Part shown: positions 1 through 64,000 of the stretch, in pieces
How the letters are laid out: every line of letters starts with the position of its first letter
How positions within the stretch are numbered: the first letter of the stretch is position 1
From: Massalongia carnosa
Taxonomy: Eukaryota
Length of the DNA: 64,000 bases
Direction of reading: 5' to 3'
NCBI GenBank assembly: GCA_965645245.1
Contig: OZ287082.1
Location: 1,302,001-1,366,000, forward strand
Program-made: the position numbers and the translations under genes
Notes under the pieces: model-generated
The model's database searches: none
Seen by the model: only the letters and a program-made list of their open reading frames with translations
Told to the model about the DNA's origin: nothing

Positions 1-47
1 CCTTTGCCTAGCTTCACGCACTTCAACACCAAAAGCCTCTGCAACCA

Positions 48-1464
48 TCACTCAAACTCGCGCGACTCCCCCGGATCGTAGACATCAAAAACTCCCCTCT
101 CCGGCAATCCCGCCCTCCTCAGCGCCTCCCTGAGCAACACCGGCGGCTCCATCGCCTCCTCCTCTGTCAGATGCCACGTGCCCCAATGCACCGCCATCGC
201 CCGTCTGCACCGCGTGTCGCGGAAGATGTTCACGCTGTCGAACGGGTTCGCGTGCAAGCCCGAGAGCAGGGCGCGCGGGTTGTACGCGCCGATGGGAATC
301 AGCCCCAGGTCGAAGGGGCCGTGCCGTTGCCCAATTTGCCGGAAGGCAGGGCACGATGGGTAGGCGTGGGCGTGGCTCGGGCCGTAGTCGTCGACATCGG
401 GCGGGAGGGATGGGACGGAGCGGTAGCCTGTGTCGCCGCTGAACCAGACGGTTTTGGTGCCGCTTGAGATGCTCCAGCTTGCCCAGAGGGAGCGGCATTT
501 GTCACCGGGGCCGCGGCCGCTGGAGTGCTGGCAGGGGAGACATTCGATGCGGGCGGTGATCGGCGCTGCATTGTCGGGTTGGCTTCCTGTGTTGAGTTGA
601 GTATCGTGGATTGCGTTCTCTGCGGGGATGCTCAGATCGTAGCCTGTCCACCAGTCCAGTTCGGTGACGAGGGCGGCAGGGGCGCCTGAGTCGGTGAACC
701 ACTTCATGTTCTGTAGCGGGACGAAGAAGTGGGCTTTCGGATGGCAGGCGATGATCTTCTTGATGGTAGGGTAATCTAGGTGATCGAAATGGTTGTGGCT
801 AGAATGTCAGCCTCTGCAGGCTTTTGTTTGTCAAAAGAGACACACCTGATAATGACTGCATCAATCTGCTACTATTAGTCGACGCATCATCATTCAAACA
901 TGCTCGAAAGAGTTTACAAATGGTATATCTTCCACTTGGCATGGCGCCTCCGTGAACCGCTTCGGGCCCAACCAAGGCAACGGCCCGAAACGAGGACTCA
1001 GGACAGGATCAAACAGCACTCGAAGGCCAGAAGGCATTTCGATGAAAACAGTAGCATGCCCTGACACGATCAGTACCTAGGACGCGTTGCCGAGAGTGAC
1101 ATACCCAGCCATGTTGCACGCAGACTGCTTGTCGACCTTGAAGAAAGGAATCGTGGCGTGTGTACTTTGATATTGGGGGGACTGGAGCCCCCTGGCGCGG
1201 TTGCAGCGCGCGTGAGCCTTCTGCAAAGCTGTTAGAATGCGCTAGTATCACCTCAAACGATGAGGCAGGACTACCTTATCCACGCTATGATGAAGTCGGA
1301 CGTGGTGGGGTCGTATGCACTGTCCCATGGATTACTGAAGCCTTTCTCGTCTTTTCGGTGGTGATCTTTATCCCTGCACTAAGTAGTCAGAGGATGCATG
1401 ACTGAATCTATCATGGCACTTGAAGCTGGACATACGACGAAGAATATTCGATAGAGCTGGACAT
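48..1464 (-). CDS. NAPE-PLD-like metallo-beta-lactamase-fold hydrolase (multi-exon)
   Basis: Manual splicing from the ATG at 1464 gives [35 protein letters not shown] (HxHxDH), [19 protein letters not shown] and AVHWGTW. Introns are GT-AG. The last exon contains the 48..707 ORF. Confidence 0.88.
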
Positions 1465-1934
1465 CGTTGGTCCTTGCTGAAGACTTGCAAGCGAGCAGCG
1501 GAAGGATGTGTGTGGGAAGTGGAAGCAGTGTAGCATTTAAGCAACAAGACAAGGTGGGCAGAAGCTATGAAACATTGCTATGCCGCTTTTAGAATACTAC
1601 TCCCTTATCGTCGCCCGCCCGTGCCGCCCGTGCCGCCCGACCGAGTTGTACAAGCGAGCCCGACAGCAGATATCCAATGTAAGAGACCCACAAGGGTTAC
1701 AGAATTTTGTATCATATCTGCAATAGCAGATGGAATCTCCTTAATGGTGGGTCATGCTTGAACTGCGTTGAAACGGGCTGTCAAAGATGGACACGAATTC
1801 ATGACTTGGAGTTGACCTGCCGATCATACTTTAACGTGCTGAGAAAGCGTTTCGCCGACTTGACGTTTCATCGACTTGATTGCAAACATTTCACTTCAAA
1901 TCGAGCGCTTAAAAGAGCAATCATCATAATCGAC

Positions 1935-4900
1935 TGTTCAGATTTGTCGGACTAACAAGCGAGACAAGCTCATACAAAATTCTCTTCTTGTAAATTTAGG
2001 CTGAGAGGATTCATGATGGATCCATCCATAAATCAATCATCTATTTCACTATCAAGAGATATTCTTCTGACGTAAATATAAATTCACCATAGAGCTCATT
2101 GTTATCATACATTCAGCTCAACAGTTATGAGCCCGGAAGCAATTCCATCGTCATATGAATAAGAATTTTCTCCTCCAAAGGTAAACCGAGAAAAATTTTG
2201 CTAATCGCACATTCAATTTGCATTAGACTTCTTAAGCTCGCAAGCCAATCAAATTCAATTCAATTGAATCAACAAATCAAGCCGCCAAGATGAACCCTAC
2301 TAATCACAAGAAAGATTATCCTAGCCAAACCAGCGGATTGGGATACCTGGTACTCTTTCGTACGGAATCGGGCCATCAACAATGGAATATGGGAGTTAGT
2401 CAACCCAGAAAAGCCTACCAAGCCAATTCACATTCCAAAACCAGTTGAACCCACATATGCTCTCCCAACAGAGACCGCACACTTTGACAAGGAGGGGTAT
2501 GAGCTACATAGGGCTCATTTTCAGGAATACAAAGGACTATTGGTCAATCATGAACGACAAAAAAAGGCCTTCATCGACTTGTTTACCTATATTCAAGAAA
2601 CTCTCTCGATAGCGAATGCCACCTACATTCAAAAAGTGGAATCGCATCCATGAGACCATCTCATAGCTCTAAAACGAAGACTTGCACCAAGCGATTCGGC
2701 TCGTGCGCTAGATATTGAAACAAAGTATCATAAGCTATGCAAGGGGCCTGGAAAGCAGGACATTGAAGCATGGTTGGAAGAATGGCAATTGGTCTGTAGC
2801 GAGGCTATAACATATAAAATCGGTGAAGCAATCGGGAATCGGCCGCTCAGAGATTTTCTTATGGCGATTCATTCAAAAGAACCAATCGCTGACAATTATC
2901 TCATGGATTTGGAGGATGGTAAATCTCAAGACCTTGATCTGTTGATCGAAAAATTTCGCCGTCTTATCCGCCTGCATCGGTCGCAAAAAGCAAAGGACAA
3001 CAACACCCATTCTGCATTTGCGGCTGAGAAAAAGGGGAAGGAAGGACAATCTGATGCATCTGGCGCAACATTTAATGGGCAAAAATCACCCAATAAGTGT
3101 CTATGTGGTTCTGTACATTGATATAGCGACTGCTACTATCTGGTGCCAGAGAAAGGACCAGCCAATTGGACCCCAAAGGCTCAAACAGAGGCTATCGTGG
3201 AAGAGGCAATGAAAAGCCAACAAGTGAAAGCAAGGGTAGAAAAATCCCTTCAACGATCAAAATCATATTCAATAAAGAGTAAGACCACCACCAACGCTAA
3301 TCAGGAAAAGGAGATAGGAGCGTTTACATCAATAAAAACCTCCTCATCATTCTCAGCAGATAGCTACACTATCAGAGATTCATGGATATTGGATAACGGA
3401 TCAAATAGCCACGTTTGCAATAGCACCATGAAATCCAGATACACACTCCAAAAGAAAGCAGTAGGGGAATATCTTATTGCGGGCACCCAACGCCTCGCAA
3501 TAGAGAGCTATGGCACAATAAAAATCACCGTACCAACCCCTACCGGACCGCAAAGCATGACACTACTTAATGTAGCATATGTGTCCAACTTCATGACCAA
3601 TCTAGTCTCTCAGGACTTGCTCTATGTTAAAGGGCTTTACTTTGATAACTGGAAACTTCACCTGCATAGGGAAGGAATGACAGTGGCCAATGTAAAGCGA
3701 TATAATGGGCACTACCTGCTAGAAGACAACACCTCAGACAATCAAGTATACGCTTTTCCAGCTCAAAAGACTGAAGTAGCTAACAATAAAGTTGCAACAG
3801 CTTTCAAAGCAACAGCTTTCAAAGCAACAGCTTCCAAAATTGCAACGGCCTACGAATGGCATCAAATGCTAGCACACGCATCGATTGAAGTCATTCAACA
3901 TCTTGAATCATCAACTAGGGGAGTAAAAATATCCAATCAAGATAATGAAGGTAAGGTGCCCAAGCCCAACGAGTGTGAGCCATACGCGCTGTCAAAAGCC
4001 CATCGCCTAGTCTCTAGATCATCAGACAATGCGGAGTCATCTAATGCACCATTTTATCGCATCACATATGATCTCATGCAGCTAAACCCAGCGATGAATA
4101 AAGATGAATGGGTATCGCACTTCGCATGCCATGCAACAGATTTTAATATGGTATTTACCCACGGTCGCAAAGGTGAGGCATCACGGATAGTGCGCGAAGC
4201 AATCAATCTTATTGAGACCCGCTTCAATGCTAAAGTAGTGTTTTTCCGATCGGAGGAGAAAGATTATTGGGAAATGATTTCAATGATCTACTGATTGATA
4301 AAGGCATAACGTACGAATCGTCCACTCCTGATACGCCAGAGCAAAATGACCATTCGGAAAGAAAAGGTGAATTCTAGTAATGAAAGCAAGGACCATGAGA
4401 ATCGACGCCGGCCTACCTATCTATCTATGGCCGGAAATCGTACGCACTGCAGGCTATATCGCTAATCGCACCCCGATGAAGAAGCATCAATGGAAAACTC
4501 CATATGAGTTAGTCATCGGAAATGCACCCGATCTAAGCCATCTTCATCAGTACGGGTGCAAGGCCTACACCTTCAACAAAAATCTACCGCGCAAAGAAAA
4601 GATGCAGGAGCGAGCCCACATAGGCCATTGGATTGGCTACGAAGCAAGAAACATCTTTCGCATATGGATTCCTAGCCAGCACAAGGTGATTCGTACCAGA
4701 GAGGTAATGTTTGATGATAGCACCGGCTATGATGCTCGCGATATCGATTTATTGCAGGCAATCAAAGAGCCAATGCTTGAAATGACTTATGAGGCAAATA
4801 GCTTGGATCCTATAACACTAATCACTGAGATAGAATTGGATGAAGAGGAAGGAATAAAAGGGGGAAGTACTGACAAAATTTCCTCTTCACCAAAGGAGAA

Positions 4901-5280
4901 AGAGAGATCTTACTTACCAACACCAGCCCCATCTGATTCTGATTCTATTTCCACCACTACAAGCAGTAGTACTAACACTAACAGAGCTCCTAAAGAAGTC
5001 AACCCTAACTTCGATATTCAAAATATCTTACCTGAGGGGGTGGGAAGACGACGAACCCGAAATCAGCGCAAAGAAGCGTACTCAACAGCACTAATACAGG
5101 CATCTAATGGTGAATTGGACTCATCATGCCGCTTTCTCAGCACATATCAAGACAAGTTCATATGCTTCTAATCATCGAGAGCTTAAGAGCGATCAACATC
5201 ATCCCAAAATCAATCATTTTCATAGAGATAGCTTACCCAACGAGCCAGAACACTATCGCCAGATGCTGAAACACCTTGAT
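1935..5280 (+). mobile_element. Ty1/copia LTR retrotransposon, degenerate and 3'-truncated before RT
   Basis: The probable LTR ends TCAACA at 2123 and is followed by PBS GTTATGAGCCC. Gag from ~2290 has a CLCGSVH knuckle, then protease WILDNGSNSH, WHQMLAH, and integrase-SH3 YGCKAY...IGYE. There are in-frame stops and frameshifts. The LTR start at 1935 is tentative. Confidence 0.85.
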
Positions 5281-5454
5281 AAGACAATCTTTTTCGATAA
5301 AGTGAGTAAACTTATCAATAATATTAGTCCTATTGCTGATTATTGGCGCAAATGTGACGGCAGACGTTGCAAATTCGATTTTCGATCCATCAGTATAAAA
5401 CAATACTCGCGATTTATCGGAATTCATTGATTGAATATTCGAAACTGTCGAATA

Positions 5455-5625
5455 TGTAACGGTTCGACCAAGTGTGGTGCGGACGGCAGGACCTACAGCG
5501 AACATAGCAGGAGTCCCAGTTATAGTAGAATAGAGCTTGGTCTGCGGACTAAGTATTGTGCCTTTTGGTCGGGAAGGACAGGTGGCGCAATGGTAGAAAT
5601 CTATTCACTATCTCGCTTCGTCACA
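5455..5625 (+). mobile_element. Solo LTR, family A (171 bp), TSD GAATA
   Basis: TGTAAC...GTCACA ends with an exact 5-bp flanking duplication. Near-identical copies lie at 18191, 19210 and 54853. Confidence 0.92.
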
Positions 5626-6076
5626 GAATAATAACTCGATTTCGCTTTTTCTTTTGAATTTTTAATTTGAACTTAATTTTACAAGACGATTTCCATGGTT
5701 TAATCACTTTATTTACTTGTTCGAATTCATCAGTTTTGTGAACTATGTCCGAAACGGATTGTCCCTACTATGATGTTCTCTGAATGCAAAGGGATCAGTG
5801 GCCATCAATGATTGTGCTCGGAGTTAGTAACTATTACTCGGAATGACTCAACAGCACTAGTAGGGGTTTACCCGAAGATTGACCGATAATCTTCTGATTA
5901 GCATTGCCAGTCTTCCTTATCGAATTTGGCTGCGGTATCTTCAGAGCACTGATAATTGCAAGCAACGGCCGAATTAATGGTTTAAACAATTGAAGCTATA
6001 GAAAGCTTTGGTGCTTAGGCCCCACCCGCTAGGCCGGCTCAGTGCCATATTATACATGATGTAGTATATAAAACAG

Positions 6077-7830
6077 TCAATCTCGCCTTCTAGGAGGTCT
6101 CACTATCCTCCCAGAAGCCGTATATACAGGCAATACCGTCACAGCGTCCTTGATTTTATGTATTCCCTCACTTCGGGCCTTGGCTGACTTCCTGCCTCTT
6201 TTACCTCTCATCCCTTTACCCCTAACATCCTGTATCTCAGTCTGTAGAGCGAACTCTGGATCCTTATTCTCTAAGCAAGGCTCTGGCGGAGCAAGTGTTG
6301 AAGGGTCTAAATCGATGGAAATTGGCTGGATAGCCTGTGCTTTCTTATTTGTCTTGTTTTTCAGACTTTGAGGTTTGGGCTCTGCAATGAGGCTCCACAC
6401 AGATTTCTAGGCCTCCCAGAACTCCTTCTCTTGTTTATCTGCACGCTTCTTCTTCATCTCCCGTTCTTCGAGGACGTCATGATTCATTATATGTCCTTTA
6501 CCGAGCTGTTGATTTGAATGTTTGGCCTTCTCCTTTTTACACTGTTGATTCTCCAACAATTCAGTATTTGTAGTCTCTAGTAACACCTTCTCGACGTACG
6601 CTATTGATCCAGCCTTGCCTAGCCTCATAATCTCTTGCTGAGTAGCCTTCCCATCAATAGCTTTGTGGACGATTTCATCGAATTCAGCTGCATTTCTTGG
6701 AGTCTTGATAGGAGCGGATATAGAGACGCCATCCGACGATCGGAAGAATAATTCTGGTGGCGTATACGGCCTTAGAGTAACAGTGTTTATCACATCTTTC
6801 GGCTGTGGCAATGTCTTCAAAAGACTCTCTGGATCCAGAGGAAATAGAAGTGCTTTCTGCCAAGCATTGAGAATAGTAGTGAGTTTGACTGTCTCACTCC
6901 GAGCTCGTTGATATAAATCAATGAAATCGACCTTATCCACGTTAGCACTGCTATCCCACTTTATCAGACGCAGTAGCTCGGTCCGATAGAGACTCCCCAG
7001 TGGCTGAAAGAAACCCACATCTAACGGCTCGAGTACGTGAGTCGTGTGAGCTGGAAGGCAAGCAAGAATAATCTTCTCATTGATACAGAATTGGATAACT
7101 TCCGACGTAATATGAGAAGTATGCCCGTCGAGGATAAGCAAGCGATATTCGCCTTGTTGTCGCTTCTTCGAATATGGATCAAATACACGTTTATACCATT
7201 CGAAAGCGAGTGTATTATTGGTCCAGCCCTTGTCACTGATAGCGATGTTATTACCTCGCTCCAATTCATTAATCGAGGCCTTCCTTTGAGTCGTTGCTTT
7301 AAAGATGACGAAAGCAGGAAGAAGTGCTCCATCTGCAGAGATACATTCAAGAAGAGACACCCATTCCCGGCTCCCATTCTGACAAATGTATGCATTGAGG
7401 TTTGCCTTTGAAACCACTACTTTCTGCCTGCCTGCTTGGCCTATTGCAAAGCCCTTCTCGTCCATATTATATACGTCTCTTTTTTCAATGTTGTATTGCT
7501 TCATTGTATCCGAAAAGAGCTTAAACCAATGATTGATTGTTTCGTAATTGACTGCATTGATGCGCTCTTTATCTAACGGAGTGCAAAAGCGAGATTTTAC
7601 CGAATGATGTCGATTCAAGAACTTCTCCACCCAGTGATATCCCAATGGGGTATGATTTCCTCTTTTTTTGAGGATCTCTTCTGCTTGTAACTTGATTCGA
7701 TAAATCATTGGAGGGAATCCCCATTTGACCAATAATTCGATCCAGTTTACTAAGCATTCCTCCTCAATGAAAGTGAGGCGTTGTTGGGCTTGATGAGCTT
7801 TGTGATGAGGTAATGTTTCTCCTTTGTATC
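6077..7830 (-). mobile_element. pogo/Fot1-type DDD transposase, disrupted
   Basis: ORF 6407..7732 carries YNMDEKGF, SDKGWT, LLILDGHTSH and LPAHTTHVLEPLDVG. The 5' end is cut by the LINE tail at ~7835 and the C-terminus is broken at ~6405. Confidence 0.88.
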
Positions 7831-7837
7831 ATCGATA

Positions 7838-9945
7838 TAATGATGATGATGATTGATTCTTGTACCGATCTGACACCGGCCGAAGGCCGGCCCATGCGGG
7901 CTATCTACTTATTCTTACAGGGAAAACCTTTTAAAGGGATAAAAACCATGTAGACTGCGCCATTATCCTAAACGTGTTCCGTTTCTGGACTGCATTCTTC
8001 GCTCGATGTTCTGTGAAATCCTTGACAAAATGAGAGTTATCACTCGTATAACAGTTGCGATGCTAGTGAAAATTGGGTCAGCAAATTTGCTTTTATTATC
8101 CATGTGGTTAGTTTTTTCAACATTTTCGACGAGCTCATGATCGTTCGATAGTCGTTGGTGCCTATTTGTTTTAGCACTTCGTATCTGCCGTCGATTAGCC
8201 TGCAATGTAGAATAATGTGTTTGGCTGTCTGCTTCTGCCATCCGCACGAGCAGGCCGGGGTCATAACGCCCGGTACCCGACGATTGAACAGGAAGTTTGC
8301 CAAGCCTATTTTTTCGGTGCGGATTTGCGTGGTTAGCGCGCTTTCCGCTTTCATCAGGTTGTTGTGAATCTTCAGTCTCGTCCTACTGAGAGATCCCAAC
8401 TGTGCCTCTGTCGGGCGGGGAATGCGGTTCTGGTACGTCTTCCATTTGGAGTCCCAGCGTTCCTTGATGCGTTCTGTGGTGGCCTTTGTGTGTTTCTCTA
8501 TGATATGGCGTGTCGTGGTGCATTTTTCGAGGTGCGCCGGGTCGGGTGTGGACCAGGGCGGGGACGATGGGGGCATTGTGACTGGTGCCTCGTTATTCAA
8601 CATTTTGCTGGCCCATTCGTATTTCAACTCTCCTGGGGTGAGGTGTTGCGTTCTTTTGCGTCCTGCCTTACCCCCTAGCTTGTTCGCTATTGTGTTTCAG
8701 GCTTTGGAAATCAGTTTCGCCTGCCCTGCGGCCCGTAGACGATACCTTGATTTTATCTGTAGATTGTCCAGATGCAACTCCATGGGGGCGATGAACGTTT
8801 CCGCTTCGAGAACTTCGACGGGTGTTGCCTTGAACGCCCCTGTCACGGTGCGTAAGCATTTGTTCTGCATGACGCTGAGTTTGGACGTCGTGGCCTTGTT
8901 TTTCTTGATTTCCCTGGGTGTGTGCCACACGGTGCTTCCATAAGTCATTGCCGGGCGAACGACGGTGGTGTAAACCTGCCGGGCCTTCGCGAAAGAAGCT
9001 CCCCAGGTAGATGTCGATATTTTTGTGAGCGCCAGCGACTACGACGTCATCTTTTCCTGTGTTTTCCGTATGTGGGCTCCCCATTTCAATTTGGTGTCGA
9101 TTTGGAGGCCCAGAACTCGTATGTCCGTTTTCGGTTCTATTAGGTTGTTTTCTATTTGAATAGTAGCTGACATGTCGAATTTCTTTGGATTTTTGGACAA
9201 ATGAATGAGCTCATACTTATCCGGTGCAAATACGGACCCGTGGCGTGCCGCCCATAGTTCGCATTTTCTGTGCATTCTTTCGAGGGTTCTGCAGTTTTCT
9301 TCCGTGCTTTTGCCGTATGCCAACACATTTACGTCGTCTACAAATCCGGGCGCGCTCGTGTTTGTGCCGGGTCTCTCGCATATCTCTAAAAGGTCCGCAT
9401 TGTAGAACAGGTAGAGAATAGGGGAAATGGGTAAGCCTTGAGGAATGCCCGTGCGCACCGCGAACTCCTCGGTTACTCGCCGGTTTATCGTTAGCGTGGT
9501 TCTTCTTTCCTTCAGAAAGCTTGCCGTCCAGTCTGTGATCCATTTCGGGATTTTCCTTTTTCGCAGATTGTGTATCAGCCTGCGATGAGACACTGTGTCG
9601 AATGCGCCTGCTACATCCATGCTGAGGAGAGTTGCCACCTTGTTGTTGCCTTGTCCCCATACAGTGTGTACCTGTTCGGTGAGGAGTTCGAGCGCAGACT
9701 CGGTAGATCGGCCACGCCGAGCACCCATTTGTGTGTCCGGCAGGAGCCGGTGCTGTTCCGCTATATGAGTGATCTTCCTTGCGATGACTGCTTCTAACAC
9801 CTTACCCATTGTGTTCAGTAAAGCTATGGGTCTGTATGCCTTTGTACTGGTATTGTCTTTCTTTCCCGGTTTTCTGAGCGCGATCGTGTTTGCTCTTTTG
9901 AACTCGCGGGGAATCGTCGATATAATGTTGTATGACAAACATTGT
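7838..9945 (-). mobile_element. Tad1-like LINE, 5'-truncated, with (CAT)n tail
   Basis: RT motifs YRPIALLNTMGKVLE, MDVAGAFD, GIPQG and FVDD, plus a C-terminal CSCG..HIILHC finger. It ends in a 3' stem-loop and ATCATCATC tail. Stops and a frameshift occur at ~9039 and ~8690. Confidence 0.9.
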
Positions 9946-9949
9946 ATTT

Positions 9950-10620
9950 GTTGACATATTGGCGGAATGAAGGCTAGGCTTCACTTGCTTAGGCTTTATT
10001 TCAGGCTGGAGTTCATATTCATCCCACCGCTTGATAGCTTTGGCAAAGGAGATCAGAGCAAGCTCCATGCGCTCACGCCTTGGGATGACCTCTGTATCTG
10101 ATTCCCCTTCTAATGGGTCTTCCTCAACAGCTTGCATGATATTTTGGTAACGGAGGGATGGCTAGGCCAGGCGCTGAGACCAATTATAGCTTCAATGGCC
10201 AGAGTTGAGGGTTGATGAGTAGGTATAGGTCAATTGGCTGATTTGTAAGGGCTGTTGAGACGCTACAGTATAAATTTTGGTAGGCATGCTTCGCATCGGA
10301 TATAAACCCCTACTAGTGCTGTTGCATATCGAGGTTTGTTGCATATCCCAGTCATCCCGAGTAGTCTCCATGCATTGTCTTTGTTTTTTTTTTTTTTTTT
10401 TGAGACGGAGGCGATAAGGGCACTCATTGAACGAAACTTTGATATTGGCTCGCACCCGGTCTTCCTCCTCTACTTTTCTAGTGTTTTTGACTCTTTTGTG
10501 GTGGCGTGTGTAGTATAATACAATTAAATCATTTTTCTTATCATGAGTTTCTGTGACCAACGCGAAGCCTTGAGTGAAGGCATAGTCTTGAAGACGAGTC
10601 TTTGCCTCCTCTCAAGACGA
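9950..10620 (-). pseudogene. Possible Mutator/FAR1-like transposon remnant
   Basis: Fragments EAKTRLQDYAFTQGFALV and NECPYRLRL resemble the FAR1-type DNA-binding region. The frame is broken by a poly-T run. Confidence 0.35.
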
Positions 10621-10966
10621 AAATAACTCATTCTCTTGCGGAGGGAGGAGGTGAGGTGAGGATAGAAGGGCAATGGCATGTTGCTTCCGTGCATCCAAAG
10701 AAGTGGGATCGAACAAGACCCTCAATGGGCCATGACCAAGGGCCAGGCTGGACAGCATCGCCGAAGACATTAAAAGCATATCCTACAAGAGTCAATGTCT
10801 ATTTGTAAGAGGCTGAATCGATAAAGAACAGGCAACTCTTGAGTCGAAAACTGTAGCCACACTCTAGTTCGGTCACTGGTAACATGTATTGAGAAGGCAT
10901 GAGAGATTCCTGTGATAGCGCATGTAGTTAGATCCTACTTTCCTACAATACATCTGACTCGATTCC

Positions 10967-11770
10967 TCATTTGAGCGCTCTCCCTCCGTCACTTTCTACG
11001 ATAGTCCCGGTCACAAAAGCGCTTCTCATGCAATAGACGTAAGACTCGGCAATTTCGTCCGGTGCCCCAACTTTGTCAAGCAAGGCCGAGTCCTTGTAAC
11101 TGTCCAGCACCACCTGTAATGCCTCGGGCGGCACGTTGAGAAACAACTCCGTAAGGACCACCCCCGGGCTCACAACATTGACCCTTATCGGCGCCAAGTC
11201 CACCGCAAGACCGCGCATGATGCCCTCGACCCCAGAGCTCCAAGCAGCCTGCACTGCCCAACCCTTTGCCGGCCGCCGGGACATGGTGCCACTGGTCAAC
11301 GTGATGGATGATGCGGAGCCAGGATTCATATAAGCCGGCGCCAGCTTCGCCAGCAGTAACGGCCCGAGGAACCGCACCGTGCCCGCAGCGAGGATGTTCT
11401 CCGTGGATGTCTCCCGCACCGACGCCACGCGGATCGCATCTCCTGCCGTGAAGACGATGTGGTCGAGCTTGACGCCGCCAGTGCTCTGGGCAATGGAGTC
11501 GAGCAGCACCCGCAGGTTGGCCTCGAGAGCTGCTGGGTCCGCCAGGTCGCACGCGTGGCCGCTGATGTTCGAGATGTTGTCCGGGTGGGCGTCGTGGAGC
11601 CGCTGCATCGCGGCGTCGATCTTGGACTGGCTTGAGCTGGCAAGAATGACGTGCGCGCCTTGAGCGACGGTGGCGGAGGCGACGCCGAAACCTATGCCCG
11701 AGGAGCCGCCGATGACCAGAACTCGGGCATCGCGGAGCCTATCGAGGTAGCTTGCAGTGGGCAACGACAT
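10967..11770 (-). CDS. Atypical short-chain dehydrogenase/reductase, MalC/PhqE-like
   Basis: Single exon. Motifs are VLVIGGSSGIG (Rossmann), CDL, HIVFTAGD, TVRF, ITLTSG, GW and RVNVVSPG, with no YxxxK. The start may be 11788 or 11770. Confidence 0.9.
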   Translation of the reverse strand: MSLPTASYLDRLRDARVLVIGGSSGIGFGVASATVAQGAHVILASSSQSKIDAAMQRLHDAHPDNISNISGHACDLADPAALEANLRVLLDSIAQSTGGVKLDHIVFTAGDAIRVASVRETSTENILAAGTVRFLGPLLLAKLAPAYMNPGSASSITLTSGTMSRRPAKGWAVQAAWSSGVEGIMRGLAVDLAPIRVNVVSPGVVLTELFLNVPPEALQVVLDSYKDSALLDKVGAPDEIAESYVYCMRSAFVTGTIVESDGGRALK

Positions 11771-12594
11771 GGTTGAGATATGTTTCAATGGAGCTTTGAT
11801 TCCAGTAGTTCACAGTGAGAGGAGAGGATGTTTTAGCCTGAAGGCGTCCGTGGTTCATGGGAAGGGGACAGGTTGGAGTTGAAGTATAATCTGTTAGAAA
11901 AAAAAGAGAGAAAGCGGCTATTGCAATCGACTTCGTCGACACGCTCTCACGAAAGCGGGACATCGTTGAAACGTCTTCTATCCTGATGATGTTACCTATG
12001 GATATGTCAGGACTAGTACCACAACGCCGCGAGCATTTCTACCTTGAAACTGAGCCGTGGCATTATCAATAACAAAGTATACACATGCCTAGTCAGGCAT
12101 AGAATGCCCTCTGTGCCTCTCTTGGGCACTTACACCACCCACACGGAAGGATTGTTGTTGAAGTCAGACTCTAGGATTCACATAAAACAAAGCCTACGGC
12201 AAAGTCGACATGGCTGAACATGTGCTGCAGATGCAGATATCCCCGCTTAGCCCGTCTCGTGCGGGCCGCTCGCTCCAACTGCATCCACCAGACTTCGGGC
12301 CGCTTCGTGCTCCTGTTTGCGGATAGGCATAACTAGCGATACTGAGTTCGATGATGCTAGTTCAATGGTAGAACGGTTCAGTTGTCTTTCCTGCTTCACC
12401 TATCGCACCCGTCATCAGCTCTATTAGCTCATGCAGGCCATGCTGCAGCCTCTAACCATTATGACCTATCTCTAGTTAGGTTTATGAGAGGTGCGCTGAT
12501 ATCGAAAGAGTCATGTCTGGCCTACGGCGCGGCTCGACTCGCTGCGATTCAAAAAGTGAGGTCATGGGCCATGGTTCGTGGTTGAACTCCCATC

Positions 12595-14807
12595 ATGTCG
12601 CCAGCATTTCGTGAAGCAGAGGGCAGCATGTACAGCTTGGGTGGAGCAATTGATGCCCTGAGGCTGCAGGTGCTAAGCTTCGTAGGCTGGTTGAACTGGT
12701 GCACACCCAACCTGCTTTTCTTCTGGACTTCAAACTCCTTACCCGATTGCCCTACCAATGCTGCATCATGGCCTGTACTAGGTACGGAACGAGATGCAAG
12801 CTTGCGCCAAATCGCCGAGACCCAGTGGAGCAAAGTCGGTATTGGTTGCATATCTTAACGAAGTTGGAGACTGATGAGGCTTCAGAATAAGGAACAGAAG
12901 TACATTCTACAATTGCCATTTCGCAAACTCCACGTGCTTCCAGCTCATTACCTCAACGACTACTCCTGGAAACCAGAGCACCATATATGTATGCCATATG
13001 CGTCCTCATCGCGGGTCTCATTCTGACGTGAGGGCAGCGTCCAACATCGATCTACGCGAGCGGCTGTTGGGAAGGTTCGTAGCGGCAGCGACCGAATATC
13101 TTAATAACCTCAAGCAAGAATGCTGACGTCGTTTATGGAAGATGGACTCTTCTGGGCTCTATGACGCCCGAGGCGCCTGGTCAGTAGCTAACCCTCCATG
13201 AGGGCGAATCGTATCCTTCTAGCTGACGGCGAGTAACAAGGCGATCGCACTCACAGCGCCATTTCCTTCATTAAAGGCCCGATGACCAAAAAAATGGACT
13301 CTTGCTTCGCAGATTTACATGACGAAATATTGAGGGCCATCGATGAACAGATTGGAGATTGCTCTGGTGCATTAAGAGCCCGCTCCAAGTTTTTGAAGCT
13401 GACAAGCGAGCTAATAGCATCAAGCTTGGAGTCCTCGGAGCGCTTACTGGCTTGGCGTGAACATTAATCTCCAAATCTTTGAGCGGGTCTTCGTGGGTCC
13501 GAGCCTCTGCCGGAACCAAGAGTGGGTAGGTCAGGCGGCGGCGAGACCTGAATTTTAGTTGCAAAGTAACATGCTCACGATCGATAGAGGCAGGCTTGTC
13601 TCGGATACTCAACCAGCGCAATCGCGTCTGCAGCAGCATTGATGAAGTACGCTTGGTGGCAGCGACCCATAGTTGCCCCTTTCTTGAAGGAGATGCGGAC
13701 TTTGAAGAAGCATATTCATGGACTTGAGACAATACTGGAGCCTGTCCTGAAGGTTGGCATCATCCACTGCGAAGAAAATACACCGCTAATTGGTAAAGGC
13801 TCGCCTGGAGGCAACCAGCGACCTTGACTCTAAGAGGTCGGATGATTTTGTGCTATGGTGGGTTAATAATGTGCAAGCCAAAAGGCACGATATTCATGCC
13901 TTGACCACTGCTCTTATTCAACTCAACATTGCCGGCATCCAGAGTACCGGCATGGTTGTAAGGGATCCCCGATCCAAGTACTGACTCTCTGTGAAGCGCT
14001 AATGGGCGCAGGTCATGCAAGCACTCTTCGATCTCGCTGGCCGACCCGAATACATGGAGCCTCTCCGCGCCGAGGTTCAGCAAGTTGTCGCGGAGCATGA
14101 CGGCGCGGCTCTGACTCCGCGGGCTATGTCCAAGCTCGTGCTCATGGATAGCTTCCTCAAGGAGTCTCAGCGCCACGTCGCGCAGAACATACGTCTGTAA
14201 CCACCGTCTGCCGCATAGCCCACCGTCTGGCTCTAACAAGGAAATCTCCAGTTTCGGTCTACCGCAAGGCCATGGCACCGCTGGCTCTGAAGGATGGCAC
14301 CGTATTACCGGCGGGCTCTTACGTGTGCGTACCGTCGATCGACCACGAAGCAGACCCCACCACTCTTTCTCGAGAATGGGACGGCTTCCGCTGGGCCCGC
14401 CTTCGGGAGCAGCCGGGCAACGCGAACAAACACACCACAGTGGCATCCGGGTAAGTTCCTCACAATCATTTTTCAAAGCCTGCAGGCAGTGACAAACAAC
14501 ACCGTCCCACTTGGCTTTCCTTTATGACCAATCGCCCTTCCCCCCTCCGGTCGCCAGTCCAAAGCGCTAAGTTAGTTCCCCTTCTAGGCCCGACTCGCTA
14601 GAATTCGGCTACGGCACACACGCCTGCCCCGGACGATTCTTTGCCATGAATGTGGTCAAAGCTACCCTCGCGGCCGTGATCCGCGGGTACGATATCAGGT
14701 TCCCCGCGGGGGAGGGCGTTCCGACGCCTAGGTACAATCGGATCTTGGTGCTTGTGCCGGACAAGGAGCGGCAGGTTGAACTCGTCAATAGGGCTGCGAA
14801 GGGGTAA
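12595..14807 (+). CDS. Cytochrome P450 monooxygenase (ent-kaurene oxidase/PaxP-like group), multi-exon
   Basis: The spliced product shows I-helix AGIQST, SFLKESQR (ExxR), WDGFRW and the heme motif FGYGTHACPG. Stop TAA is at 14805-14807. The start codon is tentative. Confidence 0.9.
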
Positions 14808-15000
14808 GTATGCAGGAGGAGTTGTGTATGATGGTTCTGGGGTTGGCACACGAGTGCTGGGGGGCAATCTGGTGCAGCTGAGAGAGCGCTGGCTAGGTAG
14901 TGTAGTTGGCATCTTCTTCCAATTCGCAAACGTGGGCTACGTCGATCGTTTTTGTCGCTGTGGAGATTCGAACTTGATGAATATGATGATTCACGTGTAC

Positions 15001-15052
15001 GTATAATAGCATGATTGTCATTGAAGGTGATTATCTATGTGGGCTATCTACT
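15001..15052. repeat. Dispersed repeat, copy at ~61471-61523
   Basis: GTATAATAGCATGATTGTCATTGAAGGTG is identical at both sites and followed by similar GCTATCTACT. It is probably a mobile-element terminus. Confidence 0.6.
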
Positions 15053-15899
15053 TGCTTTTATAGCAGTCACAAAAAGCAGTCACATAATAGTGATGCTGTG
15101 TGCCTCCCATAACGTAATTCACTAGTCAACGAGATAAACCGCTCAACGGGACTAAGGAAATCCGAGAATATCATTTTTTTGACTGTCTTAGATGCTGAAC
15201 ATACAATTTTCGTACAAATATAGCTCTAAACAATATAATCGATCAATATCATCATTTTAGATATCATAATTATGAGTATTTGTAAAAATTCTACTCATAA
15301 AAAAACCTTTAAGCTTTCATTTATTCATTCGATCTTCGCATATTAGCAGCGATTACAATCTGCTTTTCAGACCCGAAAACAAGCTGACGAGGTTCTTTTC
15401 ATCACGAAGATAGCTGTTCTGTATGCAGTTTCAAAGTCTATTCTTCATGCTCGCATTCAGAATTGTCAACTACGATTTATATCAGATCAAGTTGAAGAAT
15501 TATTGACAATAGAGAAGAAAGGTGTTTTGAAAAACTTAGCTTTATAATTATACACTTGAGACTAATCTTCTAAAGTCGCTCAACTATGTCAAATGATCAT
15601 CGAATTATTGCGAGCGAGAAGAAATTATACTGCACTATGAGTTAACTGACAACAGTATTTTTTACATCTTTATTTCGATTTGCAGGTCAAATACAGTAAG
15701 ACATTAAATCGAGAACGATTATTTGCGAGAAATGAAGATATTTTTCAGCATTAATTCGATCTTTTTCTTTCTGTCAAAGAAAAACAGGAAATTATAGATG
15801 AAGAATGAGAATCTTCTGATTTTTGATCTATAAGATAATTCTGATTCTGAATGTCACGTTTTAGAAGCGACGGTCTTCTGATTCTAAATCTGTAAAATA

Positions 15900-17358
15900 A
15901 GTTAAATGGTATATAAGGTAGGGAGGAGAGAAGACTGCATGAAGGTGTATTCTATTGAGATCTGTCTACATGGCTATTATATACTGCCTAGCGCGCCAAG
16001 GCTCGCAGGGCTACGCTACACCCGCAAAGGGGTTGGAGGATAATTTAACACTCCCCTTACCGATCAACTCCCTTATCGGTGTAGCCGTGGTGGAGGCCGT
16101 ATGAAAATACAGCAACAGATCAAAGACAATATAACTCTCTCATGTGAAAAAAAAAGGATAAATCCCCTCGTGCCAACAGAACAGGTGCTAGCGAAGTCGG
16201 TTGTTTCTTCCTGCAGTTCCCTCCATGATGGCAATTGCTCCCTCATGCGAGTTGTCCTCTCTTTGCACCTTTCATCCCATCCTTTATGGCGGCAGGACAA
16301 CTGCTCCTCCATTCGGGTTGTACTTCCTTCATGGTGGCAGGGCATCTGCTCCCCCATTCGGGTTATACTCCCCTCATGGTGGCAGGACATCTGCTCCCCC
16401 ATTCGGGTTGTATTCCCTTCATGATGGCAGGGCATCTGCTCCCCCATTCGAGTTGTATCCTCGGCATCCTGCGGATGCCTTCTCCTATCTCCTTTATGGT
16501 GTCCTTCCTCCATGCTGGCAGTATACCTGCTCCCTCATGGCGGTTGTCCTCGGTACCCTGCGGGTACCTCCTTCCATTCCCCTATCTCCCCCACGGCATT
16601 CGGCGAAACGGCAACCGAGAGGAATGAGAACATCGAGGTAATGTGTAGGCGAAGGTCGTAATTAAAAGGAAAGAAGTCAGGAATTGAGATCAATTGGGTG
16701 GTGGGTGGGTTAATAAACGAGTGAACCACGAGGTTATGACTGTTTGATGAAGGGACGTCGGTAGTAGTGACTAAGAAGCCAGTAGCCGGCGTTTAGAAAA
16801 GAAATCGATCCGGAGGACTTCATAAAGACCAATCGATAATTGAATTCGAAAAGGCAGCCTTTTGAGGACTGTATCGAGTTTGAATAGCGACAAGGCGGTT
16901 GTTAAGTTCAACTGTGTCGCTGGATTGTCGAGTGGAGATTTGGATTGGCGACCTCTCATCGTCGCCGATTTGGCTTGTTTGTCTTCCGCTAAAGACACGT
17001 ATCGAGCTGCCGTTTTCACCTGATTTGTCTCCTGACCCTCAAGAGACTCGTAATCAGTTGCCGAAGTGTTAATTCTCCCTTACCAAAAGGGACCGTAAAA
17101 AGCTGCCGGAATTCAGAGTAATCACGCGCTCTGACCGCGGACACGCACACATCTCCCTTTATCCATGCCTACAAGGGGAAGCCTCATGCTAACCCGGGCT
17201 CATAACCAGTTAAATGGTATATCAGGTAGGGAGGAGAGAAGACTGCATGAAGGTGTGTTCTATTGAGATCTGTCTACATGGCTATTATATATTGCCTAGC
17301 GCGCCAAGGCTCGCAGGGCTACGCTACACCCGCAAAGGGGTTGGAGGATAATTTAACA
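15900..17358 (-). mobile_element. Non-autonomous mini LTR retroelement (TRIM-like)
   Basis: Direct repeats of 151 bp at 15900-16050 and 17208-17358 differ by 3 substitutions. On the minus strand, PBS GGTTATGAGCCC follows the 5' LTR and PPT GGTAAGGGGAG precedes the 3' LTR. There is no gag or pol motif inside. Confidence 0.85.
16215..16460. repeat. 45-bp degenerate tandem repeat inside the TRIM-like element
   Basis: Units like CCCTTCATGGTGGCAGGGCATCTGCTCCCCCATTCGGGTTGTATT translate on the minus strand as TTRMGEQMPCHHEG repeats. Confidence 0.8.
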
Positions 17359-17599
17359 GCACTAGAAAATATCAAAGATGCAGAAAGGAAACAAGCAAAG
17401 GGTGCCCTCTCTAAGAGTCTATATAGATAATCGCTTGGCCCGATCCAGCTGCTTGTTCTTCATCAATAAGAGAACAGTTTGGTCAAAAAGTCTTTCTGTC
17501 CTTTGTCCCTTTCATCCATTTGTGTTTGCTTTAGAAGGTCGTTCCGATGCGTTCCTTTCAGTACTTTCAGACCTCCGTTGATTGCCCCTAAAAGGGGTG

Positions 17600-17733
17600 A
17601 GTAACGGAAGCGGTTAGTGCGCCGGCAGATGCCGTACTTTCCTTTGACTGGCCTTGGGTGGATGTGGTTGAACCGTGACAGGGAGGACAGATAGCGCAAT
17701 AGTAGAAATCTATTCACTATCTCGCTTCGTCAC
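17600..17733 (+). mobile_element. Divergent LTR related to family A, preceded by a PPT-like tract
   Basis: It shares the 3' end GTAGAAATCTATTCACTATCTCGCTTCGTCACA with family A. It starts AGTAACGG after AAAAGGGG. Confidence 0.55.
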
Positions 17734-18190
17734 AATTTATGTAATGAATGAAAAGTTTCTTTTTAACATTGATTTATTATTGCAACAAAGATATCGAAAA
17801 TATTCCGAGCAAAAAACGGCTGAAAATACACACGCAGCTAAAAAAGGCAGAAAGCGCTCAAATCCGCACTGGCAAAATCGGGTTAGCTGACTTCCTCTAC
17901 AAGCGACGGGTGCCCTCCGTCACCTCACCGGCCTGCTCATGTGGCTGGCACAGACAAACTCCAGAACATGTAATCATGTTCTGCAGACTTATTGACAATA
18001 GAGAACAGATGTTTCGCGCCGCCGGCACGAGCGACTATCAGCAGCTGACCAAATCATCAAAAACTCTGAAGATACTAACTGCTTGGCTAATGAAAACAGG
18101 CTTTTTGAATCAATTCTCAACATTATTGTAAAATCAACAATAGTTGAACCTTTCTTTCTTTCTTCTCTTTTCACAAGGCATTACAGTTCC

Positions 18191-18361
18191 TGTGACGAAG
18201 CGAGATAGTAAATAGATTTCTACCATTGCGCCACCTGTCCTTCCCGACCAAAAGGCACAATACTTAGTCCGCAGACCAAGCTCTATTCTACTATAACTGG
18301 GACTCCTGCTATGTTCGCTGTAGGTCCTGCCGTCCGCACCACGCTTGGTCGGACCGTTACA
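18191..18361 (-). mobile_element. Solo LTR, family A, TSD GTTCC
   Basis: Reverse complement of the 5455 copy with an exact 5-bp TSD. Confidence 0.92.
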
Positions 18362-18508
18362 GTTCCTACACGTCTTTTGCACTGCGTCTCCCGCCCGACG
18401 TCGACACGTAGTCACATCGGACGGTATCAAGGGACATGGTTTTTACACCTGTAAAAGGTTTTCCATGTAACATAACTTAGATAGCTTTGCCCGCATGGGC
18501 CGGCCTAC

Positions 18509-19004
18509 TATAAGAGGGACAGTAGACACTAGTCCTTATGGGTTATAATGCTCAGTGTGACTGCTAATAGATTGGTAGGTGCTAAAGCTAAAAGCTGATT
18601 CCCTGAAGATGGGAATCGAGCTTTCTATATACCCCTTGGGGTCCTATTTACTAACTACTTGTCTGGTTACCTGTCTGCCTTGTTGCCTTCAGCTGAGGTC
18701 TAGTAGATAGCCTTGCTGCCTTCAGCTGAGGTCTAGCAGATAACCTTGTTGCCTTCAGCTGAGGTCTAGCAGATAGCCTTGTTGCCTTCAGCTGAGGTCT
18801 CCTAGGCGTCCCAGGCCTCCCATGAGATCGAGGCTTATCTGAATAGCTTCAGTTGCTGCCTAACAAACTGGTAAGGCTGATTGCTGATGGCTTAGTATTG
18901 CTATCCGCCTTATCATGACTAAGCATCCGGATTATCAGTCACCCGGTCTTCTTGGGTGAGTCATCCCAGGAGCTAGCGCAGTCCTGTATTGCCGCGCTAT
19001 TACA
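18509..19004. mobile_element. Solo LTR, family B (496 bp), TSD CCTAC, with internal 33-bp tandem repeat
   Basis: TATAAG...TTACA is flanked by CCTAC on both sides. It holds about 3.7 copies of CCTTGTTGCCTTCAGCTGAGGTCTAGCAGATAG at ~18678-18800. Confidence 0.8.
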
Positions 19005-19209
19005 CCTACGGCCGGTGTCATATCGGAGTATAAATACATAATCATCATAATCATCGAAAATATTCTAATTTTTATTATATTTATAAAGATGAATTATTTA
19101 TCTTGCTTTATACATTAATACTTTTTTTTTGTTTTTCTTTAAATTTGAACATTCAACGATCGATGTTTATCTTTCGATCTTTAATTATTTAAGTTTTATT
19201 CTTTATGAA

Positions 19210-19380
19210 TGTAACGGTCCGACCAAGCGTGGTGCGGACGGCAGGACCTACAGCGAACATAGCAAGAGTCCCAGTTATAGTAGAATAGAGCTTGGTCTGC
19301 GGACTAAGTATTGTGCCTTTTGGTCGGGAAGGACAGGTGGCACAATGGTAGAAATCTATTCACTATCTCGCTTCGTCACA
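19210..19380 (+). mobile_element. Solo LTR, family A
   Basis: Near-identical to 5455-5625. Flanks are ATGAA and ATTAA (one mismatch). Confidence 0.9.
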
Positions 19381-19451
19381 ATTAATAATTGAATTCTATC
19401 TTTATGACTTTTTTTCCATTGTTAACAGATAAGTAAGAAGATTGTCTTTTT

Positions 19452-19813
19452 TACGCCGCGCAGCTGGTTGGGTTGAACCCGTCGGGTTTGGGTTTTTTAT
19501 GCGGGTTTCCGGGTTAAACCGTTCAACCCGGTCAGTTTTTTTTGCAAATTAAATATGAAATCCGACGAAAACATGACGTTTAAAGTGATAAATTTTTTGC
19601 TTACTAATCATCATTTCTTGATGACTAATTTTCAGAATTTTCAGAATTTTCAAATGTGTTTGAAACATCTTAAAAACACGTTTAAAATTGACATAAAAAA
19701 TCCACCGGGTCGAACGGGTCAAACGGGTTTACCCGGGAACGGTTCCCCAACCCGGTAGCAGGTCGGGTTCGACTAGTCAAAACCCGACCCAACCCGACCC
19801 GTTGTGCGGCGTA
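19452..19813. mobile_element. hAT-type MITE with 8-bp TSD GTCTTTTT
   Basis: Terminal inverted repeats TACGCCGC...GCGGCGTA, subterminal AACCCG/CGGGTT repeats and an exact 8-bp flanking duplication. Confidence 0.85.
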
Positions 19814-20741
19814 GTCTTTTTCAATGTCAGAAATTCATCGTGTCCTCGTCTCTTGTCAGAATGATTAACGCTCTTATCGTATGTTCATGAAATTGAAACA
19901 TTTAATTTTGATCTAAATATATTTATGCTGAAACGAGAACTCTTTAGTGATTCTGAATGAGAATTCTTATTCGTTCAGATCCTGCGCTCATGAGGATGTT
20001 TTGAATAATCCTTACTTGTTACACAGTTTCATGATTTGGGGTTGAGGTTTACTTTCATCCAGACCATACACGTTGATGGTAGTAAGAGTAGTAGTAGTAC
20101 GTAGTGCAACGAACGAACATATACCATCAGGGAAAATTGCGAGCATGTACTCTTGGCTAGCTAATCTGAAAAGCTCTACAGAGTACAGAGTACAGATCTA
20201 AAGATATGGCGTAAATGTTCGCGCAGCATCGGAAAATTCATTTTAAAACCCCTATGTAAAAGTCGACAGAAAAAACTTTCCAAAACCAGAGGCGAGAATG
20301 CAACGAATAGAGAAATCAACCCAACCCACCACTGGCCTGTTTTCCGTTCACGCATATTACACCGCCATTTGCCAAAAAAAAAACACTTCACATTTGGCAG
20401 ATCGGCGACCATTAGACACTCCGTTGACCAACGCAATCCTCTCGAAACCCCGCGCCGAAAACACCGAATCGTCCGTCCTAACCAAAAATAGACCGTCACC
20501 ATTGTACCCTGCTACCTAGCTAGCTATCCTACTAGGTACGAACACCGAGTCCTGAATATTCCGTTCCTGCGCCGGCGGGGTTCCACGGACCTAATTATAC
20601 AGCGTACGTTCCAGTTTTCCCCATGCTGCTGAGGGATTAGCGGAATTTCGAAGGACTGCCATACCCGGGCAAGGAGAGTGAGGGGGCTTGGGATTCAACT
20701 CCCAGCACCGGTCCCTCTTTCCACTAGGCAGCTTCCGGCGG

Positions 20742-23032
20742 TCAGATCGTCCCGCTAGGCGGTGCGAAGTTGATCTTCTTCCGCTGAAAAAAAAAGACCG
20801 ATGATCAATACCATGCAATCGCTGTACCAAAGATTTCCAGGGAGCTTACCGAAAGAAACACGGAAGCCACAAGGCCGACGGCGCCCGCCACCAAAACGAG
20901 TGTATACCTGACTCCTTCAGCATCCTTTGCCAAGTCGCCGGGAGTGCTACCCGAACTCACACTTTCTGCAAGCTATCCATGATGACCCGAAGACACTGCC
21001 TCTGCGCCGTCCTCGGTAGCGTTGTGAAAAACCCTCCGCTCGAGCCGGATAAGGCAGCCTGTAGCGCTTGCCGCGGCACATCGGGCAATATCGCCTGCAA
21101 GCCGCGGAATGAGCTGTTGACGAAGATCGCCCCGGAAATAGACAGGGCGAGAGAGACGCCTAAGATCTGGGCTGTTCGGTATGTGAGCGGAGATGACTGC
21201 ATATGCGGGAGAGGAGGTAGCGCACCTAGCAGCATGAAGGTAACGGCGTAGGACATGTGCGATGGCCCGAGGACTCCCTGGATGACCGCATAGCCGGACT
21301 GGAGGTAGCAACCTAAACCGATCCCGATGAGAACTTCGTAGCCGTAAATTGCAGCGTTCGGGGTGGAGAGGTCGATCCGGTCTGGTCCAAGGCGCGTTGT
21401 CAGTAAACCTCCTGGCTAGCGCCTCAAGTGAAAAGTTCACATGTTGCTGAGACTGCTGACTTACAAATGAGCACGCCGCCGACCAGGACCAGGACACTCC
21501 CAAAGACATACCAGGCTTGGTAATGGCCAGTCTTCGACATCCACCCGCCATTAAGCATGATAGTAGCCGTAATCAAGATGATAAGCGGTAACAGCATAAC
21601 CCCAGACTCTAGCGGGTTCACTCCCTTGATGAACTGGAAATACAGCGGAAGATAATACATCAGCACGAACGTCGCCGCGTTGTTCGCGGCCATAAGAACA
21701 GCAAGTAGCATAGGCTCTTTCATCCTCACAAACTGCAAAGGAAACAGGCGATTGCTCAAACTCGTGAGCACGACGAGCTTCTGCTGCACCACAAAAACAA
21801 GCAGCAGTGTCGCGGCAACGACGAATAAAGCGATGATCCGACTGCTGCCCCACGCGTACAGTGTCCCGCCGAAATTGATGGCCACGATCCCGCACACGAG
21901 CAGCGGGGCTTGCAATATCGATCCGAGGACATCGAATTCGCGCAGCCGATTGGATACGCTCGCATTCGGCTGCGGGACGAAGGACGGCAGCAGGAGCAGG
22001 TAAACCGGCGCGAAGACGCCGCCGATGACGAGATTGAGGTAGAAGCCCCAGCGCCACGTTGCTGAGGAGTCTGCGAACGCACCTCCGATGATGGGGCCGA
22101 TAACGGTTCCTGTGTAACAATGAGCAGCTGCCGTCAAAAGGCGCGCGATGGAGTCGGAGATCGGGGCCGGATGTGAGGGACCCGCACCCAAGCCATAGAT
22201 TAAGCCGCTAGTCGGTATCAGTGAAAGTTCAAACCATGTGTATCAAGAATGGCAACGCGTACATCAATCCCAAGTACATCGGCCTTTCCTTGTCGGTCGT
22301 GTTTACGGACAAGAGCGTTACAACGCCAACATACATGCCATTTCCGCCGACACCAGCAATGACCCGCCCCAGGATCATGGCCGTCATGTTCGGCGCCGCG
22401 CCGCAAAGCGCTGACCCAGCCATGAACAGTACGATGGCAAGGACATACAGCCATTTCGTGTTAAAGGTACCGTATAGCTTGCCCGCTGGGAGTGTAGCGC
22501 AGAGTGCGCCCAACATAAACCTAAGGAGCGGATAGTCTTTGTTACCGTGCACGGCTGTATCATTTCGAATTGAATATATCCGAAGTGAAGACTCACCCGA
22601 CCGACATCCACGGCAGCTTCTCCGCGTCGCCTAGATCATCGACGATGGCCTCGCGAGGAATGAGTTCGAAAGGCTCCATTCGCGCGGAACGTTGGGACCT
22701 ACCGGCACAATGTTCGCGACGATGGTATTGTCGAGAGAGTAAAGCAGCACGCTCGAGATGATGGCGATGACGACCAGGATCCACTACGGGATGGGAGAGA
22801 TGCGTACGTCAGTTCCGTAGAAGCTAGACTCGGAAGACAAGTCCGCCCGGCTCGGGGGTGGGTGAACGGGAAGCAGAAGACGTACGGATACCCCGTGCAC
22901 TGCCCGTGGGGACGGGGCGGAGTCTGGTTCACGTGCCTTGCCCTCCTCCAGCTCCTTTGGCTGGTCGTCGCTCGCGTGATCGGAAGCCCGAAAGGCTGAT
23001 GCCGCGGGCTTCTGGTCCTGATGAAGAGACAT
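20742..23032 (-). CDS. MFS drug:H+ antiporter (DHA2/14-TMS, toxin-efflux type), multi-exon
   Basis: Motifs LDNTIVANI, GKLYGTFNTKWLY, GSALCGAAPNM..GRVIAGVGG, GPIIGGAF..WRWGFYLNL and YYLPLYFQ. The last exon is RKKINFAPPSGTI-stop. Confidence 0.9.
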
Positions 23033-24069
23033 GATGAATCAAGTAGCGCGGGTCTCCTGCCAGAGTCGGAGAGTTGTGCAATGTGTTTTGGAGCACTTTG
23101 CGTGCGCAGGGTAAGTTTATCATACCTACCATATGGTCCACCTGAATGCCAGTAATAAGGGGAGTTCAGAGCATTCGTGAGAGGTGCTGCACGGTGCCAT
23201 CTGCGGCGGAGCGCAGGTACGATGTACGTCATTGCTTATGCTGTACCTCTGTACTCATCCATCCCATAGATTTGCATGAAGAGGGTTCGAAGCCCCGATT
23301 GCCAAGCAAGAGTCGATATTCCTTTTGATGTCTCGGAGGCTGACGGTTGCCTTACGAAGATGAGTGTCTTGCGATCATCTTGGCCCGCAGCACAACGGCT
23401 CTGCAGCCAAAAAGGTCGCGAGAAAAGCTGCTCGCGGCCCGGGCGGGTCGGGCAGTCGGCGTATGAGCGGGCCGAGCGGGAAGGCTAAATGAAGTTCTGT
23501 GGGCTATTGAAGTAATTTTCTCCTCGTCGGGATTCATTGCCCTTCACAATACTACGCTACGTTTCCAAAAATACAAGGGCTGTAGAAGCTCATTGTGCCC
23601 CGCCACCACTGATCGTGCTGCTAGCTAGTGGCGGGGGCAGAAAACTTTAATCTGATAGGGCCGAATTATCAAAAGAAATACAGTGCGAAGTTCGTTGGTG
23701 GGGGCGGGAAGGTGAGGCTGAGATGCACGAACGTTAGCAAAGCATCATGCATTTCACCGAGGATAGACCCTGACTAAGTAGATCCGAGCTAAAACCAGCC
23801 TAAAGCCGTCGAACTTGCTGCTTCGATTTTCCCCCCCGCCCCGTTAACGCCCGACCGAGCCAATGTTCAAGCCTCCGTAGAAGGTGTAATTCGATGAAAT
23901 GCGCTAAAGTTAGCCCTAATCCTAATCTTACAGTCCTACAGCACAAACATTTACAAACCATTAACAAAGTCATAGTTTTGTTATTTGATATTTGTGTGTA
24001 TTTTGTTGTCGTTTTGTTGATTTTTTGACTTATGATGCGGGAAATAAAATGTTAGTGGCTTGGCATTTT

Positions 24070-24344
24070 AGGGCCGGTTGCAAAATTCGTTGCCGGTCAA
24101 AAAATGTTTGTTTGGAACCTCGCCAAAATACTCCGTACAAAAATCACTACATATCATTCCAAGTAATTATAACTACACCAAAAAATTGTATAAATGCAAA
24201 AAAATAAAAAAAAATAAAACTTTGCATGTAGCAAGTTATATATATTGTTACATGTATTAACATGGAACGAGTTCTGTGTATGAATTATTTGGGATTGAAC
24301 AAAAATTTTTTTTTTGGTGGGCAACGAATTTTGCAACCGACCCT
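24070..24344. mobile_element. MITE-like element with ~25-bp terminal inverted repeats
   Basis: AGGGCCGGTTGCAAAATTCGTTGCC...GGCAACGAATTTTGCAACCGACCCT around an AT-rich core. No TSD is evident. Confidence 0.7.
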
Positions 24345-24356
24345 CGTTCATATAGA

Positions 24357-26799
24357 CTATATGAATCCTACGCTGAAGTAGTTACACATGCCATTGACCT
24401 GCAGCCGTTGGATCTCTTCGCTGCTTCTTGTGGCATCGCGAATGATCTGCCGGTGCACTTTCTGCGCCAAAGGTGCCCACTCCTCTCCAATACGGTCCAC
24501 CAGCGTCAGAACCAAGTCAATGGACTCGCGGCTGGGGACACCTTGGGTGCTTCCCCGGTCAAGGATGAGGAAGCGGCTGCAAACAAAATAGGAGTTCAAC
24601 AAAAACGGATTCAAGAGGGTCTCTGGGGACTTGCTAGCAGTGTTCCGAAGATTCTCGAGCATGCTTTGTATCGTGGTTACACAAAGTTCGAACATTGGGT
24701 GCTTGACTCTTTCGTCCGATGGTCCTGACTCGGCCAAGTCGTGTTTGGAAATGGAGGGACAGAATAGAAGTACGCTACAGGTTTGAAGTAGCACCTTGAG
24801 CCATAGATGCAAGACAGATTCCATAAAGTCAGCATTTTGCTCCTCGGCGAGGGGTTTAGACAAAGCGAAGCCAAATAGGTGTGTGATGTTCTCCAGGCTC
24901 GCAAATGTGTCGCGGTATTCTTGGCTATCGTGCGGAAGATGCAAATGAGTATGAAATGTGAGAATGCGGCCGAGGAGGACCGAAACATAATAGAGGTGCC
25001 TAATCGATGGCTTCGAACTCGGATAGCGTAATATGTATGGACCCATTAGGATGGTAAGATCCGTGGTGAAACATACGGACTGGTCCAGACAAAGCTTATC
25101 CTACTAGAAATCAGCATAGGTCATTCTAAGCCCAGCTAACGTCAACGGCAAGTCCGCTATCTAAGTGAACTCGAAGAGAGGAGCAGCGTAAATCCTAATG
25201 CGGTCAGGACACTCACACCACAGTCTGCGTTCTGAAAAATATCATCTTCTATGGGAAAATTCACCCGAAACTGCCCCTCATCGATGGCCAAGGGGAATCC
25301 CACGAAACAGGAGATGAATCTGTCAAGCAGAAACAATGTCCATACTGTCTTCCGCTGTTCTTCCTTTTCAATATAGTTTTGCGGTCTTGAAGCTAGGCAC
25401 GAACGCTCCGCACGATCGTAATCAACCCGGTCGAGTCTCAGTAGTGCTGCTAGCCGACATGCTTTCCCCAAGAAAAGCCATGCCTCTGTCAGATCTCCAG
25501 ACGTGTAGATTTGGAACACAACCCATACCGCAGCTTGCAGAGTCTGAATCGAGCACGCATTTTGACTGGATTGCCTGTCGAAAATGGACCTTGCACGAGC
25601 CAGTAATACAGGCTGCAGACAACGGAGGTAGGATTGCCCGTGCCGAGAAACGGCGACGGAGAGGAGGGCCCAGAAAAGTGGGGACGACTTTGCAGTTTCT
25701 GTATCGGACTTGACCCGGTTGATGTACGTTCTGTGGTGGATGCAGGGCAGGAAGGGGTGGTAGTCATCAAAGAAAACTTCTAGCAAGTCGATTATGTTTT
25801 CTGGCGATAATGGGAAATCCTCTGACGGCAGAGATCTTGGCGATTCTGCAATAGTTGTCGACATTCCAGTTCCAGTCTGCGCTGCCGACGATCCCGTCCT
25901 TTCGGATATTCGGACTGACGCTTTTGATTTTGCTGTGAAAACAGGCGACAGTCGTTTGCCTTGCTCTGGATGATCGGATTTTCCTTCCCCTGAAGTTTGG
26001 TGGGTGGAAATACTAGCTAGCAAATTGGAGTACTGCTCCGGCTCTTGGGAGAATGGGGTATCGACAAAACTTGTGCTTGAGGTCCTCATCGTATGAGATT
26101 CTTGATCAGGATCGACCCTCGACGATCGAAGCTCTGATCTAGGATTGTGCATATCCGGAGATAAAAGGATATCAGGGTGTTCGCCTCTTGAGCTCCTGCC
26201 ACTGTTCGTCCAGCTGAAGTCCCTCCAACCGTGACGAGAGTTGTGATAGCTATCGGTCGCCCCTTGGTCTACACTGCTACACTCAGACGCAGGCCATGAC
26301 TGATTCAGATTTCCGAGTTCTGGAGGTATGCTTGAATGCCAGGGCATTGGTTTGGAATTGCCTGTTGTAGATTCCCAGCTTGGATAGAATTCCGCTGCGG
26401 TGCCCGCTAAGTAGTAATTGTCTGGTTCGTTATAGCCTCCTCGGAGGGCTTTTGCCTGCCTTTCGTTGCCAAGAGGCGCTGCTGGCTTTGGGATCGTATA
26501 GACGCACACCTCCTCGTATTTGGAACATAGAGAACAGACTGGTAATTTGGACTTCAGGAAGACTTGTGAGTAACCGTCATTTATTCATCTCGCACACAGT
26601 AACTCACATCGCAGGCCTTTTTGCGTGATCGACAGTTGGAGCAGGCTTGCTTCCTTCCCGTGCCTCGAGACCTGGTGGCGTTTGGGCTCGTGGAAGGATC
26701 AACAGTAGTGCCATTCACGGCTCCTAATCCGTAGGTCGTGTTTGCCGGCTGCACGAACGAGTTGTAGGAGAAGATGTTTTCGGTTGGAAATGCGCACAT
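24357..26799 (-). CDS. Zn(II)2Cys6 transcription factor with fungal-specific TF domain
   Basis: After removing one intron the finger reads ACSNCRSRKKACDSKLPVCSLCSKYEEVCVY. The middle homology region has FFDDYHPFLPCIH, ACRLAALLRLD and EEQRKTVWTLFLLD. Confidence 0.92.
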
Positions 26800-27275
26800 C
26801 GCTGCTGCATCAGGGGGTAGCTCGTATGCTCGTTAGGATGCCACTAGCTGGTGAAATAGCGGGGCCAAGCACACTAAATTTATGCTTGGGTAGAACGATA
26901 CGATTCGTGGTGACGGTAATGTCGTTACATAGAGTATATCATTATATCCAAATGTGATTTGGTACATTTCACAAACTTGATCATCATAATGACATCGTTA
27001 CAGAGAAGATTTACTAGATGTTTAAGGGAAAAATCTTAGCATGCGGCTGGAAAAAAGAAAGCATCAACGTGCAGCCGAAATCTCACCAGAGTATTGTTCT
27101 TTATTATCAAACTTCCACATTTTCATTCGAAGAATTATTCGGCGATCTGATTTGCGATAGTATGCGTAGATAGACTGAGTCTTTACAGTCAAAAATGTCT
27201 ATGCTAAGATGAATATTGATAAAAATGGGGTGGGACTTGGAGCCTCACACATGACTGCTTTTCTCAATTACGTGC

Positions 27276-27514
27276 CACGCGGTGCCAAAAAAGTTCCCAT
27301 ATCAAATCAAGCGAAACCGTCAAAGTCCAGAAATGCAAAGGTTTTAGAGATTTTTCAACAAATAAAACTTCAGTATTACTGCTTCAAAACTTTCATACAA
27401 ACTGCTTGATGTTAAAAGAAAAATCCTATAAAGCTCAATTTTACAATTGATAAATAGGGTGATTTTATTATCTTACTCAGTTCTTTGGGTGGGAACTTTT
27501 TTGGCCCCCGTGTG
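27276..27514. mobile_element. MITE with CAC...GTG termini and 5-bp TSD CGTGC (Transib-like ends)
   Basis: Left end CACGCGGTGCCAAAAAAGTTCCCA. Right end reverse complement CACACGGGGGCCAAAAAAGTTCCCA. CGTGC lies at 27271-27275 and 27515-27519. Confidence 0.8.
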
Positions 27515-28250
27515 CGTGCTACCGAAGCACACGGTTCGACCCGCAAAATAGAGAAGTTTGTAGTGCCAGTTCAATGCCCAAATTGACCAGACTCGAACGT
27601 ACAAGAAAACAACCATTATGAAAATATTCCGTATAAATCTTATTTTCCTGCAGGAGTTCAAAACATGAAAGCACATCACTCGGTCCTTGCAAATTTAATC
27701 ACATCATTCAATTTTTGCTGTGTCGTTTATCATGTGGAAAGTACGGGGAAATACCCCTAAAGAAATATCATGTCGGGAGATGCGTCGCTGCATCCTTTAA
27801 TTAGCTTCGGACTTACTTAGCTTGTGACTACCGAGCGATGAAGTGCTCGCACTGCAGGCCAGAGGTACAGCAAGATCAAGAGAACACTCTCGGTTGTATC
27901 CATGACACACATGGACTGGCGGCGACTGGCCTGTGCTCGCAGATTGGTGCAATACATGGATCATCAGTCATCCACTATCATATATGTGCTTTGCCTTAGC
28001 CAACATCGGTGCCTGATTCCCTGCTTTACCTCCATTACAGTCAGTGCGGCTGATCCTTATCGTTGAGGACTATTAGTGTCCGAGACGATCAGTAGGTGGC
28101 CGCATACCTTCTTTATGTGTGCACATTTCCATGTCTTCTCAAAGCTCTTGTTCAAGAACACTGTGAAGCACTTCACCGGTCTAAGTCGGCTATCGACATT
28201 TTCGTAGTTTTATTTGTCACTTTTCACTCTATCTGCAAGGAACAGTCAGC

Positions 28251-29590
28251 ATGTCCAGTCAAGATCTTGGTCGGCTCATAAATTCAGTAAGCACGGCGAT
28301 GATCGTGTTGACAACATCATTCGTTGCTTTGAGGTTTTTCTCTCGGAAGGTCTCCAAGACCGACATTGGGTGGGATGATTTGTTTGCTCTTGCCTCTCTG
28401 GTAATCATAGCCCTCCATTCCGCTGAGATTAGCCAGCATACTAACTTCATATGAAAGCCCTTCTCGCTTGCGATATCTGTGTCTATGTACTTTGGTATGT
28501 AGCGTTGTCAAAGGATCACATGGGACCATGCTGAATACTCTTGTAAAGCTGTCGCGCATGGTTACGGCACTTCAAAAGGTGATAGACAATATTACTACCA
28601 TGTCACGTTCTTCGGCGAGTTTTTCTGGTATACGAGCTTCCTATTTACCAAGATCTCCGTCCTATTCTTCTACAAGCGTGTGTTTGGCACTGCGCCTGGA
28701 TTGAAAATCGCTCTTCAAGCCATAGGTGGCATAACGATACTATGGTGGATTATCATCGTATTCGTCACCATCTTCCAATGCAGTCCGGTCTCAGGGATGT
28801 CGGTCCATGCGCCAGGAGCGGTTTGCATACCGCCAATACCATTCTTCCTCGGCCAATCTATCCCAAACATTATTACGGACTTTGCAATTCTTTTGATTCC
28901 GCTGCCAATTCTATGGAAACTTCAAATGCGTGTTCAAAAGAAGGTCTTCCTCGTGGTGATCTTTGTGGTTGGCTATTTGTATGTCTAGACCTACTGGTAC
29001 AACCCCTGATCGCTAACTCTGGTGCGTTTCAGCGTTCCTATCATATCTATTGTTCGTATCATCTATTTCATTAGGCTTGGCCGGAGACCTGGTCAGCATA
29101 GTACTTGTGAGTAAAACACTAAACCTTTCTCTTTGATGATCATTGGGTCGCCTAATACAAGACAGACGACAGCGCGCTCGCCACTACCTGGTCCATACTG
29201 GAGCCAGCTTCGGCATTGATAGGTGCCTGCATACCAAGTCTCTCCTTTATCATCAGAAGGTCATTCGAAATAACCTACGACTCTCTGGCATCTCTGTGGT
29301 CAAGATCCGCAAGAAGCAGCTCGAACTTGGGAACTGGCGGGTTTTTAAGCCGTCATGAAAAGAAGTGGCCTCACTCCGATCATGACAGCACTGACAAGCT
29401 ACAACACGGCCGCTCTCGTGCGGTCTGGGATCAAGCTAATGGATCTCAACCCACGACAGTTTCGAAGGGTGGCCCGAACCCGCAAGCTAAGAGTCTGAAC
29501 GGGGGCGATCTGGAGTCTGCCCGCGGTGCCGCGCAGATCTATGTAAAAGATGACTTCTCGGTCAATTCTGAGTGTATGACAACGATTTAA
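28251..29590 (+). CDS. PTH11-like (fungal rhodopsin-domain, CFEM-less) integral membrane protein
   Basis: Motifs FVALRFFSR..IGWDD, TKISVLFFYKRVF, IFQCSP, NIITDFAILLIPLPILWKLQM and WSILE..IGACIP. Multi-exon. Confidence 0.88.
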
Positions 29591-30763
29591 ATGGCCTTGC
29601 TGTATTATCGCTTGTATTTTGATGATTACAAAGGCAGGTGAACATCTTTGTATAGAGAGCCTGATCAGGAGCAGCAGGGCAACCCGCCCTACGAGTTGTA
29701 CATGTAGGAGTATCTGAAACTCTTTTATTAGATACCTGAATACATGTCTCGTAGCTCTTTCTGCATTTATATCGCCATATGGTTCATGCTCGTCCTATGC
29801 GACCCCTGGTACGGTCTGCTCATGGGATTTGCACAGAATGCCGCTTTCTAGCTAGCGGCGACGCATCTTTTAACTAAGTTATATATATAAAGAAAGGAAA
29901 TCTCACTATAAGAGCGAAGTCTCAATAACTGGGCCTATGTTACCATTGTCATGAAATGTATTGGATACGGAGGATTCATGTCTAAGGGGAAAATTCGATG
30001 CTATGTATACGGGTAATTCCTAGCTAGTGAGCCTTACAAGGGTAAGTAAAAGTTTTGACCAAATACCCCTGTTGAGGATTCTATGGAAAATCCACAACAG
30101 GAATGATTAGTTTGGGGATCCGTAATGTCTGAGTATTTCAAGAAAGAGGGTGGAATCTTCATATTTTATCCGGTTCTATAAACCTTGACGGGTTAGAGCT
30201 TCACATCTCCAAGTCCACTGCATCTCAAAATTCGTTATTTTTTCAGTTTTCTTTCAATGATTTACAGTTTACAACATTCGTGTTCAATACATCAATTATA
30301 TAGCGATAAAATATGGCGATAATAAAACGTAATTGAATGATTCGATGAATTAATAATGTATTAGATATAAAACAGTTCTATATAAAATACTTAAACAATG
30401 ATAGTTTTATATTGAATATAGCGGTAAAATTAATCCAAAAAAAAGTTTGAGAAAGGAGAAGGGGCTTGAGTTGTAGCGGATTTTGATGTATGGGATTCTA
30501 AATCCCTAAGATTTAGGCCCTCCGACTGGGGATCGGTTAACTCTACCATTTCCGTGCTTACTAGACATGCTATCTTGCGCGTCTTACCAGGTCGACTCAT
30601 GGAGCTCGATCTGGAGCGTATTTCAAGGCACTGTTGTCCCTTCGTCATATCTTGCAACGACAAAGCCGGACAAAATACCATACAACAATCAAGTTAAATT
30701 GGGTATGTCTAGGAGGATGAGCCCGGCTGAGAGCTTTCATCGATATCACCAGGATTTCAAATT

Positions 30764-32547
30764 TCATGCCCTCACTTCAATCCCAGCAGAAGTCGCAAAT
30801 TGCAGCATAGCCAGGAACAGTTCCAATAGAAACTAGCAACGATTATTAGTCCTTGCCTCCTAGTAAACCCTGGTGGACTGTTTTACCAGAAAATGCGAAT
30901 CCAGCGGCGCGGGTAGGCCATTACCTAAGCTCCAAGACCACACTGAGCCCCCAATTGCTGGTCCGACAGCACGGCCAAAAGACATGCCGGTTTGAGCGAT
31001 CCTGCAGGGTTATTGGTCAGCGAGCAGATCAAGGAATCGAAAGGGCAACAAGGCGGGTTGAAACCTACCCCATCAGGGCACCGCGGCTCGAAGGTGAGAC
31101 GACGTTGTTAAGCTTGTGATCGTGTAAATATCCAAGCAACAGAATGATTTCGGACTATACAACTCACGAGAATGCCCATGCTCGTGTACGCAATCACGTT
31201 AGCTGCGAAGCGGACACCTAACAAGGCGAACAGTGCTATCCATTTCGACGTCTGCTCGTGGGTATGTAGAACGGACGCGAGATCCGGGAGGAACGAGAAT
31301 AATGGATAAGTGACGGCAAGAATCATGGCTGAAGTACGCCAGAGCGAGAGCGCGGGGAATCGACTGCTCAGGAAAGGGAAAAGGACCAAGGCGGCAACGA
31401 TGAGTACTGGACCCATGACTGACAAGGAGAAAGCAATCCCTGAAGGCAGGAGGCCTAGGCCGTATGGGGGCGTTGCTGATGCATAGATGGGGTATATTTC
31501 GTCGAAGATTATGGCGTGGAAGGCTAAGAGCCTATTGAAGGTTTAGTATGTCGGATTTCGCGCTCTGTAAGTCTGGAAGCTATTATTTCATAAAAAACGT
31601 ACATGATTCCCGCAAGGCAAGATATCTTGGATAGTTGGTTTCTAATGTTACTTTGGGTTTCGGGGTTGGGAAGAAGATCATGGGCTTGCCGGGCGAGTAG
31701 AGAATGTCTTTCTGAAACTCCGTTTTCTATGCTATCTTCTTCACTTGGGGTAGCCTTGTGGAGCAAGATTTTTTCAGATATGGCCGGATTTGTCTCCCGC
31801 AACAAGAGCATGGAAAATCCAGCTAAGAGAATGTTGTAGCAACTGCCAACCAAGCAAGCGAGTAGATAAGGGTACTCTGAGAAGTACTGTCGTGGGCCTC
31901 CAGATGAAAACCGATCTCCTGGTATAGACAAATATCCTCCGATCAAGGGCCCAACGATGTATCCTATAGCAGAACAAAGCCCAAAGAGAGAGTACGTCTT
32001 CCCTTGGTCTAGCTGAGTATGGCTTGCAAGCTCACCAATGGCCGTCCTCGAGACACCAGCATTGCCTATCTACCGTCAGCGTTCGGCACACAGGGTATCA
32101 CCCTTTGCATGTTCCATCATACCATTGAAAAGGCCACAGATGGCACGAGATAAGGTGGCCCAAATCAAAGACTTTGAGAATCCGAATGAAATGATACCCA
32201 CTGCACCTCCAACTAGGCCAAGGATCATTACCGGCTTCCTTCCAAACTTGTCAGAAGCAACTCCCCAGAGAGTGGCCGTGAGGGTCTGAGATAGGAAGAA
32301 ACTGGACGCTATTCATCCCATTAGTTCCTTCGTCGCCAGAAGCTCCTAGGGTACCCTCACTTATGACACCAGCCCAAAATCCCACATATTGCTCGTCAAC
32401 CCCCTCGAATCTACGGACCATTGGGTAGATGAATGGAAAGAGGATAGTGGCAAGGAGCGATTCCGCAATCACGATGGCGCAAATGGTGGTAATTGTTCTT
32501 GCAACTGGGAAGCCTGGTTGCAAGATAGGCGACGGGGGATGAGCCAT
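30764..32547 (-). CDS. MFS transporter (DHA1/ZIFL-like, 12-TMS), multi-exon
   Basis: Motifs LFPFIYPMV, WGVASDKFGRKPV, FGFSKSL..RAICGLFNG, GPLIGGYLS, YPYLLAC and GRAVGPAIGGSVWSWS. Stop is at 30764. Confidence 0.88.
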
Positions 32548-32973
32548 GGTGTTTGGGCTGAGTCATCAACACTCAATAGCAGCGACTTCTCGAGCTTTAG
32601 GATGAAATGGTAAAATCAAGCTTATAAATTCTTAAAAGCAGACAATATCAAGAGTTCTGGAGCAAAACGGGAACATCCAATCAAGAGCATTGCTTTGCCT
32701 TGGTAGACAGATACCTAGCTCGGACCATAACTGCATACTCGTCTCAAGCTTGTTAGGCATCCCTAGTCAGGGTATCTGTATGTACATCAACGCCATGAGG
32801 ATGAGACATCCCGACTACTGAGGCTAGAAAAAGAGGCACAGCTTCGGATGATGGACACAGCCTGGCTCCGGGGGGCCAAACCTTGTCTACCTTCAAAATC
32901 TCGCGGGCTTGGTGCTCTATCTGAAGTGATAGTAAGGTGGTAAGGATCGGAAATGACTTTTTCATGATGACGA

Positions 32974-33673
32974 CTAACCCGATTGGGAAGTGAGTAATTC
33001 AGGTACATTGATCAGCTGCGGCACGCTGAAATGGGGACAGATATTTTCCAGGTTGAAGGGTAAGTCCAATGAATAAGTGTCTCTGACTTTGCTCATGGTT
33101 GCAAGAGCATCATGACAGTCCCGTACCAGTTCAGTCGCTGTGCCCGTCGCACTCAGAACCTGCCGAGTACCAACGGCATAAGCACCATTAGGCTTATCAA
33201 AATAGCTCAGCCCAAGCTGGCCGAGCTCGCCGTTTCCTAGGTCCAATGCTGCCAGTATGTAGTCGTCCTCAAAATCAGGAACTTCGGGATGGGAGGCATT
33301 GTAGTTTTGCACGTGCGCGCGGCAGCCGTTTGGATTACAATCGAGTGACGTCGTATACTCATACCAGTCGAAATTGAGAGAACGAGGGTCACAATGTGAG
33401 TGATCGGCTCCGGGAGTTGCTGGCAGCCACCTATGGAGCAACTAAGCAGATGACGATGCTCGAGAAGAAAGAGGCTCACCAGCCAAAACTCAGATAGCCT
33501 ATGGGGGTGAAATAACAAAAGAAATTTGCGGCAACAAAAGTGCTATTTCCGGGCCAAGTCGAAACTCTGTTGGGATAAATCACCACGGAGGTGCCATGAA
33601 AGACTTGTTGCGCATTCAATGTAACGGCAATCAGGAGAACGACGAACAGAGAGCAGCGATGAATATTGAGCAT
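32974..33673 (-). CDS. Hypothetical secreted protein, divergent from the PKS-NRPS
   Basis: The ATG at 33673 gives a signal-peptide-like MLNIHRCSLFVVLLIAVTLNA. A GT-AG intron joins it in frame to the 32974..33441 ORF. The 3' exon structure is uncertain and may extend to ~32753. Confidence 0.55.
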
Positions 33674-34408
33674 ACTGACAACCCGAATGAAGAGCCTCGG
33701 AGCTTTGTTAGCGATTACAGAAGGCCGATAGGTTGACAGTGTTGATATCTGTATCGACCTGGTCGGCTCCTTTCGGCGACACGGGCAGGTGCCAAGGGAT
33801 TTGACTTCTGCCCGCCCGCCGCTAATGCAGTGGCGGGCCGCCAAATTGTGCCACACAACGTCACTCGGTCCGACTCCGCCACTCCGCTTTTGCTTACTTC
33901 GTAATCAACCGTGCCTTACCTTACCTAAGCAACCCACCTCCCCAATACTAAGAAAACTCGCTTCGTGTGAGGCACGCACAGGTTTAGGCGTGGAGCTCCG
34001 TTCATCTACCAAATCTCTTGAGAGTCTTCTGGATGGGGGAAGTCCGAGATTCTTCGCAGCACTTGTGCCACGTTTCAAACGATACAAGGCACAGGACAAG
34101 GTGATAGCAAAGACTCTAAGTGACGCCTTACAGAAACCCACTCTCTGAGCTGAGTTGAATGAGATGACTGCTCACGCCTTCAAAGTGCAGGGCTGTGGGT
34201 GGCGAAGCTGCTTCAAGCCATGCTAGGCTCCGAGTGTTGAGTGCCGCACGGAAACGTGATATTTCCAAGTCAATCTCTGTCACGCACTGCAGGAATATGA
34301 GAGGAGAATGACGGCCTCATTCGCACGGAAGCCGTGCACTTCTCAGAGAGATCGAGTGCTCCTTCGGATTCTGGTGGAAATTTCCGAGAATCGAACCCTT
34401 CTTGACTT

Positions 34409-37400
34409 ATGATCATGGACTCTTTAACAGCGTGTGATGACGATATCGCCATCATTGGTATGTCATGTAGAGTAAGTGGTGCGAACACTCCCTCGGAGCT
34501 GTGGAACAACTTGGTCTCGTCCAAGGAATGCCAGCACGAGATCGACCGGTTCAATATAGCAGGATTTTACCACAAGTCTGGAGGACGAAGGCAAGGCCTT
34601 ACGAATGTTCGCCATGCCTACTTCCTGGACGAGGGAGTCGACAAGTTTGATCACGACTTCTTCTCCATATCTCCTCGTGAAGCTTCTGCTATGGATCCCC
34701 AGCAGCGATTACTACTTGAGATTGCATATGAAGCGCTTGAAAATGCAGGTATACCGCTTGAAAAAGCCGTTGGAACTGACACGGCTGTGTATGTAGGTAT
34801 GTATTCACTCTTCTGCTTGGAACGATCAAGTTCTTATCCAAAACACTATTAGGATTATCGACCAGTGACTATGCTGCGAATAATCTCCGCGACATTGATT
34901 CACTGCCTGAGTACCACTCAACAGGAGCGGCAAATGCTATGGCGGCGAACAGGGTAAGCTATTTTTTTGACTGGCATGGACCATCAATGGTCATCGACAC
35001 AGCTTGCTCGTCGACTGCAACGGCGCTTCATCAAGCGATCTTGGGCTTAAAAACGAAGGATACCACAATGGCTTTGGTTTGCGGTTCGAATCTGATCATC
35101 AGCCCAGATATGTTCGTACACATGTCAACGCTTGGATTCTTGAGCCCTAGTGGAAATTGCAAGAGCTTTGATTCCTCTGCAGACGGCTATGCTCGAGGTG
35201 AAGGGGTGACAGCAATCTTGTTAAAGCCTTTCAAGGAAGCGTTAAGTGCAGAAGACCCAGTTCGCGCCGTAATCAAAGGATCCAGGGTCAATCAGGATGG
35301 TCGGACAAGCGGCATCACATCACCATCGTCAGAAGCTCAACGACGAAACATAGAACAGCTCTATAGCATTAAGAAACTTGATCCTGGTAGCATCCAGTAC
35401 GTAGAAGCTCATGTAAGCCTTCACCCCTACCCAACTTGTTTACGTAAAAGAGCTGAACGATGTTTTAGGGTACTGGAACATCAGCCGGAGACCCTTGCGA
35501 ACTATCTGCACTCAACGAGATCTTCAGGAAATCCCATACGATACAGAAGCTCATTGTTGGTTCTGTCAAGAGTAACATCGGGCATCTAGAAGCTAGTGCG
35601 GCCTTGATAAGCATTGTACTAAAGCTTTGCCATGAGAAAGTCAAGTTAATGCTAATGGAATGAACAGATCAAAACCGTTGAATGCCTCGAAAGGGGCTGG
35701 ATACCACCACAGATGCACTTTCGAGAACCCAATCCGAATATTGACTTCTCCACAATTGAAATTCCAACCAAGACTCTAAAATGGCCAGAAAGTGGAAGTG
35801 GAGTAAGACGCGCAGCAGTCAATTCTTTTGGCTTCGGTGGAACTAACGGCCATATCGTGCTTGACCATTTCCCCAAGCGCGTTTTGAAACCTTCCATCTC
35901 TGACCGACCTTTCTTGTTCAAAGTATCGGCAACATCAGAGTCCTCTCTTTATCTACTATCGGACAAATACGCAGATTATGCTCTTACTCACTTGCCCAAC
36001 CTCATGGATCTTGCGCATACATTATTGACTCATCGTTCATCTTTTAGAAGGACTCTATACTTCACAGCTTCCAGCCATGCCGATTTCGCCGAGAAACTTC
36101 GGCAGCTAAGGGAGCAGCAGACTACATCATTAGCGAGGAGCCCATCCTCAAGCAAGGAGTTGGCGTTTGTTTTTACTGGCCAGGGAGCGCAATGGTATGA
36201 AATTACTCAGGTTCCCACTGATTATTCACACAGCTGATCCATTTAGGGCTGGCATGGGGAGAGGACTGCTAAACCATTCACCAAGTTTTACTGCGATAAT
36301 CAAACGATGTGACGATGCCCTTGCGGAGCTACCGAGCGGTCCCACTTGGACCATTCAGTCTCAGCTGAGCCAGCCACCAGAGACATCATTTCTCCATGTC
36401 CCAAGTGTTTCTCAAGTTGTTTGCACAGCGCTTCAGATCGGACTTGTTGCAATCTGGAAGACGTGGGGTCTGAAGCCGTCAGTTGTTCTGGGGCACTCTT
36501 CAGGGGAAATAGCTGCCGCATACACCGCGGGGATGTTATCCCTACGTGATTCTATGGCCATAGCTTTCTATCGAGGTGCTTGCATGGGCGACGATGGACA
36601 ACTTTCTATCCAGAACTTTAATGGCGCAATGTGTGTCGTTAGCATGAACGAAGTCGAATGCGAAGCCACTCTCTCTCCCTATGAGGGCCGCGTGGCACTG
36701 GCTGCCGTCAACTCACCTACCAGCTGTACTCTGTCCGGAGATCGAGATGCCATTGACGAGATCTTAGTATCTTGTAAAGCGGACGGCATTTTCTGCAGAG
36801 CGCTGCGGTTAAACGTCGGTATGTATTCTGTATCGAATCCTTCTCAGAAATCCCAAGAGAAAGACCTCCCGTTCGAAATAAACCGGAATGACTGACGAAC
36901 TCCAGCCTATCACTCTCGCCATATGCTTCCGTTTGCGCCGTCTTATATCCAGGATTTGGTGAATGCCGACATATCTCCTCTCAATGTCGAGGAAGAGTCA
37001 CCATGTGAAATGTTCTCTTCGGTCACACAGCGAAAGATAAGTGCACAAGAGCTCTTGCCGGTCTACTGGGCCCAGAACATGGTCTCTACAGTCCGCTTTG
37101 CGGCAGCATTGAAGGAAGCTAGCCGGTACCATAAGGATCTCGCATTTCTTGAGATAGGGCCGCATCCCGCACTCAAATCCGCCGTGATAGATACCATGGC
37201 TGCTACGGGCCTACCAGATGTTACATACTTCCATTCTTGCCATCGATACGAATCGGACTTTGAGACTATGCTGAAATCAGCTGGCGAAATGATTGATGCA
37301 GGTTTACCTATTAATCGCACATCAATCAATAGGGTGGACAGGATGATCGAGTCTAATCTAGTACATGAAACCGGTAGCGTATTAACAGATCTGCCCAGTT

Positions 37401-40400
37401 ATCAATGGGACCATAAGACGTCTTGTTGGGCGGAGACACGAGCAAATTGGAACCTAAGACACCGGAGATTTCCTCGCCATCCATTACTAGGCGCTAGGGC
37501 GTATGGCGATGGTCCTCTCGGCTTGAGCTGGCGTAATAAACTGATACTGAGTGAGGTTAAATGGGTAGAAGAACTAATTGTAAAATGCCTTGTCGCCCTT
37601 CAAAGCCTAAGTTTCTGACTATTGCTCTAGGTATCCGAGTCGGTTCCCTTATTCCCAGCAGTGCTTTTGGTCATGCTACTCGAGGCAGCAAGACAGGCCA
37701 AAGATTATCCACATCTTCGGTCTTGTACTATTGAGCTTGTCAGTTTGATTTTTGTTGACACTGAACTGGACATGGCACCTAGTTCTAAATACGGCCAGAT
37801 TGAAACGATTCTAAATCTCCGGCCCAACGATGACAACTCGGCTTTTCAAGTCGAAATCTTGATTACACCCGATGGGTCGGACTCTTCGTGGAAGAAATGC
37901 TGCACGGCCGATTTGAGATTCATCGCACAAAAACACCCCCTTGTGGAAAAGCTAGGTGACCTTGTTGAACACGATGAAGCGTTGAGTGAACAGATCAAAA
38001 TTCTACGCCCGCCATTAGTTCAGGGGATACAAAACCTGCAGCTAGGAAGGAGCTTCGCTAAAGGTTATATGAATCAACGCAACGTGGATGATGACTATCT
38101 CATGGATGGGAATATAGCTGCATTGCTATTCAAGATCTCACAAACCTTGATGCTTGCGTCGGGGCCCCTTGCAAAGTTCCGTACATATCGTATAGACCAC
38201 CTGGAGTTAACGCAAACTAATTTTCGGCCTGATGCTACTGAGTTCTACGCATCAACAACAAGACTCAGTCCAATCAAGGGTCTTTCTAGTATCTACATCC
38301 TCGATGTCAATGGTATCTGGATTGACTGCCAAAAGCTGGAAACACAAGTGCAAAACATATGCCAGGCACCCCCCCGGCTAGAGTCACTTTTCTTCAAGCC
38401 GCGGATTCTTTTGGATGTGAGCCAAATGCAAACGTCTCATCCACTCAACATATACGAGGCCCTTGAGCTTGTCACTCATAAGTGGCCCATGAGTGACATT
38501 GGCGCCATCGAAATCTCAAACAACGATGTCGATATCATCCGATCGTGTTTGAACGCTGATAAAATTGGCGCAAGACTGTGTTTCCGCTCAATCAGTCTGC
38601 TGCGACCCAAGTCAGACAGGAACTTACGACGTACCAAAATAGTCCAAAGCTTTAAACAAGAGCAATTTCACCTCATCCTCGGCGAAATGCGTCACGTTAT
38701 CTTCCACATCTCGTCCCTCACGCAATACGGGCTCGTTTGTGCCAAGCTAAAGTCGGAAAGCGATCGGGACTTGCTTGGTCGCCACCTCGACTTCATCTGC
38801 GATGTTCGAGGGCTGACTTCCCAAGGGTGGATCCTTGGTCGCCCAAAGCCTTGGAAAGACTTGGCTCTCCCTAATCATTCCTTGAGAATCCTTACTACCA
38901 AAGAATATACTTTCAGGGACTCGTTCCAGCATCGGCCTTTCGACCTCACAGTTATGGAGCCTGGAATGCCTCTCACAGCTTTACAGGTGGAAGCCTGGAA
39001 GTCTAATGATATTATAGTCATGGACGTTGGGATTAGATCTGTTCTAATAGATTGGACCGGGAACTGTTTGCTGCCTTGGGTAAAAGCTCTTATTAAGCAT
39101 GCAAAAAATTTGTTGTGGGTCACCCAAAAAACCAGCGATGATCCATTCAACAGCGTAGCGGGAGCGTTCATCAAGACGATCCGCTCGGAGCAGCCTACGA
39201 TACAAGCTAGTAGTGTGGTAGTACAGGATTCGATTGATCTTTCAAGTGTCAATGGCTTGATCTCCAATGTCTTTGACAGGATCGTGACTGGCCATATCGA
39301 GGGAGAATATATTGTTCGGGATTCTAAGGTCCATATTCTTCGATATCATCCTGACGATGATCTAGCTGCTTCTGTCGGGGTAGTCCCATACCATTGGTCA
39401 ATCGCTGCGCTTAATGACAACTTCTATACAGTCTCAATCGCAGCAGTCAAGCAAGCACTTATTTTCTCGAGTGGACATAGGCCATCAGCAAAAACTTTGC
39501 ATGGTTCTGTTTGGGTCCGCGTTAATGCTTCTGTCATCGATCATTGGGATAATGCTCAATTTATGGGCCATGCAAACTCACAAGTTCAGGAGCAAGGGGT
39601 TGGTCAATTTTTCTGCGGAACATTTTTGTCAGGTGCTAATTGCGCCTTCAAACCGGGTAACACGGTGGTTGGCTGGCTACCTGAAGCCCACAAGTCACAT
39701 TTGCTTGTACCCATTGGACAGCTGCGTCTACTACCTAATGTGATGGCAGAAACTGATGCATTGGCATTTTGTGCAGTATACTCCACGGCTCTAGCTATAT
39801 TGCAAAGCATAGGGAAGCATTCGTTCGACAAGGCGTTGGACATTCAAGTGTCTGGAGTTCTTGGAGAAGCATTGGTCAAGCTTTGTCAAGCTCGAGGCAT
39901 TCGAATTTGCGATGACAGAACATGCGGGCCTGCCTATATCTTGGCTTTCGATCAACAATCTGGCTTCAACGTAGATGGAAACCCAATATCATTGGCTGGT
40001 CGTACAATGTCCCATCTACTAGCCGAATCGTTATCAATGATGACCGAAGAAAGGTTTCGCTTGCAGGAAGCTCCGCAGTGTTTCAATCTCTCTGAGACTC
40101 AAACAGCATTCGAGGTTGCATCGTCGCATCTGCTTTCTACGGTTCTTGTTCATTCTGGCAAAGATCAGCCTCTCGAGCATGTCATACAAGCTTGCCCTGA
40201 GCAGGTGCTTTTTCGGGACGATGGCTGGTATATTCTCGCCGGTGGCCTTGGGGGTTTAGGACGATATCTAATGAAATGGATGGCTTTCAAAGGAGCAGCA
40301 CATTTTTTGATTCTGAGTCGTTCAGGACACGTCACAGAGTTTGCCGAATCAACTATCCAAGCGGTTCAGCATCTCGGTGCACAGATCAAGGTCGTTAAAT

Positions 40401-43400
40401 GTGACACGTGCGATTCAAGAGCAGTCACAGATGCTTTTGTAAATGCAAGAAAATCCCGACCTATTCGAGGGTGTTTAAACCTGGTCCTTCAGCTGGCCAA
40501 TTCACCCTTAGATACCATGACATCAGAGCAATGGGACGCAACTCTGCAATCAAAAGTGAGATCCAGTTGGAATCTCCATCAAGCGACGCTTTTCGACGGT
40601 CTTGATATGTTCATCATGTTTTCCTCTATTTCTTCGATTTTGGGAAACAGGACACAAGCAAATTACGCAGTTGGCAACGCCTTTCAAAACTCTCTTGCAG
40701 AATATCGAAAATCAATTAGCCTGCCTGGAATCGCCATAGCTTTGGGGGCCATGTGCGATATCGGCGTACTTTCAGAAAATAAGGACCTCTTGCAAACACT
40801 TCGTAAAAGTGGCATGTTATCCCTGAAACCCGACAAATTGCTTAAGATCTTCGAGGCGGCCGTTCTTGAGTCACGTTCAATCAACAGAACACTTTTGGTC
40901 ACGGGGCTTGAGATGTTCAAAAAGCTTGACGGGACTGTACAGTCATCTCTGGCGCAAAATCAAATATTCTGGGCCGACTGGCCCGAATTTGGAGGGTTGT
41001 TCGATCATGAGTCCAGCATTACGGAGGTCAAATTACTTACGTTACTACAGCGCCTTGAAACATTGGAACTCGAGAAGGCCCACGAGGTCCTATGCCGCGA
41101 GTTCGTTATCTGCCTCGGAAATCTCTTGGGTACAGACACGTCAGATATTGATCTGACAGCTCCCTTGGCTTCGTATGGTTTGGACTCTCTCAATGCGGTC
41201 TCTTTTAGATACTGGTTTTTCAAGCGTGAGCAACGAGTTGATACCCATCACAGAGGACATAGGTACTAACGATAGTGTAGAGCTTGAGGTCGACGTGGCA
41301 GTTTTTGATATACTAGGGTCTAAATCGGTGCATGACCTGGTTACGAGAGTATTAGCCAAACTGAGCATAAAGCCGCAGGTCACCCAAAATATTATTTTAC
41401 CGAAGCCTATTCGACATGATAAACGCTCTCTTCAGATTCGACCTATCTCTCATTCTCAAAATCGATTGTGGTTTCTCCATAATTATCTGTCTGATAAGAC
41501 AGTCTATAATCTGCTTCTTGTGTGTCGTATGTCTTCAAAACCTGATGTTGTTCGATTTGTCAAAGCTTGGTCCATCTTCATGCGTCGACACGAGATACTC
41601 CACTCATGCATATGCGAGACCGCGGAAGGTTGGCAGCAAGTTCTTTTGGAGAAGTTTGCCTTTCCACTCAAGGTTGTTGAGGCCACATGTGCGGACTTCC
41701 ACGGGCAAGACCAAGAGATAAAACGCGCTGCCAAAGACTACGAGTTCAACCCAGGATCTGGTGACGTCATTCGTGGTTGGCTACTAATATCTGACAGCCA
41801 ATATCGCTTCTATTTGGCTTCCCATCACATGGTATGGGATCGGGCTTCGGTGAAGACGATTTTCAAAGAGACTTCTACTATTTACAAGGCTCTTATGTGT
41901 GGAGAGGCACCGGAAACCTATCTCGACCCTGTTCCCTATCAATTCGTCGATTATGCTATTTGGCAAAAGGAATGCATGGCACAAGACTCTCTAACACAGT
42001 TTCACCTGGACTACTGGAAGCATCAGCTTGCAGGGGCACCTGAGGCTGTGTCCCTTCTGCCTAATGCCGTCGCAGATACGAGACCTCTCACTAAACAACA
42101 TAGCAGTAGTACAGTCATGGTGCAGTTCAATTCCACCAAAACTCTTTCTTTGAAGGGCCTATGCAAGGCAAACGCTGTCACTCCCTTCATGCTTATGGTG
42201 TCTACCCTGAGTGTGCTTATTCATCGATTGACTAATGACACTGATATCATTATTGGTATTGCTGATGGAGACAGAGGTCACCCGGAATTTGACAATCTCG
42301 TTGGTTTCACCGTTAACATGTTGGCAATTCGTTGTAAAGTTGACCCTAAGTCCTCATACGCGACTGTTTTGGAGCAACATCGGAAGGTTTGTTTCGAAGC
42401 TTACGAACATCGCTCAGTGCCATTTGAGTATCTATTGCAGAAATTAGACGTACCGCGGCGGTTGAGTCATAGTCCAATTTTTCAAGTCACTGTGAATTAT
42501 CAGATGGAAGGAGCCTTCCCCCAATGCGATTATGGAAATTTCAAGTTCACAGAATATGAGCATTTCAATACAAATTCTCAGTCGGATTTTAGTCTAGATA
42601 TTGAAGAAACCACCACTGGCGAATACAGTTTTACTTTTACGTACGATACTTCTTTATATGCTGCTGCTGCGATTCACGATCTTGCTGAGCGGTTCACAAC
42701 CTTGACGGACAGTATACTCGAGACAAACGCGAGTTCGTCAATCGAGACTCTGAATCTAATGACAGAAAAGGATCAAGAACTGATGGCCGCTTCACTTCGT
42801 CCCGTGTTTGACCAGCAATTTTCGCTCGATGAGTTGAACCGAGACCTATTTCGCATCCTCTTTGAACGTGCGGTAGCCAAATATCCGCAAAAGACGGCAA
42901 TCATCGACGCTCACAGGGAGATCACGTATGCCGAACTCGATGCAATAACGACCCGAATCGCTCGATACTTGGTCCAATATGACATCCGTAAAGGTGGGCG
43001 CATTGGAGTATACTGTTTTCCAGGGTTAGACATGGTTCTAGCAATATATGGCATCCTCAGAGCTGGCTTTGCATACGTACCGCTTGACTCCGACTTTTCG
43101 GAGAATCGTGTAGATACAATAGTCGAAGATGCTAAAATAAGTGTTATCCTTACCGATGGTATAAACAAGCGCGAGCTCATCCGGCTTTCCGCGGCAGGAG
43201 TGACAATAACAAGTATATGTTATATCCTCAAATCCTTGACCCAGGTGAACGAGCGGGAGATTCAGCCATGCACTTGGCAGACAGGAGAATCGGAGACTTT
43301 CTGCTGCATCTATACCAGTGGGAGTACTGGCTGTCCTAAGGGCATAGAGATTGGCCACCAGCAGTTACGGTATCAAATGGAAGGCTACCACAAGTTCATA

Positions 43401-46162
43401 GGTACTGGCCAGTTCGATAGACTACTTCTGGCGTCGTCAATAACCTTCGACATGTCACTAACCTCCATATTTGGGACGATTCTGCATTGTGCGACTATGG
43501 TAGTTGCTCCCAGAGAAGGTACCGACTCTTAACTTATTCAAGATTTCAGGATGATATATGAAGTTGACATACTAATAGCGCGACTTTCTTCTATCGAAAT
43601 GATCGACTTCGTGGTAAAAAATGGCGTCTCCAGTTGCACACTCACGACAACCCAGCTGAAGATGCTTCTGTCGTCGCCTGTCAGAGATCGTCTTTCGAAA
43701 TGGACTTCATTGCGAAGCATAGTCATTGGAGGAGAGAAGATACCTCCTTGGGTTATCAGAGACTTTTACAGTCTCGGACTTGATAATGCATCAATCTTCA
43801 ATGGCTACGGGCCGGCTGAGAGTACTGTCTGCAATTCTTTGCGGAAGTATGTTTTCTTATAAATGTAATTTGGCGTAACTAAGAGCTGATGGAGAATAGA
43901 TTACATCTAGAGGATAGTGAAAGACCTAGAGTGCCCCTGGCGCCTCCCCTATTTCCTGCAAAGTTCTACATTTTAGACGAGCATTGCAATCCAGCGCCAA
44001 TTGGTGTACCGGGTGAACTTTACATTGGTGGCCCCACGATCAGCAAAGGCTACCTCAATCGGGCTGATTTGACTGAGGCAGCTTTCTTGAAGGCTTCATC
44101 ATTGCTCGGTCTGACGCATGAACAGGGCACTCTATACCGAACGAGAGACTCTTTCCGGCTAACGTATGATGGCACTTTGGAGGTGCTCGGTCGTGTGGTT
44201 GGTGATCGGCAAGTTAAGATTCGAGGAATCCGTATAGAGCTTGAAGAGATTGAGAATGTCATTTACCAAATTCTAAGGGACCCTAAAATCTTGGAAGTTA
44301 GTCAAGTATCTCTAGTCGCTGTCATTTATTACGATATCAATGGTATTGATGGCATTTTGGCTGCGTATCTGATGATAGAGGACGGCATACCCCACCAGGA
44401 TGATCAGCACAGTCTTCTAAAGGCCTGGCTTCGTTCCGCGGTCAGTACTTTATTACCTATACATATGCGGCCGAGTGCCTTCGTTGTTCTACACAATCTG
44501 CCGAAGACAAGTTCCGGAAAGATCGACTACCAAACAATGCTAACGTGGCCTCTCCCTGAGCCTGAAGCTGCAAATGGTAACACAACAGATCTCGAAACCT
44601 CTCTGAACAAGCTTCAAACGGAGATTGCTGGCGTGTGGAAATTGGTTCTTGGTCTAGACGGCAACCTGTCCCAGGACGACGATTTTTTTACAATTGGTGG
44701 CCACTCTTTGCTACTTATGCAAGTACAACACGAGATCAAGGAGCACTTTGGCGTCTCTATTTCACTCGGAGATATGTTCTCAAACCCAACGATTCAAGGA
44801 TTTGAGCGTCTCGTCGCGAGCCATCGGTATCCGCGCCATGGACTTGAATGCAATGGCCTACAAGCTGACGAAGTCAACAATTCAAATACAGCTCACATGG
44901 ATAACCGGCGTGATTTGGACGGAGTTGACGACTCTATCGACTGGGACGTCGAAACGTCTCTCCCTGATTTGATCAAGCCACTTGAGGGCATGCATAAGGT
45001 CGGATCGATGGCCAACATTGCAATCACAGGAGCCTGTACGATGACAGGCTCTCATTTCCTCGAGCACATCCTCTCAACAACTTCGGCTATGATCCATTGC
45101 ATCGCTACAGAAGGTGACGATACGAAACATGCACGTATTAACGTCCTTCGCAAGCTAGACCATTGGCAACTTCTACAACGCATTCCAGCACAAGATTTAG
45201 ATCGTCTAATCATATATTCAGGCAGTCTCTCGCACCCAACATTAGGCTTGACAGCTACACAAGTTGCACACCTCGATAAGGAAGTTGATGCAATATTCCA
45301 GCTAGACTCCGAAGTCTCTCTATTAAAACGATACGAAAGCCTTCGAGCCAGCAATGTCGACTCGCTTAAATTCCTGATATCGCTTGCACATAGCAAAGTC
45401 AACAATATCAAAGCCATTTATCACCTGTCCACATGGGCGGTTCCGCACCTACAATCATGGACGAAAACCAAGCTATCAAGCAACGATTTACTCACCCACG
45501 AAGTCGAGATGACCAATATCAAGCCCGGTAGCGATGGCACGCTGGGTTATCTAAAAGCTCGGTGGGTCTGCGAAGTCCTGCTTTATCGCGCTGCCCGCTG
45601 CGGAATCCCTGTGACAATCTTCCGCGCCTCGATGTGCGGCGGTTCATCCGTCATCGGCGTACCTCTGGATCGTACGGACATCAATCGCCGTATCTTGGAG
45701 ACGAGTTTGCAAACTGGTCTAGTCCCCAACTTTAGCAGCGCAGCTGGTGGCGGTATGAGCTGGATAAGCGTTGATTTTCTCGTTCGGAGCATTGTTTTCT
45801 TGTCGCAGCAACGGCAGCAGCAGCGACGCCAGCTGCTAGGTGAAGGTGCCGAGATTTACCACATTGTTGCGGATGAGCATATCCCATACACGAGCCTGCC
45901 GGACGTGCTGAATACGGGCTATGATGGAAGCCTGTTGCGATCGGCGAGTCCTGAGCAGTGGTTTGAGGCCTTAAGAGCTACTAGTAACAAGGAGATGGCG
46001 ATGCAGGCGGAGGTCCTGGAGCAGTGGGTGGAGGCGGGATGGGTACCTTTTCCTCTGCGTGCGGAGAAGACGAAGGCGCTTCTGAAGAAGGCGTCTATCG
46101 AACCTGCCAGCGTAGATCGCAAATTCTTGATGAGACTCGTGGTCGGGGACCAAGGGTTTTAG
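34409..46162 (+). CDS. Hybrid iterative PKS-NRPS: KS-AT-DH0-pseudoMT-ER0-KR-ACP-C-A-T-R*
   Basis: Nine GT-AG introns splice into one open frame. Motifs: KS DTACSS, HGTGT, GHLE; AT GHSSG, AYHS; KR GGLGGLG, QANYAVGN; ACP GLDSL; C HHMVWD; A YTSGSTGCPKG, FDMS, NGYGPAE, QVKIRGIRIEL, PKTSSGKID; T GGHSL; then a terminal SDR-fold domain. Confidence 0.96.
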
Positions 46163-46742
46163 CTGTAGCACGACGGCGCTACCATTTCCTGTGGAGTTGG
46201 AGTCTGGGTTCAGTATATTGGAACTGTGACTTCAACAGGCGGAATGTTGGGACTGGGCAATTGATGTAGCTAGTTCGCCAAACGAGCAAGAGACTGAGAA
46301 ACGATTGATTTTCCATCACTATCTAGAGTAAAATAGCTTCTACTTATGCCCGTTATTCGGTCATTTTTAAAGTCTTCATTTTTTTTGATGCGACTTCTGA
46401 CTTCATACAAATTTGTCATCGGTATCGACTTCTTTTCTCAAAATAAATGCAAAGTATTTTGTCAGTTAATTTCGATATTAAATATCGAACCGTAATAACG
46501 AAAAACTTGAACTGTCCTGTCGTTAATTTTCGAAACAATGCTTACAAGCGTATATCTACCCAATATCGACCAATCTAGGCATACTGCGGATAATTCTAAG
46601 CATTTTGAACATTACTTTGCAGTCGTACTAGCCCATTTCCCCTCATTTTCCTATAATCTATGCTTATGCCGCTGAACTGACCCTAGACCCCCTAGCTCCA
46701 GGAGAAGATCGAAAAAATACCAACTCAACTTCGATGAAAAAG

Positions 46743-49700
46743 TGTCAAACCTGAATGCGGTCGATTCTCATCGCCGATCCTCGACCCCCTGTCGCGGCAG
46801 ATGCCGCTAAGACTACGCCATTTCTTTCCCACCTTTACCCCTCAATTTGCCGGGGTTGATATCGTTGCCGCCATGACCCCTTTTCCCTTCTATATAGGTA
46901 GCTAGATGTGGAATACAGTCTTTTCATCCTTCCTGAATCCATGTAATTGGTCAGAAAGGTTGACAGTTATGAGCCCGGGTTAGCTGAATTTTTCGCTGCC
47001 TTCATCTTATCTTTAGTTATTGGTAAGCTGATTTATCGCTGACTTCATCGACCCCGAAATATCCTAGGCTGAGTATCGCCACCGGAATTATCGTATCTTT
47101 CATGGAGCATCGCAGAGTTGATTTATTCCTCGTGCTTCTGTTTTCCTTTGCCTTTTTGGTCGTTTCCCTGTTTTTCCCATCTGTCTCCATCATTGGTCGG
47201 TTATCCCAAATGGAAGACTCGTCGTCGGGATCGTCTCGGAAACTCATCGTCTCGGCTCTGACGCCTAGGACCTACAATTCCTGGTTGTCGGAAATCAAGG
47301 GTATCGCGGTACGATCTCAGGTATGGGAGTACGTCGATCCGGAAGGAGCAGAGTCGGAACCTACCATTCCCAAATTTCCCAAATACAGTGATTACGTCAA
47401 AGTCGTCTCGGCAAATACGCCTGGCACTGATTCTACCAATACCCCTACGCCTGCTATTGTCGCTTCTCAAGGTTCTTCTCAAGGGACAGTTCTCGGCGAT
47501 TCAAATGGCCCGCCGGTCCTGATTCCCGAACCATGTTCTCGGTATGCCGATCTCTCGGAATCACAGAAGGAGTCGTACAACGCAGATGAACGGTCACATC
47601 GAGGGCTTCAGGCAGATGCCAGGGCCGCAGCCATGGGAATTGAGAAGGTTCATACGATCATCCTGGAGTCGGCTAAAGATTATGTCGCCAGGAATGTCAG
47701 ATCATCCTCGGTTCGAGAAATTCTTCAGTCCCTGGCCCACAAATTCAAAAAGAATCCGGACGAAGTTCAAAGGCAGATCGATCGTCAATACGACGAGTTA
47801 AGAAATTCTCACCCGGTGAAAGGAAAGATCGAATCCTGGATCTGCCAATGGGAAACGCTGAGGGAAGAAATCGTTGCTTTGAAAGTTGAACCCATCTATA
47901 GTGAGTATATCTACACTCAGCACTTTCTGAAAGCCGCTCGGACATGGGCACCATTCTTTTGCGACACCTGGATCAAGATACGAAATGTATCAGGTCGTCC
48001 CCTTAAATTCTTCGAGGCCGCCAATGAGTATCGGACCGAGATAGAAGAAAATGCAATCAGCACTGGTCGTCGTCAGCAGCTCTCGGCGAATTCCGCTTCT
48101 CTGCAAGGACAGTCTTCTTCCGATCAGGGAAATTCCACTTCCGACGATAGCAAGTACGGCAATAACGAATGCCTTTGCGGCGAAACTCACTCCTGGAAAA
48201 GATGCCCTTATTTGACAGTCGAGTCTAGAATCTCGGGATGGAAATTCAATAAGGAGATACGCGACCACATCCGACAGAAAATCGAGTCCAATTCCAAGCT
48301 TTATTGGTATGTCAAACGCGCCGCTACATCCGACATTCTCAACGGCATCTCCGAGCCTGATGAACCTTTGAAACCTCGATATCGAGGAAGAGGTGGAGGT
48401 CGAGGGGGTCGCGGAGGTGGAGGTCGTGGCCGAGGCAATGGCAATGCTCCCGCCGAGCTCCCTGTTGTCGAGAATGCTCCAGTCTCTTTTGGAAATACGA
48501 TCCCGGATCGCGACAATCTGCTTCATCTCAGTGTCTCCTACGACTCGGGATGCTCCAATCATCTGACCTGGGACAAATCCCGGTTTATTGACGAAATCAT
48601 CCCGGCATACGAACGGGTCTCGACTCCCGACGGAGATCTCCTTGTTGAAGGATTTGGGACGATGCTAGTAAATGGGACACTAAATGGGAAGAATCAGCCA
48701 CTGCATTTTCAGAATACGGCCTATGTCCCCGCTTCCTCGGTGACTCTGATTTCGGTCAGCAAGTTGAAAAAGAAAGGATTCCTTTGGAATATGCATACGG
48801 ACAGGATTGAAAAGAAAGGCATTCCAATCTTCGAATTGGAAGAGCACTTTGGTCTCTATACCGTCGAGTATCATCCAGTTGGTCATGCCGGTGCTTTCGC
48901 AAATTTCGTCGGTTCCCGAGTCTCGGCAGATGCCATCCTAAAAGGCACGCCATGGAAATTTCATCTCCGCCTAGGACATTGCCAACCGGAAGTCAATAAC
49001 CAGTTGTCGAATCAGAAGATGATCGAGATTTCAAGAGGTGACAGTGGTCAAGATGCTCCAAAGACAGTGAAATGTGAGACGTGCGCATTGTCAAAAATGC
49101 ATACACTAGTATCAAGAGTCTCGGCTACTAAAGCCACTAAACCATTCCAGCGTCTTCATTTTGACCTCATTATTTTGAAAAGGACTGCTTTCGATGGGAC
49201 CACCTGCGTCGCTCATTTTCAGGATGATTTCACCTCGTTTCATTGGGTCTTCCCCCTGCAAGATCATAAGCAGGAGATACTACTTCGGATTGTCAAGCAT
49301 GTCATAAATCGGTGCGATCGACTCGGAGCCGAATTCGGTCTTTTCATTCAGACCTTGCGAATGGATCAGGAAACGTCAGTTGGAGACGTCATTCAGGACT
49401 TCGTCGAGGAACAGGGAATCGCGTTTGAATGGTCCGCAAAGCATACTAAGGAGCAGAATGGGTCGGCTGAGAGGGCAGGAAGCCTTTTGACTCAGAAGGC
49501 TAGATGCATTCGCATCGGCGCCGATTTGCCAGAAGATCTGTATCCCGAGTGCTATCTCGCTGCTGGACACTTGCTAAATAGAACGCCGATAAAAGGCCTA
49601 GATTGGAAATCGCCTCACATCTCCCTGCACCGAGCCCTGAAGAAGCCATACAATTCCGAAATTGGTCATCTCAAGGTCTTTGGGTGCAAGGCATACCCAC

Positions 49701-52569
49701 TTCTGAAAGGCAAAGATGCCCCGCCAAAAAGTGAGAAACTAGCCCCTCGAGCATTTGTTGGCTATCTGGTTGGATACGATTCTACAAATATTTATCGAAT
49801 CTGGAATCCCGAGACCTGGTCGGTCAGTGGGTATAGAGACGTCATTTTTGATGAAGACCAGAATTTCTCTACCTACGTCAGAAAGGAACTGATTCTCGAA
49901 GAAAAGATGTCCGAATTTGTAGAGCTGGAAGTTTTCGATGCTGCTCCCTACATTGTTGATTTGGCAGAAGATGAGGAGCAATGGCAAGCGACAGCGATAC
50001 GCAGTCGGTCATCTGCTGACCCTTCTTCGGTTGAAAATTCGTCTGCACTGGATGTGCCCGCGTCGTTGACTGCGAAAGACGTCCCTATCATGCCGAGACA
50101 TTCACCGAGTCAGCAGCATCTTCCGACTCCCGAGAGCACTCCACCTCCATCGACCTCAGCGCCTGCACCTACATCTTCTTCGTCAACATCTCGCGACAAA
50201 CGGGCGGTAAAAGACAGTCTTCCGAGTAGCATAGATCTACCGACTGATCTGCCAGAAACTGGCCGGACGCCTCTCGGCATTGCCGAATCTTTTGGCACCG
50301 GTCCCAGTAGGGATATCGGATCTGCCAAATTGGATGTCAGCAATATCGTCGAAGGAAAACGAGTCAGAAAACCGAAGCAGAAATTCGCAAATCTCGCAGC
50401 ACCTCTCGGCATCAGACCACTCGGCATCGCTTCGGAACCACTAGGGAATACAAACTCGAGATTGGTTGACGGGATGAAGGAAGTTTATTTAGCATTTGCA
50501 GTGACCACTAGATCAACGAGACTGCATCGGGACAACCTACCCCCGCCGCCAAAGCAGTGGCGAGGCATGACTCGACATCCTCATGCGGAAGGTTTTCGCA
50601 AAGCAGCCGAATTTGAATATCAGACTCTTCTCAGAATGGACGCCTTCGTCGTCATTCCCAAAACGTCCAATCAGAAGCCGCTTCCACTAATGTGGGTCTT
50701 TACATACAAGTTCGACCCGGATGGCTTTCTAGTTAAATACAAGGCACGCCTGGTAGTCCGAGGGGATTTGGAAGAAGTCTCGGCGGAAGATGTATACGCC
50801 TCTACGCTGGCAATTAAGATCTTCAGGTGCCTCATGGCCCTGACGTCTGCTTTCGGACTCAGGACAAGGCAGTTTGACGCGATCAATGCCTTCCTAAATG
50901 CCAAAGCCGATAGGGTCATCCACGTGTACATGCCAGATGGTTTCGTCATCGATGGGAAATGCTTGCTCCTGGTCCGGGCGTTGTACGGGCTTCGAAAATC
51001 GCCTCTACTATGGCTACGAGAATTCTCCAAAGCACTCACCTCATTGGACATGCAGCAGATCCCTGGCGAGCCCTGCCTTTTTACCGACTACTCTGGCATC
51101 ATCCTCTTTTTCTATGTGGATGACATAGTCATCATCTTTCCGGAAAGTAGAGCTGCAGACGTAGATCTGCTGATTCAGAAGTTGAATGCTCGATTTGAAT
51201 TACGCGACATGGGCCAATTGAGCTTCTTTCTCGGCGTACGGATTGTTCGAAATGCTGGCGACATTTATCTTTGTCAGGACTCCTACATGGACAACTTGGC
51301 AATCGAATACGGGATAGACACGTCTAAATCTTCCGTCATCCCCGCTACCGTCAGACTTCATCGCATTCACCTCTGCCTCGGCAGCTAGCCCAGACTCGGA
51401 CTCGCCTCGGTCAGTCGACCAATCCCTGAGGCAGGAGTATCGTAAAAAGGTAGGATCGATCTGCTATCCCGCGAATATCACTCGGCCGGACGTTGCCAAA
51501 GCTGCCTCCAAATTGGCAGAGCATCTCACTTGTCCCGGCCCGGAGCATCTAGACGCGACAAATCACTGCCTGCAATATCTACACGCGACTAAGTATCTGG
51601 CGATAAAATACTCCCCCTCGGGAGGTGGCGAGCTTACCGTGCAGTCTCCGGATGATGATCAGCTCTCGGCAAAGCATGTCTTCGAAAACACTGCCGATGC
51701 CAGCTTTGCAAATAGTCCCGAGCGACGCAGCTACGAGGGTTTCACATTCAAGCTGTATGGCGGCATGATCGACTGGGCTGCCAGGAAGCAGGCGACCGTT
51801 TCAACGTCGACGACAGAGGCAGAATTGCTTGCCCTTCTCCATGCCGGCAAGGCATGCATCTGGTGGATCAACTTCTTTGGCAAGCTGGGATTCGACTACG
51901 ACCATTCGGTCAAAATTTACAACGACAACATGCAGACTATCCGTATTTTGACATCGGAACACCCCAAAGTTACGACCAAACTTCTGCATGTGGACATCGC
52001 TCAGTTGTGGTTGAGACAGAGCGTTCAATTTGGTCATCTCAATGTGGGTTATCTACAGACCAATCGGATGACGGCAGATGGTCTCACCAAGCCCTTGCCT
52101 CCGCAAAAGCATCGTTCCTTTCTGGAAATGCTAGGCCTTATTGATATCAAGTGTCTGATTTAGGAATGGGGCAGGCGGGAGTGAACCGGGCGGAATTCCT
52201 CTCGGCGGGCAGAAATTTCTTTTCATTGGCACCTCATTTTGATTTTGCAAGAATTGCACCTTTTTCTCCAATGGGAATTGCTTCATGTTTTCTTCTTTTG
52301 GTCAGGATGCTTCGCATCCTGGGGGGGTGTGTCAAACCTGAATGCGGTCGATTCTCATCGCCGATCCTCGACCCCCTGTCGCGGCAGATGCCGCTAAGAC
52401 TACGCCATTTCTTTCCCACCTTTACCCCTCAATTTGCCGGGGTTGATATCGTTGCCGCCATGACCCCTTTTCCCTTCTATATAGGTAGCTAGATGTGGGC
52501 ATTTCCCACATACGGAATACAGTCTTTTCATCCTTCCTGAATCCATGTGATTGGTCAGAAAGGTTGACA
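46743..52569 (+). mobile_element. Near full-length Ty1/copia retrotransposon, TSD AAAAG
   Basis: LTRs are 46743-46965 and 52330-52569 (TGTCAA...TTGACA). PBS is GTTATGAGCCC and a G-run PPT precedes the 3' LTR. The 5-bp TSD is exact. Confidence 0.97.
47210..52163 (+). CDS. Copia gag-pol polyprotein with one frameshift at ~51330
   Basis: Gag CLCGETH..C, protease YDSGCSNH, HLRLGH..CETC, integrase HFDL..RMD..EQNGSAER, RT FYVDD, and RNase H ADAS..TEAE..DN..ADGLTK in the second frame. Confidence 0.9.
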
Positions 52570-54149
52570 AAAAGACTTCTTAATGGGTATATGTCGTACT
52601 ATGAAGCGTATCGTACCGATTGATCACCTTCGAAGCAAAAAGACACTCGGTTCGAGTCAGGACGGATCTCGCGAGTTCATCTCCCTTTTGGCTACGATTT
52701 GCGCCGACGGTAGCGCTCTAACACCAGCTTTGATCTATCAGGGGGATTCGTACGATCTACAAGATACCTGGCTCGAAGATTATGACTGCTCATCAGATGG
52801 AGCTTACTTTGCTGTATCCAAAAAGGGCTGGACCAATGAAGAACTGGGGCTTTCCTGGCTTTCAAAGCTTTTCGAACCGATTACGCGCAAAAAGACAGGT
52901 AACGCTAGGCGCCTATTGATTATCGATGGTCATTCGAGCCATTTAAACATGAAGTTTATCGAGTTATGCGATAATCATGGGATTATCCTAGCTATTTTGC
53001 CTCCGCATTCTACACGTCGGTTACAGCCCCTGGATGTTGGAATCTTCTCACCGCTCTCTACCGCCTATTCGAACCAAATTGACCATTTGATCCAGTCGAG
53101 CCAGGGCTTCTCTCGAGTTACTAAGCGTAGCTTTTGGTCTATGTTCCGTACGGCATGGAAAACAACCCTAAGCTTCGAAAATATAGGCTCAGCTTTCGCT
53201 GCCACTGCGGTTTACCCACTATGCCCCGAAAAGGTTATAAACCAGCTCAAAAGGAAGACTCCATCACCAATTCAAAGCGATAGCGAATCTAAGAAAATTA
53301 CTCCGGGGTCCGTACGAGGTGCACGAAGAGCAGTCAAAGCGATTCGATCCGAAACGACCGACATAGCTGAAGGACTGGGTTTGATGATTCGAGCAAGCGA
53401 GAAACTAGCAATTAAAAATGATATACTGGAACACGAGATTCTTGGGCTTCGTACAGCACTAGCAGACGAAAAAAATGCCGGAGAAGGGGGAAACCGATGG
53501 GTCTATTTGTCAAAGATGAGCCTGGGCAGGCTATGTTCTTTTCTCCGGCTAAAATTGCTGCGGTTCGGACCCGTCAAGAGGAGCTCGAGGCTCAGAAAGA
53601 ATAGGAGAAGCTTGAAAAGAAAGTAGAGCGTCAAAATCGGGCTGCTGAGAGGGAGCGCAAAGCTCAGGAAGTTCAGGAACGGCGCGAAACTAGGCAGAAG
53701 ACTCGGGCTGAAAAGTTAGAGCAGAAGCAGCGCGAAAAAGAAGCTCGTACGAAGCAGAAGGATCTTAACAAGCAGCTTAGGCTTGAAGAGCAGTCAGAAA
53801 AGGATCAAAAGAAGCAAGCTACTATAGCTAGAAAGCGAAAACTGGAGGATCCACCTCCTATAGAGACGAAACTGCCCGAAACGAGAGTAGCTCGTAGCGG
53901 GCGCACTGCAGTGATCCCTTCTGAAGTTAAGGAGTAGAAAATAGATGTATCGTGTTCGTACAATGCTATTTACCCTTTCATATGATTTTATAGCTTTATT
54001 TTCATTGTTCATCGAGATATTCTAGTTTTAGGTCGTAATTACCATTTCTGGAGGGGTATTCATCCGGTGATAAAATACGATATTTCTTCGTGTAAGACGT
54101 ACGGAAACAATTAAATCGAATTAGAAATATTAATAACTGTTGAGATATA

Positions 54150-54745
54150 TATGACTATGATTATGATGATGATGTATTCATACTCCGATATGACACTGGC
54201 CGTAGGCCGGCCCATGCGGGCAAAGCTATCTAAGTTATGTTACATGGAAAACCTTTCACAGGTGTAAAAACTATATCCCATGATACCCGTCCGATGTGAC
54301 TACGGGTCGACGTCGGGCGGGAGACGCAATGCAAAAGACGTATGGGAACTGTAATGCCTTGTGAAAAGAGAAGAAAGAAAGAAAGGTTCAACTACTGTTG
54401 ATTGTACAATAATGTTGATGCTAGTGAGAACTGATTCAAGCCTGTTTTCATTAGCCAAGCAGTTAGTATCTTCAGAGTTTTGATGATTCGGTCAGCTGCT
54501 GATAGTCGCTCGTGCCGGCGGCGCGAAACATCTGTTCTCTATTGCCAATAAGTCTGCAGAACATGATTACATGTTCTGAAGTTTGTCTGTGCCAGCCACA
54601 TGAGCAGGCCGGTGAGGTGACGGAGGGCACCCGTCGCTTGTAGAGGAAGTCAGCTAACCCGATCTTGCCAGTGCGGATTTGTGTTGTTAGAGCGCTTTCT
54701 GCCTTTTTTAACTGCGTGTATATTTTCAGCCGTTTTTTGCTCAGT
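54150..54745 (-). mobile_element. LINE 3' fragment, uninterrupted homolog of 17805-19055
   Basis: Encodes KAESALTTQIRTGKIG..CSCG..HVIMFC, with the same 3' UTR, hairpin and CAT tail. Confidence 0.88.
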
Positions 54746-54852
54746 GGGACTGATAAGTAGGACTGATATATGCGTTGAGGGCGTTGAATAACTTCATTCA
54801 TCATCATCATAATAATGGTATATCTGATGACATAGACAACGAGATAACGTCT

Positions 54853-55023
54853 TGTGACGAAGCGAGATAGTGAATAAATTTCTACCATTGCGCCACCTGT
54901 CCTTCCCGACTAAAAGGCACAATACTTAGTCCGCAGACCAAGCTCTATTCTACAATAACTGGGACTCCTGCTATTTTCGCTGTAGGTCCTGCCGTCCGCA
55001 CCACGCATGGTCGAACCGTTACA
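54853..55023 (-). mobile_element. Solo LTR, family A, TSD CGTCT
   Basis: Reverse-complement copy with an exact 5-bp TSD. Confidence 0.92.
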
Positions 55024-55688
55024 CGTCTGAAGAAGCATCAAACGACGTCGAAGATAAATGTCAAGGACTGGGTTGGGAATTGAGCTAATGTTCCTAGGAA
55101 TTGGATTGGATGATCAAGATGTCTTTATTAATGAGGCTATAGCTAGGAGGTGGCTTGCTATACAAGACGTCGGACGAGGAGTCAACTATCTACTGGATAT
55201 GTCCTCTTTTTATACCTGAGCCGGCCCCTTCTTTCTCATGTTTTACCTTCACCCTAGATGAGAGATTTTGGTGATGGTGGCGGCGATAAGGTGGAGCGAT
55301 AAGTGGGCCAGTGGATGTGATCGTTCTAGCGATAAGAGGGTATAGTGGAGTGAGGAGGGGTTTATTCAGACTCATACCGAGGATGAATCTGAATGGGCTT
55401 TTAGCTGGCTTTTACCTCGATCGCCGCTTGGCGGTTCGGGGTAATCAATTAGGTTTTAACTCAAACTTTATTTCATGACAATAAAGATGAAGAAGATAAA
55501 AGTTCAAATTATCTTGAGAAAGATAGTAAATTCAGAAATGCCAAACGAGAGGATATTGCTACTCAAATGTGGATTCAATATAGACAACATATATATTAGA
55601 GCGAAATCTCCATGGAATAGATCAGATTTCAGTGATAACTTGATGCATTGAGTCGAGAAAGTGCTTTATATGAGAAAGATTTTCGCAT

Positions 55689-57334
55689 GTGGAAGTTCCT
55701 AGTCAACAGAATCAAACTCATGACCAACCAAACCCGAAAGATGATGTCACTCAAAACGTACCACCAATCCCAACTTCCGAAGAGTCGCCCATAGCGAATG
55801 ATTCAATCCCAGCCGCAGCTGTGCCTAAGGCTAGCACTAGCATATTCTCTCATGTTGCAATCCCGAAGCGAAAGCGATCTGATGAAGACTCAGTTCCCGA
55901 AGAACCGGCTTTCAAAATACCGCGCGCTTTTCTAGCGCTGTTCGCCGACGATAATAACGAGGATGAAGATGGCTATCTCAAATTCGAATCTGCCCTAACG
56001 GCTGGTGCTTCTTCATTTGAAAGAAACATACCCGAGCCTAAGTCTTACAAGCAAGCAGTAAATGATCCGGTGTGGGGGGAACTATGGAAAGAAGCAGTGA
56101 ACACCGAGATCAAGGCGCTCATCGGTAATAAGACTTGGAAAGAAGTTGTTCCACCTCCCAAAACGAACATTGTCGCCTGCAAATGGGTGTTTAAAGTAAA
56201 AACCAACCTCGATGGTTCATTGGAGAAGTTTAAAGCAAGATTAGTCGCCCGTGGGTTTACTCAAAAATACGGCATCGACTATGAGGACACTTTCGCCCCC
56301 ACGGTAAGATCAGATACCCTACGTGCAGTGCTTGCCATAGTAGCGATGGAAAACCTGGAATGTCATCAAGTGGACGTGAATAACGCATTTACCCAATCAA
56401 CCTTGAAAGATGTCATTTACATGACCGCACCAGAAGGAGTAAACGTTGCCCCTGGTAGAGTTCTTCAGATTCTGCAGTCTGTACGGTTTAAAGCAGTCCG
56501 CCAGAGAATGGAATAGCCGCTGTACAAATGAGCTGACCAAACTAGGCTTCATTCAATGCTCATCTGACCCATGCCTATTCACTCATCCTAAAAAGGGAAT
56601 CATCATATTCATGCACGTAGATGACCTGGTGATCGCCTCCAAAATGATGAAAGAGATTAATTGGTTCAAGAAAGAATTCAATGCTGCCGTTAGCATCAAG
56701 GACCTAGGAGAAGTGTCGAAGGTTCTGGGCATACGAGTAACCAGAGATCGGAAAAATCGAACTCTTCGAATGGACCAGACGCATTATCTCAAAGATATGA
56801 TGGAGAGAACACATATGAGCGCTGACAAACATAGGCCTACCGAAATTCCAATGAACGGCTATGATTCATTGCGACCGGCTGGAAAAGATGATAAGCGCAT
56901 AGATCAAAGAGAATATCAGCAAATTGTTGGAAGCCTGATGTACGCGGCAATTCATACGCGGCCAGATATAGCTTTTGCTCTTGGAAGGCTAAGCCAATAT
57001 CTCAGTGATCCAGCTGCTCATCACGGTCATGCACTAAAGACGCTGCTTAGATACGTTCGGTCCACCATTGACATCGGTATACTGTATGGGGCTGGGGGGA
57101 ATCATGGCCAAGGCCTCATTGGGTATTCCGACTCAGACTACGCAGCTGATAGGCTCGAAAGAAAATCGATCTTGGGATACGTGTACTCGTACATACCCAG
57201 CGGAGAGATGATTGCCGACGGCCTAACCAAGCCTCTAAATAAGCCCATCTTCAATCGGTTCATTAGTCAATTGGGACTGCAAAAATGGAAAGATTAAGGT
57301 AGTATCGCACCGCAGGGGGACTGTTGAATGGCGG
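55689..57334 (+). mobile_element. Copia RT/RNase H fragment with PPT and start of the 3' LTR
   Basis: Motifs KARLVARG, HQVDVNNAF, SLYGLKQS, MHVDD and GYSDSD. RNase H is internally deleted before ADGLTK and there is a frameshift at ~56480. GCAGGGGGAC precedes TGTTGAA at ~57322. Confidence 0.88.
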
Positions 57335-60300
57335 CAGTGTTCGCAATGGAGTGATTCTTAATGGATATCCACTCCATTTAATCCACTCCAATCCACTCCA
57401 AAGGTTTTTTTTTTAAATGGAGTCCATCCAATAAGGTTTTAGGCTTAATGGAGTCACTCCAATAAGGATTTATCTAATGGAGTGGACTCCATGGAGCCCA
57501 ATGGATTAGGGCCTAAAAATAGGTGGTGTTTTAGGTATAGCTCCAGGGGCCTTAAAGCTATGGTAATTCCCACATTTTAAGTGATATTTCACTTGTTTTA
57601 CTGCTTTTATTCGTGTCAACCTACAAATATCACTTGCTATGGACTGAATTTGCTTCTATTTAAACTAGAAACCACCAAAATCCGTCCCGAACCGTACTTG
57701 CAGTGATGTCTGATATTAGTGACGATACAACTACAACCCGCCCCGACCCTGGCGAGACAGAGTCAGTATTTGAGCTTCCTGGAGCATGTGATATCGACGT
57801 TCCTGAACGTATTACGCGTGGCAGAAAGCGTACGGTTGGTTCAGCAGAGCTTGGGAATGAAGCTTCAAGAGTATTGATCCATATCCTTTATTTAATCAAG
57901 CTTATATATTAATATATGGCAGAGGTCTCCATCCCAGTCAGCCCTGAGCTTTTCTCGACGTTCCCCTGCACCCTCCACGACTTCCCAAGCTACGGAGCGT
58001 CCCCATATCATCCTGAGCGGCACTATATACTCTGAGAACGACAGGAACGCTCCTGGTAACCATTCCAGCAGCCCTTCTAGGCCGTCACCTATAACCTCTA
58101 TTGAAGGCAGGGTTATTGGTGGCCGGTTTTCGTCTCCTACAAGTGGAATAGCTTCAAAGAGAGCTAGAGCGAGCCGTAGTTGGATATGGGATTGGGGCAC
58201 CAAGGCAGAGAGGGAGGGCAAGGCCTATTGGGTGTGTAACAAATGTAAAGTACCAGATTTATACTTATTTGCCATGTTTGCTATGAAAATTTGTATAGAA
58301 CTCAGTGTAATTCCGCCCATTTTATATGTACCGAACCATCGAGTTGTCATTTTGACATGTACTATACATTTGTCCAATATCTATTTAATTTATATTAACG
58401 ATTATTAAAGCTAATTAACTACAGGTGTTGCAGACGGTTCTAATACTGAGTATATGATCACAAACGGCACTGCTTCATGTGGAGAGCACTTACGAAAGGA
58501 CCATAATTCTTGTTCCACCTAAGGAAGCAGCTGCTAGGGCATCTATCTCTGTTGTTGAACATCTTCAACAAGGGGTAGTAGTTGCTCCTTTTAGTCCAGA
58601 AGTCTTTCGACAAAAGCTCTTACGATTTCTTTGTATTTGTCATATTCCTTTTGCCATTGTAGAGCAGCGTGCTTTTCGAGACCTGCTTTTATATTCAAGT
58701 CCGTATTTACGAGGCAATGATACACTCCCCAAGTCGGGCAATTCCATTAAAGCTGCACTATTAGAGATATTTCTAGCTTGTCAACTTGTATTGATTCAGT
58801 TATTAGTGGAAAGCAACTGCCAAGTCCATATATCCTTTGACTTATGGTCGTCTCCTAATAATTTCTCTATGCTAGGTCTTTGCTGTCACTTTATTGATCG
58901 TTCCTGGCAAGCACGTACAGTGATTCTTGGCATGAAGCGTCTTATTGAACCCCATAGTGGAGAGAATATGTCAAAATTAATAGTCAAGGCCCTTGAAGTT
59001 TATAAACTAGGGGGTAGGCTCGGCTACTGTGTTTTGGATAATGCCGGTGATAACGACACTTGCTTGAGAGCAGTCAAGGAACATCTCCTTTTGCAGGGAG
59101 TTAGGTGGGACGCTGATACTCACCGACTACGTTGTTTCGGCCATATCGTTAATCTCGTGGCAACTGCATTCTTAGAGAACAAACCTACGAAGCAAGCGCG
59201 TCAACGACTCCCAGGGGAGCCCAAGGCAGTCTGGAAACGTCCAATAGATGCTATTACGAAGCTTCATGTGATTATTGTCTTTATAATGGCCACCGCTCAA
59301 AGGATCGAGCAGTTTGAAGGGATTAATAAGACGATTCAAGACCCTCTCTTGCATCCAATTAAAGAGCAAATCACTAGATGGTTTTCAACTCTTAATATGC
59401 TTCGACGGGCCATTCAAATCAAAGACTCTCTTGATCTATTCGTCCATCGTAACTCTGAGCAATCATTTACTGAGAAGACTCTTTTTGATTCGCAAATGAC
59501 GGTTGACGATTGGAACTACGCCAAGGAAGTGATTGCTTTTATGGAACCACCCGAAGAGCTTATGATGAGTTTACAAGGAAGAGAGATGTCTGGTATATTA
59601 TATAAGCTTTAAATAACTCGATAATCACTAAGCTTTTAATAGGAAATAATGGTTACGCTCACCAAGTGCTCCCTTCATATGATTTAATAAAAAAGGGGAT
59701 GGAAGAGCAGCTATTTGGCATTGAGCTTGATGAAGTCGATCAGTCAAACCCACAGGAACTAGCTAGTAAACGACTGGAACTGAACATTATTAACGCCATG
59801 CAAAAGCTAGAGAAATACCGTCAACTACTCACTTCCCCTATTTATTTAGTGGCCGTCGTCCTGATGCCCTGGTATAAGTGGACTTATTTTGAGGATAGTA
59901 TGAGTGCTAGTGACCTTGCTCAAGCTCGTACGAAGGTCCAAAAACTTTGGCAAGACTTATATGCAAATATAGAGGTTGCTGAAGATGATACACCGTCACC
60001 TGGAAGTCAAAATAATAAGGTATATTAACACTTATTAATATAAAAACACGGCTAACTATATTTGTAGCACGCTAAGCCCTCCCTTTTGAAGGAACACCTT
60101 AAAAGGAGTACAAATAAAGCTAAATCCACTGTTAGAGATGAATATAGACGGTACTGTAATACAGAACCAGTTGATGAAGATGGTTGCGGGTTCTCTGGCC
60201 ACTTAGAATGGTGGAAAGCTCACGAGCCTCACTATCCTAGACTAGCTCAAATGGCCAGGGATATATTCTCTGTGCCTGGCATGAGTGCAGAGGTCGAACG

Positions 60301-61144
60301 CTTGTTCTCTTCGTCCAAATTGATGATTCCAGATCATAGGAATCGTCTAAAACCCGACTTTATTGAGGCAGGAGAGTGTATTAGAAGCTGGGCCATGGGT
60401 GGGCTAGTTCTAGGAGACTATTTCGAGTACTTACCAGCGTACCAGAAGGCAGGAGAGAAGTTCGGGGATCAAGGGAACCCATAGGAGGTGGGATGAGTGC
60501 ATGGTTGCCAAGGGGACTAGAAGTTGATATTTGCTATGTTTGATGGCAAATTTGGCATTGCTGGAAAGGTTCTTTTAGGTATCTTTTGAATTTTTCCTAG
60601 TTAATTTTAGTTGAAAGGTTCAAAAACTACTTTGAGTTCGTGGAGAACAAATGCAAAAACACTCCTTCCTCATCACTTCAACATCGCAACCTCAATCTAC
60701 CACCTATATTTCAGACTCTACCCCCTAGCCGAGGTTTACCGGGCCATGGAAGGTGCGAAAATCCAGCCAAAATCATCAAAACACAAAGGTCGTCGTCCTC
60801 GCTTAGCTGGGTCGTCGTCTCGATTAGACAATTTATATCTACTACAAAGTGGTTTTACGCTCGAGGGAGGTTCCGGAAAGGTTTGTACGCACTGCACTTC
60901 AGTGGAGTCCATGGAGTCCATGGATTAAATGGATTAAATGGATTTAATCCAGTGGAGTCCACTGGATTTACTCCACTGGAGATCCATGGACTCCGATCCA
61001 CTCCATCCATTAAATATATTCCTTAATGGAGTCCAATCCATTAAGGTTTAATCTTAATGGACTCCAATCCATATAGGTCTAGACTTAATGGATTGGATTG
61101 GAGCGCCACTCCAATCCAATCCAGTCACTCCATTGCGAACACTG
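57335..61144 (+). mobile_element. hAT DNA transposon (Restless-like) with both TIRs
   Basis: Perfect 20-bp TIR CAGTGTTCGCAATGGAGTGA with dense subterminal TGGAGT/TGGATT repeats at both ends. Confidence 0.93.
57706..60484 (+). CDS. hAT transposase, spliced, with a probable 1-bp frameshift at ~58505
   Basis: BED finger WIW..WVCNKC..HLRKDH, then SFDLWS, LDNAGDND, RCFGHIVNL, TRWFST and the dimerisation region WWK..YPRLAQMARD..SAEVERLFS. Confidence 0.85.
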
Positions 61145-61682
61145 CTGCCGTACCACCTCATTACCTAGCTGTGTGCGGATCACCTGAGACGTTATTCCCA
61201 AGCCGTTATGTTGCCGTCTGGCACAGCACATAAGATGGCTGTCTCATCTAACAAGAAGGAGGAGGACCTAGACGAGGATGAGGAGGAGGAGGAGGACAAT
61301 CAGGAGGACGAGGAGGACGAGGAGCATGATACGGAAGACAGTAGCTGTTGAGGAAATTGATTTTTATGAATTATATTCAATACTAGACTGTCGAAACAAT
61401 GCACCTGCATCATGTGAAACATCTTCACTTATAGCCTGCAGTGCTATGAAAATATAGCTTCACTTTGTAGGTATAATAGCATGATTGTCATTGAAGGTGT
61501 GGATTATATGGGAGCTATCTACTCATTATATAACATTCACATTGAAGACTTTCCGGCGACCCCCTTTCATAGGGAGTCAGCTGGTCCACTGATTCTCGGT
61601 CTCCGGAGGTCACTTCGGCCCCCGTGGAAGGATCACCGAAGATAGGCACTAGATGGATGCCCATGATGGTAGTCTAACAGTT

Positions 61683-61864
61683 CTTACCATCTAACACTTA
61701 CCATCTAACACTTACCATCTAACACTTACCATCTAACACTTACCATCTAACACTTACCATCTAACACTTACCATCTAACCCTTACCATCTAACACTTACC
61801 ATCTAACACTTACCATCTAACACTTACCATCTAACACTTACCATCTAACACTTACCATCTAACA
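61683..61864. repeat. 14-bp minisatellite (CTTACCATCTAACA) x13
   Basis: Direct tandem array with one variant unit. An inverted partial copy and another direct copy follow at ~61890-61920. Confidence 0.95.
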
Positions 61865-61919
61865 GTTCTTATCATCTTATAACTAGATAAATGTTAGATG
61901 TTAGTCCTTACCATCTAAC

Positions 61920-62815
61920 AAGTGCATCTTCTAAAAATCTCCCAAATCCACCAGTTTCCTCTGTATATGAATCAATTAAACTGCTGTGACGTTTAATCCA
62001 GGCCTTTAGAATAGAGAATGAAGTCTCGTCTCTATTGGATTAAAATCGGGTGAATACGGAGGCAAATGAACCAGCAAAACATTTGCATCCTGACACATGA
62101 TCCTCAATTCCTCACTCCAATGTATAGAGGCATTATCCATAATCAAAACCAAACGAGGACCATTACCTCCAGCGCAGTATGGTAAAACCTTGAGCCTGAC
62201 GAATTCATTCAAAATATCTGATGTTATAGAGCCATGATGCACCTCCCAAGCTATGAAACCGTCGATGATGAACGCTAGTAATATACTCCATCTCTTAGAA
62301 CGTTTGAGCGCTTGAATCATGGTCGGTTTGATTCCTGGTGCGGCCCATCCATATCGACGATCACCTAAAGTAATAACAATTAGCAAAGAAACTGAAGTTC
62401 TTCAAATAGTACTGACCAGTACGCTCGCATGCAGCGCTTTCGTCCAGAAAAATCAACTGATCAGCCCTTCATCCTCTCAGTCTAATCATCCACTCATCAC
62501 GCAAAGATGGTTGCGTTGTTGTGCTATACGAATGGTCATCTTTCGATTCCAGGCCATCTGCTTCAGAGTTCGAGAAACCGTAGACTCGCTCGCCAAGACG
62601 TCGAATTCATCATACAAAAATCCGCACATCTCGTCCAAATAAGAGATAGGTCTCTGATCCAGATACACGAGTAGTTGATCGATTTGTTGTTGATTCAGTT
62701 TCTTGCGCCGGCCAGCAGTAAGCTGAGGTTTTGCAACCTCATTGAACCGTTCTCAATTACGTCTCATCTTACGTAGTTGTCTGATGCTGACACCAGCAGC
62801 AGTTATGATCGTGAT
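61920..62815 (-). mobile_element. Tc1/mariner (IS630-like DDE) transposase remnant
   Basis: HTH region YLDEMCGFLYDEF..SESTVSRTLK, then DESAA, IMDNASIH and LPPYSPDFNPIE. Frameshifted. Confidence 0.8.
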
Positions 62816-62819
62816 ATCC

Positions 62820-64000
62820 TCATGATATTCTCATGATGTCGCTAAGCGTGAGGGGCTGGCCATGCGACCTTAACCCAATATCAATCTTATTTCCCATACC
62901 GGACATAGAAAGAAATTCCTCGGGGTGTGTGAAAACGTGGAGGTTGATGTTGGCGGAGTAGCGTCGCTTAACCACATATTTGTCATTGATGCTGCGGACC
63001 ATCAACTAGTGCTAAGACAACCTTATCTTCACCAGATGCGTGTAGGCTTGGACTACCGTAACAACGAGGTAGAATGCACCATATATGCTGAAGATGGGAA
63101 ACGAACTTCTAAGTTCACAGCGACTTCCGATCCTGGTAGCAAACTCCATACAGCAGAGGACCTGTTTCCGGAGGACCGAGACGAGAATTTGAACTAGCTA
63201 GCCATCATGTGCAGAACAGGTCCATGGCTGGTAGCAGTAATAAAAATCTGGAGAGAGCGAAAGTGTCGAGTTTAGGGTTGGACTATCGGAGAATAAATTT
63301 TCCATTCCATTTAACAGGCCCGGCCTGTTAAATCAAATAGCCCTAACTCCTGCAGCGACTAGTGCGGAAGAGACAGCGATGGACCACTATATGCGCGCCT
63401 TCACACCGTCGCGTTCAACTGGCTCGGTCGGACTTTCGGCTCTGAGGTTTTCTCGAAAATTCGACGTGTACACGATCTATCAGAACAGGATGTTCAGGCG
63501 ACGGAGTAGTGTGTGCCGAAACTGAATTCACTAAGGGCCTGTCCAATTTCCGTTAACTCCGCAGACGAAGTGCCAGACGAAAAGGTGCATAACTACACAG
63601 TAAGTCCGAGAGAATCGCTGCATTTCTAACATCACTACAAAAGCCGGTGGGACTAAACCGCAAAGAGTTTAGGGCGTTTAAGAGCGAGGCCTTGCGCTAT
63701 CGAGTACAAGATGGCCATCTTTATAGACGAAACAGCAAGAACGTACCTTCAAGGCGAGTGATAGACTCCGATGAGCGGAAGTTGGAAATATTGAAACTGC
63801 TACATGACGAAAGTGGACATAGAGGCAGAGAGGGCACATAGAGACGCATAGCAGACAGGTACTGGTGGGAACAATTGCACGATGATGTAAAAGGCTATGT
63901 TCGGTCCTGCGAGGAATGTCAGAAACGTGACCCCACTAGGCTCGAGGAAGCACTTCATCCGACATGGGTTACCTTCTATTGAGCTTGCTTTATTGATCTA
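62820..64000 (+). mobile_element. Ty3/gypsy remnant (protease tail and integrase zinc finger)
   Basis: CENVEVDVGG..IFVI..LVLRQPY, then LHDESGHRG..YWW..VKGYVRSCEECQ (HHCC) with an in-frame TAG at 63839. RT is absent. Confidence 0.75.

Follow-up and report, generated by a model that had tools for sequence, protein, structure and literature searches.

Genes and transposons of the locus

The window, by which we mean the whole 64,000-nt stretch of DNA analysed, carries nine genes, among them a hybrid PKS-NRPS, together with three transposon blocks and a young retrotransposon:

48..1500 (5' end approximate), minus strand: MBL-fold gene, NAPE-PLD-like, at least 4 exons traced
1700..10766, unstranded: transposon block 1, with a copia fragment, a pogo-like DDE_1 transposase and a LINE reverse transcriptase
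10967..11770, minus strand: atypical SDR, single ORF, 267 aa, divergent from the P450
12595..14807, plus strand: cytochrome P450, 11 exons, 10 introns, 522 aa
15030..19786, unstranded: transposon block 2, with a LINE tail, a 45-nt tandem repeat, and repeats that also occur in blocks 1 and 3
20957..23032, minus strand: MFS1, a DHA2/TRI12-like exporter, 6 exons, 568 aa
24357..26799, minus strand: Zn2Cys6/Fungal_trans transcription factor (TF), 3 exons, 749 aa
28251..29590, plus strand: PTH11-like membrane protein (Fung_rhodopsin), 3 introns traced
30860..32547 (3' end not fixed), minus strand: MFS2
32974..33673, minus strand: small 'secreted' gene with a 155-aa ORF and a first exon that resembles a signal peptide, divergent from the synthase
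34409..46162, plus strand: hybrid PKS-NRPS, 10 exons, 9 introns, 3738 aa
46742..52498, plus strand: young copia LTR retrotransposon, starting 580 nt beyond the synthase stop
52499..64000, unstranded: transposon block 3, with DDE_1, copia RVT_2, hAT and DDE_3 (Pfam)

Coding content was surveyed with Pfam in 264 stop-to-stop ORFs of at least 70 aa, plus 100 shorter or repeated ORFs, and every family that an earlier note had named for its nine genes was recovered. The apparent intactness described there held as well: the nine genes contain no break beyond what GT-AG introns explain, and none of the nine models needed a frameshift or a stop. Fully spliced, stop-free models were obtained for the PKS-NRPS, P450, MFS1 and TF, and the SDR is one ORF; for MFS2, the PTH11-like gene, the MBL gene and the 'secreted' gene the exons were traced and the models are incompletely assembled. 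Among the 264 ORFs, those in the gaps between the genes gave transposon families only, in agreement with the claim that no housekeeping gene lies between them.

The families of the individual genes are well marked. The P450 gives Pfam p450 pieces at 14003-14197 and 14571-14804(+) and carries the I-helix AGxxT, ExxR and FGYGTHACPGR motifs. MFS1 matches MFS_1 at 21427-22630(-), and the TF matches Fungal_trans at 25160-26584(-) (E 7.8e-19), its CX2CX6CX6CX2CX6C motif straddling intron 1. The SDR matches PF23441 at 10970-11809(-) (E 2.2e-62), and its best solved relatives are PDB 6nkh (E 4.4e-60), 6nkk and 6nkm (both about 2e-50), which we take to be MalC/PhqE, NADPH-dependent reductase/Diels-Alderases. 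The PTH11-like gene matches PF20684 (E 3.1e-33) with two further weak end pieces, for a Pfam span of 28185-29587(+). MFS2 shows MFS_1 pieces at 31527-32312(-); its exons, which include a 15-aa mini-exon near 31068-31112, were traced with the guidance of the homologues P0228 and P0229. The 'secreted' gene matched no Pfam family, and an atlas look-up of its ORF gave scores of 0.77-0.83, all below 0.9 and thus leads only.

Block 1 contains the Pfam families Pol_BBD, SH3_retrovirus, DDE_1, HTH_Tnp_Tc5 and RVT_1. Depths and the borders of unique sequence were obtained by comparing contigs of three DNA runs over 1700-21699: block 1 lies at 5-240x the unique depth (run X1), unique contig begins at 10766, and block 2, with repeat families D3-D6 and I1-I6, reaches up to about 340x. 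No bridging of a transposon block was found among the second organism's contigs from the three runs over the same interval. The young copia element is bounded by 170-nt terminal repeats of 100% identity and has a 1453-aa ORF with Pol_BBD, SH3_retrovirus and RVT_2. Altogether the transposons split the genes only into MBL, SDR-P450 and the remainder, and 19786-46700 is free of them. RIP indices gave no sign of RIP in either transposons or genes. No 9- or 10-mer was common to four or more promoters, and CGG-Nx-CCG sites occurred in only 3 of 10 regions.

The synthase and its family

The synthase, whose Pfam series runs from KS to NAD_binding_4 at 34406-46159, has the domain order KS-AT-DH-degenerate CMeT-psiKR/ER0-KR-ACP-C-A-T-R-like. 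The motifs found were DTACSS, HGTGT, NIGH, GHSSG, GGLGGLG, YAVGN, GLDSL, HHMVWD, SGSTGCPKG, GELYIGG and GGHSL. These include the KS Cys-His-His (DTACSS, HGTGT, NIGH), the AT GHSxG (GHSSG) and the ACP DSL serine (GLDSL), with Pfam matches to KS, AT and PP-binding, and catalytic motifs are in place for each of KS, AT, KR, ACP, C, A and T. A single C-A-T module is fused behind the ACP (Condensation E 7.8e-69, AMP-binding E 7.5e-43); its A domain carries SGKID, has YRTRD rather than YRTGD as A7 motif, and retains Asp235 and Lys517 of a code that has been conserved in most family members. The C-terminal R-like domain matches PF07993 (NAD_binding_4; E 6.3e-33). The DH keeps the His motif as HPLLG, the Asp of canonical HPxxxD falls in a gap of an hhalign profile alignment of only 16% identity, and PS-DH gave no match at E 1e-3 or better; judged from its residues, DH activity is doubtful. 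Neither a methyltransferase nor an ADH_zinc Pfam family was found among the 264 window ORFs or in the relative P0119, and the SAM motif ExGxGxG of the CMeT is lost, IEISNNDV standing opposite LEIGAGTGG of canonical hybrids (hhalign). An active CMeT is frequent among fungal hybrid PKS-NRPSs but does not define them.

Fifteen full-length relatives, hybrids of about 3700 aa (P0002 and 14 others), were collinear with the synthase at 38.9-46.7% identity, 13 of the 15 as one HSP; in P0002 (3873 aa) the alignment covered synthase aa 11-3714. Canonical tetramate/pyrrolinone hybrids with an active CMeT (PsoA, PDB 9x29; P0075, from Nemania) have the same overall domain order, and the KR and R regions of the window synthase align with PsoA (E 5e-25 and 7e-14). 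However, nine canonical CMeT-bearing hybrids reached only 28.6-31.4% identity to the synthase, in 2-3 pieces, and the window family is about 300 aa shorter (from DH start to KR start 894 aa in P0119 versus 1165 aa in P0075).

The accessions of P0119, P0123, P0161 and P0378 are found under clade Ia-a in Table S2 of PMC7421883 (Minami et al. 2020), a clade of 16 clusters whose product was not predicted there. The window synthase aligned end to end at 41-44% identity with PWY95188, PYI12323, PLB45025 and KAB2573439, which are listed members or 90% cluster mates. Based on pairwise identity, it could fall within clade Ia-a or be its sister. KAB2573439 is also listed among the top BLAST hits in a Verticillium survey. 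According to Table S2 of PMC7421883 the P450 is the key enzyme of the clade, and hydrolase and trans-ER are marked 'x' in all 13 of the 16 rows with enough sequence, which by comparison with the pyranonigrin rows we read as absent. The window is alike in having a P450 partner and neither hydrolase nor trans-ER, and differs in that its copy is rearranged and transposon-invaded and in having SDR, MFS and TF partners that are absent from the tabulation.

These comparisons bear on two claims of the earlier note. The lack of a trans-acting enoyl reductase that it reported is borne out, as no abhydrolase, ADH_zinc, ADH_N or ADH_zinc_N family occurs among the 264 ORFs and the synthase has no cis ER; it had treated this lack as a departure from the usual, but absence is the rule in clade Ia-a (PMC7421883). 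It had also described a gene set matching no recognised cluster. No match to a characterised pathway was found, nor a characterised family member in the literature, but the synthase type itself is not unrecognised, because its family already figures in the literature as an uncharacterised clade.

Product release and tailoring

Read from its domains, the PKS part would build an unmethylated chain without enoyl reduction, the C domain would couple this chain to one alpha-amino acid, and the R-like end domain would release the product. The P450 and SDR would then tailor the product and MFS1 would export it, while the TF would switch the genes on.

How release proceeds depends on an unusual end domain. 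Its nucleotide motif is TGACTMTG, that is GxxTxxG for GxxGxxG, with Thr in place of the second Gly; position 5 of this motif varies among G, S and T within the family. The Thr and Tyr of the triad are retained (GYLKARW), and every one of the 15 family sequences aligned has Arg where YxxxK has Lys. The domain thus departs from the signature of an SDR-type thioester reductase (GxxGxxG plus Ser/Thr-Tyr-Lys) and from the canonical hybrids, which it also exceeds by the family motifs DINRRILE and GGGMSW.

We lean slightly, at about even odds, towards a non-reductive Dieckmann release that would give a 3-acyl-tetramic acid, and consider a tetramate a possible product. The CpaS R* Dieckmann cyclase of cyclopiazonic acid likewise belongs to major clade Ia (PMC7421883), has an R-like end domain and lacks a partner hydrolase. 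However, the passage of PMC3202784 that describes CpaS gives Leu at the triad Tyr, which the window domain retains. Set against that passage, the retained Tyr counts against Dieckmann release, as does the fact that the best solved relative of the domain is the reductase MxaA (E 4e-21), followed by the type I PKS 8v1x (E 2e-16).

The same residues and relatives speak for a working thioester reductase within the same five-gene core. Reductive release would yield a polyketide-amino aldehyde, an outcome we rate somewhat short of even; with a similar chance the aldehyde would cyclise to a pyrrolinone or imine that the 6nkh-family SDR then reduces. In favour of this reading, PhqE/MalC homologues work downstream of reductive NRPS release. 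The upstream Thr and the triad Tyr are retained, the family tolerates G, S or T in the Gly motif, and PhqE and MalC homologues have been assigned an NADPH-dependent reductase/Diels-Alderase role (10.1101/2024.12.10.627567). Against this reading stand the invariant Arg for the triad Lys and the lack of an alpha/beta-hydrolase ('Knoevenagelase') both in the window and in clade Ia-a, as in the clade I scheme of PMC7421883 hydrolase absence is linked with tetramates.

The 6nkh, 6nkk and 6nkm sequences match the SDR over its whole length at roughly 41% identity (counted from the printed alignment), and like them it has no canonical YxxxK. D108, R130 and D165 of 6nkh are presumably catalytic; equivalents of D108 and R130 are retained, and D165 is replaced by Ala in the window and by Asn in the SDR of locus L010 (see below), so that the residue set of the MalC/PhqE type is incomplete. 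The pathway context also differs, with neither a prenyltransferase nor a dipeptide NRPS in the window. There is a slim chance that the SDR, rather than being a plain tailoring reductase, is a reductase/pericyclase acting on a released polyketide-amino-acid intermediate. If so, clade Ia-a clusters would arrive at a cyclised scaffold through the joint action of a PKS-NRPS and an SDR-type Diels-Alderase, a combination of which we know of no description, and the unusual end domain (Tyr retained, Lys to Arg) would supply the reactive intermediate.

Cluster membership and integrity

To see which genes travel with the synthase we compared 18 window ORF queries with 16 related loci on metagenome contigs at E 1e-3 or better, the view being limited to the 3' flanks of the related synthases. 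Orthologues of P450, SDR, MFS1 and TF lie at most 10 kb 3' of the synthase in 4 of the 16 loci (L001, L002, L004 and L010, a single lineage), with identities of 60-69% for P450, 54-55% for SDR, 61-78% for MFS1 and 39-52% for TF. L010 is a distant relative in which these orthologues directly follow the synthase without transposons: P450 aa 58-522 match the P450 directly 3' of the synthase (three main pieces at 61-68%, aa 58-90 at 42%), the synthase-adjacent SDR is 55% identical, MFS1 and TF match at 61-78% and 39-52%, and 4 of the 9 intron positions of the window synthase fall at breaks in its alignment with L010. MFS1 (41-58%) and TF (25-32%) also match their counterparts in L009, which is collinear by tblastx. 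Relative orientation is retained, with P450 and SDR as a divergent pair and MFS and TF in tandem. No partner gene was matched in the 3' flanks of the other 11 loci. Among these, three PKS-NRPS lineages (L003, L005/L006 and L007) show 3-10 kb of flank, and that of L005/L006 holds TRAP-alpha and a GNAT gene.

SDR, P450, MFS1 and TF thus lie 3' of the synthase in relatives, and the supported cluster is therefore one of five genes, not nine. The earlier note had taken all nine, from MBL to synthase, as one cluster, which now seems improbable. Synteny backs four of its left-hand genes and gives no support for MBL: at a threshold of E 1e-3, the 3' flanks of the 16 loci contained no match to MBL, MFS2, the 'secreted' ORF or the PTH11-like gene. 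The MBL gene, set 9 kb of transposons apart from the remainder, matches Lactamase_B_2 at 51-806(-) (E 2.7e-19) and has its metal motif HxHxDH as HNHFDH; of the PDB sequences it matches only N-acyl-phosphatidylethanolamine phospholipase D (4qn9, E 1.2e-34), and it is probably a flanking housekeeping gene outside the cluster. PTH11-like proteins are frequent passengers, as is a second MFS, and here MFS2, the PTH11-like gene and the secreted protein may all be passengers. The larger grouping draws on gaps filled by transposons rather than by unrelated genes, on a common divergent promoter region of about 730 nt between the 'secreted' gene and the synthase, and on the 5' flanks of the relatives, outside the visible 3' flanks, where the four extra genes could sit.

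A relic locus, decaying or silent, in which the ORFs are still open and the pathway has been inactivated by transposon invasion and rearrangement, is likewise improbable: three transposon blocks and a copia element with identical LTRs 580 nt from the synthase stop would fit it, and decay does happen in the synthase family because the DH-KR region of L003 has 7 in-frame stops, but the nine models here are open, the catalytic motifs are intact, and the transposons lie between genes and none inside. Rearrangement may nevertheless have uncoupled regulation, and the young retrotransposon does lie close to the synthase.

Taken together, the results favour, with a probability of about 0.7, a genuine fungal secondary-metabolite cluster that appears to be functional, with a five-gene conserved core that is here rearranged and invaded by high-copy transposons. 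The sequence comparisons support PKS-NRPS, P450, atypical SDR of the 6nkh/6nkk/6nkm family, DHA2-type MFS exporter and Zn2Cys6 regulator as this core. A conserved cluster would thus stay all-ORFs-open while active transposons cut it apart. Together with the compact relative L010, the window defines a minimal five-gene set of synthase, P450, SDR, MFS and TF, which is a well-defined mining target rather than a new principle, clade Ia-a having been published without an assigned product. Heterologous expression of the five genes could reveal both the compound and the mode of release by an end domain that retains the Tyr and lacks the Lys.

The synthase and its family

Fungal in character and rich in introns, the window has a GC content of 42-57%. 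We ran Pfam on all 264 stop-to-stop ORFs of at least 70 aa and on 100 further short ORFs from the gene regions. The earlier note had named nine apparently intact genes, read as a candidate orphan PKS-NRPS cluster spread across transposon blocks; every gene family it named was recovered, and its observation of an intact synthase was borne out.

34409-46162, plus strand: PKS-NRPS synthase

In the ORF map the synthase appears fragmented, but the interruptions are all GT-AG introns, 52-87 nt long. Its 10 exons join into 11,217 nt encoding 3738 aa with zero internal stops, and residues 11-3714 align to P0002, a metagenome protein of 3873 aa, at 41.6% identity. Motifs could be located for KS (DTACSS, HGTGT, NIGH), AT (GHSSG), KR (GGLGGLG, YAVGN), ACP (GLDSL), C (HHMVWD), A (SGSTGCPKG, GELYIGG, SGKID; A7 is YRTRD) and T (GGHSL). 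Nothing was recognised in the DH-KR interval by Pfam or PDB sequence searches. Profile-profile alignment to six canonical hybrids, at 16% identity and with a probability of 96%, makes it collinear with the canonical DH, CMeT, psiKR and ER0. Long deletions surround the CMeT in this alignment, and the SAM motif position reads IEISNNDV as against the canonical LEIGAGTGG; the Asp of the canonical DH HPxxxD falls at a gap, in an alignment of only 16% identity. The relative P0119 has 894 aa between the starts of its DH and KR; the canonical hybrid P0075 has 1165 aa. From these alignments we read the probable domain order as KS-AT-putative DH-psiCMeT-psiKR/ER0-KR-ACP-C-A-T-R-like. The synthase is intact and its CMeT is dead. 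Families for enoyl reductase (ADH_N/ADH_zinc_N), methyltransferase and alpha/beta-hydrolase were all missing among the 264 ORFs at a Pfam E of 1e-3 or better, and an ER is absent both in cis and nearby.

A search with the C-A exon returned many fungal hybrids of 3620-3725 aa that lack methyltransferase Pfam families. Fifteen full-length relatives are 38.9-46.7% identical to the synthase model, 13 of them as one HSP. Against nine canonical hybrids the identity is only 28.6-31.4%, and the match breaks into 2-3 pieces.

Relatives, with identity to the window synthase
Letrouitia subvulpina MAG: 46.7%
Aspergillus sclerotioniger, A. sclerotiicarbonarius: 44%
Lasiodiplodia, Hymenoscyphus fraxineus: 43%
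Orbilia and its relatives: 41-43%

When the end domain alone was searched against 1.84 billion representatives, 44 matches were found at E 1e-30 or better, 19 of them at 283 bits or more (40-60% identity), with a drop to 193 bits for the long match that came next. Judged by these comparisons, the synthase family is small but real. The best matches of the synthase, of its PKS half and of MFS2 are MAGs of lichen fungi (Letrouitia, Pycnora, Gyalolechia), at only 41-63% identity, a tentative pointer to a Lecanoromycete source.

Four accessions of the family, PWY95188, PYI12323, PLB45025 and KAB2573439, are entries of clade Ia-a, which comprises 16 clusters (Table S2, PMC7421883). For 13 of these clusters the sequence was sufficient, and each of the 13 carries an 'x' under hydrolase, trans-ER, FMO and pyranonigrin-type P450; their key modification enzyme is given as 'P450' (Table S2, PMC7421883). 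We took 'x' to mean absent, since FMO and P450 are blank in the pyranonigrin rows. According to the main text of PMC7421883, products of the new clades could for the most part not be predicted. No later characterisation of the family was found in the literature; a Verticillium survey merely lists KAB2573439 as a BLAST hit.

Four partner genes are conserved with the synthase

A scan of JGI metagenome contigs with A1, an alignment of the family-specific end domain, matched 81 stretches, and 16 loci were confirmed. Eighteen ORF pieces of the eight non-synthase window genes were then searched against the 3' flanks of all 16. Four near-identical loci (L001, L002, L004 and L010) were counted as one lineage, whose synthase is ~48% identical to that of the window over the available part. 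Directly 3' of it on the minus strand lies a P450 (60-69% over four exon pieces), collinear with window model residues 58-522; its three main pieces in L010 are 61-68% identical and a short N-terminal piece (aa 58-90) 42%. The group also includes an SDR (54-55%), encoded on the plus strand, and two more genes of the minus strand, an MFS (61-78%) and a Zn2Cys6 factor (39-52%); all four lie within 10 kb after the synthase stop with no transposons between them. Since they are at least as similar to their window counterparts as the synthase is, these genes are orthologues rather than chance family members. Relative orientation is preserved within the divergent P450/SDR pair and within the MFS-TF tandem; what differs between window and lineage is where the synthase lies and which way the P450/SDR pair faces. 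A further locus, L009, whose synthase is 39-41% identical, keeps the factor and the MFS. In the 3' flanks of the 11 other loci the 18 pieces gave zero matches. Among these loci, L005 and L006 carry TRAP-alpha and a GNAT gene downstream of the synthase, and L003 and L007 no recognisable gene there.

The synteny suggested as a check by the earlier note holds for SDR, P450, MFS1 and TF; MBL, PTH11-like, MFS2 and the secreted ORF matched in 0 of 16 loci (3' flanks).

The window P450 has 522 aa from 11 exons, MFS1 568 aa and the TF 749 aa; the Zn2Cys6 motif of the TF is complete and straddles intron 1. MBL has NAPE-PLD as its sole PDB match (E 1.2e-34) and is most likely a flank gene of lipid metabolism. 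MFS2, whose best homologue is in a Gyalolechia MAG, appears intact if a 15-aa mini-exon, identified by comparison with homologues, is included. The PTH11-like gene has three introns; the first exon of the secreted-protein gene looks like a signal peptide, and no family was found for this gene.

Several further observations concern the related loci. Intron load differs sharply between the window P450 (12595-14807, 10 introns) and its L010 counterpart (L010:11620-13208, unbroken for 337 aa); of the 9 window synthase introns, 4 coincide with breaks in L010. A 306-aa ORF without a Pfam family lies between MFS and TF (L010:18028-18945), its counterpart absent from the window. L014, L015 and L016 (about 3840-10600) match KS-AT, KR and end domain of the model (end domain 40-47% identical) with the C-A part unmatched, and may be PKSs fused directly to the family's R-like domain. 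L003:160-1818 carries 7 in-frame stops in the DH-KR region, which may reflect a pseudogene or an assembly error.

Transposons and the layout of the locus

Pfam also returned transposon families in the window ORFs: copia (Pol_BBD, SH3_retrovirus, RVT_2), a pogo-like transposon (DDE_1 with HTH_Tnp_Tc5), LINE (RVT_1), hAT and DDE_3. Contigs from three public DNA runs were compared with window 1700-21699.

10766-15030: unique block
19786 onward: unique block
46742-52498: copia LTR retrotransposon, 5.76 kb, 580 nt 3' of the synthase stop

Both unique blocks are covered by single contigs with zero differences in run X1; in the interval separating them, summed contig depth is 5 to ~340 times that of unique sequence. 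The copia element has 170-nt, 100% identical terminal repeats and an open pol frame of 1453 aa; its exact-repeat ends show no matching target-site duplication. The locus therefore falls into three parts with transposons between them: MBL; SDR-P450; and MFS1-TF-PTH11-MFS2-secreted-synthase, the last (19.8-46.7 kb) without a transposon.

At 17708-18374 the summed depth is ~340 times unique depth in X1 and ~690 times in run X3. The source genome is very rich in this repeat family. A ~175-nt unit has copies at 5454, 18188, 19209 and 54850, transposon block 2 contains a 45-nt tandem repeat inside a long ORF-like stretch (16281-16457), and a 14-nt minisatellite of ~15 or more copies occupies 61641-61923. 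X4, a run of a second organism from another study, contains 46% of sampled synthase 31-mers (window 36300-46200) and has a depth of 2-4 over the SDR-P450 block. The locus is therefore also present in a close relative.

Proposed pathway and release

The chain would be unmethylated and without enoyl reduction, and would be coupled to one alpha-amino acid. We read the A-domain code as DMTTVGGVCK, and D-M-x-x-V-G-G-[VI]-x-K is common to 9 of 14 aligned relatives.

For release, we give the Dieckmann route a probability of about 0.5. It is favoured by placement of the family in major clade Ia, beside the pyranonigrin, xyrrolin, CPA and pyridone clades (PMC7421883), by absence of the 'Knoevenagelase' hydrolase, by the end-domain motif GxxTxxG and by a triad Lys replaced with Arg in all 15 family sequences. 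Reductive release is a slightly weaker contender: the end domain keeps its Tyr where CpaS has Leu (PMC3202784), and its best solved relative is MxaA.

The SDR is a single ORF of 267 aa with GGSSGIG present and YxxxK absent. Its best solved relatives, 6nkh (E 4.4e-60) and 6nkk/6nkm (about 2e-50), are deposited as 'Short chain dehydrogenase' and are presumably MalC and PhqE. The 6nkh chain has D108, R130 and D165, as would be expected of MalC. In the window SDR the first two of these are conserved as Asp and Arg, and Ala takes the place of D165; the L010 SDR has Asn there. PhqE and MalC are described as NADPH-dependent reductase/Diels-Alderases (preprint 10.1101/2024.12.10.627567).

Of the nine-gene interpretation, what stands is a core of synthase, P450, SDR, MFS1 and TF; the other four genes probably lie outside it. 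The locus is a five-gene core cluster that transposons have rearranged; it probably belongs to a clade already catalogued though uncharacterised, and is a good, well-delimited candidate for heterologous expression.
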